From Laetmonice hystrix (taxonomy: Eukaryota), in NCBI GenBank assembly GCA_965235115.1, contig OZ249442.1, positions 27,466,001 through 27,530,000 on the forward strand: a stretch of DNA of 64,000 nucleotides, read 5' to 3'. This document shows, piece by piece, positions 1 to 64,000 of this stretch. The stretch's first letter is position 1, and each line of letters starts with the position of its first letter. The notes under the pieces were generated by a model. The model did no database searches. It had not been told where the DNA came from and worked only from the letters and a program-made list of their open reading frames with translations. The translations under genes and the position numbers were made by a program.

Positions 1-1546
1 GGACCAGATTCTCACAGACACTGATCGAATTGTTTACAATGTCACTTGGGGGTGCCACTTGTGTAATGTCGATCCGAGCCTAACTGCGTGCCCTCTACGG
101 GAAGGTAGACTCTCCGCCAACATCAAGGCTAAAGATCGCCAGGTAGCTCTTCCAGTTGCTGCTTCCTATATTACATACCTTCAAATCTAATTTTCCGTTC
201 CGATTTCCATTCCGTTAGCCAGAAGGAGTTCTAAATGTTGCAATGTATGATGTATGTCGTGTCCTATAGAATATGTAGGCTTACCGCTACCACATTTGTA
301 TATTTCAGGAGATGCGCGTCGTCCTGACTCAGCTCACCTTCAATTCCAAGTACTGGCTTCAGGTGAACTTAAGAGGGCAGGTCTACAGTTCGGTCTTCTT
401 CACTCCAGCCTGCCGCCAGGTGGACGCAACCTTCATGAGATGTGCCGGACCGGTGGAAACTCTGCCACCCAGGGTGAAGACCACTACCTTATGGGCAACG
501 CCTTCTAGCGGGACTTTAACATCTCTAATCACGACACCCATGTCAACGACCGATTCCGATCGTAGACCGAGTCTGTCTACAGAAAGGAAAGAACTTCCCA
601 AGGACATCAGGCCAAAACTTCACCAAGGAGGTACGTCAAGGGCATGTACATAACTTCAACTGAAAATTGTCATTGCTTGGATAGGGCACTTGTAGTAAAG
701 TCGGCCACAATGTCACAGTGTGTTAATTTCATTATGTTACAGGAGATAAATCCTGGTTGTCTGCTAACTGGCTGGTCCTACTGGTAGCGACGGCTGCCAG
801 TCTGACGACCATGGTTATCTTCACAGCCGGCCTCTATCTCTGCGGACATTTAACTCGACCCAAGGGTAAGTGACCGTTCAGTTTATATTCTCAACAGATT
901 CTATTATGTGCGAGAAGGAGTGAAACATGAGAAATATTTCTGAAATGAACCTTTTCCCTCTTATTAAAGTATTTGTCGTCTTTCCTCCACAGGATACTCG
1001 AGTGCTGGTCAGGCTAACATGACTTTCGCCAGCCTTCCGCCGTCATACAGTTCCCAAGCCAACCTTCACCAACTCCAGCACCTCCAGTTGTCTCAACGAC
1101 TCCTGGCCTACACCCCTGTACCACCCGCCTACGTCAGCGGCCCTGGCCACGCCCCCAGGCCCATGGTCATCGCCCCGCCCTACCACGGTCTGCCGCCATT
1201 GACTTGTCATCTTCAGGACATGGAGAATGACGTACAGCCCCGGCTTTCCTCCTGCCCAGACTCCCCCAAGGTACCAGTGCCTCATCAGCCCATCCCACAG
1301 ATCTCCATAGACCTGTGCTCCGACGAATCTGACGATGAGTTTCATCTGACACGAACCAGCACCCCGACAGCCACCGTCCTGCGGGTGACAGACAACCCCC
1401 TCTACCGACTTGAGCACAGTGCCCTCACAGTGCCACACCCGAGTCCAGTCCTCACGAGGAGCAGGTCGACTCAGGGCCTAGACCAGTGCTTCATCCGTGA
1501 CGACAGTGTGTCCAGTCATGAGCGTTCCCACCACAGCGACCTCTAG
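1..1546 (+). CDS. Gene A copy 0, 3' part only (FN3-like exon <1-142, exon 309-630, TM exon 743-865, tail exon 993-1546)
   Basis: GT/AG boundaries give one continuous frame: ...WDQILTDTDRIVYNVTWG...KDRQ | EMRVVLTQLTF...LHQG | GDKSWLSANWLVLLVATAASLTTMVIFTAGLYLCGHLTRPK | GYSSAGQANMTF...HSDL*. The 5' exons are outside the window. Matches the 3' half of copy 3, so it may carry the same upstream lesions. Confidence 0.88.
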
Positions 1547-2874
1547 CGTGTACCACAACGGTCTGCCGCTACAGATTGGGGCGCTAGTGGGGGTAGGGGT
1601 GCGCTGCCAGATGAGCGAAAACGTGCAATTGGTGCTATTTTATGATGCCAAATGTCAAAAATAAAATATTCAATTCGATTGTGTGTTCTGCCATTCTACG
1701 CTTAATTGATAGAACTTCAAAAGGTCTCTACCTTCTATGCGCCTTTTTATATTTCTTCTCTGCTCCCATGTCCTCAATAGTCGAATATCTAGGATTCACA
1801 TCTCAAAATGCCAGGCCTGTAATAAAAATTGACCCCGTTAAAACTCTATCCTGCAATCTTCTCATCTGAAGCCAGACGACGTGTTCATGAGGCCACGTAT
1901 AGTCTCAATCACTTCTATCGACGCCTATGCGTTAGGCCTATTAAAATAATAGGCCTGTTATCCCCAACCCGTTCCGTACTCTCGCCCACAGATCCCGTAG
2001 CATTTGAACGTCATTGGAGTTAGGAAGCTGATGTCTTGTCGTACACGTCACTGTTGTCCATATTTGTAATGAATTATTCGCTGTTTCTTTTCTTTCAAGA
2101 CATCACGTGTTTGAAATAGAATCATTAACAGTGCCGCGGCCGTCATTGTTGGCTTTACATTGCGATACACATAACTGTTTACCTCTACAAAGAGTCTTAT
2201 ATTTTGAAACTGTCTCTCATTATTTCTTCTTCAAGGTGGTAGCGTTCCCTCAACAACTATGGAGTTATACATGATGGAGAACGTGTTAAATTAAAAGTGT
2301 AGAATCGGATTGTACTTCCTAAATAGGACCAGACCAAAAGCAGTGCTTTGAATATAAGGCACCGCATGAGACCAAAGTTTTCACACCTTTTCACAAACGT
2401 TAACTACCTGCTGTTGTCTGTTCTTATGGCAACACCTGGGATAAATAATGTACATAAGGTCATAGGTCCACAGTAGCTCTTCAGCACTTGAATTGCACCT
2501 CAGACTGCCGAACAAGCTTCATAATCCAATATAGTTGGAAGAGGAACTCCGATTACATTCACAGAAAAGGTAAGACCCATTCTCACGTTTATGCCTATGT
2601 AGAGAAGAGAAATATATATATTCGTCAGGGGGAGAATAACTAACAGCTCTATCCTAAGAGCCTGTGCTCTGATAAAAAGGTTAAAGGAATTGGAAATTTA
2701 AGATAATGACATGTAAGCTTGGCCGAGAATCATATTTAGGGGCCGTATCAAATCTCAAGTATGTTTGGTCATATATACAGCATTAGGAGAGAAGGGGAAC
2801 GTTATTCGATATGTAACATTGCATTTATCTCCATTTCCAGAACGTTATCCCACTGGACAAGGTTATTAGACAAC

Positions 2875-3711
2875 ATGAATACCCTTAGAGTTTTCACACT
2901 CGTCATTATCGTTGCCTTCTTTGGTGAGTCGGTGAACTTTTTAATATATGTGATTATTGTATCTCAGTATCACTCTTTCAAATATTTCGGGGAAAGTTCT
3001 TAAGTTTGTATGCGTATCTGCTCAATTTCGCCTGTTTTGACACCTGAACAGCTTATTACTTTTACATTACGTTTTAGATTTTTCCAGATATTCAATGCCC
3101 GATGTCCTCTTCAAAGATATGGTTTAATTGTTTAAAAATACCCCATTTCTGATGTCCTGAATATCCTTTAATAGGTCAAGGTGAAAATGCCACCACATCC
3201 GGCCCAACAACGGCAGTGGTTTCCAGCACAGATCCATTGACAATGGTCACAGATTCGTCCTCTGTGACAAACGACACAGTAACGGCGATTACTGGAACGG
3301 TTGAGGCCACCACCACGGCGGAAGGAAACGCAACAGACGCCACAACAGAGGTCAGTATGATTTCTTACACATTATGATAAAATAGAGGGGAAAATATTCC
3401 CATGGAAACTTCCATGGATATACTCGTATTTCTTCCTGCCTTTAGGTGGCAAAGGTTATCTTTAGAAGTTTAAGTGCAATTTATGTCAGTCCATTTTACA
3501 CGCAATCATACGAAAGATAATTCATTTGTAAAGATTTATCGAGAAAAACACATATTTTCGGTCACGACTGCTTGTTTAAAGATTATTTTCCATTCCTTTG
3601 CATTACTGACAGACACCGGATTCGTCTCAGAACAGCGCCCACGTTCTTTCCAGCTCTGTGGTCATGGCCACATCGGCCATTGCCACATACAGCGCCCTCT
3701 TACGAATTTAA
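2875..3711 (+). CDS. Gene B copy 1: 107-aa Ser/Thr-rich glycoprotein with signal peptide and putative GPI signal (exons 2875-2923, 3175-3350, 3613-3711)
   Basis: ATG...TTTG|gtgagt (phase 1), taatag|GTCAAGGT...ACAGAG|gtcagt (phase 0), tgacag|ACACCG...TAA. Product MNTLRVFTLVIIVAFFGQGENATTSGPTTAVVSSTDPLTMVTDSSSVTNDTVTAITGTVEATTTAEGNATDATTETPDSSQNSAHVLSSSVVMATSAIATYSALLRI*. Three N-x-T sequons and hydrophobic N and C termini. Confidence 0.85.
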
Positions 3712-4209
3712 CCGTGACGTCACGACCATTCCTCATGTGATCGCGCTGAACCAATCGTCAGCAAGCTAGAGACTCAAGTTACGCTTTCTCCAGTATACAT
3801 ATTTTACGCAATATCTCCACGTGGTCAAGTGAACAAATTGATAAAAGTTTGGTGCTTAAATTGTTTAAATATTCTTATAGAAAAAAAACCAATGTATGTG
3901 TAGGTGCTAAAAGGGCAACTGAATACTACATTGACGTCCGGAGCATAACACTGGAGAAAAGCACTATTGTATGTAAAACTCGGTATTGTAAATAAAATGA
4001 AAGGTTTTTAAAAGCGAATTCATGTTTCTATTGCATAATTTCTTGTTGAACACGCACAAATAAACTTTATGTACAGCTGCCCACATTCTATCTGTCTACT
4101 AGCTGCCACTTTGGGATATTACCAAAAGTTTTTTGAGTATCTCTCCAAAAAAAAGTCCCATAGAAAATAGATGATCTTGACATACTTTCAAAAGCCCGTC
4201 TATAAAAAT

Positions 4210-4282
4210 TGACCACGATGGGACTCGAACCCACAATCTTCTGATTCGAAGTCAGACGCCTTATCCATTAGGCCACGCGGCC
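4210..4282 (-). tRNA. tRNA-Arg(UCG)
   Basis: Reverse complement GGCCGCGTGGCCTAATGGATAAGGCGTCTGACTTCGAATCAGAAGATTGTGGGTTCGAGTCCCATCGTGGTCA folds as a cloverleaf. Anticodon loop CT-TCG-AA, A and B boxes present, TTTTT Pol III terminator just downstream. Confidence 0.96.
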
Positions 4283-4519
4283 ACCCATATACAGCTTTTT
4301 CCAAATTTGGTAACACTGAGAGAAAACTCGACTAATACACGTTTAGAGTGCACGGTGAGTGTACATGTCAGTGTGAATTTCCTGTTGACACAACCCCATG
4401 GGTGATAAGTGTAATTATTCACGATCCATACCATATGGTCCCTCTTTCTGCAAAATCAAAATTTGAAGTGACAGCTAGTAGAAGTCGGGTCAAAGCGTTC
4501 TCTGTGTCTCTCCCTAGAG

Positions 4520-4840
4520 AGGGAGGGAGGGAGGGAGGGAGTGGGCGGGGTGAGACTGTTGTGGGCGGGCCCCAGCTCAAAGAGAGGGCGGGTGACAGGT
4601 AACCGTGGCCGGCTCAAATGGTCAACAGACAGGGTCATTCGGCCCACCTCGGGACTGTCCGGGCGGCACAAGTCAGTAGGCTGCCGAATAGTCTGGTGAA
4701 AGGACTTCCGTTTTCGTAACGCTATGGTGTAGGAGTGATACGGTCGTGGGGGATTCTATATTTATATTCTTACCCGTGACGTCACGGCAGTTCACTCACT
4801 TGAGCCGTCCAGACCACAACTAGCGAAGCGACCGGAAGTT
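4520..4840. promoter_or_regulatory. CpG-rich promoter-like region (unit 1; repeated in all units except unit 5) with GGGCGG boxes, a CRE palindrome and ETS sites
   Basis: Several GGGCGG boxes, 14-bp palindrome CCGTGACGTCACGG at 4774-4787, ACCGGAAGT at 4831-4839 and an ACTTCCG near 4704. Confidence 0.55.
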
Positions 4841-4866
4841 GGGCCGAGGTTTTCCGAATGCAGACA

Positions 4867-5285
4867 AGGTGTGACCGTAGTTGGTGGTGACCGGCTCGAA
4901 AGGGAAACGGGAAAGGTGTGACCTAGTTAGACTAGTCAACCCCTAGTCAGTTCTCTGCCGACTAGGGTTCGACGGGTTTAACATTTTAAATAAAGATGAC
5001 CGAATAGTGGAAAGTGTGCACGACTCTTTCAGGCTAACTTTCCAAAAACTGTTTGTTATAGCGGGCTACTATTCGGACATAGTTAATTGTTTAAAAGGTG
5101 AAACTGTTAAAAAAAAAACTCTACCCTGACGAAGCTGAAAAACAAAAAGAAGAAACCGCCCGTCCACGGGTTTAACGGTTTTACAGTGGTTGGTGGCGGT
5201 TGGCTCAAAGGGGCAGAGTGCGAGGTGTGACCGTTACGGGAAGGCAGGCGGGTCACTCCTCGCCGGGACTGCCCTATTCACACCT
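4867..5285. promoter_or_regulatory. Cluster of four perfect T-box half-sites upstream of gene A (present in each unit)
   Basis: AGGTGTGA at 4867-4874, 4914-4921 and 5223-5230; TCACACCT at 5278-5285. Confidence 0.55.
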
Positions 5286-5417
5286 ATAGCTCCCGGCCTA
5301 GGGTGGCGGCTATGATCTCGACTCGTGAAATTCCTCTAAGGCCGCATTTTTTCACACATCCACTTACAAAGAACATGTCAAAGCCTTTGAAGGGGCAGCC
5401 TCCACCGAGTGGGATGC

Positions 5418-5547
5418 TATATAAGTCAGTTCCCTGGACACAGAAATCAGAACCTTGTCGACCGTCACAGACGTCGGACATCATATCACGGATTGCATTG
5501 GACTGCTGTTAACACGGGACATACGACCAGTTTGGAAGCTTCACTAG
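5418..5547 (+). promoter_or_regulatory. Gene A TATA box (5418-5424) and probable non-coding first exon ending at 5547
   Basis: TATATAAG with an Inr-like TCAGA about 30 bp downstream, donor CTAG|gtatga, and next acceptor tttcag|ACTCG at 5680 preceding CACC-ATG at 5709. Confidence 0.6.
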
Positions 5548-5708
5548 GTATGATTCAGCTTATAATCAGCACTGCAGGGAGCGTCAAGATCTGTTTAGGT
5601 TACGACAACAATATAAAGTTATCCTTGACCATACAGTTTTTCATTGCTCTTATATTTTTTGACAATGCCATTTCTGTTTCAGACTCGAATTCAGGGGCTA
5701 CCTTCACC

Positions 5709-8700
5709 ATGAGGCTACAGGCCGTTCTCCTCCTGCTGATTACCGCCTGGCTACCGTCGACCTCAACCCTGGAGGGAGGTCTCTCCATCGAGCTGACCTC
5801 TTCACTCCAGGTGGACAGTCCGGCCCACCAATCGACTGGAGAGGGAACAGTCGGTCTAGAGATGATCGCCTCCTGTCGGGCCTCCTGTGGCGTCACAGTA
5901 AGCATTCTCCATTCATTGTACCAATAATTTTATTATGAAAATTAGGAAAACAATTTACAACAACTGTGTTTTAGATTAGAGCATTCCGTTAACAACAACC
6001 CGAATTTCACCTCAAAGACTATAAATCTGTTTTTTTTTTCTAGTTTCTTCTGTGGCCGCTAGGTGACGGGCAGTGCCTGAAGGAACCTCAATGTGTAACG
6101 GTCAGTATAAATTATATGCGTCACGATTTTGGCCACGATTCAGATACAGGCCGTAACAGCTATTTTTAGGGGTTTAAGCTTTTTTTATCCGTTCTCCAAG
6201 CCATTCATTCACTGTCTCTATCCCTTTCAGTGTTGGCGATTATGCGACCTTCTGTACACGGAAGAGCTCAAATGGAGAATGTCTTGTGACCAGGACGATT
6301 GTGTAAGTCATATTATATTTTATAACGTAAAAAACGACAGCGTGTAAATTGACCTGGAATAGGTATTCTGACTTGTACTTAAGAAATGATTCATATTCAA
6401 CATATTTTCATTCAGCTCGACGGATGTCAGACTGCCTGCAGTTTTGATTTCTCGCAGAGTCCCGATAAGCACACCTCTGTCTTTCAGTGTAGATCCTTAG
6501 GTATGCCATTTCGATTATAGTTTTTCTGTTAAGTAATTTCCGGATAAATAGTTATTTGATTATTTCCCTGGTTGTAACCTCTCCCAGTGTTGGCGACTGG
6601 CAGTTCCTTGTCGACCCCATACTGACCATTGTGGACGCCAACAAGTTACACGTCACGTTGTCTCCACCCGAATACCGCCCCGACCAGTCCCTGATTCCGA
6701 TCACCAGGTGGCAGGCCTATCGTTTACACTCTGCTGTTCAAGGATATCACGAACCCCCACTGGCGAAGGGTCACTTCGGTTAGTATGCAATGGCGTTTGT
6801 TAATCCAAATCGAAACTGTGTCGGCGAAATTTTATATAAAAGTTATTCTTGATTATCTTTTTAGAATCTAGGATGACATTTTGTATTTGCTGATTTCTAC
6901 TTTTAGACTAAGAACTTGAGAGCGATCGTGGAGGGACCACACGCAAGTCTTCCAGGCCTTCGGTTCCAGCTGCTCGCATCCTCAGAAGAAGGAACAGTTG
7001 CATATGTCTTCATTGGCTACAATCCTACCACCACACTACTACCACTGGGCCACACTACCTATACCTCTGCTACATTCAAGACATCTACAGAAACCCCGGC
7101 CTCAACAGTGAAGCATTCGATCACAATTTGGGTGTAAAATTGATGGCCTTATGTCATAGCTCATGAGCCAAGCAGACTATATTGTTGGGGTGCTTTACAA
7201 TAGATATTTCTCCATCCTACAGGGCCACACTGCAGCGATGACGTCACCAAAGGTATCAGTTGCCGTCACCGAGGATGGAAGCATTGAAGCCACCATAACG
7301 TGGGACCAGATTCTCACAGACACTGATCGAATTGTTTACAATGTCACTTGGGGGCGCCACTCGTGTAATGTCGATCCGAGCCTAACTGCGTGCCCTCTAC
7401 GGGAAGGTAGACTCTCCGCCAACATCAAGGCTAAAGATCGCCAGGTAGCTCTTCCAGTTGCTACTTCCTCTACTACATACCTTCAAATCTAATTTTCCGT
7501 TCCGATTTCCATTCCGTTAGCCAGAATGTTGCAACGTATGATGTATGTCGTGTCCTATAGAATATGTAGGCTTACCGCTACCACATTTGTATATTTCAGG
7601 AGATGCGCGTCGTCCTGACTCAGCTCACCTTCAATTCCAAGTACTGGCTTCAGGTGAACTTAAGAGGGCAGGTCTACAGTTCGGTCTTCTTCACTCCAGC
7701 CTGCCGCCAGGTGGACGCAACCTTCATGAGATGTGCCGGACCGGTGGAAACTCTGCCACCCAGGGTGAAGACTACTACCTTATGGGCAACGCCTTCTAGC
7801 GGGACTTTAACATCTCTACTCACGACACCCATGTCAACGACCGATTCCGATCGTAGACCGAGTCTGTCTACAGAAAGGAAAGAACTTCCCAAGGACATCA
7901 GGCCAAAACTTCACCAAGGGGGTACGTCAAGGGCATGTACATAACTTCAACTGAAAATTGTCATTGCTTGGATAGGGCACTTGTAGTAAAGTCGGTCACA
8001 ATGTCACAGTGTGTTAATTTCATTATGTTACAGGAGATAAATCCTGGTTGTCTGCTAACTGGCTGGTCCTACTGGTAGCGACGGCTGCCAGTCTGACGAC
8101 CATGGTTATCTTCACAGCCGGCCTCTATCTCTGCGGACGTTTAACTCGACTCAAGGGTAAGTGACCATTCACTTTAGGCTGGTCAGGCTAACATGACTTT
8201 CGCCAGCCTTCCGCCGTCATACAGTTCCCAAGCCAACCTTCACCAACTCCAGCACCTCCAGTTGTCTCAACGACTCCTGGCCTACACCCCTGTACCACCC
8301 GCCTACGTCAGCTGCCCTGGCCACGCCCCCAGGCCCATGGTCATCGCCCCGCCCTACCACGGTCTGCCGTCATTGACTTGTCACCTTCAGGACATGGAGG
8401 ATGACGTACAGCCCCGGCTTTCCTCCTGCCCAGACTCCCCCAAGGTACCAGTGCCTCATCAACCCATCCCACAGATCTCCATAGACTTGTGCTCCGACGA
8501 ATCTGACGATGAGTTTCATCTGACACGAACCAGCACCCCGACAGCCACCGTCCTGCGGGTGACAGACAACCCCCTCTACCGACTTGAGCACAGTGCCCTC
8601 ACAGTGCCACACCCGAGTCCAGTCCTCACGAGGAGTAGGTCGACCCAGGGCCTAGACCAGTGCTTCATCCGTGACGACAGTGTCTCCAGTCATGAGCGTT

Positions 8701-8720
8701 TCCACCACAGCGACCTCTAG
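5709..8720 (+). pseudogene. Gene A copy 1, disabled
   Basis: Relative to intact copies: donor GT>AT at 6465, acceptor AG>AA at 6576-6577, +T frameshift at 6692, weakened donor after the next exon, and loss of the tail-exon acceptor (net -117 bp near 8172). Confidence 0.8.
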
Positions 8721-10024
8721 CGTGTCGCGTGCCTGTAACGGTCTGCCGCTACAGATTGGGGAGCTAGTGGGGGGGGGGGGTGCGCTGCCACATGAGCGAA
8801 ATTGTGTAATATGGTGCATGCCTGGTATTTTATGATGTCAAATGTCAAAATTAAAATATTCAATTCGATTGTGTGTTCTGCCATTCTACGCTTAACTGAT
8901 AGAACTTCAAAAGGTCTCGACCTTCTATGCGCCTTTTTATATTTCTTCTCTGCTCCCATGTCCTCAATAGTCGAATATCTAGGATTCACATCTCAAAATG
9001 CCAGGCCTGTAATAAGAATTGACCCCGTTGAAACTCTATCCCACAATCTTCTTATCCGAAGTCAGACGCCGTATTCATGAGGCCCCGTATAGTCCGTTAT
9101 CCCCGTTATCCCCAACCCGTTTCGTACTGTCGCCCACAGATCCCGTAGCATTTGAACGTCATTGGAGTTAGGAAGCTGATGTCTTGTCGTACACGTCACT
9201 GTTGTCCATATTTGTAATGATTTATTTACTGTTTCTTTTGTTTCAAGACATCACGTGTTTGAAATAGAATCATTAACAGTGCCGCGGCCGTCATTGTTGG
9301 CTTTACATTGCGATACACAAAACTGTTTACCTCTACAAAGAGTCTTATATTTTGAAACTGTCTCTCATTATTTCTTCTTCAAGGTGGTAGCGTTCCCTCA
9401 ACAACTATGGAGTTATACATGATGGAGAACGTGTTAAATAAAAAGTTTAGAATCGGATTGTACTTCCTAAATAGGACCATTCCAAAAGCAGAGCTTTGAA
9501 TATAAGGCACCGCATGAGACCAAAGTTTTCACACCTTTCCACAGACGTTAACTACCTGCTGTTGTAGGCCTGCTGTTGTCTGTTCTTATGGCAACACCTG
9601 GGATACATAATGTACATAAGGTCATAGGTCCACAGTAACTGCTCAGCACTTGAATTGCACCTCAGACTGCCGAACAAGCTTCATAATCCAATATAGTTGG
9701 AAGAGGAACTCCGATTACATTCACAGAAAAGGTAAGACCCATTCTCACGTTTATGCCTATGTAGAGAAGAGAAATATATATATTATTCAGGGGGAGAATA
9801 ACTAACAGCTCTATCCTAAGAGCTTGTGCTCTATGGATAAAAAGGTTAAAGGAATTGAAAATGTATGCTTGGCCGAGAATCATATTTAGGGCCCGTATCA
9901 AATCTTAAGTATGTTTGGTCATATAAACAGAATTAGGAGAGAAGGGGAACGTTATTCGATATGTAACATTGTATTTATCTCCATTTCCAGAACGTTATCC
10001 CACTGGACAAGGTTATTAGACAAC

Positions 10025-11615
10025 ATGAATACAGTGGTCCCCCTCATAAGCGACCACCCCTGCTGTAGAGAGAAAGTGGTCGCTAGTGGCGGGTGGTCGC
10101 CTAAACGAGGGGTTGTTAAGTACGCATAGTTACCACCAGGTGGCTGCATATGAGATAACTACACACAGTTAACACTAGGTGGCGACTTCCCAGTGAGATT
10201 TGATGATGCCATTTCTGTGATGTGTCCAGCAATAGAGATTGAATCTGAATGGTGACTGATCCTGGTCAGACGGCATATGTAGAAAATCGTACTCTGCACC
10301 TGTGTATACATGAGTCTGGTTTGCCTCAGACATTTTGTTGCTTCAACCAGCCAGTTGGTGACATACCGTTTTTTCAACAGGCATGGTAGTAGGAGGGGGA
10401 GCAAAACCGTTAGCTTAAAGTGTGATGGAAGGTTGGGCCGTGTGATGGAAGTCGGGCGGGTAAGGTGAGACACGTGGCCGGCCATTGTGGGATGGAAGTG
10501 GGTGGGGGGGGGGCGGTGTTGGTGTTAGGTCAGCAGGGTGCCAGGCAGGCGGGCATGGGGAGACAAGTGTTATGACTAGCCAGGGCTGGCTGATTCTCAA
10601 AGGCTGGTCGCTGATAACGGGTGACCGGTGGAGTTGATGCAGGGATATGCCGGTCGCTGGTCGTTAGTGCCGGGTGGTCGCTTATAGGGGTGGAATTATA
10701 GTGTGAAGTGGTTAATGCAGTGGAAATGTGGTCGCTAGAGGCGGGTGGTCGCTTATAAGGGGTGGTCTTTAAGAGGGGGACCACTGTACCCTTAGAGTTT
10801 TCACACTCGTCATTATCGTTGCCTTCTTTGGTGAGTCGGTGAACATTTTAATATGTGATTATCGTATCTTAGTATCACTCTCTCAAATATTACGGGGAAA
10901 GTTCTTAAGTTTGTATGCGTATCTGCTCAATTTCGCCCGTTTTCACACCTGAACAGCTTATTACTTTTACATTACGTTTTAGATTTTTCCAGATATTCAA
11001 TGCCAGATGGCCTCTTCAAAAATATGGTTTAATTGTTTAAAAATACCCCATTTCTGATGTCCTGAATATCCTTTAATAGGTGAAGGTGAAAATGCCACCA
11101 CATCCGGCCCAACAACGGCAGTGGTTTCCAGCACAGATCCATTGACAATGGTCACAGATTCGTCCTCTGTGACAAACGACACAGTAACGGCGATTACTGG
11201 AACGGTTGAGGCCACCACCACGGCGGAAGGAAACGCAACAGACGCCACAACAGAGGTCAGTATGATTTCTTACACATTATGATAAAATACAGGGGTAAAT
11301 ATTCCCATGGAAACTTCCATGGATATACCCGTATCTCTTTCTGTCTCTAGGTGGCAAGGTTAACTTTAGAAGCTTAAGTGCAATTTATGTCAGTCCATTT
11401 TACACGCAATCATACGAAAGATAATTCATTTGTAAATATTTATCCAGTAAAACACATATTTTCGGTCACGACTGCTTGTTTAAAGATAATTTTCCATTCC
11501 TTTTCATTACTGACAGACACCGGATTCGTCTCAGAACAGCGCCCACGTCCTTTCCAGCTCTGTGGTCATGGCCATATCGGCCATTGCCACATACAGCGCC
11601 CTCTTACGAATTTAA
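10025..11615 (+). pseudogene. Gene B copy 2, interrupted after codon 2 by a MITE
   Basis: ATG AAT A is followed by the 755-bp element and the signal peptide resumes at 10787. Exons 2 and 3 are otherwise open. Confidence 0.85.
10032..10786. mobile_element. Non-autonomous Tc1/mariner-pogo-type DNA transposon (MITE), 755 bp, TA target-site duplication
   Basis: Ends CAGTGGTCCCCCTCATAAGCGACCACCCC...GGGGTGGTCTTTAAGAGGGGGACCACTG (first 14 bp a perfect inverted repeat, ~28 bp imperfect). TA at 10030-10031 and 10787-10788. Empty site GAA-TA-CCCTT in other units. Subterminal GTGGTCGC repeats. No intact transposase ORF. Confidence 0.93.
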
Positions 11616-12115
11616 CCGTGACGTCACGACCATTCCTCATGTGATCACGCTGAACCAATCGTCAGCAAGCTAGAGACTCAAGTTACGCTTTCTCCAGTAT
11701 ACATATTTTACGCAATATCTCCACGTGGACAAGTGAACAAATTGACAAAAGTTTATTGCTTAAATTGTTTAAATATTCTTATAGAAAAAAAAACCAATGT
11801 ATGTGTAGGTGCTAAAAGGGCAACTGAATACTACATTGACGTCCGGAGCATAACACTGGAGAAAAGCACTATTGTATGTAAAACTCGGTATTGTAAATAA
11901 AATGAAAGGTTTTTAAAAGCGAATTCATGTTTCTATTGCATAATTTCTTGTTGAACACGCACAAATAAACTTTATGTACAGCTGCCCACATTCTATCTGT
12001 CTACTAGCTGCCACTTTGGGATATTACCAAAAGTTTTTTTGAGTATCTCTCCAAAAAAAAGTCCCATAGAAAATAGATGATCTTGACATACTTTCAAAAG
12101 CCCGTCTATAAAAAT

Positions 12116-12188
12116 TGACCACGATGGGACTCGAACCCACAATCTTCTGATTCGAAGTCAGACGCCTTATCCATTAGGCCACGCGGCC
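12116..12188 (-). tRNA. tRNA-Arg(UCG)
   Basis: Same sequence as 4210-4282, with T5 terminator. Confidence 0.96.
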
Positions 12189-12538
12189 ACCAATATACAG
12201 CCTTTTCCAAATTTCGTAACACTGAGAGAAAACTCGATTAATACACGTTTAGAGTGCACGGTGAGTGTACATGTCAGTGTGAATTTCCTGTTGACACAAC
12301 CCCATGGGTGATAAGTGTAATTATTCACGATCCATACCATATGGTCCCTCTTTCTGCAAAATCAAAATTTGAAGTGACAGCTAGTAGAAGTCGTGTCAAA
12401 GCGTTCTCTGTGTCTGTATTTGAGGCCTTTGTCGGTATTACTCAAAGAGAGAGCGTCAGAGGCGTCACCGTGGCGGATTGGGCCAGGTCAAAGGAGGAGA
12501 GAGCGGGTGGGGTGAGGCTGTCGTGGGCGGGGTGAGGC

Positions 12539-12542
<4 letters not shown>

Positions 12543-12590
<48 letters not shown>
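12543..12590. repeat. (AG)24 microsatellite
   Basis: Read directly from the sequence; flanked by GGGCGG boxes. Confidence 0.97.
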
Positions 12591-12596
<6 letters not shown>

Positions 12597-13771
12597 AGTG
12601 GGCGGGGTGAGACTGTTGTGGTCGGGCCCCAGCTCAAAGAGAGGGCGGGTGACAGGTAACCGTGGCCGGCTCAAATGGTCAACAGACAGGGTCATTCGGC
12701 CCACCTCGGGACTGTCCGGGCGGCACAAGTCAGTAGGCTGCCGAATAGTCCGGTGAAAGGACTTCCGTTTTCGTAACGCTATGGTGTGGGAGTGATACGG
12801 TCGTGGGGATTCTATATTTATATTCTTACCCGTGACGTCACGGCAGTTCACTGACTTGAGCCGTCCAGACCACAACTAGCGAAGCGACCGGAAGTTGGGC
12901 CGAGGTTTTCCGAATGCAGACAAGGTGTGACCGTGGTTGGTGGTGACCGGCTCGAAAGGGAAACGGGAAAGGTGTGACCTAGTTAGACTAGTCAACCCCT
13001 AGTCATTTCTCTGCCGACTAGGGTTCGACGGTTTTAACATTTTAAACAAAGATGACCGAGTAGTGGAAAGTGGGCACGACTCTTTCAGACTAACTTTCCA
13101 AAAACTGTTTGTAATAGCGGGGCACTATTCGGACTTAGTTATTTGTTTAAAAGGTGAAACTGTCTAAAATAAAGTCTACCCTGACAAAGATGAAAAACAA
13201 AAAGAAGAAAACCGTCCGTCCACGTGTTTAACTACTCTAAGTTTTACAGTGGTTGGTGGCGGTTGGTTCAAAGGGGGAGAGGGCGAGGTGTGACCGTTAC
13301 GGGAAGGCAGGCGGGTCACTCCTCGCCGGGACTGCCCTATTCACACCTATAGCTCCCGGCCTAGGGTGGCGGCTATGATCTCGACTCGTGAAATTCCTCT
13401 AAGGCCGCATTTTTTCACACATCCACTTACAAAGGACATGTCAAAGCCTTTGAAGGGGCAGCCTCCACCGAGTGGGATGCTATATAAGTCAGTTCCCTGG
13501 ACACAGAAATCAGAACCTTGTCGACCGTCACAGACGTCGGACATCATATCACGGATTGCATTGGACTGCTGTAAACACGGGACATACGACCAGTTTGGAA
13601 GCTTCACTAGGTATGATTCAGCTTATAATCAGCACTGCAGGGAGCGGCAAGATCTGTTTAGGTTACTACAACAATATAAAGTTATCCTTGAGCATACAGT
13701 TTTTAATTGCTCTTATATTTTTTGACAATGCCATTTCTGTTTCAGACTCGAATTCAGGGGCTACCTTCACC

Positions 13772-16700
13772 ATGAGGCTACAGGCCATTCTCCTCCTGCT
13801 GATTACCGCCTGGCTACCGTCGACCTCAACCCTGGAGGGAGGTCTCTCCATCGAGCTGACCTCTTCACTCCAGGCGGACAGTCCGGCCCACCAATCGACT
13901 GGAGAGGGAACAGTCGGTCTAGAGATGATCGCCTCCTGTCGGGCCTCCTGTGGCGTCACGGTCAGCATTCTCCGTTCATTGTACCAATAATTTTATGATG
14001 AAAATTATGAAAACAATTTACAACAACTGTGTTTTAGATTAGAGCATTCCGTTAACAACAACCCGGATTTGACCTAATGTCTATAAATCTGGGGTTTCTT
14101 CTAGTTTCTTCAGTGGCCGCTAGGTGACCGGCAGTGCCTGGAGGAACCTCAATGTGTAACGGTCAGTATAAATTATATGCGTCACGATTTTGGCCACGAT
14201 TCAGATACAGGCCGTAACAGCTATATTTTAGGGCTTTACGCTTTTTTATCCGTTCTCCAAACCATTTATTCACTTTCTCTATCCCTTTCAGTGTTGGCGA
14301 TTATGCGACCTTCTGTACACGGCAGAGCTCAAATGGAGAATGTCTTGTGACCAGGACGATTGTGTAAGTCAAATTATATTTTATAACGTATAAAACGACA
14401 GCGTGTAAATTGACCTGGAATAGGTATTCTGACTTGTACTTAAGATATGATTCATATTCAACATATTTTCATTCAGCTCGACGGATGTCAGACTGCCTGC
14501 AGTTTTGATTTCTCGCAGAGTCCCGGTAAGCACACCTCTGTCTTTCAGTGTAGGTCCTTAGGTATGCCATTTCGTTTATAGCTTTTCTGTTATGTAATTT
14601 CCAGATTAATAGTTATTTGATTATTTCCCTGGTTGTAGTCTCTCCCAGTGTTGGCGACTGGCAGTTCCTTGTCGACCCCATACTGACCATTGTGGACGCC
14701 AACAAGTTACACGTCACGTGGTCTCCACCCGAATACCGCCCCCACCAGTCCCGATTCCGATCACCAGGTGGCAGGCCTATCGTTTACACTCTGCTGTTCA
14801 AGGATATCACGAACCCCCACTGGCGAAGGGTCACTTCGGTTAGTATGCAATGGCGTTTGTTAATCCAGATCGAAACTGTATCGGCGAAATTTTATATATA
14901 GGTTATTCTTGATTATCTTTCTAGAATCTAGGATGACCTTTTTTTATTTGCTGATTTCTACTTTTAGACCATGAACTTGAGAGCGATCGTGGAAGGACCA
15001 CACGCAAGCCTTCCAGGCCTTCGGTTCCAGCTGCTCGCATCCTCAGAAGAAGGAACAGTTGCATATGTCTTCATTGGCTACAATCCTACCACCACACTAC
15101 TACCACTGGACCACACTACCTATACCTCTGCTACATTTAAGACATCTACAGAAACCCCGACCTCAACAGTGAGTTGTGAAGCATTCGATCACAATTTGGG
15201 TGTAAAATTGATGGCCTTATGTCATAGCTCATGAGCCAAGCAGACTATATTGTTGGGGTGCTTTACAATAGATATTTCTCCATCCTACAGGGCCACACTG
15301 CAGCGATGACGTCACCAAAGGTATCAGTTGCCGTCACCGAGGATGGAAGCATTGAAGCCACCATAACGTGGGACCAGATTCTCACAGACACTGATCGAAT
15401 TATTTACAATGTCACTTGGGGGCGCCACTCGTGTAATGTCGATCCGAGCCTAACTGCGTGCCCTCTACGGGAAGGTAGACTCTCCGCCAACATCAAGGCT
15501 AAAGATCGCCAGGTAGCTCTTCCAGTTGCTGCTTCCTATATTACATACCTTCAAATCTAATTTTCCGTTCCGATTTCCATTCCGTTAGCCAGAAGGAGTT
15601 CTAAATGGTGCAATGTGTGATGTATGTCGTGTCCTATAGAATATGTAGGCTTACCGCTACCACATTTGTATATTTCAGGAGATGCGCATCGTCCTGACTC
15701 AGCTCACCTTCAATTCCAAGTACTGGCTTCAGGTGAACTTAAGAGGGCAGGTCTACAGTTCGGTCTTCTTCACTCCAGCCTGCCGCCAGGTGGACGCAAC
15801 CTTCATGAGATGTGCCAGACCGGTGGAAACTCTGCCAGCCAGGGTGAAGACCACTACCTTATGGGCAACGCCTTCTAGTGGGACTTTAACATCTCTAATC
15901 ACGACACCCATGTCAACGACCGATTCCGATCGTAGACCGAGTCTGTCTACAGAAAGGAAAGAACTTCCCAAGGACATCAGGCCAAAACTTCACCAAGGAG
16001 GTACGTCAAGGGCATGTACATAACTTCAACTGAAAATTGTCATTGCTTGGATAGGGCACTTGTAGTAAAGTCGGCCACAATGTCACAGTGTGTTAATTTC
16101 ATTATGTTACAGGAGATAAATCCTGGTTGTCTGCTAACTGGCTGGTCCTACTGGTAGCGACGGCTGCCAGTCTGACGACCATGGTTATCTTCACAGCCGG
16201 CCTCTATCTCTGCGGACGTTTAACTCGACCCAAGGGTAAGTGACCGTTCAGTTTATATTCTCAACAGATTATATTATGTGCGAGAAGGAGTGAAACATGA
16301 GAAATATTTCTTAAATGAACCATTTCCCTCTTATTAAAGTATTTGTCGTCTTTCCTCCACAGGATACTCGAGTGCTGGTCAGGCTAACATGACTTTCGCC
16401 AGCCTTCCGCCGTCATACAGTTCCCAAGCCAACCTTCATCAACTCCAGCACCTCCAGTTGTCTCAACGACTCCTGGCCTACACCCCTGTACCACCCGCCT
16501 ACGTCAGCTGCCCTGGCCAAGCCTCCAGGCCCATGGTCATCGCCCCGCCCTACCACGGTCTGCCGTCATTGACTTGTCACCTTCAGGACATGGAGGATGA
16601 CGTACAGCCCCAGCTTTCCTCCTGCCCAGTCTCCCCCAAGGTACCAGTGCCTCATCAGCCCATCCCACAGATCTCCATAGACCTGTGCTCCGACGAATCT

Positions 16701-16916
16701 GACGATGAGTTTCATCTGACACGAACCAGCACCCCGACAGCCACCGTCCTGCGGGTGACAGACAACCCCCTCTACCGACTTGAGCACAGTGCCCTCACAG
16801 TGCCACACCCGAGTCCAGTCCTCACGAGGAGCAGGTCGACTCAGGGCCTAGACCAGTGCTTCATCCGTGACGACAGTGTGTTCAGTCATGAGCGTTCCCA
16901 CCACAGCGACCTCTAG
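13772..16916 (+). CDS. Gene A copy 2, intact ~662-aa type I membrane protein (signal peptide, anosmin-like Cys box, two FN3-like domains, TM, PPxY/NPxY tail)
   Basis: Exons 13772-13960, 14105-14161, 14292-14363, 14477-14525, 14639-14838, 14968-15168, 15291-15512, 15679-16000, 16113-16235 and 16363-16916 join in frame at GT/AG with compatible phases. A second phase-1 donor 36 nt downstream of 14525 is possible. The family call rests on Cys spacing and the FN3 W/Y pattern only. Confidence 0.83.
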
Positions 16917-18250
16917 CGTGTACCACAACGGTCTGCCGCTACAGATTGGGGCGCTAGTGGGGGTAGGGGTGCGCTGCCACATGAGCGAAAACGTGCAATA
17001 TGGTGCATGCCTGGTATTTTATGATGTCAAATGTCAAAAATAAAATATTCAATTCGATTGTGTGTTCAGCCATTCTATGCTTAATTGATAGAACTTCAAA
17101 AGGTCTCTACCTTCTATGCGCCTTTTTATATTTCTTCTCTGCTCCCATGTCCTCAATAGTCGAATATCTAGGATTCATATCTCAAAATGTCAGGCCTGTA
17201 ATAAAAATTGACCCCGTTAAAACTCTATCCCACAATCTTCTCATCTGAAGCCAGACGCCGTATTCATGAGGCCACGTATAGTCTCAATCACTTCTATCGA
17301 CGCCTATACGTTAGGCCTATTAAAATAATAGGCCTGTTATCCCCAACCCGTTTCGTACTGTCGCCCACAGATCCCGTAGCATTTGAACGTCATTGGAGTT
17401 AGGAAGCTGATGTCTTGTCGTACACGTCACTGTTGTCCATATTTGTAATGATTTATTCGCTGTTTCTTTTCTTTCAAGACATCACGTGTTTGAAATAGAA
17501 TCATTAACAGTGCCGCGGCCGTCATTGTTGGCTTTACATTGCGATACACAAAACTGTTTACCTCTACAAAGAGTCTTATATTTTGAAACTGTCTCTCATT
17601 ATTCATTCAAGGTGGTAGCGTTCCCTCAACAACTATGGAGTTATACATGATGGAGAACGTGTTAAATTAAAAGTGTAGAATAGGATTGTACTTCCTAAAT
17701 AGGACCAGACCAAAAGCAGTGCTTTGAATATAAGGCACCGCATGAGACCAAAGTTTTCACACCTTTCCACAAACGTTAACTACCTGCTGTTGTCTGTTCT
17801 TATGGCAACACCTGGGATACATAATGTACATAAGGTCATAGGTCCACAGTAGCTCTTCAGCACTTGAATTGCACCTCAGACTGCCGAACAAGCTTCATAA
17901 TCCAATATAGTTGGAAGAGGAACTCCGATTACATTCACAGAAAAGGTAAGACCCATTCTCACGTTTATGCCTATGTAGAGAAGAGAAATATATATATTCG
18001 TCAGGGGGAGAATAACTAACAGCTCTATCCTAAGAGCCTGTGCTCTGATAAAAAGGTTAAAGGAATTGAAAATTTAAGATGATGACATGTAAGCTTGGCC
18101 GAGAATCATATTTAGGGGCCGTATCAAATCTTAAGTATGTTTGGTCATATATACAGCATTAGGAGAAAAGGGAAACGTTATTCGATATGTAACATTGCAT
18201 TTATTTCCATTTCCAGAACGTTATCCCACTGGACAAGGTTATTAGACAAC

Positions 18251-19087
18251 ATGAATACCCTTAGAGTTTTTACACTCGTCATTATCGTCGCTTTCTTTGG
18301 TGAGTCGGTGAACTTTTTAATATATGTGATTATCGTATCTCAGTATCACTCTTTCAAATATTTCGGGGAAAGTTCTTAAGTTTGTATGCGTATCTGCTCA
18401 ATTTCGCCTGTTTTGACACCTGAACAGCTTATTACTTTTACATTACGTTTTAGATTTTTCCAGATATTCAATGCCCGATGTCCTCTTCAAAAATATGGTT
18501 TAATTGTTTAAAAATACCCCATTTCTGATGTCCTGAATATCCTTTAATAGGTCAAGGTGAAAATGCCACCACATCCGGCCCAACAACGGCAGTGGTTTCC
18601 AGCACAGATCCATTGACAATGGTCACAGATTCGTCCTCTGTGACAAACGACACAGTAACGGCGATTACTGGAACGGTTGAGGCCACCACCACGGCGGAAG
18701 GAAACGCAACAGACGCCACAACAGAGGTCAGTATCATTTCTTACACATTATGATAAAATAGAGGGGAAAATATTCCCATGGAAACTTCCATGGATATACT
18801 CGTATTTCTTCCTGCCTTTAGGTGGCAAAGGTTAACTTTAGAAGTTTAAGTGCAATTTATGTCAGTCCATTTTACATGCAATCATACGAAAGATAATTCA
18901 TTTGTAAAGATTTATCCAGAAAAACACATATTTTCGGTCACGACTGCTTGTTTAAAGATTATTTTCCATTCCTTTGCATTACTGACAGACACCGCGTTCG
19001 TCTCAGAACAGCGCCCACGTTCTTTCCAGCTCTGTGGTCATGGCCATATCGGCCATTGCCACATACAGCGCCCTCTTACGAATTTAA
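18251..19087 (+). CDS. Gene B copy 3 (107-aa putative GPI-anchored micro-mucin), intact
   Basis: Same three-exon structure as copy 1, splice sites intact, few substitutions. Confidence 0.83.
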
Positions 19088-19586
19088 CCGTAACGTCACG
19101 ACCATTCCTCATGTGATCGCGCTGAACCAATCGTCAGCAAGCTAGAGACTCAAGTTACGCTTTCTCCAGTATACATATTTTACGCAATATCTCCACGTGG
19201 ACAAGTGAACAAATTGACAAAAGTTTGGTGCTTAAATTGTTTAAATATTCTTATAGAAAAAAAACCAATGTATGTGTAGGTGCTAAAAGGGCAACTGAAT
19301 ACTACATTGACGTCCGGAGCATAACACTGGAGAAAAGCACTATTGTATGTAAAACTCGGTATTGTAAATAAAATGAAAGGTTTTTAAAAGCGAATTCATG
19401 TTTCTATTGCATAATTTCTTGTTGAACACGCACAAATAAACTTTATGTACAGCTGCCCACATTCTATCTGTCTACTAGCTGCCACTTTGGGATATTACCA
19501 AAAGTTTTTTTGAGTATCTCTCCAAAAAAAAGTCCCATAGAAAATAGATGATCTTGACATACTTTCAAAAGCCCGTCTATAAAAAT

Positions 19587-19659
19587 TGACCACGATGGGA
19601 CTCGAACCCACAATCTTCTGATTCGAAGTCAGACGCCTTATCCATTAGGCCACGCGGCC
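19587..19659 (-). tRNA. tRNA-Arg(UCG)
   Basis: Same cloverleaf sequence with terminator. Confidence 0.96.
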
Positions 19660-20013
19660 ACCAATATACAGCCTTTTCCAAATTTCGTAACACTGAGAGA
19701 AAACTCGAATAATACACGTTTAGAGTGCACGGTGAGTGTACATGTCAGTGTGAATTTCCTGTTGACACAACCCCATGGGTGATAAGTGTAATTATTCACG
19801 ATCCATACCATATGGTCCCTCTTTCTGCAAAATCAAAATTTGAAGTGACAGCTAGTAGAAGTCGGGTCAAAGCGTTCTCTGTGTCTGTATTTGAGGCCTT
19901 TGTCGGTATTACTCAAAGAGAGAGCGTCAGAGGCGTCACCGTGGCGGATTGGGCCAGGTCAAAGGAGGAGAGAGCGGGTGGGGTCAGGCTGTCGTGGGCG
20001 GGGTGAGGCTCCA

Positions 20014-20016
<3 letters not shown>

Positions 20017-20062
<46 letters not shown>

Positions 20063-20102
20063 GGGAGTGGGCGGGGTGAGACTGTTGTGGGCGGGGTGAG
20101 GC

Positions 20103-20136
<34 letters not shown>
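20017..20136. repeat. Duplicated GA-microsatellite/GC-box module (about (GA)21 and (AG)15)
   Basis: GGGGTGAGGCTCCAA-(GA)n-GGGAGTGGGCGGGGTGAGACTGTTGTGGGC occurs twice in this unit only. Confidence 0.93.
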
Positions 20137-20142
<6 letters not shown>

Positions 20143-21317
20143 AGTGGGCGGGGTGAGACTGTTGTGGGCGGGCCCCAGCTCAAAGAGAGGGCGGGTGACA
20201 GGTAACCGTGGCCGGCTCAAATGGTCAACAGACAGGGTCAGTCGGCCCACCTCGGGACTGTCCGGGCGGCACAAGTCAGTAGGCTGCCGAATAGTCCGGT
20301 GAAAGGACTTCCGTTTTCGTAACGCTATGGTGTGGGAGTAATACGGTCGTGGGGGATTCTATATTTATATTCTTACCCGTGACGTCACGGCAGTTCACTG
20401 ACTTGAGCCGTCCGGACCACAACTAGCGAAGCGACCGGAAGTTGGGCCGAGGTTTTCCGAATGCAGACAAGGTGTGACCGTGGTTGGTGGTGACCGGCTC
20501 GAAAGGGAAACGGGAAAGGTGTGACCTAGTTAGACTAGTCAACCCCTAGTCAGTTCTCTGCCGACTAGGGTTCGACGGTTTTAACATTTTAAATAAAGAT
20601 GACCGAATAGTGGAAAGTGTGCACGACTCTTTCAGGCTAACTTTCCAAAAACTGTTTGTTATAGCGGGCTACTATTCGGACATAGTTAATTGTTTAAAAG
20701 GTGAAACTGCTTCAAAAAAACTCTACCCTGACGAAGCTGAAAAACAAAAAGAAGAACCCGCCCGTCCACGGGTTTAACTACTCTAAGTTTTACAGTGGTT
20801 GGTGGCGGTTGGCTCAAAGGGGCAGAGGGCGAGGTGTGACCGTTACGGGAAGGTAGGCGGGTCACTCCTCGCCGGGACTGCCCTATTCACACCTATAGCT
20901 CCCGGCCTAGGGTGGCGGCTATGATCTCGACTCGTGAAATTCCTCTAAGGCCGCATTTTTTCACACATCCACTTACAAAGAACATGTCAAAGCCTTTGAA
21001 GGGGCAGCCTCCACCGAGTGGGATGCTATATAAGTCAGTTCCCTGGACACAGAAATCAGAACCTTGTCGACCGTCACAGACGTCGGACATCATATCACGG
21101 ATTGCATTGGACTGCTGTAAACACGGGACATACGACCAGTTTGGAAGCTTCACTAGGTATGATTCAGCTGATAATCAGCACTGCAGGGAGCGTCAAGATC
21201 TGTTTAGGTTACGACAACAATATAAAGTTATCATTGACCATACAGTTTTTGATTGCTCTTATATTTTTTGACAATGCCATTTCTGTTTCAGACTCGAATT
21301 CAGGGGCTACCTTCACC

Positions 21318-24300
21318 ATGAGGCTACAGGCCGTTCTCCTCCTGCTGATTACCGTCTGGCTACCGTCGACCTCAACCCTGGAGGGAGGTCTCTCCATCGA
21401 GCTGACCTCTTCACTCCAGGCGGACAGTCCGGCCCACCAATCGACTGGAGAGGGAACAGTCGATCTAGAGATGATCGCCTCCTGTCGGGCCTCCTGTGGC
21501 GTCACGGTAAGCATTCTCCATTCATTGTACCAGTAATTTTATGATGAAAATTATGAAAACAATTTACAACAACTGTGTTTTAGATTAGAGCATTCCGTTA
21601 ACAACAACCCGGATTTCACCTCATGTCTATAAATCTGGGGTTTTTTCTAGTTTCTTCAGTGCCGCTAGGTGACGGGCAGTGCCTGGAGGAACCTCAATGT
21701 GTAACGGTCAGTATAAATTATATGCGTCACGATTTTGGCCACGATTCAGATACAGGTCGTAACAGCTATTTTTAGGGGTTTAAGCTTTTTTATCCGTTCT
21801 CCAAGCCATTCATTCACTGTCTCTATCCCTTTCAGTGTTGGCGATTATGCGACCTTCTGTACACGGAAGAGCTCAAATGGAGAATGTCTTGTGACCAGGA
21901 CGATTGTGTAAGTCAAATTATATTTTATAACGTAAAAAACGACAGCGTGTAAATTGACCTGGAATAGGTATTCTGACTTGTACTTAAGATATTATTCATA
22001 TTCAACATTTTCATTCAGCTCGACGGATGTCAGACTGCCTGCAGTTTTGATTTCTCGCAGAGTCCCGGTAAGCACACCTCTGTCTTTCAGTGTAGGTCCT
22101 TAGGTATGCTAGTTTTTCTGTTATGTAATTTCCAGATTAATAGTTATTTGATTATTTCCCTGGTTGTAGTCTCTCCCAGTGTTGGCGACTGGCAGTTCCT
22201 TGTCGACCCCATACTGACCATTGTGGACGCCAACAAGTTACACGTCACGTGGTCTCCACCCGAATACCGCCCCCACCAGTCCCTGATTCCGATCACCAGG
22301 TGGCAGGCCTATCGTTTACACTCTGCTGTTCAAGGATATCACGAACCCCCACTGGCGCAGGGTCACTTCGGTTAGTATGCAATGGCGTTTGTTAATCCAG
22401 ATCGAAACTGTATCGGCGAAATTTTATATATAGGTTATTCTTGATTATCTTTCTAGAATCTAAGATGACCTTTTTTTATTTGCTGATTTCTACTTTTAGA
22501 CCATGAACTTGAGAGCGATCGTGGAAGGACCACACGCAAGCCTTCCAGGCCTTCGGTTCCAGCTGCTCACATCCTCAGAAGAAGGAACAGTTGCATATGT
22601 CTTCATTGGCTACAATCCTACTACCACACTACTACCACTGGACCACACTACCTATACCTCTGCTACATTCAAGACATCTACAGAAACCCCGGCCTCAACA
22701 GTGAGTTGTGAAGCATTCGATCCCAATTTGTACGATCACAATTTGGGTGTAAAATTAATAGCCTTGTGTCATAGCTCATGAGCCAAGCAGACTATATTGT
22801 TGGGGTGCTTTACAATAGATATTTCTCCATCCTACAGGGCCACACTGCAGCGATGACGTCACCAAAGGTATCAGTTGCCGTCACCGAGGATGGAAGCATT
22901 GAAGCCACCATAACGTGGGACCAGATTCTCACAGACACTGATCGAATTGTTTACAATGTCACTTGGGGGTGCCACTTGTGTAATGTCGATCCGAGCCTAA
23001 CTGCGTGCCCTCTACGGGAAGGTAGACTCTCCGCCAACATCAAGGCTAAAGATCGCCAGGTAGCTCTTCCAGTTGCTGCTTCCTATATTACATACCTTCA
23101 AATCTAATTTTCCGTTCCGATTTCCATTCCGTTAGCCAGAAGGAGTTCTAAATGTTGCAATGTATGATGTATGTCGTGTCCTATAGAATATGTAGGCTTA
23201 CCGCTACCACATTTGTATATTTCAGGAGATGCGCGTCGTCCTGACTCAGCTCACCTTCAATTCCAAGTACTGGCTTCAGGTGAACTTAAGAGGGCAGGTC
23301 TACAGTTCGGTCTTCTTCACTCCAGCCTGCCGCCAGGTGGACGCAACCTTCATGAGATGTGCCGGACCGGTGGAAACTCTGCCACCCAGGGTGAAGACCA
23401 CTACCTTATGGGCAACGCCTTCTAGCGGGACTTTAACATCTCTAATCACGACACCCATGTCAACGACCGATTCCGATCGTAGACCGAGTCTGTCTACAGA
23501 AAGGAAAGAACTTCCCAAGGACATCAGGCCAAAACTTCACCAAGGAGGTACGTCAAGGGCATGTACATAACTTCAACTGAAAATTGTCATTGCTTGGATA
23601 GGGCACTTGTAGTAAAGTCGGCCACAATGTCACAGTGTGTTAATTTCATTATGTTACAGGAGATAAATCCTGGTTGTCTGCTAACTGGCTGGTCCTACTG
23701 GTAGCGACGGCTGCCAGTCTGACGACCATGGTTATCTTCACAGCCGGCCTCTATCTCTGCGGACATTTAACTCGACCCAAGGGTAAGTGACCGTTCAGTT
23801 TATATTCTCAACAGATTCTATTATGTGCGAGAAGGAGTGAAACATGAGAAATATTTCTGAAATGAACCTTTTCCCTCTTATTAAAGTATTTGTCGTCTTT
23901 CCTCCACAGGATACTCGAGTGCTGGTCAGGCTAACATGACTTTCGCCAGCCTTCCGCCGTCATACAGTTCCCAAGCCAACCTTCACCAACTCCAGCACCT
24001 CCAGTTGTCTCAACGACTCCTGGCCTACACCCCTGTACCACCCGCCTACGTCAGCGGCCCTGGCCACGCCCCCAGGCCCATGGTCATCGCCCCGCCCTAC
24101 CACGGTCTGCCGCCATTGACTTGTCATCTTCAGGACATGGAGAATGACGTACAGCCCCGGCTTTCCTCCTGCCCAGACTCCCCCAAGGTACCAGTGCCTC
24201 ATCAGCCCATCCCACAGATCTCCATAGACCTGTGCTCCGACGAATCTGACGATGAGTTTCATCTGACACGAACCAGCACCCCGACAGCCACCGTCCTGCG

Positions 24301-24463
24301 GGTGACAGACAACCCCCTCTACCGACTTGAGCACAGTGCCCTCACAGTGCCACACCCGAGTCCAGTCCTCACGAGGAGCAGGTCGACTCAGGGCCTAGAC
24401 CAGTGCTTCATCCGTGACGACAGTGTGTCCAGTCATGAGCGTTCCCACCACAGCGACCTCTAG
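21318..24463 (+). pseudogene. Gene A copy 3, disabled
   Basis: 1-bp deletion at ~21661 (CAG TGC CGC TAG) gives an early stop in the Cys box, and the +T frameshift is present at 22284. The 3' exons are open. Confidence 0.78.
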
Positions 24464-25791
24464 CGTGTACCACAACGGTCTGCCGCTACAGATTGGGGCG
24501 CTAGTGGGGGTAGGGGTGCGCTGCCAGATGAGCGAAAACGTGCAATTGGTGCTATTTTATGATGCCAAATGTCAAAAATAAAATATTCAATTCGATTGTG
24601 TGTTCTGCCATTCTACGCTTAATTGATAGAACTTCAAAAGGTCTCTACCTTCTATGCGCCTTTTTATATTTCTTCTCTGCTCCCATGTCCTCAATAGTCG
24701 AATATCTAGGATTCACATCTCAAAATGCCAGGCCTGTAATAAAAATTGACCCCGTTAAAACTCTATCCTGCAATCTTCTCATCTGAAGCCAGACGACGTG
24801 TTCATGAGGCCACGTATAGTCTCAATCACTTCTATCGACGCCTATGCGTTAGGCCTATTAAAATAATAGGCCTGTTATCCCCAACCCGTTCCGTACTCTC
24901 GCCCACAGATCCCGTAGCATTTGAACGTCATTGGAGTTAGGAAGCTGATGTCTTGTCGTACACGTCACTGTTGTCCATATTTGTAATGAATTATTCGCTG
25001 TTTCTTTTCTTTCAAGACATCACGTGTTTGAAATAGAATCATTAACAGTGCCGCGGCCGTCATTGTTGGCTTTACATTGCGATACACATAACTGTTTACC
25101 TCTACAAAGAGTCTTATATTTTGAAACTGTCTCTCATTATTTCTTCTTCAAGGTGGTAGCGTTCCCTCAACAACTATGGAGTTATACATGATGGAGAACG
25201 TGTTAAATTAAAAGTGTAGAATCGGATTGTACTTCCTAAATAGGACCAGACCAAAAGCAGTGCTTTGAATATAAGGCACCGCATGAGACCAAAGTTTTCA
25301 CACCTTTTCACAAACGTTAACTACCTGCTGTTGTCTGTTCTTATGGCAACACCTGGGATAAATAATGTACATAAGGTCATAGGTCCACAGTAGCTCTTCA
25401 GCACTTGAATTGCACCTCAGACTGCCGAACAAGCTTCATAATCCAATATAGTTGGAAGAGGAACTCCGATTACATTCACAGAAAAGGTAAGACCCATTCT
25501 CACGTTTATGCCTATGTAGAGAAGAGAAATATATATATTCGTCAGGGGGAGAATAACTAACAGCTCTATCCTAAGAGCCTGTGCTCTGATAAAAAGGTTA
25601 AAGGAATTGGAAATTTAAGATAATGACATGTAAGCTTGGCCGAGAATCATATTTAGGGGCCGTATCAAATCTCAAGTATGTTTGGTCATATATACAGCAT
25701 TAGGAGAGAAGGGGAACGTTATTCGATATGTAACATTGCATTTATCTCCATTTCCAGAACGTTATCCCACTGGACAAGGTTATTAGACAAC

Positions 25792-26628
25792 ATGAATACC
25801 CTTAGAGTTTTCACACTCGTCATTATCGTTGCCTTCTTTGGTGAGTCGGTGAACTTTTTAATATATGTGATTATTGTATCTCAGTATCACTCTTTCAAAT
25901 ATTTCGGGGAAAGTTCTTAAGTTTGTATGCGTATCTGCTCAATTTCGCCTGTTTTGACACCTGAACAGCTTATTACTTTTACATTACGTTTTAGATTTTT
26001 CCAGATATTCAATGCCCGATGTCCTCTTCAAAGATATGGTTTAATTGTTTAAAAATACCCCATTTCTGATGTCCTGAATATCCTTTAATAGGTCAAGGTG
26101 AAAATGCCACCACATCCGGCCCAACAACGGCAGTGGTTTCCAGCACAGATCCATTGACAATGGTCACAGATTCGTCCTCTGTGACAAACGACACAGTAAC
26201 GGCGATTACTGGAACGGTTGAGGCCACCACCACGGCGGAAGGAAACGCAACAGACGCCACAACAGAGGTCAGTATGATTTCTTACACATTATGATAAAAT
26301 AGAGGGGAAAATATTCCCATGGAAACTTCCATGGATATACTCGTATTTCTTCCTGCCTTTAGGTGGCAAAGGTTATCTTTAGAAGTTTAAGTGCAATTTA
26401 TGTCAGTCCATTTTACACGCAATCATACGAAAGATAATTCATTTGTAAAGATTTATCGAGAAAAACACATATTTTCGGTCACGACTGCTTGTTTAAAGAT
26501 TATTTTCCATTCCTTTGCATTACTGACAGACACCGGATTCGTCTCAGAACAGCGCCCACGTTCTTTCCAGCTCTGTGGTCATGGCCACATCGGCCATTGC
26601 CACATACAGCGCCCTCTTACGAATTTAA
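25792..26628 (+). CDS. Gene B copy 4, intact
   Basis: Matches copy 1 at offset 22,917. Confidence 0.84.
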
Positions 26629-27126
26629 CCGTGACGTCACGACCATTCCTCATGTGATCGCGCTGAACCAATCGTCAGCAAGCTAGAGACTCAAGTTACG
26701 CTTTCTCCAGTATACATATTTTACGCAATATCTCCACGTGGTCAAGTGAACAAATTGATAAAAGTTTGGTGCTTAAATTGTTTAAATATTCTTATAGAAA
26801 AAAAACCAATGTATGTGTAGGTGCTAAAAGGGCAACTGAATACTACATTGACGTCCGGAGCATAACACTGGAGAAAAGCACTATTGTATGTAAAACTCGG
26901 TATTGTAAATAAAATGAAAGGTTTTTAAAAGCGAATTCATGTTTCTATTGCATAATTTCTTGTTGAACACGCACAAATAAACTTTATGTACAGCTGCCCA
27001 CATTCTATCTGTCTACTAGCTGCCACTTTGGGATATTACCAAAAGTTTTTTGAGTATCTCTCCAAAAAAAAGTCCCATAGAAAATAGATGATCTTGACAT
27101 ACTTTCAAAAGCCCGTCTATAAAAAT

Positions 27127-27199
27127 TGACCACGATGGGACTCGAACCCACAATCTTCTGATTCGAAGTCAGACGCCTTATCCATTAGGCCACGCGGCC
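27127..27199 (-). tRNA. tRNA-Arg(UCG)
   Basis: Same cloverleaf sequence with terminator. Confidence 0.96.
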
Positions 27200-28625
27200 A
27201 CCCATATACAGCTTTTTCCAAATTTGGTAACACTGAGAGAAAACTCGACTAATACACGTTTAGAGTGCACGGTGAGTGTACATGTCAGTGTGAATTTCCT
27301 GTTGACACAACCCCATGGGTGATAAGTGTAATTATTCACGATCCATACCATATGGTCCCTCTTTCTGCAAAATCAAAATTTGAAGTGACAGCTAGTAGAA
27401 GTCGGGTCAAAGCGTTCTCTGTGTCTCTCCCTAGAGAGGGAGGGAGGGAGGGAGGGAGTGGGCGGGGTGAGACTGTTGTGGGCGGGCCCCAGCTCAAAGA
27501 GAGGGCGGGTGACAGGTAACCGTGGCCGGCTCAAATGGTCAACAGACAGGGTCATTCGGCCCACCTCGGGACTGTCCGGGCGGCACAAGTCAGTAGGCTG
27601 CCGAATAGTCTGGTGAAAGGACTTCCGTTTTCGTAACGCTATGGTGTAGGAGTGATACGGTCGTGGGGGATTCTATATTTATATTCTTACCCGTGACGTC
27701 ACGGCAGTTCACTCACTTGAGCCGTCCAGACCACAACTAGCGAAGCGACCGGAAGTTGGGCCGAGGTTTTCCGAATGCAGACAAGGTGTGACCGTAGTTG
27801 GTGGTGACCGGCTCGAAAGGGAAACGGGAAAGGTGTGACCTAGTTAGACTAGTCAACCCCTAGTCAGTTCTCTGCCGACTAGGGTTCGACGGGTTTAACA
27901 TTTTAAATAAAGATGACCGAATAGTGGAAAGTGTGCACGACTCTTTCAGGCTAACTTTCCAAAAACTGTTTGTTATAGCGGGCTACTATTCGGACATAGT
28001 TAATTGTTTAAAAGGTGAAACTGTTAAAAAAAAAACTCTACCCTGACGAAGCTGAAAAACAAAAAGAAGAAACCGCCCGTCCACGGGTTTAACGGTTTTA
28101 CAGTGGTTGGTGGCGGTTGGCTCAAAGGGGCAGAGTGCGAGGTGTGACCGTTACGGGAAGGCAGGCGGGTCACTCCTCGCCGGGACTGCCCTATTCACAC
28201 CTATAGCTCCCGGCCTAGGGTGGCGGCTATGATCTCGACTCGTGAAATTCCTCTAAGGCCGCATTTTTTCACACATCCACTTACAAAGAACATGTCAAAG
28301 CCTTTGAAGGGGCAGCCTCCACCGAGTGGGATGCTATATAAGTCAGTTCCCTGGACACAGAAATCAGAACCTTGTCGACCGTCACAGACGTCGGACATCA
28401 TATCACGGATTGCATTGGACTGCTGTTAACACGGGACATACGACCAGTTTGGAAGCTTCACTAGGTATGATTCAGCTTATAATCAGCACTGCAGGGAGCG
28501 TCAAGATCTGTTTAGGTTACGACAACAATATAAAGTTATCCTTGACCATACAGTTTTTCATTGCTCTTATATTTTTAGACAATGCTATTTCTGTTTCAGA
28601 CTCGAATTCAGGGGCTACCTTCACC

Positions 28626-31600
28626 ATGAGGCTACAGGCCGTTCTCCTCCTGCTGATTACCGCCTGGCTACCGTCGACCTCAACCCTGGAGGGAGGTCTC
28701 TCCATCGAGCTGACCTCTTCACTCCAGGCGGACAGTCCGGCCCACCAATCGACTGGAGAGGGAACAGTCGGTCTAGAGATGATCGCCTCCTGTCGGGCCT
28801 CCTGTGGCGTCACAGTAAGCATTCTCCATTCATTGTACCAATAATTTTATTATGAAAATTAGGAAAACAATTTACAACAACTGTGTTTTAGATTAGAGCA
28901 TTCCGTTAACAACAACCCGAATTTCACCTCAAAGACTATAAATCTGTTTTTTTTTTCTAGTTTCTTCTGTGGCCGCTAGGTGACGGGCAGTGCCTGAAGG
29001 AACCTCAATGTGTAACGGTCAGTATAAATTATATGCGTCACGATTTTGGCCACGATTCAGATACAGGCCGTAACAGCTATTTTTAGGGGTTTAAGCTTTT
29101 TTTATCCGTTCTCCAAGCCATTCATTCACTGTCTCTATCCCTTTCAGTGTTGGCGATTATGCGACCTTCTGTACACGGAAGAGCTCAAATGGAGAATGTC
29201 TTGTGACCAGGACGATTGTGTAAGTCATATTATATTTTATAACGTAAAAAACGACAGCGTGTAAATTGACCTGGAATAGGTATTCTGACTTGTACTTAAG
29301 AAATGATTCATATTCAACATATTTTCATTCAGCTCGACGGATGTCAGACTGCCTGCAGTTTTGATTTCTCGCAGAGTCCCGATAAGCACACCTCTGTCTT
29401 TCAGTGTAGATCCTTAGGTATGCCATTTCGATTATAGTTTTTCTGTTAAGTAATTTCCGGATAAATAGTTATTTGATTATTTCCCTGGTTGTAACCTCTC
29501 CCAGTGTTGGCGACTGGCAGTTCCTTGTCGACCCCATACTGACCATTGTGGACGCCAACAAGTTACACGTCACGTTGTCTCCACCCGAATACCGCCCCGA
29601 CCAGTCCCTGATTCCGATCACCAGGTGGCAGGCCTATCGTTTACACTCTGCTGTTCAAGGATATCACGAACCCCCACTGGCGAAGGGTCACTTCGGTTAG
29701 TATGCAATGGCGTTTGTTAATCCAAATCGAAACTGTGTCGGCGAAATTTTATATAAAAGTTATTCTTGATTATCTTTTTAGAATCTAGGATGACATTTTG
29801 TATTTGCTGATTTCTACTTTTAGACTAAGAACTTGAGAGCGATCGTGGAGGGACCACACGCAAGTCTTCCAGGCCTTCGGTTCCAGCTGCTCGCATCCTC
29901 AGAAGAAGGAACAGTTGCATATGTCTTCATTGGCTACAATCCTACCACCACACTACTACCACTGGGCCACACTACCTATACCTCTGCTACATTCAAGACA
30001 TCTACAGAAACCCCGGCCTCAACAGTGAAGCATTCGATCACAATTTGGGTGTAAAATTGATGGCCTTATGTCATAGCTCATGAGCCAAGCAGACTATATT
30101 GTTGGGGTGCTTTACAATAGATATTTCTCCATCCTACAGGGCCACACTGCAGCGATGACGTCACCAAAGGTATCAGTTGCCGTCACCGAGGATGGAAGCA
30201 TTGAAGCCACCATAACGTGGGACCAGATTCTCACAGACACTGATCGAATTGTTTACAATGTCACTTGGGGGCGCCACTCGTGTAATGTCGATCCGAGCCT
30301 AACTGCGTGCCCTCTACGGGAAGGTAGACTCTCCGCCAACATCAAGGCTAAAGATCGCCAGGTAGCTCTTCCAGTTGCTACTTCCTCTACTACATACCTT
30401 CAAATCTAATTTTCCGTTCCGATTTCCATTCCGTTAGCCAGAATGTTGCAACGTATGATGTATGTCGTGTCCTATAGAATATGTAGGCTTACCGCTACCA
30501 CATTTGTATATTTCAGGAGATGCGCGTCGTCCTGACTCAGCTCACCTTCAATTCCAAGTACTGGCTTCAGGTGAACTTAAGAGGGCAGGTCTACAGTTCG
30601 GTCTTCTTCACTCCAGCCTGCCGCCAGGTGGACGCAACCTTCATGAGATGTGCCGGACCGGTGGAAACTCTGCCACCCAGGGTGAAGACTACTACCTTAT
30701 GGGCAACGCCTTCTAGCGGGACTTTAACATCTCTACTCACGACACCCATGTCAACGACCGATTCCGATCGTAGACCGAGTCTGTCTACAGAAAGGAAAGA
30801 ACTTCCCAAGGACATCAGGCCAAAACTTCACCAAGGGGGTACGTCAAGGGCATGTACATAACTTCAACTGAAAATTGTCATTGCTTGGATAGGGCACTTG
30901 TAGTAAAGTCGGTCACAATGTCACAGTGTGTTAATTTCATTATGTTACAGGAGATAAATCCTGGTTGTCTGCTAACTGGCTGGTCCTACTGGTAGCGACG
31001 GCTGCCAGTCTGACGACCATGGTTATCTTCACAGCCGGCCTCTATCTCTGCGGACGTTTAACTCGACTCAAGGGTAAGTGACCATTCACTTTAGGCTGGT
31101 CAGGCTAACATGACTTTCGCCAGCCTTCCGCCGTCATACAGTTCCCAAGCCAACCTTCACCAACTCCAGCACCTCCAGTTGTCTCAACGACTCCTGGCCT
31201 ACACCCCTGTACCACCCGCCTACGTCAGCTGCCCTGGCCACGCCCCCAGGCCCATGGTCATCGCCCCGCCCTACCACGGTCTGCCGTCATTGACTTGTCA
31301 CCTTCAGGACATGGAGGATGACGTACAGCCCCGGCTTTCCTCCTGCCCAGACTCCCCCAAGGTACCAGTGCCTCATCAACCCATCCCACAGATCTCCATA
31401 GACTTGTGCTCCGACGAATCTGACGATGAGTTTCATCTGACACGAACCAGCACCCCGACAGCCACCGTCCTGCGGGTGACAGACAACCCCCTCTACCGAC
31501 TTGAGCACAGTGCCCTCACAGTGCCACACCCGAGTCCAGTCCTCACGAGGAGTAGGTCGACCCAGGGCCTAGACCAGTGCTTCATCCGTGACGACAGTGT

Positions 31601-31637
31601 CTCCAGTCATGAGCGTTTCCACCACAGCGACCTCTAG
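28626..31637 (+). pseudogene. Gene A copy 4, disabled (same lesions as copy 1)
   Basis: CCCG-ATAAGC donor loss, GTAA acceptor loss, +T at 29609, and loss of the tail-exon acceptor near 31089. Confidence 0.8.
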
Positions 31638-32942
31638 CGTGTCGCGTGCCTGTAACGGTCTGCCGCTACAGATTGGGGAGCTAGTGGGGGGGGGGGGGTG
31701 CGCTGCCACATGAGCGAAATTGTGTAATATGGTGCATGCCTGGTATTTTATGATGTCAAATGTCAAAATTAAAATATTCAATTCGATTGTGTGTTCTGCC
31801 ATTCTACGCTTAACTGATAGAACTTCAAAAGGTCTCGACCTTCTATGCGCCTTTTTATATTTCTTCTCTGCTCCCATGTCCTCAATAGTCGAATATCTAG
31901 GATTCACATCTCAAAATGCCAGGCCTGTAATAAGAATTGACCCCGTTGAAACTCTATCCCACAATCTTCTTATCCGAAGTCAGACGCCGTATTCATGAGG
32001 CCCCGTATAGTCCGTTATCCCCGTTATCCCCAACCCGTTTCGTACTGTCGCCCACAGATCCCGTAGCATTTGAACGTCATTGGAGTTAGGAAGCTGATGT
32101 CTTGTCGTACACGTCACTGTTGTCCATATTTGTAATGATTTATTTACTGTTTCTTTTGTTTCAAGACATCACGTGTTTGAAATAGAATCATTAACAGTGC
32201 CGCGGCCGTCATTGTTGGCTTTACATTGCGATACACAAAACTGTTTACCTCTACAAAGAGTCTTATATTTTGAAACTGTCTCTCATTATTTCTTCTTCAA
32301 GGTGGTAGCGTTCCCTCAACAACTATGGAGTTATACATGATGGAGAACGTGTTAAATAAAAAGTTTAGAATCGGATTGTACTTCCTAAATAGGACCATTC
32401 CAAAAGCAGAGCTTTGAATATAAGGCACCGCATGAGACCAAAGTTTTCACACCTTTCCACAGACGTTAACTACCTGCTGTTGTAGGCCTGCTGTTGTCTG
32501 TTCTTATGGCAACACCTGGGATACATAATGTACATAAGGTCATAGGTCCACAGTAACTGCTCAGCACTTGAATTGCACCTCAGACTGCCGAACAAGCTTC
32601 ATAATCCAATATAGTTGGAAGAGGAACTCCGATTACATTCACAGAAAAGGTAAGACCCATTCTCACGTTTATGCCTATGTAGAGAAGAGAAATATATATA
32701 TTATTCAGGGGGAGAATAACTAACAGCTCTATCCTAAGAGCTTGTGCTCTATGGATAAAAAGGTTAAAGGAATTGAAAATGTATGCTTGGCCGAGAATCA
32801 TATTTAGGGCCCGTATCAAATCTTAAGTATGTTTGGTCATATAAACAGAATTAGGAGAGAAGGGGAACGTTATTCGATATGTAACATTGTATTTATCTCC
32901 ATTTCCAGAACGTTATCCCACTGGACAAGGTTATTAGACAAC

Positions 32943-32997
32943 ATGAATACATGTACCCTTAGAGTTTTCACACTCGTCATTATCGTTGCCTTCTTTG
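32943..32997 (+). pseudogene. Gene B copy 5: signal-peptide exon only, with a 6-bp in-frame footprint; exons 2-3 deleted
   Basis: Encodes MNTCTLRVFTLVIIVAFF, then G|gtgagt. Deletion junction at 33092/33093. Confidence 0.85.
32948..32955. mobile_element. Transposon excision footprint TACATGTA
   Basis: At exactly the TA that holds the MITE in the sister copy. Reads TA + CA (element left end) + TG (element right end) + TA. Confidence 0.85.
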
Positions 32998-33949
32998 GTG
33001 AGTCGGTGAACATTTTAATATGTGATTATCGTATCTTAGTATCACTCTCTCAAATATTACGGGGAAAGTTCTTAAGTTTGTATGCGTATCTGAATGCAGA
33101 CAAGGTGTGACCGTGGTTGGTGGTGACCGGCTCGAAAGGGAAACGGGAAAGGTGTGACCTAGTTAGACTAGTCAACCCCTAGTCATTTCTCTGCCGACTA
33201 GGGTTCGACGGTTTTAACATTTTAAACAAAGATGACCGAGTAGTGGAAAGTGGGCACGACTCTTTCAGACTAACTTTCCAAAAACTGTTTGTTATAGCGG
33301 GCTACTATTCGGACATAGTTAATTGTTTAAAAGGTGAAACTGCTTAAAAAAACTCTACCCTGACGAAGCTGAAAAACAAAAAGAAGAAACCGCCCGTCCA
33401 CGGGTTTAACTACTCTAAGTTTTACAGTGGTTGGTGGCGGTTGGCTCAAAGGGGCAGAGGGCGAGGTGTGACCGTTACGGGAAGGCAGCCGGGTCACTCC
33501 TCGCCGGGACTGCCCTATTCACACCTATAGCTCCCGGCCTAGGGTGGCGGCTATGATCTCGACTCGTGAAATTCCTCTAAGGCCGCATTTTTTCACACAT
33601 CCACTTACAAAGAACATGTCAAAGCCTTTGAAGGGGCAGCCTCCACCGAGTGGGATGCTATATAAGTCAGTTCCCTGGACACAGAAATCAGAACCTTGTC
33701 GACCGTCACAGACGTCGGACATCATATCACGGATTGCATTGGACTGCTGTAAACACGGGACATACGACCAGTTTGGAAGCTTCACTAGGTATGATTCAGC
33801 TTATAATCAGCACTGCAGGGAGCGTCAAGATCTGTTTAGGTTACGACAACAATATAAAGTTATCCTTGACCATACAGTTTTTGATTGCTCTTATATTTTT
33901 TGACAATGCCATTTCTGTTTCAGACTCGAATTCAGGGGCTACCTTCACC

Positions 33950-36900
33950 ATGAGGCTACAGGCCGTTCTCCTCCTGCTGATTACCGCCTGGCTACCGTCG
34001 ACCTCAACCCTGAAGGGAGGTCTCTCCATCGAACTGACCTCTTCACTCCAGGCGGACAGTCCGGCCCACCAATCGACTGGAGAGGGAACAGTCGGTCTAG
34101 AGATGATCGCCTCCTGTCGGGCCTCCTGTGGCGTCACGGTAAGCATTCTCCATTCATTGTACCAGTAATTTTATGATGAAAATTATGAAAACAATTTACA
34201 ACAACTGTGTTTTAGATTAGAGCATTCCGTTAACAACAACCCGGATTTCACCTCATGTCTGTAAATCTGGGTTTTTTTTCTAGTTTCTTCAGTGGCCGCT
34301 AGGTGACGGGCAGTGCCTGGAGGAACCTCAATGTGTAACGGTCAGTATAAATTATATGCGTCACGATTTTGGCCACGATTCAGATACAGGTCGTAACAGC
34401 TATTTTTAGGGGTTTAAGCTTTTTTTATCCGTTCTCCAAGCCATTCATTCACTGTCTCTATCCCTTTCAGTGTTGGCGATTATGCGACCTCCTGTACACG
34501 GAAGAGCTCAAATGGAGAATGTCTTGTGACCAGGACGATTGTGTAAGTCAAATTATATTTTATAACGTAAAAAACGACAGCGTGTAAATTGACCTGGAAT
34601 AGGTATTCTGACTAGTACTTAAGATATGATTCATATTCAACATATTTTCATTCAGCTCGACGGATGTCAGACTGCCTGCAGTTTTGATTTCTCGCAGAGT
34701 CCCGGTAAGCACACCTCTGTCTTTCAGTGTAGGTCCTTAGGTATGCTATTTCGATTATAGTTTTTCTGTTATGTAATTTCCAGATTAATAGTTATTTGAT
34801 TATTTCCCTGGTTGTAGTCTCTCCCAGTGTTGGCGACTGGCAGTTCCTTGTCGACCCCATACTGACCATTGTGGACGCCAACAAGTTACACGTCACGTGG
34901 TCTCCACCCGAATACCGCCCCCACCAGTCCCGATTCCGATCACCAGGTGGCAGGCCTATCGTTTACACTCTGCTGTTCAAGGATATCACGAACCCCCACT
35001 GGCGAAGGGTCACTTCGGTTAGTATGCAATGGCGTTTGTTAATCCAAATCGAAACTGTGTCGGCAAAATATAGGTTATTCTTGATTATCTTTTTAGAATC
35101 TAGGATGACCTTTTTTTATTTGCTGATTTCTACTTTTAGACCATGAACTTGAGAGCGATCGTGGAAGGACCACACGCAAGTCTTCCAGGCCTTCGGTTCC
35201 AGCTGCTCGCATCCTCAGAAGAAGGAACAGTTGCATATGTCTTCATTGGCTACAATCCTACCACCACACTACTACCACTGGACCACACTACCTATACCTC
35301 TGCTACATTCAAGACATCTACAGAAACCCCGGCCTCAACAGTGAGTTGTGAAGCTTTCGGCCCCAATTTGGGTGTAAAATTGATGGCCTTATGTCATAGC
35401 TCATGAGCCAAGCAGACTATATTGTTGGGGTGCTTTACAATAGATATTTCTCCATCCTACAGGGCCACACTGCAGCAATGACGTCACCAAAGGTATCAGT
35501 TGCCGTCACCGAGGATGGAAGCATTGAAGCCACCATAACGTGGGACCAGATTCTCACAGACACTGATCGAATTGTTTACAATGTCACTTGGGGGCGCCAC
35601 TCGTGTAATGTCGATCCGAGCCTAACTGCGTGCCCTCTACGGGAAGGTAGACTCTCCGCCAACATCAAGGCTAAAGATCGCCAGGTAGCTCTTCGAGTTG
35701 CTGCTTCCTATATTACATACCTTCAAATCTAATTTTGCGTTCCGATTTCCATTCCGTTAGCCAGAAGGAGTTCTAAATGTTGCAATGTATGATGTATGTC
35801 GTGTCCTATAGAATATGTAGGCTTACCGCTACCACATTTGTATATTTCAGGAGATGCGCGTCGTCCTGACTCAGCTTACCTTTAATTCCAAGTACTGGCT
35901 TCAGGTGAACTTAAGAGGGCAGGTCTACAGTTCGGTCTTCTTCACTCCAGCCTGCCGCCAGGTGGACGCAACCTTCATGAGATGTGCCGGGCCGGTGAAA
36001 ACTCTGCCAGCCAGGGTGAAGACCACTACCTTATGGGCAACGCCTTCTAGCAGGAGTTTAACATCTCTACTCACGACACCCATGTCAACGACCGATTCCG
36101 ATCGTAGACCGAGTCTGTCTACAGGAGGGAAAGAACTTCCCAAGGACATCAGGCCAAAACTTCATCAAGGGGGTACGTCAAGGGCATGTACATAACTTCA
36201 ACTAAACATTGTCATTGGTTGGATAGGGCATTTGTAGTAAAGTCGGCCACAATGTCACAGTTTGTTAATTTCATTATGTTACAGGAGATAAATCCTGGTT
36301 GTCTGCTAACTGGCTGGTCCTACTGGTAGCGACGGCTGCCAGTCTGACGACCATGGTTATCTTCACAGCCGGCCTCTATCTCTGCGGATGTTTAACTCGA
36401 CCCAAGGGTAAGTGACCATTCAGTTTATATTCTCAACAGATTCTATTATGTGCGAGAAGGAGTGAAACATGAGAAATATTTCTGAAATGAACCATTTCCC
36501 TCTTATCAAAGTAGTTGTCGTCTTTCTTCCACAGGGTACTCCAGTGCAGGCCAGGCTAACATGACTTTCGCCAGCTTTCCGCCGTCATACAGTTCCCAAG
36601 CCAACCTGTACCAACTCCAGCACCTCCAGTTGTCTCAACGACTCCTGGCCTACACCCCTGTACCACCCGCCTACGTCAGCTGCCCTGGCCACGCCCCCAG
36701 CCCCATGGTCATCGCCCCGTCCTACCACGGTCTGCCGTCATTGACTTGTCACCTTCAGGACATGGAGGATGACGTACAGCCCCGGCTTTCCTCCTGCCCA
36801 GACTCCCCCAAGGTACCAGTGCCTCATCAACCCATCCCACAGATCTCCATAGACCTGTGCTCCGACGAATCTGACGATGAGTTTCATCTGACACGAACCA

Positions 36901-37088
36901 GCACCCCGACAGCCACCGTCCTGCGGGTGACAGACAACCCCCTCTACCGACTTGAGCACAGTGCCCTCACAGTGCCACACCCGAGTCCAGTCCTCACGAG
37001 GAGCAGGTCGACTCAGGGCCTAGACCAGTGCTTCATCCGTGACGACAGTGTGTCCAGTCATGAGCGTGTCCACCACAGCGACCTCTAG
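33950..37088 (+). CDS. Gene A copy 5, intact
   Basis: All splice sites present and no frameshift seen; tail variant MTFASFPPSY...NLYQ. Confidence 0.82.
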
Positions 37089-38419
37089 CGTGTCGCGTGC
37101 CTGTAACGGTCTGCCGCTACAGATTGGGGAGCTAGTGGGGGGGGGGGGGTGCGCTGCCACATAAGCGAAATTGTGTAATATGGTGCATGCCTGGTATTTT
37201 ATGATGTCAAATGTCAAAAATAAAATATTCATTTCGATTGTGTGTTCTGCCATTCTACGCTTAACTGATAGAACTTCAAAAGGTCTCTACCTTCTATGCG
37301 CCGTTTTATATTTCTTCTCTGCTCCCATGTCCTCAATAGTCGAATATCTAGGATTCACATCTCAAAATGCCAGGCCTGTAATAAGAATTGACCCCGTTGA
37401 AACTCTATCCCACAATCTTCTTATCCGAAGTCAGACGCCGTATTCATGAGGCCCCGTATAGTCCGTTATCCCCGTTATCCCCAACCCGTTTCGTACTGTC
37501 GCCCACAGATCCCGTAGCATTTGAACGTCATTGGAGTTAGGAAGCTGATGTCTTGTCGTACACGTCACTGTTGTCCATATTTGTAATCATTTATTTACTG
37601 TTTCTTTTGTTTCAAGACATCACGTGTTTGAAATAGAATCATTAACAGTGCCAGGGCTGTCATTGTTGGCTTTACATTGCGATACACAAAACTGTTTAAC
37701 TCTACAAAGATGGCCGCAAAGAGTCTTATATTTTGAAACTGTCTCTCATTATTTCTTCTTCAAGGTGGTAGCGTTCCCTCAACAACTATATGGAGTTATA
37801 CATTATGTAGAACGTGTTACATTAAAAGTTTAGAATCGGATTGTACTTCCTAAATAGGACCAGACCAAAAGCACAGCTTTGAATATAAGGCACCGCATGA
37901 GACCAAAGTTTTCACACCTTTCCACAGACGTTAACTACTTGCTGTTGTAGGCCTGCTGTTGTCTGTTCTTATGGCAACACCTGGGATACATAATGTACAT
38001 AAGGTCATAGGTCCACAGTAACTGCTCAGCACTTGAATTGCACCTCAGACTGCCGAACAAGCTTCATAATCCAATATAGTTGGAAGAGGAACTCCGATTA
38101 CATTCACAGAAAAGGTAAGACCCATTCTCACGTTTATGCCTATGTAGAGAAGAGAAATATATATATTCGTCAGGGGGAGAATAACTAACAGCTCTATCCT
38201 AAGAGCCTGTGCTCTGATAAAAAGGTTAAAGGAATTGAAAATTTAAGATGATGACATGTAAGCTTGGCCGAGAATCATATTTAGGGGCCGTATCAAATCT
38301 TAAGTATGTTTGGTCATATATACAGCATTAGGAGAGAAGGGGAACGTTATTCGATATGTAACATTGCATTTATCTCCATTTCCAGAACGTTATCCCACTG
38401 GACAAGGTTATTAGACAAC

Positions 38420-39256
38420 ATGAATACCCTTAGAGTTTTCACACTCGTCATTATCGTTGCTTTCTTTGGTGAGTCGGTGAACTTTTTAATATATGTGATT
38501 ATCGTATCTCAGTATCACTCTTTCAAATATTTCGGGGAAAGTTCTTAAGTTTGTATGCGTATCTGCTCAATTTCGCCTGTTTTGACACCTGAACAGCTTT
38601 TTACTTTTACATTACGTTTTAGATTTTTCCAGATATTCAATGCCCGATGTCCTCTTCAAAAATATGGTTTAATTGTTTAAAAATACCCCATTTCTGATGT
38701 CCTGAATATCCTTTAATAGGTCAAGGTGAAAATGCCACCACATCCGGCCCAACAACGGCAGTGGTTTCCAGCACAGATCCATTGACAATGGTCACAGATT
38801 CGTCCTCTGTGACAAACGACACAGTAACGGCGATTACTGGAACGGTTGAGGCCACCACCACGGCGGAAGGAAACGCAACAGACGCCACAACAGAGGTCAG
38901 TATGATTTCTTACACATTATGATAAAATAGAGGGGAAAATATTCCCATGGAAACTTTCATGCATATACTCGTATTTCTTCCTGCCTTTAGGTGGCAAAGG
39001 TTAACTTTAGAAGTTTAAGTGCAATTTATGTCAGTCCATTTTACACGCAATCATACGAAAGATAATTCATTTGTAAACATTTATCCGGAAAAACACATAT
39101 TTTCGGTCACGACTGCTTGTTTAAAGATTATTTTCCATTCCTTTGCATTACTGACAGACACCGGATTCGTCTCAGAACAGCGCCCACGTTCTTTCCAGCT
39201 CTGTGGTCATGGCCATATCGGCCATTGCCACATACAGCGCCCTCTTACGAATTTAA
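38420..39256 (+). CDS. Gene B copy 6, intact
   Basis: Same three-exon structure, open frame. Confidence 0.83.
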
Positions 39257-39756
39257 CCGTGACGTCACGACCATTCCTCATGTGATCGCGCTGAACTAAT
39301 CGTCAGCAAGCTAGAGACTCAAGTTACGCTTTCTCCAGTATACATATTTTACGCAATATCTCCACGTGGACAAGTGAACAAATTGACAAAAGTTTGGTGC
39401 TTAAATTGTTTAAATATTCTTATAGAAAAAAAACCCAATGTATGTGTAGGTACTAAAAGGGCAACTGAATACTACATTGACGTCCGGAGCATAACACTGG
39501 AGAAAAGCACTATTGTATGTAAAACTCGGTATTGTAAATAAAATGAAAGGTTTTTAAAAGCGAATTCATGTTTCTATTGCATAATTTCTTGTTGAACACG
39601 CACAAATAAACTTTATGTACAGCTGCCCACATTCTATCTGTCTACTAGCTGCCACTTTGGGATATTACCAAAAGTTTTTTTGAGTATCTTTCCAAAAAAA
39701 AGTCCCATAGAAAATAGATGATCTTGACAGACTTTCAAAAGCCCGTCTATAAAAAT

Positions 39757-39829
39757 TGACCACGATGGGACTCGAACCCACAATCTTCTGATTCGAAGTC
39801 AGACGCCTTATCCATTAGGCCACGCGGCC
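39757..39829 (-). tRNA. tRNA-Arg(UCG)
   Basis: Same cloverleaf sequence with terminator. Confidence 0.96.
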
Positions 39830-40179
39830 ACCCATATACAGCTTTTTCCAAATTTCGTAACACTGAGAGAAAACTCGATTAATACACGTTTAGAGTGCAC
39901 GGTGAGTGTACATGTCAGTGTGAATTTCCTGTTGACACAACCCCATGGGTGATAAGTGTAATTATTCACGATCCATACCATATGGTCCCTCTTTCTGCAA
40001 AATCAAAATTTGAAGTGACAGCTAGTAGAAGTCGGGTCAAAGCGTTCTATGTGTCTGTATTTGAGGCCTTTGTCGGTATTACTCAAAGAGAGAGCGTCAG
40101 AGGCGTCACCGTGGCGGATTGGGCCAGGTCAAAGGAGGAGAGAGTGGGTGGGGTGAGGCTGTCGTGGGCGGGGTGAGGC

Positions 40180-40183
<4 letters not shown>

Positions 40184-40225
<42 letters not shown>
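40184..40225. repeat. (AG)21 microsatellite
   Basis: Read directly from the sequence. Confidence 0.96.
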
Positions 40226-40228
<3 letters not shown>

Positions 40229-41405
40229 GGGAGTGGGCGGGGTGAGACTGTTGTGGGCGGGCCCCAGCTCAAAGAGAGGGCGGGTGACAGGTAACCGTGG
40301 CCGGCTCAAATGGTCAACAGACAGGGTCATTCGGCCCACCTCGGGACTGTCCGGGCGGCACAAGTCAGTAGGCTGCCGAATAGTCCGGTGAAAGGACTTC
40401 CGTTTTCGTAACGCTATGGTGTGGGAGTGATACGGTCGTGGGGGATTCTATATTTATATTCTTACCCGTGACGTCACGGCAGTTCACTGACTTGAGCCGT
40501 CCAGACCACAACTAGCGAAGCGACCGGAAGTTGGGCCGAGGTTTTCCGAATGCAGACAAGGTGTGACCGTGGTTGGTGGTGACCGGCTCGAAAGGGAAAC
40601 GGTAAAGGTGTGACCTAGTTAGACTAGTCAACCCCTAGTCATTTCTCTGCCGACTAGGGTTCGACGGTTTTAACATTTTAAATAAAGATGACCGAATAGT
40701 GGAAAGTGTGCACGACTCTTTCAGGCTAACTTTCCAAAAACTGTTTGTTATAGCGGGCTACTATTCGGACATAGTTAATTGTTTAAAAGGTGAAACTGCT
40801 TAAAAAAACTCTACCCTGACGAAGCTGAAAAACAAAAAGAAGAAACCGCCCGTCCACGGGTTTAACTACTCTAAGTTTTACAGTGGTTGGTGGCGGTTGG
40901 CTCAAAGGGGCAGAGGGCGAGGTGTGACCGTTACGGGAAGGCAGCCGGGTCACTCCTCGCCGGGACTGCCCTATTCACACCTATAGCTCCCGGCCTAGGG
41001 TGGCGGCTATGATCTCGACTCGTGAAATTCCTCTAAGGCCGCATTTTTTCACACATCCACTTACAAAGAACATGTCAAAGCCTTTGAAGGGGCAGCCTCC
41101 ACCGAGTGGGATGCTATATAAGTCAGTTCCCTGGACACAGAAATCAGAACCTTGTCGACCGTCACAGACGTCGGACATCATATCACGGATTGCATTGGAC
41201 TGCTGTAAACACGGGACATACGACCAGTTTGGAAGCTTCACTAGGTATGATTCAGCTTATAATCAGCACTGCAGGGAGCGTCAAGATCTGTTTAGGTTAC
41301 GACAACAATATAAAGTTATCCTTGACCATACAGTTTTTGATTGCTCTTATATTTTTTGACAATGCCATTTCTGTTTCAGACTCGAATTCAGGGGCTACCT
41401 TCACC

Positions 41406-44400
41406 ATGAGGCTACAGGCCGTTCTCCTCCTGCTGATTACCGCCTGGCTACCGTCGACCTCAACCCTGAAGGGAGGTCTCTCCATCGAACTGACCTCTTC
41501 ACTCCAGGCGGACAGTCCGGCCCACCAATCGACTGGAGAGGGAACAGTCGGTCTAGAGATGATCGCCTCCTGTCGGGCCTCCTGTGGCGTCACGGTAAGC
41601 ATTCTCCATTCATTGTACCAGTAATTTTATGATGAAAATTATGAAAACAATTTACAACAACTGTGTTTTAGATTAGAGCATTCCGTTAACAACAACCCGG
41701 ATTTCACCTCATGTCTGTAAATCTGGGTTTTTTTTCTAGTTTCTTCAGTGGCCGCTAGGTGACGGGCAGTGCCTGGAGGAACCTCAATGTGTAACGGTCA
41801 GTATAAATTATATGCGTCACGATTTTGGCCACGATTCAGATACAGGTCGTAACAGCTATTTTTAGGGGTTTAAGCTTTTTTTATCCGTTCTCCAAGCCAT
41901 TCATTCACTGTCTCTATCCCTTTCAGTGTTGGCGATTATGCGACCTCCTGTACACGGAAGAGCTCAAATGGAGAATGTCTTGTGACCAGGACGATTGTGT
42001 AAGTCAAATTATATTTTATAACGTAAAAAACGACAGCGTGTAAATTGACCTGGAATAGGTATTCTGACTAGTACTTAAGATATGATTCATATTCAACATA
42101 TTTTCATTCAGCTCGACGGATGTCAGACTGCCTGCAGTTTTGATTTCTCGCAGAGTCCCGGTAAGCACACCTCTGTCTTTCAGTGTAGGTCCTTAGGTAT
42201 GCTATTTCGATTATAGTTTTTCTGTTATGTAATTTCCAGATTAATAGTTATTTGATTATTTCCCTGGTTGTAGTCTCTCCCAGTGTTGGCGACTGGCAGT
42301 TCCTTGTCGACCCCATACTGACCATTGTGGACGCCAACAAGTTACACGTCACGTGGTCTCCACCCGAATACCGCCCCCACCAGTCCCGATTCCGATCACC
42401 AGGTGGCAGGCCTATCGTTTACACTCTGCTGTTCAAGGATATCACGAACCCCCACTGGCGAAGGGTCACTTCGGTTAGTATGCAATGGCGTTTGTTAATC
42501 CAAATCGAAACTGTGTCGGCAAAATATAGGTTATTCTTGATTATCTTTTTAGAATCTAGGATGACCTTTTTTTATTTGCTGATTTCTACTTTTAGACCAT
42601 GAACTTGAGAGCGATCGTGGAAGGACCACACGCAAGTCTTCCAGGCCTTCGGTTCCAGCTGCTCGCATCCTCAGAAGAAGGAACAGTTGCATATGTCTTC
42701 ATTGGCTACAATCCTACCACCACACTACTACCACTGGACCACACTACCTATACCTCTGCTACATTCAAGACATCTACAGAAACCCCGGCCTCAACAGTGA
42801 GTTGTGAAGCTTTCGGCCCCAATTTGGGTGTAAAATTGATGGCCTTATGTCATAGCTCATGAGCCAAGCAGACTATATTGTTGGGGTGCTTTACAATAGA
42901 TATTTCTCCATCCTACAGGGCCACACTGCAGCAATGACGTCACCAAAGGTATCAGTTGCCGTCACCGAGGATGGAAGCATTGAAGCCACCATAACGTGGG
43001 ACCAGATTCTCACAGACACTGATCGAATTGTTTACAATGTCACTTGGGGGCGCCACTCGTGTAATGTCGATCCGAGCCTAACTGCGTGCCCTCTACGGGA
43101 AGGTAGACTCTCCGCCAACATCAAGGCTAAAGATCGCCAGGTAGCTCTTCGAGTTGCTGCTTCCTATATTACATACCTTCAAATCTAATTTTGCGTTCCG
43201 ATTTCCATTCCGTTAGCCAGAAGGAGTTCTAAATGTTGCAATGTATGATGTATGTCGTGTCCTATAGAATATGTAGGCTTACCGCTACCACATTTGTATA
43301 TTTCAGGAGATGCGCGTCGTCCTGACTCAGCTTACCTTTAATTCCAAGTACTGGCTTCAGGTGAACTTAAGAGGGCAGGTCTACAGTTCGGTCTTCTTCA
43401 CTCCAGCCTGCCGCCAGGTGGACGCAACCTTCATGAGATGTGCCGGGCCGGTGAAAACTCTGCCAGCCAGGGTGAAGACCACTACCTTATGGGCAACGCC
43501 TTCTAGCAGGAGTTTAACATCTCTACTCACGACACCCATGTCAACGACCGATTCCGATCGTAGACCGAGTCTGTCTACAGGAGGGAAAGAACTTCCCAAG
43601 GACATCAGGCCAAAACTTCATCAAGGGGGTACGTCAAGGGCATGTACATAACTTCAACTAAACATTGTCATTGGTTGGATAGGGCATTTGTAGTAAAGTC
43701 GGCCACAATGTCACAGTTTGTTAATTTCATTATGTTACAGGAGATAAATCCTGGTTGTCTGCTAACTGGCTGGTCCTACTGGTAGCGACGGCTGCCAGTC
43801 TGACGACCATGGTTATCTTCACAGCCGGCCTCTATCTCTGCGGATGTTTAACTCGACCCAAGGGTAAGTGACCATTCAGTTTATATTCTCAACAGATTCT
43901 ATTATGTGCGAGAAGGAGTGAAACATGAGAAATATTTCTGAAATGAACCATTTCCCTCTTATCAAAGTATTTGTCGTCCTTCCTCCACAGGGTACTCGAG
44001 TGCGGGCCAGGCTAACATGACTTTCGCCAGCCTTCCGCCGTCATACAGTTCCCAAGCCAACCTTCACCAACTCCAGCACCTCCAGTTGTCTCAACGACTC
44101 CGGGCCTACACCCCTGTACCACCCGCCTACGTCAGCTGCCCTGGCCACACCCCCAGCCCCATGGTCATCGCCCCGTCCTACCACGGTCTGCCGTCATTGA
44201 CTTGTCACCTTCAGGACATGGAGGATGACGTACAGCCCCGGCTTTCCTCCTGCCCAGACTCCCCCAAGGTACCAGTGCCTCATCAGCCCATCCCTCAGAT
44301 CTCCATAGACCTGTGCTCCGACGAATCTGACGATGAGTTTCATCTGACACGAACCAGCACCCCGACAGCCACCGTCCTGCGGGTGACAGACAACCCCCTC

Positions 44401-44544
44401 TACCGACTTGAGCACAGTGCCCTCACAGTGCCACACCCGAGTCCAGTCCTCACGAGGAGCAGGTCGACTCAGGGCCTAGACCAGTGCTTCATCCGTGACG
44501 ACAGTGTGTCCAGTCATGAGCGTGTCCACCACAGCGACCTCTAG
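41406..44544 (+). CDS. Gene A copy 6, intact
   Basis: All splice sites present and no frameshift seen; tail variant QRLRAY...GHTPS. Confidence 0.82.
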
Positions 44545-45871
44545 CGTGTCGCGTGCCTGTAACGGTCTGCCGCTACAGATTGGGGAGCTAGTGGGGGGGG
44601 GTGCGCTGCCACATAAGCGAAATTGTGTAATATGGTGCATGCCTGGTATTTTATGATGTCAAATGTCAAAAATAAAATATTCATTTCGATTGTGTGTTCT
44701 GCCATTCTACGCTTAACTGATAGAACTTCAAAAGGTCTCTACCTTCTATGCGCCGTTTTATATTTCTTCTCTGCTCCCATGTCCTCAATAGTCGAATATC
44801 TAGGATTCACATCTCAAAATGCCAGGCCTGTAATAAGAATTGACCCCGTTGAAACTCTATCCCACAATCTTCTTATCCGAAGTCAGACGCCGTATTCATG
44901 AGGCCCCGTATAGTCCGTTATCCCCGTTATCCCCAACCCGTTTCGTACTGTCGCCCACAGATCCCGTAGCATTTGAACGTCATTGGAGTTAGGAAGCTGA
45001 TGTCTTGTCGTACACGTCACTGTTGTCCATATTTGTAATCATTTATTTACTGTTTCTTTTGTTTCAAGACATCACGTGTTTGAAATAGAATCATTAACAG
45101 TGCCAGGGCTGTCATTGTTGGCTTTACATTGCGATACACAAAACTGTTTAACTCTACAAAGATGGCCGCAAAGAGTCTTATATTTTGAAACTGTCTCTCA
45201 TTATTTCTTCTTCAAGGTGGTAGCGTTCCCTCAACAACTATATGGAGTTATACATTATGTAGAACGTGTTACATTAAAAGTTTAGAATCGGATTGTACTT
45301 CCTAAATAGGACCAGACCAAAAGCACAGCTTTGAATATAAGGCACCGCATGAGACCAAAGTTTTCACACCTTTCCACAGACGTTAACTACTAGCTGTTGT
45401 AGGCCTGCTGTTGTCTGTTCTTATGGCAACACCTGGGATACATAATGTACATAAGGTCATAGGTCCACAGTAACTGCTCAGCACTTGAATTGCACCTCAG
45501 ACTGCCGAACAAGCTTCATAATCCAATATAGTTGGAAGAGGAACTCCGATTACATTCACAGAAAAGGTAAGACCCATTCTCACGTTTATGCCTATGTAGA
45601 GAAGAGAAATATATATATTCGTCAGGGGGAGAATAACTAACAGCTCTATCCTAAGAGCCTGTGCTCTGATAAAAAGGTTAAAGGAATTGAAAATTTAAGA
45701 TGATGACATGTAAGCTTGGCCGAGAATCATATTTAGGGGCCGTATCAAATCTTAAGTATGTTTGGTCATATATACAGCATTAGGAGAGAAGGGGAACGTT
45801 ATTCGATATGTAACATTGCATTTATCTCCATTTCCAGAACGTTATCCCACTGGACAAGGTTATTAGACAAC

Positions 45872-46708
45872 ATGAATACCCTTAGAGTTTTCACACTCGT
45901 CATTATCGTTGCTTTCTTTGGTGAGTCGGTGAACTTTTTAATATATGTGATTATCGTATCTCAGTATCACTCTTTCAAATATTTCGGGGAAAGTTCTTAA
46001 GTTTGTATGCGTATCTGCTCAATTTCGCCTGTTTTGACACCTGAACAGCTTTTTACTTTTACATTACGTTTTAGATTTTTCCAGATATTCAATGCCCGAT
46101 GTCCTCTTCAAAAATATGGTTTAATTGTTTAAAAATACCCCATTTCTGATGTCCTGAATATCCTTTAATAGGTCAAGGTGAAAATGCCACCACATCCGGC
46201 CCAACAACGGCAGTGGTTTCCAGCACAGATCCATTGACAATGGTCACAGATTCGTCCTCTGTGACAAACGACACAGTAACGGCGATTACTGGAACGGTTG
46301 AGGCCACCACCACGGCGGAAGGAAACGCAACAGACGCCACAACAGAGGTCAGTATGATTTCTTACACATTATGATAAAATAGAGGGGAAAATATTCCCAT
46401 GGAAACTTTCATGCATATACTCGTATTTCTTCCTGCCTTTAGGTGGCAAAGGTTAACTTTAGAAGTTTAAGTGCAATTTATGTCAGTCCATTTTACACGC
46501 AATCATACGAAAGATAATTCATTTGTAAACATTTATCCGGAAAAACACATATTTTCGGTCACGACTGCTTGTTTAAAGATTATTTTCCATTCCTTTGCAT
46601 TACTGACAGACACCGGATTCGTCTCAGAACAGCGCCCACGTTCTTTCCAGCTCTGTGGTCATGGCCATATCGGCCATTGCCACATACAGCGCCCTCTTAC
46701 GAATTTAA
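45872..46708 (+). CDS. Gene B copy 7, intact
   Basis: Same three-exon structure, open frame. Confidence 0.83.
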
Positions 46709-47208
46709 CCGTGACGTCACGACCATTCCTCATGTGATCGCGCTGAACTAATCGTCAGCAAGCTAGAGACTCAAGTTACGCTTTCTCCAGTATACATATT
46801 TTACGCAATATCTCCACGTGGACAAGTGAACAAATTGACAAAAGTTTGGTGCTTAAATTGTTTAAATATTCTTATAGAAAAAAAACCCAATGTATGTGTA
46901 GGTACTAAAAGGGCAACTGAATACTACATTGACGTCCGGAGCATAACACTGGAGAAAAGCACTATTGTATGTAAAACTCGGTATTGTAAATAAAATGAAA
47001 GGTTTTTAAAAGCGAATTCATGTTTCTATTGCATAATTTCTTGTTGAACACGCACAAATAAACTTTATGTACAGCTGCCCACATTCTATCTGTCTACTAG
47101 CTGCCACTTTGGGATATTACCAAAAGTTTTTTTGAGTATCTTTCCAAAAAAAAGTCCCATAGAAAATAGATGATCTTGACAGACTTTCAAAAGCCCGTCT
47201 ATAAAAAT

Positions 47209-47281
47209 TGACCACGATGGGACTCGAACCCACAATCTTCTGATTCGAAGTCAGACGCCTTATCCATTAGGCCACGCGGCC
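47209..47281 (-). tRNA. tRNA-Arg(UCG)
   Basis: Same cloverleaf sequence with terminator. Confidence 0.96.
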
Positions 47282-47631
47282 ACCCATATACAGCTTTTTC
47301 CAAATTTCGTAACACTGAGAGAAAACTCGATTAATACACGTTTAGAGTGCACGGTGAGTGTACATGTCAGTGTGAATTTCCTGTTGACACAACCCCATGG
47401 GTGATAAGTGTAATTATTCACGATCCATACCATATGGTCCCTCTTTCTGCAAAATCAAAATTTGAAGTGACAGCTAGTAGAAGTCGGGTCAAAGCGTTCT
47501 ATGTGTCTGTATTTGAGGCCTTTGTCGGTATTACTCAAAGAGAGAGCGTCAGAGGCGTCACCGTGGCGGATTGGGCCAGGTCAAAGGAGGAGAGAGTGGG
47601 TGGGGTGAGGCTGTCGTGGGCGGGGTGAGGC

Positions 47632-47635
<4 letters not shown>

Positions 47636-47687
<52 letters not shown>
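47636..47687. repeat. (AG)26 microsatellite
   Basis: Read directly from the sequence. Confidence 0.96.
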
Positions 47688-47690
<3 letters not shown>

Positions 47691-48867
47691 GGGAGTGGGC
47701 GGGGTGAGACTGTTGTGGGCGGGCCCCAGCTCAAAGAGAGGGCGGGTGACAGGTAACCGTGGCCGGCTCAAATGGTCAACAGACAGGGTCATTCGGCCCA
47801 CCTCGGGACTGTCCGGGCGGCACAAGTCAGTAGGCTGCCGAATAGTCCGGTGAAAGGACTTCCGTTTTCGTAACGCTATGGTGTGGGAGTGATACGGTCG
47901 TGGGGGATTCTATATTTATATTCTTACCCGTGACGTCACGGCAGTTCACTGACTTGAGCCGTCCAGACCACAACTAGCGAAGCGACCGGAAGTTGGGCCG
48001 AGGTTTTCCGAATGCAGACAAGGTGTGACCGTGGTTGGTGGTGACCGGCTCGAAAGGGAAACGGTAAAGGTGTGACCTAGTTAGACTAGTCAACCCCTAG
48101 TCATTTCTCTGCCGACTAGGGTTCGACGGTTTTAACATTTTAAATAAAGATGACCGAATAGTGGAAAGTGTGCACGACTCTTTCAGGCTAACTTTCCAAA
48201 AACTGTTTGTTATAGCGGGCTACTATTCGGACATAGTTAATTGTTTAAAAGGTGAAACTGCTTAAAAAAACTCTACCCTGACGAAGCTGAAAAACAAAAA
48301 GAAGAAACCGCCCGTCCACGGGTTTAACTACTCTAAGTTTTACAGTGGTTGGTGGCGGTTGGCTCAAAGGGGCAGAGGGCGAGGTGTGACCGTTACGGGA
48401 AGGCAGCTGGGTCACTCCTCGCCGGGACTGCCCTATTCACACCTATAGCTCCCGGCCTAGGGTGGCGGCTATGATCTCGACTCGTGAAATTCCTCTAAGG
48501 CCGCATTTTTTCACACATCCACTTACAAAGAACATGTCAAAGCCTTTGAAGGGGCAGCCTCCACCGAGTGGGATGCTATATAAGTCAGTTCCCTGGACAC
48601 AGAAATCAGAACCTTGTCGACCGTCACAGACGTCGGACATCATATCACGGATTGCATTGGACTGCTGTAAACACGGGACATACGACCAGTTTGGAAGCTT
48701 CACTAGGTATGATTCAGCTTATAATCAGCACTGCAGGGAGCGTCAAGATCTGTTTAGGTTACGACAACAATATAAAGTTATCCTTGACCATACAGTTTTT
48801 GATTGCTCTTATATTTTTTGACAATGCCATTTCTGTTTCAGACTCGAATTCAGGGGCTACCTTCACC

Positions 48868-51800
48868 ATGAGGCTACAGGCCGTTCTCCTCCTGCTGATT
48901 ACCGCCTGGCTACCGTCGACCTCAACCCTGAAGGGAGGTCTCTCCATCGAACTGACCTCTTCACTCCAGGCGGACAGTCCGGCCCACCAATCGACTGGAG
49001 AGGGAACAGTCGGTCTAGAGATGATCGCCTCCTGTCGGGCCTCCTGTGGCGTCACGGTAAGCATTCTCCATTCATTGTACCAGTAATTTTATGATGAAAA
49101 TTATGAAAACAATTTACAACAACTGTGTTTTAGATTAGAGCATTCCGTTAACAACAACCCGGATTTCACCTCATGTCTGTAAATCTGGGTTTTTTTTCTA
49201 GTTTCTTCAGTGGCCGCTAGGTGACGGGCAGTGCCTGGAGGAACCTCAATGTGTAACGGTCAGTATAAATTATATGCGTCACGATTTTGGCCACGATTCA
49301 GATACAGGTCGTAACAGCTATTTTTAGGGGTTTAAGCTTTTTTTATCCGTTCTCCAAGCCATTCATTCACTGTCTCTATCCCTTTCAGTGTTGGCGATTA
49401 TGCGACCTCCTGTACACGGAAGAGCTCAAATGGAGAATGTCTTGTGACCAGGACGATTGTGTAAGTCAAATTATATTTTATAACGTAAAAAACGACAGCG
49501 TGTAAATTGACCTGGAATAGGTATTCTGACTAGTACTTAAGATATGATTCATATTCAACATATTTTCATTCAGCTCGACGGATGTCAGACTGCCTGCAGT
49601 TTTGATTTCTCGCAGAGTCCCGGTAAGCACACCTCTGTCTTTCAGTGTAGGTCCTTAGGTATGCTATTTCGATTATAGTTTTTCTGTTATGTAATTTCCA
49701 GATTAATAGTTATTTGATTATTTCCCTGGTTGTAGTCTCTCCCAGTGTTGGCGACTGGCAGTTCCTTGTCGACCCCATACTGACCATTGTGGACGCCAAC
49801 AAGTTACACGTCACGTGGTCTCCACCCGAATACCGCCCCCACCAGTCCCGATTCCGATCACCAGGTGGCAGGCCTATCGTTTACACTCTGCTGTTCAAGG
49901 ATATCACGAACCCCCACTGGCGAAGGGTCACTTCGGTTAGTATGCAATGGCGTTTGTTAATCCAAATCGAAACTGTGTCGGCAAAATATAGGTTATTCTT
50001 GATTATCTTTTTAGAATCTAGGATGACCTTTTTTTATTTGCTGATTTCTACTTTTAGACCATGAACTTGAGAGCGATCGTGGAAGGACCACACGCAAGTC
50101 TTCCAGGCCTTCGGTTCCAGCTGCTCGCATCCTCAGAAGAAGGAACAGTTGCATATGTCTTCATTGGCTACAATCCTACCACCACACTACTACCACTGGA
50201 CCACACTACCTATACCTCTGCTACATTCAAGACATCTACAGAAACCCCGGCCTCAACAGTGAGTTGTGAAGCTTTCGGCCCCAATTTGGGTGTAAAATTG
50301 ATGGCCTTATGTCATAGCTCATGAGCCAAGCAGACTATATTGTTGGGGTGCTTTACAATAGATATTTCTCCATCCTACAGGGCCACACTGCAGCAATGAC
50401 GTCACCAAAGGTATCAGTTGCCGTCACCGAGGATGGAAGCATTGAAGCCACCATAACGTGGGACCAGATTCTCACAGACACTGATCGAATTGTTTACAAT
50501 GTCACTTGGGGGCGCCACTCGTGTAATGTCGATCCGAGCCTAACTGCGTGCCCTCTACGGGAAGGTAGACTCTCCGCCAACATCAAGGCTAAAGATCGCC
50601 AGGTAGCTCTTCGAGTTGCTGCTTCCTATATTACATACCTTCAAATCTAATTTTGCGTTCCGATTTCCATTCCGTTAGCCAGAAGGAGTTCTAAATGTTG
50701 CAATGTATGATGTATGTCGTGTCCTATAGAATATGTAGGCTTACCGCTACCACATTTGTATATTTCAGGAGATGCGCGTCGTCCTGACTCAGCTTACCTT
50801 TAATTCCAAGTACTGGCTTCAGGTGAACTTAAGAGGGCAGGTCTACAGTTCGGTCTTCTTCACTCCAGCCTGCCGCCAGGTGGACGCAACCTTCATGAGA
50901 TGTGCCGGGCCGGTGAAAACTCTGCCAGCCAGGGTGAAGACCACTACCTTATGGGCAACGCCTTCTAGCAGGAGTTTAACATCTCTACTCACGACACCCA
51001 TGTCAACGACCGATTCCGATCGTAGACCGAGTCTGTCTACAGGAGGGAAAGAACTTCCCAAGGACATCAGGCCAAAACTTCATCAAGGGGGTACGTCAAG
51101 GGCATGTACATAACTTCAACTAAACATTGTCATTGGTTGGATAGGGCATTTGTAGTAAAGTCGGCCACAATGTCACAGTTTGTTAATTTCATTATGTTAC
51201 AGGAGATAAATCCTGGTTGTCTGCTAACTGGCTGGTCCTACTGGTAGCGACGGCTGCCAGTCTGACGACCATGGTTATCTTCACAGCCGGCCTCTATCTC
51301 TGCGGATGTTTAACTCGACCCAAGGGTAAGTGACCATTCAGTTTATATTCTCAACAGATTCTATTATGTGCGAGAAGGAGTGAAACATGAGAAATATTTC
51401 TGAAATGAACCATTTCCCTCTTATCAAAGTAGTTGTCGTCTTTCTTCCACAGGGTACTCCAGTGCAGGCCAGGCTAACATGACTTTCGCCAGCTTTCCGC
51501 CGTCATACAGTTCCCAAGCCAACCTGTACCAACTCCAGCACCTCCAGTTGTCTCAACGACTCCTGGCCTACACCCCTGTACCACCCGCCTACGTCAGCTG
51601 CCCTGGCCACGCCCCCAGCCCCATGGTCATCGCCCCGTCCTACCACGGTCTGCCGTCATTGACTTGTCACCTTCAGGACATGGAGGATGACGTACAGCCC
51701 CGGCTTTCCTCCTGCCCAGACTCCCCCAAGGTACCAGTGCCTCATCAACCCATCCCACAGATCTCCATAGACCTGTGCTCCGACGAATCTGACGATGAGT

Positions 51801-52006
51801 TTCATCTGACACGAACCAGCACCCCGACAGCCACCGTCCTGCGGGTGACAGACAACCCCCTCTACCGACTTGAGCACAGTGCCCTCACAGTGCCACACCC
51901 GAGTCCAGTCCTCACGAGGAGCAGGTCGACTCAGGGCCTAGACCAGTGCTTCATCCGTGACGACAGTGTGTCCAGTCATGAGCGTGTCCACCACAGCGAC
52001 CTCTAG
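48868..52006 (+). CDS. Gene A copy 7, intact (tail same as copy 5)
   Basis: All splice sites present and no frameshift seen. Confidence 0.82.
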
Positions 52007-53335
52007 CGTGTCGCGTGCCTGTAACGGTCTGCCGCTACAGATTGGGGAGCTAGTGGGGGGGGGGGTGCGCTGCCACATAAGCGAAATTGTGTAATATGGT
52101 GCATGCCTGGTATTTTATGATGTCAAATGTCAAAAATAAAATATTCATTTCGATTGTGTGTTCTGCCATTCTACGCTTAACTGATAGAACTTCAAAAGGT
52201 CTCTACCTTCTATGCGCCGTTTTATATTTCTTCTCTGCTCCCATGTCCTCAATAGTCGAATATCTAGGATTCACATCTCAAAATGCCAGGCCTGTAATAA
52301 GAATTGACCCCGTTGAAACTCTATCCCACAATCTTCTTATCCGAAGTCAGACGCCGTATTCATGAGGCCCCGTATAGTCCGTTATCCCCGTTATCCCCAA
52401 CCCGTTTCGTACTGTCGCCCACAGATCCCGTAGCATTTGAACGTCATTGGAGTTAGGAAGCTGATGTCTTGTCGTACACGTCACTGTTGTCCATATTTGT
52501 AATCATTTATTTACTGTTTCTTTTGTTTCAAGACATCACGTGTTTGAAATAGAATCATTAACAGTGCCAGGGCTGTCATTGTTGGCTTTACATTGCGATA
52601 CACAAAACTGTTTAACTCTACAAAGATGGCCGCAAAGAGTCTTATATTTTGAAACTGTCTCTCATTATTTCTTCTTCAAGGTGGTAGCGTTCCCTCAACA
52701 ACTATATGGAGTTATACATTATGTAGAACGTGTTACATTAAAAGTTTAGAATCGGATTGTACTTCCTAAATAGGACCAGACCAAAAGCACAGCTTTGAAT
52801 ATAAGGCACCGCATGAGACCAAAGTTTTCACACCTTTCCACAGACGTTAACTACTTGCTGTTGTAGGCCTGCTGTTGTCTGTTCTTATGGCAACACCTGG
52901 GATACATAATGTACATAAGGTCATAGGTCCACAGTAACTGCTCAGCACTTGAATTGCACCTCAGACTGCCGAACAAGCTTCATAATCCAATATAGTTGGA
53001 AGAGGAACTCCGATTACATTCACAGAAAAGGTAAGACCCATTCTCACGTTTATGCCTATGTAGAGAAGAGAAATATATATATTCGTCAGGGGGAGAATAA
53101 CTAACAGCTCTATCCTAAGAGCCTGTGCTCTGATAAAAAGGTTAAAGGAATTGAAAATTTAAGATGATGACATGTAAGCTTGGCCGAGAATCATATTTAG
53201 GGGCCGTATCAAATCTTAAGTATGTTTGGTCATATATACAGCATTAGGAGAGAAGGGGAACGTTATTCGATATGTAACATTGCATTTATCTCCATTTCCA
53301 GAACGTTATCCCACTGGACAAGGTTATTAGACAAC

Positions 53336-54172
53336 ATGAATACCCTTAGAGTTTTCACACTCGTCATTATCGTTGCTTTCTTTGGTGAGTCGGTGAACTT
53401 TTTAATATATGTGATTATCGTATCTCAGTATCACTCTTTCAAATATTTCGGGGAAAGTTCTTAAGTTTGTATGCGTATCTGCTCAATTTCGCCTGTTTTG
53501 ACACCTGAACAGCTTTTTACTTTTACATTACGTTTTAGATTTTTCCAGATATTCAATGCCCGATGTCCTCTTCAAAAATATGGTTTAATTGTTTAAAAAT
53601 ACCCCATTTCTGATGTCCTGAATATCCTTTAATAGGTCAAGGTGAAAATGCCACCACATCCGGCCCAACAACGGCAGTGGTTTCCAGCACAGATCCATTG
53701 ACAATGGTCACAGATTCGTCCTCTGTGACAAACGACACAGTAACGGCGATTACTGGAACGGTTGAGGCCACCACCACGGCGGAAGGAAACGCAACAGACG
53801 CCACAACAGAGGTCAGTATGATTTCTTACACATTATGATAAAATAGAGGGGAAAATATTCCCATGGAAACTTTCATGCATATACTCGTATTTCTTCCTGC
53901 CTTTAGGTGGCAAAGGTTAACTTTAGAAGTTTAAGTGCAATTTATGTCAGTCCATTTTACACGCAATCATACGAAAGATAATTCATTTGTAAACATTTAT
54001 CCGGAAAAACACATATTTTCGGTCACGACTGCTTGTTTAAAGATTATTTTCCATTCCTTTGCATTACTGACAGACACCGGATTCGTCTCAGAACAGCGCC
54101 CACGTTCTTTCCAGCTCTGTGGTCATGGCCATATCGGCCATTGCCACATACAGCGCCCTCTTACGAATTTAA
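53336..54172 (+). CDS. Gene B copy 8, intact
   Basis: Same three-exon structure, open frame. Confidence 0.83.
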
Positions 54173-54672
54173 CCGTGACGTCACGACCATTCCTCATGTG
54201 ATCGCGCTGAACTAATCGTCAGCAAGCTAGAGACTCAAGTTACGCTTTCTCCAGTATACATATTTTACGCAATATCTCCACGTGGACAAGTGAACAAATT
54301 GACAAAAGTTTGGTGCTTAAATTGTTTAAATATTCTTATAGAAAAAAAACCCAATGTATGTGTAGGTACTAAAAGGGCAACTGAATACTACATTGACGTC
54401 CGGAGCATAACACTGGAGAAAAGCACTATTGTATGTAAAACTCGGTATTGTAAATAAAATGAAAGGTTTTTAAAAGCGAATTCATGTTTCTATTGCATAA
54501 TTTCTTGTTGAACACGCACAAATAAACTTTATGTACAGCTGCCCACATTCTATCTGTCTACTAGCTGCCACTTTGGGATATTACCAAAAGTTTTTTTGAG
54601 TATCTTTCCAAAAAAAAGTCCCATAGAAAATAGATGATCTTGACAGACTTTCAAAAGCCCGTCTATAAAAAT

Positions 54673-54745
54673 TGACCACGATGGGACTCGAACCCACAAT
54701 CTTCTGATTCGAAGTCAGACGCCTTATCCATTAGGCCACGCGGCC
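54673..54745 (-). tRNA. tRNA-Arg(UCG)
   Basis: Same cloverleaf sequence with terminator. Confidence 0.96.
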
Positions 54746-55095
54746 ACCCATATACAGCTTTTTCCAAATTTCGTAACACTGAGAGAAAACTCGATTAATA
54801 CACGTTTAGAGTGCACGGTGAGTGTACATGTCAGTGTGAATTTCCTGTTGACACAACCCCATGGGTGATAAGTGTAATTATTCACGATCCATACCATATG
54901 GTCCCTCTTTCTGCAAAATCAAAATTTGAAGTGACAGCTAGTAGAAGTCGGGTCAAAGCGTTCTATGTGTCTGTATTTGAGGCCTTTGTCGGTATTACTC
55001 AAAGAGAGAGCGTCAGAGGCGTCACCGTGGCGGATTGGGCCAGGTCAAAGGAGGAGAGAGTGGGTGGGGTGAGGCTGTCGTGGGCGGGGTGAGGC

Positions 55096-55099
<4 letters not shown>

Positions 55100-55151
<52 letters not shown>
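55100..55151. repeat. (AG)26 microsatellite
   Basis: Read directly from the sequence. Confidence 0.96.
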
Positions 55152-55154
<3 letters not shown>

Positions 55155-56331
55155 GGGAGTGGGCGGGGTGAGACTGTTGTGGGCGGGCCCCAGCTCAAAG
55201 AGAGGGCGGGTGACAGGTAACCGTGGCCGGCTCAAATGGTCAACAGACAGGGTCATTCGGCCCACCTCGGGACTGTCCGGGCGGCACAAGTCAGTAGGCT
55301 GCCGAATAGTCCGGTGAAAGGACTTCCGTTTTCGTAACGCTATGGTGTGGGAGTGATACGGTCGTGGGGGATTCTATATTTATATTCTTACCCGTGACGT
55401 CACGGCAGTTCACTGACTTGAGCCGTCCAGACCACAACTAGCGAAGCGACCGGAAGTTGGGCCGAGGTTTTCCGAATGCAGACAAGGTGTGACCGTGGTT
55501 GGTGGTGACCGGCTCGAAAGGGAAACGGTAAAGGTGTGACCTAGTTAGACTAGTCAACCCCTAGTCATTTCTCTGCCGACTAGGGTTCGACGGTTTTAAC
55601 ATTTTAAATAAAGATGACCGAATAGTGGAAAGTGTGCACGACTCTTTCAGGCTAACTTTCCAAAAACTGTTTGTTATAGCGGGCTACTATTCGGACATAG
55701 TTAATTGTTTAAAAGGTGAAACTGCTTAAAAAAACTCTACCCTGACGAAGCTGAAAAACAAAAAGAAGAAACCGCCCGTCCACGGGTTTAACTACTCTAA
55801 GTTTTACAGTGGTTGGTGGCGGTTGGCTCAAAGGGGCAGAGGGCGAGGTGTGACCGTTACGGGAAGGCAGCCGGGTCACTCCTCGCCGGGACTGCCCTAT
55901 TCACACCTATAGCTCCCGGCCTAGGGTGGCGGCTATGATCTCGACTCGTGAAATTCCTCTAAGGCCGCATTTTTTCACACATCCACTTACAAAGAACATG
56001 TCAAAGCCTTTGAAGGGGCAGCCTCCACCGAGTGGGATGCTATATAAGTCAGTTCCCTGGACACAGAAATCAGAACCTTGTCGACCGTCACAGACGTCGG
56101 ACATCATATCACGGATTGCATTGGACTGCTGTAAACACGGGACATACGACCAGTTTGGAAGCTTCACTAGGTATGATTCAGCTTATAATCAGCACTGCAG
56201 GGAGCGTCAAGATCTGTTTAGGTTACGACAACAATATAAAGTTATCCTTGACCATACAGTTTTTGATTGCTCTTATATTTTTTGACAATGCCATTTCTGT
56301 TTCAGACTCGAATTCAGGGGCTACCTTCACC

Positions 56332-59300
56332 ATGAGGCTACAGGCCGTTCTCCTCCTGCTGATTACCGCCTGGCTACCGTCGACCTCAACCCTGAAGGGA
56401 GGTCTCTCCATCGAACTGACCTCTTCACTCCAGGCGGACAGTCCGGCCCACCAATCGACTGGAGAGGGAACAGTCGGTCTAGAGATGATCGCCTCCTGTC
56501 GGGCCTCCTGTGGCGTCACGGTAAGCATTCTCCATTCATTGTACCAGTAATTTTATGATGAAAATTATGAAAACAATTTACAACAACTGTGTTTTAGATT
56601 AGAGCATTCCGTTAACAACAACCCGGATTTCACCTCATGTCTGTAAATCTGGGTTTTTTTTCTAGTTTCTTCAGTGGCCGCTAGGTGACGGGCAGTGCCT
56701 GGAGGAACCTCAATGTGTAACGGTCAGTATAAATTATATGCGTCACGATTTTGGCCACGATTCAGATACAGGTCGTAACAGCTATTTTTAGGGGTTTAAG
56801 CTTTTTTTATCCGTTCTCCAAGCCATTCATTCACTGTCTCTATCCCTTTCAGTGTTGGCGATTATGCGACCTCCTGTACACGGAAGAGCTCAAATGGAGA
56901 ATGTCTTGTGACCAGGACGATTGTGTAAGTCAAATTATATTTTATAACGTAAAAAACGACAGCGTGTAAATTGACCTGGAATAGGTATTCTGACTAGTAC
57001 TTAAGATATGATTCATATTCAACATATTTTCATTCAGCTCGACGGATGTCAGACTGCCTGCAGTTTTGATTTCTCGCAGAGTCCCGGTAAGCACACCTCT
57101 GTCTTTCAGTGTAGGTCCTTAGGTATGCTATTTCGATTATAGTTTTTCTGTTATGTAATTTCCAGATTAATAGTTATTTGATTATTTCCCTGGTTGTAGT
57201 CTCTCCCAGTGTTGGCGACTGGCAGTTCCTTGTCGACCCCATACTGACCATTGTGGACGCCAACAAGTTACACGTCACGTGGTCTCCACCCGAATACCGC
57301 CCCCACCAGTCCCGATTCCGATCACCAGGTGGCAGGCCTATCGTTTACACTCTGCTGTTCAAGGATATCACGAACCCCCACTGGCGAAGGGTCACTTCGG
57401 TTAGTATGCAATGGCGTTTGTTAATCCAAATCGAAACTGTGTCGGCAAAATATAGGTTATTCTTGATTATCTTTTTAGAATCTAGGATGACCTTTTTTTA
57501 TTTGCTGATTTCTACTTTTAGACCATGAACTTGAGAGCGATCGTGGAAGGACCACACGCAAGTCTTCCAGGCCTTCGGTTCCAGCTGCTCGCATCCTCAG
57601 AAGAAGGAACAGTTGCATATGTCTTCATTGGCTACAATCCTACCACCACACTACTACCACTGGACCACACTACCTATACCTCTGCTACATTCAAGACATC
57701 TACAGAAACCCCGGCCTCAACAGTGAGTTGTGAAGCTTTCGGCCCCAATTTGGGTGTAAAATTGATGGCCTTATGTCATAGCTCATGAGCCAAGCAGACT
57801 ATATTGTTGGGGTGCTTTACAATAGATATTTCTCCATCCTACAGGGCCACACTGCAGCAATGACGTCACCAAAGGTATCAGTTGCCGTCACCGAGGATGG
57901 AAGCATTGAAGCCACCATAACGTGGGACCAGATTCTCACAGACACTGATCGAATTGTTTACAATGTCACTTGGGGGCGCCACTCGTGTAATGTCGATCCG
58001 AGCCTAACTGCGTGCCCTCTACGGGAAGGTAGACTCTCCGCCAACATCAAGGCTAAAGATCGCCAGGTAGCTCTTCGAGTTGCTGCTTCCTATATTACAT
58101 ACCTTCAAATCTAATTTTGCGTTCCGATTTCCATTCCGTTAGCCAGAAGGAGTTCTAAATGTTGCAATGTATGATGTATGTCGTGTCCTATAGAATATGT
58201 AGGCTTACCGCTACCACATTTGTATATTTCAGGAGATGCGCGTCGTCCTGACTCAGCTTACCTTTAATTCCAAGTACTGGCTTCAGGTGAACTTAAGAGG
58301 GCAGGTCTACAGTTCGGTCTTCTTCACTCCAGCCTGCCGCCAGGTGGACGCAACCTTCATGAGATGTGCCGGGCCGGTGAAAACTCTGCCAGCCAGGGTG
58401 AAGACCACTACCTTATGGGCAACGCCTTCTAGCAGGAGTTTAACATCTCTACTCACGACACCCATGTCAACGACCGATTCCGATCGTAGACCGAGTCTGT
58501 CTACAGGAGGGAAAGAACTTCCCAAGGACATCAGGCCAAAACTTCATCAAGGGGGTACGTCAAGGGCATGTACATAACTTCAACTAAACATTGTCATTGG
58601 TTGGATAGGGCATTTGTAGTAAAGTCGGCCACAATGTCACAGTTTGTTAATTTCATTATGTTACAGGAGATAAATCCTGGTTGTCTGCTAACTGGCTGGT
58701 CCTACTGGTAGCGACGGCTGCCAGTCTGACGACCATGGTTATCTTCACAGCCGGCCTCTATCTCTGCGGATGTTTAACTCGACCCAAGGGTAAGTGACCA
58801 TTCAGTTTATATTCTCAACAGATTCTATTATGTGCGAGAAGGAGTGAAACATGAGAAATATTTCTGAAATGAACCATTTCCCTCTTATCAAAGTATTTGT
58901 CGTCCTTCCTCCACAGGGTACTCGAGTGCGGGCCAGGCTAACATGACTTTCGCCAGCCTTCCGCCGTCATACAGTTCCCAAGCCAACCTTCACCAACTCC
59001 AGCACCTCCAGTTGTCTCAACGACTCCGGGCCTACACCCCTGTACCACCCGCCTACGTCAGCTGCCCTGGCCACACCCCCAGCCCCATGGTCATCGCCCC
59101 GCCCTACCACGGTCTGCCGTCATTGACTTGTCACCTTCAGGACATGGAGGATGACGTACAGCCCCGGCTTTCCTCCTGCCCAGACTCCCCCAAGGTACCA
59201 GTGCCTCATCAGCCCATCCCTCAGATCTCCATAGACCTGTGCTCCGACGAATCTGACGATGAGTTTCATCTGACACGAACCAGCACCCCGACAGCCACCG

Positions 59301-59470
59301 TCCTGCGGGTGACAGACAACCCCCTCTACCGACTTGAGCACAGTGCCCTCACAGTGCCACACCTGAGTCCAGTCCTCACGAGGAGTAGGTCGACCCAGGG
59401 CCTAGACCAGTGCTTCATCCGTGACGACAGTGTGTCCAGTCATGAGCGTTTCCACCACAGCGACCTCTAA
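56332..59470 (+). CDS. Gene A copy 8, intact (tail resembles copy 6; TAA stop)
   Basis: All splice sites present and no frameshift seen. Confidence 0.82.
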
Positions 59471-59950
59471 CGTGTACCACAACGGTCTACCGCTACAGAT
59501 TGAGGAGCTAGTGGGGGGTGGGGGTGCGCTGCCACATGAGCGAAATTGTGTAATATGGTGCATGCCTGGTATTTTATCGTCGGGTACAGTGATTGGTTCA
59601 TAATATTCATGTCAACAAATGTCAAAAATAAAAAAAATATTCAATTTGATTGTGTGTTCTGCCATTCTATTCTTAATTGATAGAAAGCCAAAAGGTGACT
59701 ACCTTCCATGAGAGTTTTTCTTTTTCTTCTCTGGTCTTGTGCCCTCAATAGTCGAATATCTCTAAGAAAAGTAAAGAAAATCCCAGGCCTATAATAAGAA
59801 TTGACCGTGTCGAAACTCTATCCCACAATCCGAAGTCAGACACCTGATTCATGAGGTCACGTAGTCTCAATCACTTCTATCGACGCCTATAGACGTTAGG
59901 CATATTAAAATAATAGGCTTGGCCTCTGTTATCCCCAATCCGTTCCGTAT

Positions 59951-60145
59951 TGGCCGTCATTGCGCCAATGGACCGTCATTGCGCCAATCGGCCGTCATTG
60001 CGCCAATCGGCCGTTATTGCGCCAATGGACCGTCATTGCGCCAATCGACCGTCATTGCGCCAAACGACCGTCATTGCGCCAATCGGCCGTCATTGTGCCA
60101 ATCGGCCGTCATTGCGCCAATCGGCCGTCATTGCGCAAATCGGCC
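59951..60145. repeat. 19-bp minisatellite, about 10 copies, consensus TCGGCCGTCATTGCGCCAA
   Basis: Read directly from the sequence; found only in this unit. Confidence 0.96.
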
Positions 60146-61003
60146 ACGATATCACAGTCCTAACGCCATCTGTCGATTTACAACACCCCATCTATGTATA
60201 CTGAGCAACAACATAACATCACAAATGACATACAATAATGGTATTCAAATAACCCCCCCCCCCCCCCCCCAAAAAAAAAAGCGTTTATTTTCACTTTTAC
60301 GGAGACCTTTTCAGAAATATGTTGGTTTTTACACTGCGATACAGAAAACTGTTTCCCTCTATACAAAGGTGGCTGTAAAGAGTTTTATATTTTGAAAGTG
60401 TCGTGTAGACGTGTAGAATCGGATTGTACTTCCTAAATAGGACCAGACCAAAAGCAGAGCTTTGAATATAAGGCACCGCATGAGACCAAAGTTTTCACAC
60501 CTTGCCACAGACGTTAACTACCTGCTGTTGTAGGCCTGCTGTTGTCTGTTCTTATGGCAACACCTGGGATACATAATGTACATAAGGTCATAGGTCCACA
60601 GTAGCTCTTCAGCACTTGAATTGCACCTCAGACTGCCGAACAAGCTTCATAATCCAATATAGTTGGAAGAGGAACTCCGATTACATTCACAGAAAAGGTA
60701 AGACCCATCCTCACGTTTATGCCTATGTAGAGAAGAGAAATATATATATTCGTCAGGGGGGGGAATAACTAACAGCTCTATCCTAAGAGCCTGTGCTCTG
60801 ATAAAAAGGTTAAAGGAATTGAAAATTTAAGATGATGACATGTAAGCTTGGCCGAGAATCATATTTAGGGGCCGTATCAAATCTTAAGTATGTTTGGTCA
60901 TATATACAGCATTAGGAGAGAAGGGGAACGTTATTCGATATGTAACATTGCATTTATCTCCATTTCCAGAACGTTATCCCACTGGACAAGGTTATTAGAC
61001 AAC

Positions 61004-61946
61004 ATGAATACCCTTAGAGTTTTCACACTCGTCATTATCGTTGCTTTCTTTGGTGAGTCGGTGAACTTTTTAATATATGTGATTATCGTATCTCAGTATC
61101 ACTCTTTCAAATATTTCGGGGAAAGTTCTTAAGTTTGTATGCGTATCTGCTCAATTTCGCCTGTTTTGACACCTGAACAGCTGGATTACCCCGAGCGGGG
61201 GGCTAGCGGCACAGATTTCTCACACCTTCGGCCCTGTCTAAACGGGGGGCTAGCGGGCGGGGGGCTAGCGGGATGACACCGAACAGCTTATTACTTTTAC
61301 ATTACGTTTTAGATTTTTCCAGATATTCAATGCCCGATGTCCTCTTCAAAAATATGGTTTAATTGTTTAAATATACCCCATTTCTGACGTCCTGAATAAC
61401 GTTTAATAGGTGAAGGTGAAAATGCCACGACATCCGGCCCAACAACGGTAGTGGTTTCCAGCACAGATCCATTGACAATGGTCACAGATTCGTCCTCTGT
61501 GACAAACGACACAGTAACGGCGATTACTAGAACGGTTGAGGCCACCACCACGGCGGAAGGAAACGCAACAGACGCCACAACAGAGGTCAGTATGATTTCT
61601 TACACATTATGATAAAATAGAGGGGAAAATATTCCCATGGAAACTTCCATGGATATACTCGTATTTCTTCCTGCCTTTAGGTGACAAAAGTTAACTTTAG
61701 AAGTTTAAGTGCAATTTATGTCAGTCCATTTTACACGCAATCGTACGAAAGATAATTTATTTGTAAAGATTTATCCAGAAAAACACATATTTTCGGTCAC
61801 GACTGCTTGTTTAAAGATTATTTTCCATTCCTTTACATTACTGACAGACACCGGATTCGTCTCAGAACAGCGCCCACGTTCTTTCCAGCTCTGTGGTCAT
61901 GGCCATATCGGCCATTGCCACATACAGCGCCCTCTTACGAATTTAA
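61004..61946 (+). CDS. Gene B copy 9, intact coding exons with a ~91-bp insertion in intron 1
   Basis: Three exons open with a few substitutions (Q>E, A>V, G>R). Confidence 0.8.
61167..61288. mobile_element. ~91-bp insertion (61183-61273) flanked by a 15-16 bp direct repeat
   Basis: TGACACCTGAACAGCT [insert with three GGGGGGCTAGCGG motifs] TGACACC-GAACAGCT. Other units have a single copy of the flank. Confidence 0.7.
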
Positions 61947-62445
61947 CCGTGACGTCACGACCATTCCTCATGTGATCGCGCTGAACCAATCGTCAGCAAG
62001 CTGGAGACTCAAGTTACGCTTTCTCCAGTATACATATTTTACGCAATATCTCCACGTGGACAAGTGAACAAATTGACAAAAGTTTGGTGCTTAAATTTTT
62101 TAAATATTCTTATAGAAAAAAAAACAATGTATGTGTAGGTGCTAAAAGGGCAACTGAATACTACATTGACGTCCGGAGCATAACACTGGAGAAAAGCACT
62201 ATTGTATGTAAAACTCGGTATTGTAAATAAAATGAAAGGTTTTTAAAAGCGAATTCATGTTTGTATTGCATAATTTCTTGTTGAACACGCACAAATAAAC
62301 TTTATGTACAGCTGCCCACATTCTATCTGTCTACTAGCTGCCACTTTGGGATATTACCAAAAGTTTTTTTGAGTATCTCTCCAAAAAAAAGTCCCATAGA
62401 AAATATATGACCTTGACATACTTTCAAAAGCCCGTCTATAAAAAT

Positions 62446-62518
62446 TGACCACGATGGGACTCGAACCCACAATCTTCTGATTCGAAGTCAGACGCCTTAT
62501 CCATTAGGCCACGCGGCC
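62446..62518 (-). tRNA. tRNA-Arg(UCG)
   Basis: Same cloverleaf sequence with terminator. Confidence 0.96.
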
Positions 62519-62868
62519 ACCCATATACAACTTTTTGCAAATTTCGTAACACTGAGAGAAAACTCGATTAATACACGTTTAGAGTGCACGGTGAGTGTAC
62601 ATGTCAGTGTGAATTTCCTGTTGACACAACCCCATGGGTGATAAGTGTAATTATTCACGATCCATACCATATGGTCCCTCTTTCTGCAAAATCAAAATTT
62701 GAAGTGACAGCTAGTAGAAGTCGGGTCAAAGCGTTCTATGTGTCTGTATTTGAGGCCTTTGTCGGTATTACTCAAAGAGAGAGCGTCAGAGGCGTCACCG
62801 TGGCGGATTGGGCCAGGTCAAAGGAGGAGAGAGTGGGTGGGGTGAGGCTGTCGTGGGCGGGGTGAGGC

Positions 62869-62872
<4 letters not shown>

Positions 62873-62916
<44 letters not shown>
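62873..62916. repeat. (AG)22 microsatellite
   Basis: Read directly from the sequence. Confidence 0.96.
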
Positions 62917-62922
<6 letters not shown>

Positions 62923-63810
62923 AGGGAGTGGGCGGGGTGAGACTGTTGTGGGCGGGCCCCAGCTCAAAGAGAGGGCGGGTGACAGGTAACCGTGGCCGGC
63001 TCAAATGGTCAACAGACAGGGTCATTCGGCCCACCTCGGGACTGTCCGGGCGGCACAAGTCAGTAGGCTGCCGAATAGTCCGGTGAAAGGACTTCCGTTT
63101 TCGTAACGCTATGGTGTGGGAGTGATACGGTCGTGGGGGATTCTATATTTATATTCTTACCCGTGACGTCACGGCAGTTCACTGACTTGAGCCGTCCAGA
63201 CCACAACTAGCGAAGCGACCGGAAGTTGGGCCGAGGTTTTCCGAATGCAGACAAGGTGTGACCGTGGTTGGTGGTGACCGGCTCGAAAGGGAAACGGGAA
63301 AGGTGTGACCTAGTTAGACTAGTCAACCCCTAGTCAGTTCTCTGCCGACTAGGGTTCGACGGTTTTAACATTTTAAATAAAGATGACCGAATAGTGGAAA
63401 GTGTGCACGACTCTTTCAGGCTAACTTTCCAAAAACTGTTTGTTAGAGCAGGCTACTATTCGGACATAGTTAATTGTTTAAAAGGTGAAACTGCTTAAAA
63501 AAAACTCTACCCTGACGAAGCTGAAAAACAAAAAGAAGAAACCGCCCGTCCACGGGTTTAACTACTCTAAGTTTTACAGTGGTTGGTGGCGGTTGGCTCA
63601 AAGGGGCAGAGGGCGAGGTGTGACCGTTACGGGAAGGTAGGCGGGTCACTCCTCGCCGGGACTGCCCTATTCACACCTATAGCTCCCGGCCTAGGGTGGC
63701 GGCTATGATCTCGACTCGTGAAATTCCTCTAAGGCCGCATTTTTTCACACATCCACTTACAAAGAACATGTCAAAGCCTTTGAAGGGGCAGCCTCCACCG
63801 AGTGGGATGC

Positions 63811-63940
63811 TATATAAGTCAGTTCCCTGGACACAGAAATCAGAACCTTGTCGACCGTCACAGACGTCGGACATCATATCACGGATTGCATTGGACTGCT
63901 GTAAACACGGGACATACGACCAGTTTGGAAGCTTCACTAG
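63811..63940 (+). promoter_or_regulatory. TATA box and probable non-coding exon 1 of gene A copy 9 (coding exons beyond the window)
   Basis: TATATAAG at 63811 and donor CTAG|gtataa after 63940, by homology with the other units. Confidence 0.6.
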
Positions 63941-64000
63941 GTATAATTCAGCTTATAATCAGCACTGCAGGGAGCGTCAAGATCTGTTTAGGTTACGACA

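What the first reader, a model, noticed from the sequence alone, without database searches (positions are those of the whole stretch)
1..64000. Co-amplified three-gene cassette: membrane receptor-like gene, GPI micro-mucin and tRNA-Arg
Seen: each unit carries the same three genes in fixed order, at least 8.6 times, with five apparently intact gene A copies and seven intact gene B copies in this window. Established: tandem arrays of cell-surface protein genes in invertebrates are often linked to recognition, immunity or dosage selection. Inference: two unrelated surface proteins amplified together may act together (receptor plus glycocalyx partner), or one may be selected while the others hitchhike.
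Basis: partly seen in the sequence, partly recalled or inferred. Interest (0 to 1): 0.78.

Follow-up and report, generated by a model that had tools for sequence, protein, structure and literature searches.

The report
Tandem array: two surface genes plus tRNA
A 7.5-kb stretch carrying a membrane-protein gene, a tiny sugar-coated-peptide gene and an arginine tRNA gene is repeated head-to-tail about 29 times on one chromosome of an invertebrate, and the three genes most likely travel together only because they are neighbours, not because they work together.

Summary
The window holds about 8.6 copies of a 7.5-kb unit at 93-100% identity. It has 8 tRNA-Arg(TCG) genes, 8 gene A copies (5 intact) and 9 gene B copies (7 intact).

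The array is much larger than the window. It spans about 279 kb of contig C7 in two inverted arms, with at least 28 tRNAs, 26 gene B loci and 23 gene A copies or fragments. It is interrupted by Ty3/gypsy, LINE and MITE insertions.

- **Gene A:** 10 coding exons, 659 codons. It has a signal peptide, a ten-cysteine head, two beta-type modules, a transmembrane segment and a roughly 190-aa tail.
- **Gene B:** 3 exons, 107 aa. It has a signal peptide, an acidic 41% Ser/Thr core and a hydrophobic tail.

Both are real genes. Old paralogues elsewhere keep exactly the predicted exons, and indels and diversity are depleted in the exons. Neither has a Pfam family.

The paralogues of A and B are unlinked, and a sub-array carries B and the tRNA without A. 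A frameshifted A allele was itself amplified five times.

The best reading is a young tRNA-bearing macrosatellite grown by unequal recombination, with the genes co-amplified through linkage. A functional A-B partnership is unsupported. Expression and copy number could not be tested. The scan noted a similar tRNA-plus-gene array elsewhere in this genome.

The parts
1..64000 (+). About 8.6 head-to-tail copies of a 7.5-kb unit. Unit starts, taken at the tRNA, are 4209, 12115, 19586, 27126, (deletion junction 33089), 39756, 47208, 54672 and 62445. This is part of a ~279-kb array at G000:C7:27.2617-27.5408 Mb.
12115..12189 (-). tRNA-Arg(TCG), reference copy. Identical copies lie at 4209-4283, 19586-19660, 27126-27200, 39756-39830, 47208-47282, 54672-54746 and 62445-62519. 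Each is followed on its own strand by TTTTT.
13481..13610 (+). Putative gene A core promoter (TATATAA at 13481) and non-coding first exon. Donor at 13611, acceptor at 13745. This is the least variable part of the unit and is invariant in 14 units.
   Evidence: inference from sequence
13772..16916 (+). Gene A, reference intact copy. Coding exons: 13772-13960, 14114-14161, 14292-14363, 14477-14525, 14639-14838, 14968-15168, 15291-15512, 15679-16000, 16113-16235, 16363-16916 (1980 nt, 659 codons). It has a signal peptide, a 10-Cys head, two beta-type modules, Ser/Thr stalks, a transmembrane segment in exon 9 and a cytoplasmic tail in exon 10.
33950..37088 (+). Gene A, intact copy
41406..44544 (+). 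Gene A, intact copy
48868..52006 (+). Gene A, intact copy
56332..59469 (+). Gene A, intact copy
21318..24463 (+). Gene A pseudogene: -1 in exon 2 (two stops) and the shared +1 T insertion at exon 5 nt 114
5709..8720 (+). Gene A pseudogene: lost splice sites at exons 2, 4 and 5, the shared exon 5 +1 insertion, and a deletion in exon 10. Its twin lies at 28626-31637.
18251..19087 (+). Gene B, reference intact copy. Exons 18251-18299, 18551-18726, 18989-19087 (107 aa). It has a signal peptide, an acidic Ser/Thr-rich core with three N-x-T sites, and a hydrophobic C-terminus.
2875..3711 (+). Gene B, intact copy. Further intact copies lie at about 25792-26628, 38420-39256, 45872-46708, 53336-54172 and 61004-61946 (coordinates projected).
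10030..10788 (.). 757-bp MITE-like insertion with 20-nt terminal inverted repeats. It splits exon 1 of this unit's gene B.
32892..33092 (+). Truncated gene B (exon 1 only), ending at the ~1,985-bp deletion junction that also removed one tRNA
17284..17673 (.). Hypervariable spacer between A and B (unit positions about 5170-5560, highest diversity). In the unit at 54672 it holds a 19-bp minisatellite with 10 copies (59952-60145). The palindromic junction of the two array arms also lies at this unit position.

Best explanation
This is a young, still turning-over macrosatellite: a kilobase-scale tandem gene array. One ancestral 7.5-kb segment happened to hold three unrelated, independently transcribed genes. 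Gene A encodes a lineage-restricted type I membrane protein. Gene B encodes a 107-aa secreted or GPI-type Ser/Thr-rich peptide. The third is a canonical Pol III tRNA-Arg(UCG) gene.

Unequal crossing-over and multi-unit segmental duplication, plus one inversion, copied this segment to about 29 units. The genes are co-amplified because they are physically linked, not because A and B need each other.

Purifying selection, or biased conversion, keeps the tRNA nearly invariant, keeps gene B exons about 3-fold less diverse than their surroundings, and removes most indels from the exons of both genes. Gene A evolves by birth and death, with 10 of 23 copies intact.

The module shared by both unit types is gene B plus the tRNA. 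I therefore think dosage of one of these, more likely the tRNA, is what retains the array, and gene A is the more dispensable passenger.

Shown here: the array anatomy, the gene models, the constraint and the unlinked paralogues. Inferred: the promoters, the membrane topology, the GPI anchoring and which element is the driver.
For: - **Array and higher-order structure.** Units tile 294 kb in two orientations. Pairwise unit divergence runs from 0.03% to 4.5%. Near-identical units lie 15-23 kb apart (27462665 vs 27485586 at 0.03%; 27385161, 27400632 and 27455199 at 0.3-0.6%), which shows multi-unit duplication.
- **Gene A is real.** A paralogue on C19 conserves all 10 coding exons (exon 5 at 68% aa, exon 9 at 79%, exon 10 at 30%), with the matches confined to the exon blocks. 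dN/dS is about 0.27 with synonymous sites saturated. An exon-sized relative from another data set, P0002, is 45% identical over the whole of exon 5.
- **Constraint on gene A inside the array.** Indel events per kb are 2.5 in A exons against 14.6 in A introns (p=1.7e-4). pN/pS is 0.46. Segregating sites are 4.5% in exons against 6.4% in introns.
- **Gene B is real.** Genomic paralogues match exactly its three predicted exons (C1:14975758-14976543). Their exon 2 is open and 70-87% identical at the protein level. 21 of 25 array copies are intact. Diversity (pi) is 0.010-0.0125 in exons 2-3 (0.030 in the 49-nt exon 1) against 0.024-0.043 in introns and flanks (p=5e-9). pN/pS is 0.39.
- **tRNA.** It scores 69.7 bits in Rfam. 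19 of 26 copies are identical. Pi is 0.0027 against 0.03-0.045 in the flanks (p=1.4e-5). A TTTTT terminator follows each copy.
- **Linkage rather than partnership.** The C19 paralogue of A has no tRNA and no gene B within 30 kb. No gene A DNA match lies near the gene B paralogues. The left-arm units share only the gene B module and the tRNA with the main unit. Five gene A copies share one identical +1 frameshift. The share of intact copies of A, B and the tRNA scales with target size: expected 0.80-0.87 for B against 0.84 observed.
- **Precedent.** A 7.3-kb tRNA-bearing VNTR with 9-43 units exists in humans (PMC4041453). [quoted passage not shown]
Against: - No RNA data could be found for this stretch. 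Transcription of A, of B and of each tRNA copy is therefore unproven.
- Copy number rests on a single assembly.
- Lower exon diversity among related copies is not fully independent evidence, because the copies share ancestry and may exchange sequence by conversion.
- All three elements show constraint, so sequence alone cannot tell a 'passenger' from a 'driver'.
- Gene A's promoter region is the most conserved part of the unit, even in units whose gene A is broken. That fits poorly with A being a dispensable passenger.
- The direction of change between the A-containing and A-less unit types is unknown.
Confidence: 0.68

Rival explanations
1. Functional cassette: A (receptor) and B (glycocalyx peptide) act together at the cell surface and are co-selected as a unit, so amplification raises the dose of a two-part system.
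For: Order, strand and spacing are fixed in every main unit. Both genes show purifying selection inside the array. Both products are predicted to be extracellular.
Against: Paralogues of A and B elsewhere are unlinked. Units carrying B and the tRNA without A exist. 13 of 23 gene A copies are broken or partial while their neighbouring B copies stay intact. A frameshifted A allele was itself amplified. Fixed order is what any tandem duplication of one segment produces.
Confidence: 0.1
2. Gene A dosage or diversity is the selected trait, as in a recognition or immune-type receptor array evolving by birth and death. B and the tRNA are passengers.
For: The mix of intact and pseudogene copies is typical of receptor arrays. 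The gene A promoter and 5' exon form the least variable part of the unit. Indels are 6-fold depleted in A exons.
Against: There is no sign of diversifying selection: pN/pS is 0.36 in the ectodomain exons and 0.51 in the tail exon. Under half of the copies are intact. The A-less sub-array keeps B and the tRNA. The tRNA and B are more constrained than A.
Confidence: 0.15
3. Assembly artefact: a few real copies were inflated by mis-assembly of haplotypes or of long reads.
For: Some unit pairs differ by only 0.03-0.19%. No independent read check was possible.
Against: Most units differ by 1.3-4.5% and carry private indels, a MITE, LTR and LINE insertions, a 1,985-bp deletion and distinct pseudogene alleles. 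The 294 kb read here contain no N. Within the 23-kb higher-order duplicate, one unit pair differs by 1.28% and its neighbour by 0.03%, which is not what a duplicated haplotype would give.
Confidence: 0.04
4. Gene B is not a gene. It is only a chance open frame with good splice sites in a conserved spacer.
For: No Pfam family and no relative in the word search. No RNA evidence. The composition is low-complexity.
Against: Paralogues at three other loci match only the three predicted exons. Their exon 2 stays open at 70-87% protein identity, while the whole C7 match, which includes intron 2, is 73% identical at the DNA level. Diversity drops at the exon borders inside the array. 21 of 25 copies keep the ATG, the splice sites, the frame and the stop.
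Confidence: 0.05

Closest known systems
Human tDNA variable-number tandem repeat at 1q23.3 (Darrow and Chadwick 2014, PMC4041453)
   Same: A kilobase-scale unit (7.3 kb there, 7.5 kb here) repeated head-to-tail tens of times (9-43 units per allele there). Functional-looking tRNA genes make up only a few percent of the unit, and the tRNA is far more conserved than the rest of the unit.
   Different: The abstract of that paper describes tRNA genes and a CTCF site in the unit and mentions no protein-coding gene. Here each unit also carries two spliced protein-coding genes under constraint. CTCF-type boundary function and copy-number variation were shown there and could not be tested here.
Gene-bearing macrosatellites (D4Z4/DUX4, CT47, RS447/USP17 and similar; from my own knowledge, not checked here)
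   Same: Tandem kb-sized units each contain a complete protein-coding gene, with a mix of intact and decayed copies and growth by unequal exchange.
   Different: To my knowledge those units hold one, usually intronless, gene and no Pol III gene. This unit holds an 11-exon gene, a 3-exon gene and a tRNA.
Pol III genes linked into repeat units of other multigene families (5S rDNA with histone, SL-RNA, snRNA or tRNA genes; summarised in PMC3464664)
   Same: A small Pol III gene rides in the repeat unit of tandemly arrayed Pol II genes and evolves in concert with them.
   Different: The known cases involve housekeeping, high-demand genes such as histones and snRNAs. Here the partners are two lineage-restricted surface-protein genes.
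CD24/CD52-type small GPI-anchored glycopeptides (from my own knowledge)
   Same: Gene B product: about 107-aa precursor, N-terminal signal peptide, short mature core with 41% Ser/Thr and three N-x-T sites, and a C-terminal hydrophobic stretch preceded by small residues.
   Different: No sequence relationship was detected (no Pfam hit). GPI attachment is only inferred.
Anosmin-1
   Same: Gene A has an N-terminal head of paired cysteines (three CxxxC, one Cx4C, one Cx5C), followed by beta-type modules with a fibronectin-III-like 'hVTW...Y.LLF' pattern.
   Different: It has no WAP domain. No exon reaches any Pfam fn3 or other model, even at E<=10. It is membrane-anchored with a long tail. The resemblance is untested beyond motif level.
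tRNA-Ser plus TALE-homeobox macrosatellite noted earlier in this same genome (scan note s1-306509, unchecked)
   Same: Tandem unit of one tRNA gene plus a protein-coding gene, more than 20 copies, and young.
   Different: According to that note the homeobox copies drift neutrally. Here both protein genes show constraint and are spliced.

Membership tests
Macrosatellite / tandem gene array grown by unequal exchange | Head-to-tail kb-sized units with high mutual identity | tested here: met
   Units of 7.45-7.9 kb at 93-100% identity. There are 8.6 in the window and about 29 in the array.
Macrosatellite / tandem gene array grown by unequal exchange | Higher-order (multi-unit) duplication pattern | tested here: met
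   Units 15-23 kb apart differ by 0.03-0.6%, while adjacent units differ by 1.5-3%. Shared pseudogene alleles recur with this period.
Macrosatellite / tandem gene array grown by unequal exchange | Copy-number variation between individuals | not testable with these tools
Functional nuclear tRNA-Arg(UCG) gene | Cloverleaf and sequence fit to the tRNA model, with anticodon TCG | tested here: met
   ARAGORN finds 8 of 8 in the window and 26 in 294 kb. Rfam RF00005 gives 69.7 bits against a gathering score of 29.
Functional nuclear tRNA-Arg(UCG) gene | Pol III terminator (T run) directly downstream | tested here: met
   TTTTT begins at the first base after every copy examined.
Functional nuclear tRNA-Arg(UCG) gene | Transcribed, processed and charged | not testable with these tools
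   No RNA run was available.
GPI-anchored mucin-like micro-glycoprotein (CD24/CD52-like) | N-terminal signal peptide | tested here: inconclusive
   Exon 1 gives MNTLRVFTLVIIVAFF, with a mean Kyte-Doolittle value of 2.0. No dedicated predictor was available.
GPI-anchored mucin-like micro-glycoprotein (CD24/CD52-like) | Short Ser/Thr-rich, glycosylatable mature peptide | tested here: met
   Exon 2 has 41% Ser+Thr, three N-x-T sequons, 8 Asp/Glu and no Lys/Arg.
GPI-anchored mucin-like micro-glycoprotein (CD24/CD52-like) | C-terminal GPI signal (small omega residues, spacer, hydrophobic tail) | tested here: inconclusive
   The sequence ...SSQNSAHVLSSS followed by VVMAISAIATYSALLRI (Kyte-Doolittle 2.03) fits the pattern. 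No GPI predictor or experiment was available.
GPI-anchored mucin-like micro-glycoprotein (CD24/CD52-like) | Sequence homology to CD24 or CD52 families | tested here: not met
   No Pfam family at E<=10 for exons 2 and 3. The word search found nothing.
Fibronectin-III receptor / anosmin-like protein | Recognisable fn3 domains | tested here: not met
   No Pfam match for any exon at E<=10. There were no fn3 chains among the PDB sequence hits for exons 5, 7 and 8. Caveat: each putative domain is split between two exons, and the joined protein was not searched.
Fibronectin-III receptor / anosmin-like protein | WAP (four-disulfide core) domain | tested here: not met
   No WAP match in any exon.
Type I membrane protein | Signal peptide plus a single transmembrane helix followed by basic residues | tested here: inconclusive
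   Exon 1 gives MRLQAILLLLITAWL. Exon 9 gives LVLLVATAASLTTMVIFTA (Kyte-Doolittle 2.14) followed by RLTRPK. The transmembrane exon is 79% conserved in the C19 paralogue. This rests on hydropathy only.

The most novel reading that the evidence does not exclude
In this spiralian genome, tRNA genes repeatedly seed or stabilise macrosatellites that drag neighbouring Pol II genes to high copy number. Examples are this array, the tRNA-Ser/homeobox array noted elsewhere in the genome, and the gene B plus tRNA core shared by two unit types here. If so, selection on tRNA dosage, or Pol III-linked replication and recombination instability, would be a general engine creating new multi-copy surface-protein gene families.
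Probability: 0.2. Interest if true: 0.6.

Novelty: new member of a known kind. Interest (0 to 1): 0.4.

Why it matters
The array is a clean natural example of how physical linkage alone can take three unrelated genes, transcribed by two different polymerases, to about 30 copies. It also shows how differently the passengers fare afterwards: the tRNA is nearly frozen, the tiny peptide gene is mostly intact, and more than half of the copies of the long membrane-protein gene are decayed.

It adds two lineage-restricted surface-protein families that standard domain searches miss. One of them, gene B, is a 107-aa precursor that an ORF-based annotation is likely to miss.

Together with a second tRNA-plus-gene array noted in the same genome, it gives a testable lead on whether tRNA genes promote tandem amplification. 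In kind, though, it is a tandem gene array. That is a well-known class, and no function has been shown.

Tried and rejected
- **Pfam.** Open frames and exact exons of gene A and gene B exons and P0002 gave nothing.
- **PDB sequence search.** Gene A exons 5, 7 and 8 gave only chance hits.
- **ESM Atlas.** Exon 8 gave no usable hit.
- **HMMER against 1.84 billion representatives.** A profile of exon 5 (array copy plus C19 paralogue) found one true relative, the 77-aa fragment P0002. The two other hits are repeat-driven artefacts.
- **Word search.** The open frame around gene B exon 2 found nothing.
- **Rfam at a permissive threshold.** The unit without its tRNAs gave nothing, so the hyper-conserved 300 bp upstream of gene A is not a known RNA.
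- **Promoter conservation.** The gene A promoter region shows no conservation with the C19 paralogue.
- **Progenitor copy.** No diverged gene A copy lies in the 59-kb gap between the two array arms.
- **RNA evidence.** No RNA run holds the stretch.
- **Read laying.** Local scripts still read the already-fetched files.
- **Genome letters.** The left end of the array (left of 27,266,001) and the gene B paralogue loci were therefore seen only as match tables.
- **Spliced proteins.** The joined A and B proteins were never searched or folded. That weakens the negative domain results for gene A.
- **Rejected ideas.** The unit is not a transposon or a virus-like element: it has no terminal repeats and no transposase or RT genes, and the RT and gag ORFs belong to separate Ty3/gypsy and LINE insertions.

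Full report
**Observation**

A self-comparison with one unit (window 12115-19585) tiles the whole window head-to-tail at 93-100% identity, apart from two short hypervariable pieces (59616-59949 at 80%; 20057-20136 at 92.5%). Periods are 7452-7906 bp. ARAGORN finds eight tRNA-Arg(TCG) genes on the minus strand, and Rfam scores them at 69.7 bits against a gathering score of 29. The single 12.6-kb interval is two units joined by a deletion of about 1,985 bp at 33089-33092, which removed gene B exons 2-3 and one tRNA.

**True extent**

The window is G000:C7:27466001-27530000 in a 627-Mb, 35-contig assembly. The layout is as follows.

- A minus-oriented arm runs from about 27.2617 to 27.3056 Mb.
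- A short plus-oriented piece lies at 27.3058-27.3079 Mb. The palindromic junction falls in the hypervariable spacer of the unit.
- About 59 kb of other DNA follows. It includes a single-exon LDLa/LRR/7TM receptor ORF.
- A plus-oriented arm then runs from 27.3679 to 27.5408 Mb. It is interrupted by Ty3/gypsy and LINE insertions.

In total I count 26 tRNA-Arg(TCG) in the fetched DNA, of which 19 are identical, plus two more to the left. There are 26 gene B loci and 23 gene A copies or fragments. The same tRNA also forms a classical dense cluster on C3:21.864-21.885 Mb.

**Gene A**

Conservation against a diverged paralogue on C19 (locus L001) marks ten coding blocks. A splice-site scan that keeps the frame gives these exons: 13772-13960, 14114-14161, 14292-14363, 14477-14525, 14639-14838, 14968-15168, 15291-15512, 15679-16000, 16113-16235 and 16363-16916. 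That is 1980 nt, or 659 codons plus a stop.

A TATATAA at 13481, a donor at 13611 and an acceptor at 13745 suggest a non-coding first exon. This region is the least variable part of the unit and is invariant in 14 units. This is inference.

Read exon by exon, the product has:
- a signal peptide;
- ten cysteines in five close pairs (three CxxxC, one Cx4C and one Cx5C);
- two beta-type modules with a fibronectin-III-like motif pattern, each split by an intron and each followed by a Ser/Thr-rich stretch;
- a 19-residue hydrophobic segment followed by RLTRPK;
- a roughly 190-residue tail containing NPLY, PPAY and an acidic cluster.

The paralogue keeps all ten exons (exon 5 at 68% aa, exon 9 at 79%, exon 10 at 30%). 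dN/dS is about 0.27 with synonymous sites saturated, so the family is old and constrained.

No exon matches any Pfam model, even at E<=10. PDB sequence searches gave only chance hits, and the ESM Atlas gave nothing. An exon 5 profile searched against 1.84 billion representatives found one genuine relative, P0002. This is an exon-sized 77-aa fragment from a Logan contig, 45% identical across the whole exon.

The failure to detect fibronectin-III domains is therefore weak evidence, and 'receptor-like' and 'anosmin-like' stay at motif level.

**Gene B**

The best model is 18251-18299, 18551-18726 and 18989-19087, giving 107 aa with good GT-AG sites. The product has:
- a hydrophobic N-terminus;
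- a 58-residue core with 41% Ser/Thr, three N-x-T sites, eight acidic and no basic residues;
- a C-terminus in which small residues precede a 17-residue hydrophobic tail, a GPI-signal-like layout.

The strongest evidence that it is a gene comes from three paralogous loci: C1:14975758-14976543, C7:29085730-29086903 and C7:29098540-29099672. The C1 locus matches only the three predicted exons. In all three, exon 2 is open and 70-87% identical at the protein level. Pfam and the word search found nothing outside this genome.

**State of the copies**

- **Gene A.** Ten of 23 copies keep the ATG, all splice sites, the frame and the stop. Five of these are in the window. Five copies share the same +1 T insertion at exon 5 nt 114, so a dead allele was itself amplified.
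- **Gene B.** 21 of 25 copies are intact, seven of them in the window. One window copy is split by a 757-bp element with 20-nt terminal inverted repeats, and one is truncated by the deletion.
- **Scaling.** The shares of intact copies scale with target size. If B were hit at gene A's per-base rate, 0.80-0.87 of its copies should be intact, and 0.84 are. Intactness alone therefore does not separate driver from passenger.

**Selection inside the array**

Among 14 full-length units, indel events per kb are 2.5 in A exons, 14.6 in A introns, 3.1 in B exons, 15.6 in B introns and 20.8 in spacers. Exon against intron gives p=2e-5.

Among intact gene A copies, pN/pS is 0.46. By region it is 0.36 in the ectodomain exons, 0.44 in the stalk exon and 0.51 in the tail exon. 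Exons have fewer segregating sites than introns, 4.5% against 6.4% (p=0.03).

For gene B, pi is 0.010-0.0125 in exons 2-3 (0.030 in the 49-nt exon 1) against 0.024-0.043 around them (p=5e-9), and pN/pS is 0.39. The tRNA has pi 0.0027 against 0.03-0.045 in its flanks (p=1.4e-5), and TTTTT follows it directly.

All three elements are therefore constrained, in the order tRNA > B > A. There is no sign of diversifying selection. One caveat applies: the copies share ancestry and may convert one another, so these tests are indicative and not exact.

**How the array grew**

Pairwise unit divergence runs from 0.03% to 4.5%. Near-identical units lie 15-23 kb apart, and pseudogene alleles recur with the same period. 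This means blocks of two or three units were duplicated, some very recently. The inverted-arm unit is as close to plus-arm units (1.3-2.7% to most; 3.7% to the divergent unit at 27520672) as those are to each other.

**Are A and B partners?**

- The C19 paralogue of A has no tRNA and no gene B within 30 kb.
- No gene A DNA match lies near the gene B paralogues.
- The leftmost units, with a period of about 7.0 kb, share only the gene B module and the tRNA flank with the main unit. They carry two unique spacers and a second, variant tRNA, and they have no trace of gene A.

The A-B adjacency is thus peculiar to this array, and the common core of both unit types is gene B plus the tRNA. I conclude that co-amplification reflects linkage. 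I cannot tell from sequence whether dosage of the tRNA or of B retains the array, or whether it is a largely neutral macrosatellite.

An earlier, unchecked note of this scan (s1-306509) describes a second array in this genome whose unit is a tRNA-Ser plus a homeobox gene. It made me weigh the tRNA more heavily as a possible driver. I did not test that note. Other notes call the organism a probable annelid, which I also did not test.

**Comparison with what is known**

- The closest published analogue is the human 7.3-kb tRNA-bearing VNTR at 1q23.3, with 9-43 units. There the tRNA genes are the conserved part of the unit (PMC4041453).
- Gene-bearing macrosatellites such as D4Z4 are known to me from general knowledge.

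This array combines both features with two spliced, lineage-restricted surface-protein genes. I file it as a new member of a known kind.

**Limits**

- No RNA run holds the stretch.
- Copy number, expression, GPI anchoring and membrane topology are untested.

Noticed in passing
window 13315-13614: This is the least variable 300 bp of the whole unit (pi 0.002-0.008), lower than any coding exon. It holds an invariant TATATAA at 13481 and a putative non-coding first exon of gene A. It is conserved even in units whose gene A is frameshifted. It has no Rfam match and no similarity to the region upstream of the C19 paralogue.
   Followed up: partly
window 10030-10788: A 757-bp insertion with 20-nt terminal inverted repeats (TACAGTGGTCCCCCTCATAA...), so MITE-like, splits exon 1 of one gene B copy.
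   Followed up: partly
window 59952-60145; also L002:6729-7226: A 19-bp minisatellite (GGCCGTCATTGCGCCAATC, about 10 copies) sits in the hypervariable spacer between genes A and B. The same repeat is expanded in the gene-A-less left-arm units. The palindromic junction of the two array arms (C7:27305614/27305838) lies at this unit position.
   Followed up: partly
window 19965-20189 (unit positions about 380-560): A length-variable (GA)n tract with G-rich 77-93-bp repeats lies just upstream of each tRNA, on the tRNA's own strand. Unit lengths differ mainly here.
   Followed up: no
G000:C7:27261665-27280000 (L002, L003): A second unit type of about 7.0 kb: gene B, a canonical tRNA-Arg and a variant tRNA-Arg (several substitutions), with two unique spacers of 2.25 and 1.25 kb and no gene A. 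Its gene B copies are the most diverged in the array (94-95%).
   Followed up: partly
L016:6773 to L017:3595; L018:8632 to L019:5059; L005:4492-6989: Ty3/gypsy-type elements (gag, aspartyl protease and RT ORFs) and an endonuclease/RT LINE fragment are inserted inside array units.
   Followed up: partly
L006:5125-6990 (-): A single-exon 622-aa ORF with LDL-receptor class A, leucine-rich repeats and a rhodopsin-type 7TM domain (an LGR or relaxin-receptor-like GPCR) lies in the 59-kb stretch between the two array arms.
   Followed up: no
G000:C3:21863966-21885229: A dense cluster of the same tRNA-Arg(TCG) (97-99% identical), with spacing that alternates between about 318 and about 425 bp. At least 14 copies were scored out of 85 genome-wide candidates.
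   Followed up: no
G000:C1:14975758-14976543; C7:29085730-29086903; C7:29098540-29099672: Diverged paralogues of gene B. The two on C7 lie 12.8 kb apart.
   Followed up: partly
L024:291-1544 and L024:4072-6678: To the right of the array lie a TMEM145-N-domain ORF and a long, highly repetitive Pro-rich ORF that matches the extensin-like Pfam model. The latter is probably low-complexity repeat DNA.
   Followed up: no
P0001 (956 aa): This protein has 11 repeats of ...SPLEYVPHKPSFLGPTGGG..., which resemble the loop SPPEYRPHQSRFRSPGG in gene A exon 5. I take this as chance repeat similarity, not homology.
   Followed up: no

What the first reader, a model, noticed from the sequence alone, without database searches (positions are those of the whole stretch)
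2875..3711. Hidden 107-aa CD24/CD52-like GPI-anchored glycopeptide gene missed by the ORF track
Seen: three small exons with canonical, phase-compatible splice sites. They encode a signal peptide, about 60 residues dominated by Thr/Ser with three N-x-T sites (NAT, NDT, NAT), and a C-terminal small-residue site (QNSA) followed by a hydrophobic tail with no cytosolic segment. The track shows only the antisense ORF of exon 2 and intron read-through ORFs. Established: this layout matches GPI-anchored micro-mucins such as vertebrate CD24 and CD52. Inference: analogy of architecture, not demonstrated homology.
Basis: partly seen in the sequence, partly recalled or inferred. Interest (0 to 1): 0.72.

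Follow-up and report, generated by a model that had tools for sequence, protein, structure and literature searches.

The report
Amplified worm GPI-like micro-mucin gene
The three small exons form a real-looking, unannotated worm gene for a 107-residue secreted, threonine-rich peptide with a lipid-anchor-type tail. It is repeated about 25 times in tandem, has no relatives outside this genome, and has no RNA or biochemical proof yet.

Summary
Exons 2875-2923, 3175-3350 and 3613-3711 join through GT..AG introns in compatible phases into a 107-aa ORF. It has an N-terminal signal-peptide-like segment and an acidic core that is 43% Ser/Thr, with no Cys and three N-x-T sites. It ends in Q-N-S-A, a 6-residue spacer and a 17-residue hydrophobic end.

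The ORF is not a chance product.
- It sits in a ~7.5-kb tandem unit, with 8 copies in the window and about 25 on this chromosome.
- Exons vary less than intron interiors (25/324 against 91/461 sites, p = 2e-6).
- Four diverged paralogs modelled in full at three other loci keep the 49-nt first exon, the splice sites and the frame, and all their indels are multiples of three.
- dN/dS is 0.35-0.6.
- The Q-N-[GS]-A motif plus a 23-25-residue tail is invariant across the family.

Pfam, a 5.8-billion-protein word search and an exhaustive profile search found no relatives. It therefore resembles CD24/CD52 in layout only and is not a member of either family.

GPI anchoring and glycosylation rest on rule-based inspection. 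No trained predictor was available.

The scan has already described a similar family of tiny GPI-mucin genes elsewhere in this genome (s1-337659).

The parts
2812..2838 (+). Conserved upstream motif (TGTAACATTGCATTWATCTCYATTTCC), 37-63 nt before the ATG. It is a candidate core promoter or initiator. A splice acceptor for an upstream non-coding exon is not excluded.
   Evidence: Aligned upstream regions of the candidate and paralogs L027, L028 and L031.
2875..2923 (+). Exon 1: start codon and signal-peptide-like segment (MNT...FFG), 49 nt, ending in phase 1.
   Evidence: The 49-nt length and the GTGAGT donor are kept in all paralogs. Paralogs have in-frame stops just upstream, so this ATG is the conserved start.
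2924..3174 (+). Intron 1 (GT..AG).
   Evidence: It is more variable than the exons.
3175..3350 (+). Exon 2: predicted signal-peptide cleavage site (G-Q-G|E) and the acidic Thr/Ser-rich core with three N-x-T sequons.
   Evidence: The sense frame is the only one open in all five family members.
3351..3612 (+). Intron 2 (GT..AG).
3613..3711 (+). Exon 3: end of the core, the Q-N-S-A candidate omega site, a 6-residue spacer, a 17-residue hydrophobic tail and the stop codon.
3712..3758 (+). Conserved element directly after the stop codon. It contains TGACGTCA (3715-3722) and CCAAT (3751-3755). Its function is unknown.
   Evidence: Nearly identical in paralogs L027 and L028 despite ~72% overall identity, and partly kept in L031.
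3991..3996 (+). First AATAAA downstream of the stop, a candidate poly(A) signal giving a 3' UTR of about 280 nt. A second lies at 4059-4064.
   Evidence: Read from the sequence. Not tested.
18251..19087 (+). Intact tandem copy.
25792..26628 (+). Intact tandem copy, 100% identical to the candidate.
38420..39256 (+). Intact tandem copy.
45872..46708 (+). Intact tandem copy.
53336..54172 (+). Intact tandem copy.
61004..61946 (+). Tandem copy with an insertion of about 100 bp in intron 1. The ORF and splice sites are intact, with three amino-acid changes.
10025..11615 (+). Copy whose exon 1 is interrupted just after the start codon by an insertion of about 755 bp (10033-10786). Probably disabled.
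32954..33092 (+). Remnant holding exon 1 only. A deletion of about 1.8-2 kb removed exons 2 and 3 and the tRNA.

Best explanation
This is one copy of a lineage-specific (annelid-like worm) three-exon gene for a 107-aa precursor. Inferred mechanism: the N-terminal segment (one basic residue, then an 11-residue hydrophobic core) takes the chain into the ER. It is then cut after G-Q-G, or after G-G-C in paralogs. The remaining acidic, Cys-free core of about 63 residues is 43% Ser/Thr, probably disordered, and probably N- and O-glycosylated. At the invariant Q-N-[GS]-A motif, GPI transamidase would cleave after Asn82 (omega site, with Ala at omega+2). That removes the 25-residue propeptide (spacer plus hydrophobic tail) and attaches a GPI lipid. 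The product would be a small, negatively charged surface micro-mucin. The gene belongs to a small family with at least five other loci. It was caught in a 7.5-kb unit, together with an orphan membrane-protein gene and a tRNA-Arg gene, that has been amplified to about 25 tandem copies. This suggests selection for dosage or a very recent expansion. Shown here: gene structure, conservation, purifying selection, family, amplification and absence of outside homologs. Inferred: secretion, cleavage sites, GPI anchoring, glycosylation, expression and biological role.
For: The exon model is exact. Seven of the eight copies in the window keep the full ORF, and all eight keep all four splice sites. Of the 25 array copies, 21 are intact. 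Exons vary less than intron interiors across the array: 25/324 against 91/461 variable sites, Fisher p = 2e-6. Four diverged paralogs modelled in full at C7 29.09 Mb (two) and C1 14.97 Mb (two) keep the 49-nt exon 1, GT..AG introns and intron phases. Their exon length differences are -9, -12, -3 and -18 nt, all multiples of 3. A sixth locus, C1 8.63 Mb, keeps exons 1 and 2 and an exon 3 match but was not modelled in full. dN/dS is 0.35-0.60, and codon-position variability runs 3 > 1 > 2 (43, 36, 22). Exons are more alike than introns between paralogs. Only the sense frame of exon 2 is open in all five members. In-frame stops lie upstream of the ATG in paralogs. Across the five members, Q-N-[GS]-A is invariant and is followed by a 23-25-residue tail. 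The best 15-residue hydropathy of that tail is 1.7-2.6. The predicted mature part has no basic residue, 6-9 acidic residues and 35-46% Ser+Thr. This layout fits the general GPI-precursor scheme of an N-terminal signal, an omega site, a spacer and a C-terminal hydrophobic signal (PMC6726743). Paralog loci have no copy of the neighbouring gene in their available flanks, so the gene is an autonomous unit.
Against: There is no RNA evidence. No trained signal-peptide, GPI or O-glycosylation predictor was run. The tail of this particular copy is only moderately hydrophobic (mean 1.69, T94 variant) and has Arg at the second-last position. dN/dS of about 0.5 indicates only moderate constraint. The sequon at N49 is not conserved in paralogs. 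A conserved TTTCCAG upstream of the ATG could be a splice acceptor, so the 5' end of the transcript is uncertain.
Confidence: 0.6

Rival explanations
1. The gene is real, but the C-terminal hydrophobic segment is not exchanged for GPI. It stays as a single membrane span with a two-residue cytosolic end (type I micro-mucin).
For: From the spacer to the end there are about 20 mostly uncharged residues, and Arg lies at the second-last position in the candidate and in L027/L028. This could act as a stop-transfer signal.
Against: The segment is rich in Ser/Thr/Ala and only moderately hydrophobic. An invariant small-residue motif, N-[GS]-A, sits 6-8 residues before it in all five members. L031 and L034 have no basic residue at the end. 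This is the usual pattern for GPI signals rather than for stable membrane anchors (general knowledge; PMC6726743).
Confidence: 0.15
2. The ORF is conserved but the array copies are silent or decaying duplicates. The window copy would be a non-expressed relic of a recent segmental amplification.
For: No RNA evidence was obtained. No matching protein exists in collections that include assemblies of public runs. Four of the 25 copies are already broken: one by an insertion, one by truncation and two by loss of a donor site.
Against: Exon-specific reduction of variation within the array (p = 2e-6). Twenty-one intact ORFs with all splice sites. Conservation of the upstream motif.
Confidence: 0.12
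3. The protein is a secreted soluble Thr-rich peptide, for example a mucus component. The hydrophobic C-terminus would be a removed or functional propeptide and not a GPI signal.
For: The earlier notes describe several other amplified genes for secreted orphan peptides in this genome (I did not check them).
Against: A hydrophobic stretch that runs to the very C-terminus after a small-residue motif has no known role in soluble secreted peptides. It is the most consistently kept architectural feature of the family.
Confidence: 0.08
4. The coding signal belongs to the other strand or to a larger gene (the upstream orphan gene), and the three-exon model is an artefact.
For: The antisense frame of exon 2 is open in the window. 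The reading frame is open upstream of the ATG in this copy.
Against: Each antisense frame has a stop in at least one paralog, while the sense frame is open in all. The upstream frame is closed in all paralogs. Paralog loci lack the upstream gene in their available flanks. GT..AG sites on the + strand are kept everywhere.
Confidence: 0.03

Closest known systems
Vertebrate CD24 (small GPI-anchored mucin-like glycopeptide)
   Same: A short precursor with an N-terminal signal peptide, a Ser/Thr-rich N- and O-glycosylatable disordered core, and a C-terminal GPI attachment signal with no cytosolic part. CD24 has an 80-aa precursor and a 31-aa mature peptide (PMC9604962).
   Different: No sequence similarity: Pfam gave no match and the profile search gave none. 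The predicted mature peptide is about twice as long (~63 aa) and strongly acidic. The gene has three exons and lies in a ~25-copy tandem array.
Vertebrate CD52
   Same: A tiny GPI-anchored glycopeptide, by architecture only (my own knowledge, not tested here).
   Different: The mature CD52 peptide is about 12 residues with a single N-glycan (my own knowledge). No sequence similarity was found.
Trypanosoma cruzi small mucins (TcMUC/TcSMUG), from my own knowledge
   Same: Large multi-copy families of short Thr-rich, GPI-anchored surface glycopeptides with a conserved signal peptide and GPI signal and a variable core. Multi-copy dosage is also shared.
   Different: An unrelated organism with no sequence homology detected. 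The worm core is not made of Thr-run repeats and varies little among copies.
Family of tiny GPI-mucin-like genes already reported by this scan in the same genome (s1-337659)
   Same: Three exons, a Thr-rich secreted peptide with a GPI-like tail, purifying selection, no outside relatives and no RNA data.
   Different: That report concerns another piece of the genome. I could not show that its genes share the MNT..FFG / QN[GS]A signature, because the lookup by sequence was blank.

Membership tests
CD24 family (homology) | Detectable sequence similarity to CD24 (Pfam CD24 model or database relatives). | tested here: not met
   Pfam scan of the exon 2 and exon 3 peptides gave 0 families at E <= 1. 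The profile search of 1.84 billion representatives gave only one low-complexity hit, E = 2e-5.
CD52 family (homology) | Detectable sequence similarity to CD52. | tested here: not met
   Same searches.
GPI-anchored protein precursors (class, not a homology family) | N-terminal hydrophobic signal peptide. | tested here: met
   Rule-based only. Arg5 is followed by an 11-residue hydrophobic core (best 10-residue hydropathy 3.2), with small residues at -3 and -1 (G-Q-G, or G-G-C in paralogs). This is kept in all five members. No trained predictor was run.
GPI-anchored protein precursors (class, not a homology family) | Small residues at omega and omega+2, a short polar spacer, then a hydrophobic stretch that ends the protein. 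| tested here: met
   Q-N-[GS]-A is invariant in five members. The spacer is 6-8 residues, the hydrophobic end 15-17 residues, and the whole propeptide 23-25 residues.
GPI-anchored protein precursors (class, not a homology family) | A positive call by a trained predictor (NetGPI, PredGPI, big-PI). | not testable with these tools
   No such predictor is available here, and the spliced protein has no reference to hand to other tools.
GPI-anchored protein precursors (class, not a homology family) | Biochemical proof (PI-PLC release, Triton X-114 partitioning, mass spectrometry of the C-terminus). | not testable with these tools
   This is an experiment.
Mucin-like glycoproteins | High Ser/Thr(/Pro) content in an unstructured region. 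| tested here: met
   Ser+Thr make up 35-46% of the predicted mature part, with no Cys in the array copies.
Mucin-like glycoproteins | Tandem PTS repeats. | tested here: not met
   The 63-residue core has no internal repeat on inspection of the sequence. No repeat tool was run on it. It is mucin-like by composition only.
Mucin-like glycoproteins | Dense O-glycosylation. | not testable with these tools
   This needs NetOGlyc or an experiment.
In-genome MNT..FFG / QN[GS]A micro-mucin family | A 49-nt exon 1 (MNT..FF) with a GTGAGT donor, a Thr-rich exon 2 in phase 1, and an exon 3 with QN[GS]A plus a hydrophobic end. | tested here: met
   (27 exon 1 matches, 0 in the control).

The most novel reading that the evidence does not exclude
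An annelid has independently evolved a CD24-like or trypanosome-mucin-like surface coat. An orphan GPI-anchored acidic micro-mucin would be supplied in bulk by a recently amplified array of about 25 copies. It is co-amplified with an orphan membrane-protein gene that may be its partner. This would be a dosage-driven, fast-evolving glycocalyx or mucus-interface system, for example for anti-adhesion, self-marking or handling of microbes.
Probability: 0.2. Interest if true: 0.55.

Novelty: new variant of a known kind. Interest (0 to 1): 0.4.

Why it matters
If the gene is expressed and GPI-anchored, it would be a lineage-specific family of very small surface glycopeptides in an annelid. It would have arisen independently of vertebrate CD24/CD52, and ORF-based or homology-based annotation cannot see it. 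The ~25-copy tandem array, together with an orphan membrane-protein gene and a tRNA gene, is a clean example of recent gene amplification. It could be used to study dosage selection and the birth and decay of tandem gene copies. Without RNA or biochemical data it remains a well-supported gene prediction and not a demonstrated system. The scan has already reported a similar family in this genome, which lowers its marginal novelty.

Tried and rejected
RNA evidence:
- The look-up of sequencing runs gave only three runs of unknown kind from one study. They hold 77-80% of the words, introns included, so they are probably DNA.
- Loci that carry flanking copies of that tRNA were used only in local scripts.

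Homology:
- The search for homologous proteins with the 74-aa open frame around exon 2 found nothing.
- Pfam on the exon peptides and on six ORF pieces of the neighbouring gene found nothing.
- An exhaustive profile search with alignment A1 gave one low-complexity match only.

- The full 107-aa spliced protein has no reference, so I did not hand it to the look-up of encoding contigs, the structure or atlas tools, or the predictors.

Other checks that led nowhere:
- Findings lookup by sequence was blank.
- Literature searches for annelid GPI mucins or invertebrate CD24/CD52 gave nothing relevant.
- Rejected readings: an antisense gene, an N-terminal extension from the ATG at 2761, and dependence on the upstream gene.

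Full report
**1. The observation**

- An ATG at 2875 opens a 49-nt exon that ends before GTGAGT.
- After the acceptor TAATAG, a 176-nt exon (3175-3350) ends before GTCAGT.
- After the acceptor TGACAG, a 99-nt exon (3613-3711) ends in TAA.
- The intron phases (1 and 0) fit, and the joined 324 nt encode 107 residues.
- Thr (23), Ser (14), Ala (13) and Val (12) dominate, and there is no Cys, Lys or Trp.
- N-x-T sequons lie at residues 21, 49 and 68.
- The ORF list shows only the antisense ORF of exon 2 (3176-3343) and ORFs that read through into introns. A plain ORF track does miss the gene.

**2.

The window is a tandem array with a period of about 7.5 kb.
- It holds eight copies of the candidate region. 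Each is followed about 500 bp downstream by a tRNA-Arg(TCG) gene on the minus strand.
- Each copy is preceded by a second, multi-exon orphan gene on the + strand. Its last exon is the 175-aa ORF at 1019-1546, 8193-8720 and so on.
- There is higher-order structure: 1-10033 equals 22918-32951 at 99.96% identity.
- The window is C7:27466001-27530000 of a 627-Mb, 35-contig genome. Earlier notes of this scan call it an annelid worm; I did not check that.
- On that chromosome about 25 copies lie between 27.26 and 27.54 Mb. Six are inverted at the low-coordinate end.

**3. Is it a gene or a chance ORF?**

Within the array:
- Seven of the eight window copies keep the full ORF, and all eight keep all four splice sites. 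The eighth copy has an insertion of about 755 bp just after the start codon.
- Of the 25 array copies, 21 are intact. One is 5'-truncated, one carries the insertion, and two have lost the exon 2 donor.
- Variable sites are rarer in exons (25 of 324) than in intron interiors (91 of 461), Fisher p = 2e-6. The window copies alone give p = 0.005.

Outside the array there are diverged paralogs:
- two at C7 29.09 Mb (about 72% DNA identity);
- two arranged head to head at C1 14.97 Mb;
- one at C1 8.63 Mb, not modelled in full.

A pattern for exon 1 plus its donor hits 27 places in the genome and none in the reversed control.

The four paralogs modelled in full keep the 49-nt exon 1, GT..AG introns and the intron phases. 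Their exon length differences (-9, -12, -3 and -18 nt) are all multiples of three.

Further measures point the same way.
- Pairwise dN/dS is 0.35-0.60.
- Variability by codon position is 36, 22 and 43.
- Exons are more alike than introns.
- The sense frame of exon 2 is the only frame open in all five members.
- In the paralogs the frame upstream of the ATG is closed by stops within 10-25 codons. The in-frame ATG at 2761 in this copy is therefore not the conserved start.
- The paralog loci show no trace of the neighbouring gene in their available flanks, so the small gene is an autonomous unit.

I take the gene model as well supported (about 0.85), although no RNA evidence could be obtained.

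**4. What the product looks like**

An alignment of the five family members shows four parts.
- **(a) Signal-peptide-like start.** MNT, then a hydrophobic core ending in FF[GA]. Small residues stand at -3 and -1 of a likely cleavage site (G-Q-G or G-E-G in the array, G-G-C in three paralogs) just before a conserved E-N-A-T-T.
- **(b) Core.** It has 56-63 residues with 35-46% Ser+Thr, 6-9 acidic residues and no basic ones. Conserved blocks are GPTTAVVSS.DP, TGTVEATT and N[AT]TDATT. The first and third sequons are kept among the closer paralogs. The middle one is not.
- **(c) Candidate omega site.** An invariant Q-N-[GS]-A.
- **(d) Tail.** A 23-25-residue stretch made of a 6-8-residue polar spacer and a 15-17-residue hydrophobic end that terminates the protein.

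This is the general layout of a GPI-anchored precursor (PMC6726743). Asn is a plausible omega residue and Ala a plausible omega+2.

The copy in the finding carries Thr at position 94, where most copies have Ile. Its tail is therefore the least hydrophobic of the set (1.69 against 2.3-2.6).

These are rule-based readings. No trained predictor was available, and the spliced protein has no reference that I could pass to other tools.

**5. Relatives**

- The word-indexed search of 5.8 billion proteins found nothing.
- Pfam found nothing.
- An exhaustive HMMER profile search of 1.84 billion representatives, built from the four exon 2 peptides (A1), found only one repetitive low-complexity hit.
- Literature searches found no annelid GPI micro-mucins and no invertebrate CD24/CD52.

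The gene is not a member of the CD24 or CD52 families. It shares their architecture, with a longer and acidic core. CD24 has an 80-aa precursor and a 31-aa mature peptide (PMC9604962).

The scan has already reported a similar family of tiny three-exon GPI-mucin-like genes on another piece of this genome (s1-337659). I could not establish whether it is the same family.

**6. Mechanism and rivals**

Best reading (0.6): a secreted, glycosylated, GPI-anchored acidic micro-mucin of the cell surface. It is supplied from an amplified array.

Rivals:
- the tail stays as a membrane span (0.15);
- the array copies are silent relics (0.12);
- the product is a soluble secreted peptide (0.08);
- the model sits on the wrong strand or belongs to a larger gene (0.03).

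**7. Limits**

Expression therefore remains untested. Anchoring and glycosylation are also untested.

**8. Verdict**

- The finding is a solid prediction of an orphan gene with a notable tandem amplification. Its interest is moderate (0.4).

Noticed in passing
window 4209-4283, 12115-12189, 19586-19660, 27126-27200, 39756-39830, 47208-47282, 54672-54746, 62445-62519 (minus strand): There is one tRNA-Arg(TCG) gene per 7.5-kb unit, eight in the window. A degenerate tRNA-like stretch (76-83% alike) lies in most units, for example at 1822-1897 and 9012-9087. The reads tool flagged 4234-4287, so I did not study these further.
   Followed up: partly
window 1-10033 and 22918-32951: A higher-order repeat: these two 10-kb blocks are 99.96% identical, while neighbouring 7.5-kb units differ by 2-6%. 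This suggests a very recent duplication of about 23 kb, or an assembly effect.
   Followed up: no
window 10033-10786: An insertion of about 755 bp lies just after the start codon of copy 2, with a 3-bp overlap in the alignment at the junction (possibly a target-site duplication). Another first-stage note calls it a MITE.
   Followed up: partly
window 33089-33092 junction: One unit jumps from the equivalent of position 3020 to the equivalent of 4853. This deletion of about 1.8-2 kb removes exons 2 and 3 and the tRNA, and brings exon 1 next to the following orphan gene.
   Followed up: no
window 3712-3758: A block directly after the stop codon holds a palindromic TGACGTCA, a CATGTG/CACGTG box and CCAAT. 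It is better conserved between 72%-identical paralogs than the coding exons are. It looks like a promoter or enhancer, and its target is unknown.
   Followed up: partly
L027 and L028 (C7 29.09 Mb), intron 1; L035 (C1 8.625-8.627 Mb), intron 2: Two paralog lineages carry tandem duplications of an exon end together with its donor site. L027/L028 have about 49-bp units, 4-8 copies, after exon 1. C1 8.63 Mb has about 54-bp units, roughly 36 copies, after exon 2. Each unit repeats a GT donor, and the second kind also contains TACTAAC.
   Followed up: partly
window about 5700-8720 (repeated in each unit): The co-amplified upstream gene has a signal-peptide-like start (MRLQAVLLLL...) and a 175-aa Pro/Ser-rich last exon. 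Its ORF pieces gave no Pfam match at E <= 1, so it is an orphan too.
   Followed up: partly
G000:C7 27.264-27.305 Mb against 27.307-27.538 Mb: The array is split into an inverted block of six copies and a forward block. The start codons of the two innermost copies are about 2.2 kb apart, head to head. The two C1 14.97 Mb paralogs are also head to head, about 1.2 kb apart.
   Followed up: no

Follow-up and report, generated by a model that had tools for sequence, protein, structure and literature searches.

A probable excision scar of a pogo-type transposon derivative in a tandem gene array of Laetmonice hystrix

Introduction

When one unit of a tandem array carries a transposable element at a TA dinucleotide and its closest relative carries only a few extra letters at the same TA, was the element once present in both and later cut out of one? 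This question is raised by a 64,000-nucleotide stretch of the Laetmonice hystrix genome (hereafter the window; C7:27466001-27530000 of a 627-Mb assembly in 35 contigs), which was compared together with 50 kb of flanking sequence. The window is occupied by a tandem array with a unit length of approximately 7.5 kb, and the site lies at the start of a small gene in these units, here called gene B. A first-pass annotation had read the site as the footprint of a Tc1-family excision that followed a 22.9-kb duplication.

Three states of one target site

The 22-bp stretch ending in the gene B start codon is found nine times in the window and three times in those 50 kb of flanks. Ten of these 12 units (seven in the window and three in the flanks) continue as ..ATGAA-TA-CCCTTAG, with a plain TA. 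Direct reading of unit 2 gives ..ATGAA-TA, then CAGTGGTC...GACCACTG, then TA-CCCTTAG: a 755-bp element on the reverse strand (10032-10786) sits in codon 3 of gene B exon 1, between the left (10030-10031) and right (10787-10788) TA of a target-site duplication. Unit 5, likewise read directly, has ..ATGAA-TA-CATG-TA-CCCTTAG, with TA-CATG-TA at 32948-32955. CATG corresponds to the first two (CA) and last two (TG) letters of the 755-bp element; the six additional base pairs are therefore CA, TG, and a second TA, and they are no tandem copy of adjacent letters.

A genome-wide pattern search extended this comparison to 20 element-free copies of the site, 19 of which have a plain TA, the sole exception being unit 5. 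Plain TA is thus the ancestral state, which disposes of the possibility, raised in the first-pass annotation, that TACATGTA is ancestral. The difference between the filled unit 2 and the altered unit 5 is confirmed, as are the two descriptions from which that annotation started, namely a CAGT...ACTG element at a TA in unit 2 and TA-CATG-TA in its duplicate, with plain TA in all other units. Judged by its sequence, the unit 5 site is probably an excision scar: TA, end letters of a TA-flanked TIR element, and TA again, with a filled sister and plain outgroups.

A young family of deletion derivatives

The 755-bp element has a perfect 14-bp TIR (14/14), CAGTGGTCCCCCTC, and CAGT...ACTG ends. Copies of the TIR core, GTGGTCGC, recur subterminally at element positions 45, 62, 643, 697, and 714. 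At least 25 full-length family copies are present in the genome, with identities of 96-99.7%, and TA flanks both ends in 23 of 25. No target preference beyond TA was seen in the flanks of 28 family copies. Mean pairwise divergence within the family is 1.0%, and the copy nearest to the unit 2 element differs from it at two of 755 positions. In total, exact TA + TIR matches number 191 in the genome, corresponding to roughly 95 elements of all sizes.

By size (755 bp, below the limit of about 800 bp), lack of coding capacity, TIRs, and target-site duplication, the element has the features of a MITE. Its copy number is modest for a MITE family, however, and "deletion derivative" may be the better name. 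Alignment to a larger transposon at locus L038 accounts for its whole length: element positions 1-167 match L038:2918-3084 at 99.4%, and positions 166-755 match L038:503-1094 at 97.8%. The intervening deletion (L038:1095-2917) removes all but 16 nt of the open reading frame at L038:1079-2638. On this alignment, the 755-bp element is a pogo-superfamily transposon minus one internal stretch; in unit 2, its orientation is opposite to that of the transposase reading frame in the autonomous transposon.

Other internal-deletion derivatives of the same transposon were also encountered (loci L036, L037, L039, and L028-L030), with lengths of 966-988 bp, 1.5 kb, 1.6 kb, and approximately 1.85 kb. The L039 derivative retains an open 343-aa frame in which the N-terminal DNA-binding part is fused to the C-terminal tail, without the catalytic core.

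An autonomous partner of the pogo superfamily

Exact TIR matches were paired across the genome. TIR pairs at C1:63.48 Mb and C6:16.52 Mb (L036 and L037) were discarded as candidate partners, being non-coding derivatives of 1.5-1.6 kb. The pairing did reveal a 2,582-bp transposon at C1:54229142-54231727 (L038:501-3086, TA included), with the same TIRs, TA flanks, and an open 519-aa frame. A second intact copy on C8 (L040:679-3263) shares 99.77% DNA identity with the C1 copy and likewise has an open 519-aa frame. Both copies read ..TA|CAGTGGTC...GACCACTG|TA.., and their TIRs are short, within the 40-bp limit for this type of transposon. A third (C7:12.92 Mb; 86% identity) contains one stop. The search that the first-pass annotation had recommended, for TIR-bearing relatives and an autonomous partner, thus yielded both.

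The predicted 519-aa protein contains CENP-B_N, HTH_Tnp_Tc5, and DDE_1 domains (Pfam). The DDE_1 match is full-length (profile 1-177 of 177, E = 9e-48), and CENP-B_N, like HTH_Tnp_Tc5, exceeds the Pfam cut-off. The putative catalytic triad, D175/D281/D311, gives a DD29D spacing. Spacings of DD29-36D and DD29-59D/E delimit Tigger and pogoR, respectively, and the combination of CENP-B_N/HTH_Tnp_Tc5 domains with DD29D follows the Tigger/pogoR pattern (PMC7386202). Judged by domains and spacing, the partner is a member of the pogo superfamily of Tigger/pogoR type. Tc1 proper, defined by DDE_3/HTH_Tnp_Tc3 and DD34E, was considered and set aside, since the transposase that shares the TIRs has DDE_1 and DD29D; on the same grounds, the attribution of the excision to the Tc1 family has to be given up.

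Named relatives of the transposase are annotated as "tigger transposable element-derived protein 4/6-like" in corals, molluscs, amphioxus, and hemichordates, at 38-50% identity. The best non-self full-length protein match reaches 59% identity, and a 403-aa protein, the source of which is probably the same or a sister species, matches at 95%. No close named relative was found among the protein matches.

Units 2 and 5 lie in sister blocks

Unit 2 lies near the end of a block that begins approximately 7,170 bp upstream of the window (roughly C7:27458830) and occupies window positions 1-10031; its counterpart, with unit 5, occupies positions 15751-32949. Compared at an offset of 22,918 bp, the two blocks (-7170 to 10031 and 15751-32949, approximately 17.3 kb) show only eight differences, or approximately 99.95% identity; self-comparison of the window alone (1-10033 versus 22918-32951) gives 99.96%. 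Six of the eight are substitutions, one is a G-run length difference, and one a GA-repeat length difference. Leftward of 15751, identity to copy 1 falls abruptly to approximately 97%, the level typical between units. The repeat difference corresponds to a length change at 20016 in an (AG)n tract; a long tract of this kind is present once per unit (19965-20189, 12543-12598, 40184-40225, 47636-47687, and 55100-55151).

Units 2 and 5 match perfectly over the 2,023 bp left of the site and the 137 bp right of it; the mismatch counts of all other units are at least some 90 on the left and at least five on the right. The 137 bp (10789-10925 in unit 2, equivalent to 32956-33092 in unit 5) carry variants private to these two units and are the final stretch that unit 5 has in common with unit 2. 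Because these private variants lie to the right of the site, the site is inside the shared block and not at its edge. Of the six substitutions, three are derived solely in copy 2, one is derived solely in copy 1, and the remaining two are ambiguous; patches of gene conversion from other units were therefore rejected as the source of the block differences.

Units 2 and 5 thus stand as sister copies, as proposed from their private variants. The accompanying claim of a 22.9-kb duplication fares less well: the period is indeed 22,918 bp, but the near-identical block covers only 17.3 kb of it. A 4.8-kb stretch (10926-15750), approximately 97% similar to its counterpart, bridges the two copies from where copy 1 ends to where copy 2 begins. 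Because this link is gap-free within the contig, it argues that the tandem arrangement of the two blocks is real.

Gene B and the junction beside the scar

In unit 5, gene B exon 1 (32943-32997, forward strand; GT donor at 32998) runs through the scar and is two codons longer (Thr-Cys), the protein start reading M-N-T-C-T-L-R-V. The first-pass annotation took this as restoration of the gene B frame. Arithmetically, that is correct; however, unit 5 has lost exons 2-3, and no intact gene B results. Moreover, a gain of six is inherent to a scar of the TA-CATG-TA type, and frame restoration is therefore no sign of selection. In unit 2, the element breaks gene B in codon 3, with a stop 34 codons in from the ATG. 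Two of approximately 21 gene B copies are thus disabled, each in a different way: unit 2 by the element and unit 5 by the loss of exons 2-3.

The loss in unit 5 coincides with a non-homologous junction at 33092|33093, where microhomology amounts to 1 bp (G) and unit position +167 abuts +2143; 1,987 bp of unit coordinates, including both exons, are skipped. To its right lies a separate young repeat (33089-59577; period 7,456 bp, 3.5 units, approximately 99.6% identity), and the 99.95% and 99.6% blocks meet exactly at the junction. As the origin of the junction, simple deletion of 1,987 bp from a unit 2 sister was rejected, since rightward of 33092 the identity is only 96.6% to unit 2 but 99.6% to units 6-8. 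Nor could the excision break be linked to the junction, or the junction ascribed to alternative transposition: the scar is intact, and 137 bp separate it from the junction, which does not coincide with an element end. Because the 17.3-kb block breaks off non-homologously at 33092|33093, 137 bp past the scar, the history of the array is more complex than one clean duplication; its blocks and junctions record several exchanges or deletions of recent date, which the phrase "one 22.9-kb duplication" simplifies.

Other irregularities were noted in and around the array. At C7:27453895 (L032/L033), approximately 12,105 bp ahead of the window, one unit is missing the gene B start region that units usually have; its homology to other units starts abruptly in exon 1 (..GTCTAG|TTATCGTTGC..), preceded by unrelated sequence, and the site-anchor spacing around it is 13.3 kb rather than the usual 7.5 kb. 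Unit 9 alone has an insertion of approximately 100 bp with repeated CGGGGGGCTAGCGGG (61243-61272), just downstream of gene B exon 1. A 19-bp tandem repeat occupies 59952-60145 (10 copies, 92% matches).

Insertion, excision, and the order of events

Taken together, these data make it probable that insertion of the element predates the separation of the two blocks and that a pogo-type transposase later removed it from one block. Tc1/mariner-type enzymes are described, with van Luenen 1994 as the source, as making the 3' cut at the element end and the 5' cut 2-3 nt within the element (PMC2170065). Scars of 0-4 bp were recovered in excision assays of the pogo element Passer (PMC9976928), and pogo-driven MITEs with excision scars are known from the Emigrant/Lemi1 system of Arabidopsis (PMC1636448). 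By analogy, the element would have entered the TA in gene B codon 3 in the common ancestor of both blocks, the alternative being two hits on one TA out of thousands. The unit 2 block would have retained it, while in the unit 5 block the family transposase, supplied in trans, would have excised it. Cleavage of the 5' strand 2 nt inside each end would leave each flank as TA with a 2-nt element overhang, and filling and joining of the two overhangs by end-joining would produce TA+CA+TG+TA. Both the 2-nt stagger and the repair by end-joining are deduced from the scar, and transposase activity is presumed from the intact reading frames. The scar matches the textbook mechanism; what is new here is the family member, the mechanism being already known. 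On the block comparison, the excision is very recent, falling within approximately 0.035-0.05% of block divergence, whatever the order of events.

That order is less certain. Duplication followed by excision, as proposed in the first-pass annotation, is the simplest sequence of events and is slightly favored over excision before duplication, although it is not proven, as exchange between homologues fits equally well. What does stand of the proposal is insertion before separation and a later excision, given the filled sister, the scar, and the ancestral plain TA; the placement of the excision after the duplication is not the only parsimonious one. Excision could have taken place first, on one homologue, with the filled and scarred homologues then undergoing an unequal exchange that set both states in tandem, or with the assembly switching haplotype phase within the 7.9-kb stretch over which the blocks do not differ; the two states would in that case be alleles, now or recently. 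Such a history involves the same number of events, the eight block differences could reflect old allelic variation, unequal exchange has recurred in the array, and the blocks are not phased by read data. Nothing counts directly against it, and the gap-free, approximately 97% similar stretch at 10926-15750 indicates at least that the tandem arrangement is built into the contig. We regard this course of events as rather improbable.

Far less credible is the proposal that CATGTA arose as an artefact in assembly or polishing, or as a 6-bp indel by chance, with unit 5 in truth a plain TA and the unit 2 insertion younger than the duplication. The array is admittedly a hard tandem case, and the site is without confirmation by reads. 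The read data consisted of Logan contigs from three runs of one sample in one study, probably those behind the assembly itself. Over 30000-35999, these are 200-900-bp fragments that collapse paralogues, none of which is shown bridging either 32948-32955 or the 33092 junction. No 6-bp deletion or loose end is seen at the scar site in these paralogue-collapsed contigs, which weigh neither for nor against the scar. A contig with variants private to units 2 and 5 (33032-33051) has a word depth of approximately 68, compared with approximately 800 for stretches common to some 21-25 units, which hints at two copies, contig depth being an unreliable measure. The odds that a random insertion of 6 bp reproduces the predicted scar are approximately 1 in 4,096, and it would further need to land at precisely that TA; CATGTA is not copied from its neighbors; and clipped element-bearing reads would add longer runs of element ends, not exactly 2+2 letters. 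Less plausible still is that duplication came first and was followed either by independent insertion at the same TA in both copies or by a hop from unit 5 to unit 2, with later excision from unit 5, for although the element family is young and cut-and-paste elements of the IS630-Tc1-mariner/pogo group often reinsert close by, this scheme requires three transposon events, with one TA out of thousands in the vicinity hit exactly twice, in a family with no preference beyond TA in its flanks.

Implications

With insertion followed by excision from one block as the preferred reading, the filled, scarred, and plain sites within one contig form a clean natural before-and-after pair, which documents a very recent excision of a pogo-derived element in this animal. 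The site speaks for a transposase that is likely functional and implies that this pogo lineage cuts with a 2-nt stagger. The general understanding of excision is left unchanged by it. Whether a pogo-type transposon still jumps in the germ line of this worm is a more tentative matter: the idea merits attention because two intact copies are 99.8% identical, their derivatives are only approximately 1% diverged, and excision falls within 0.035% divergence (six substitutions in 17.3 kb), yet we consider it somewhat doubtful. If true, the worm would offer an animal pogo element that is active in nature today, cuts with a 2-nt stagger, and could, like Passer, serve as a genetic tool.

The element family is also a candidate source for some of the TACATGTA motifs elsewhere in the genome. 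This octamer has 79,253 genome-wide matches, compared with 28,579 for a reversed control octamer; many of the matches lie in satellite arrays with a period of 35-65 bp (for example, C1:193116-193657 and C1:812645-814528), and the excess over the control is therefore no count of scars. Both TAGGCCTA and TACATGTA were noted as candidate scar motifs at other genomic positions.

Comparison with known systems

The scar itself most closely recalls those left by Tc1 and Tc3 in Caenorhabditis elegans (TA-CA-TG-TA), which share with it the TA target, the CAGT...ACTG ends, the 2+2-letter scar, and the doubled TA; the cut lies 2-3 nt inside the 5' strand (PMC2170065). The enzymes differ: the Laetmonice transposase is a predicted pogo-superfamily protein with DDE_1, DD29D, and CENP-B-type DNA-binding domains, whereas Tc1 is DD34E.

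A closer counterpart in overall organization is Emigrant/Lemi1 of Arabidopsis, in which a short non-autonomous element with TIR-related subterminal repeats depends on a pogo-type partner, and empty sites keep extra TIR letters as excision scars (PMC1636448). Unlike Emigrant, the Laetmonice element resides in an animal genome, arose by a one-step internal deletion that leaves it approximately 98-99% identical to its partner, and is present in tens of copies rather than as a large old family.

Passer, an active fish transposon of the pogo superfamily, also targets TA and leaves scars of 0-4 bp, as established experimentally (PMC9976928). Its domain architecture is BrkDBD/HTH_Tnp_Tc5 with DD35D, in contrast to the CENP-B_N/HTH_Tnp_Tc5 and DD29D found here. 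Tigger/pogoR elements and the tigger-derived 4/6-like proteins carry all three Pfam domains found here and align along almost the entire length at 38-50% identity; in contrast to those proteins, the Laetmonice sequence is bounded by TIRs and TA flanks, which marks it as a transposon and not a domesticated gene.
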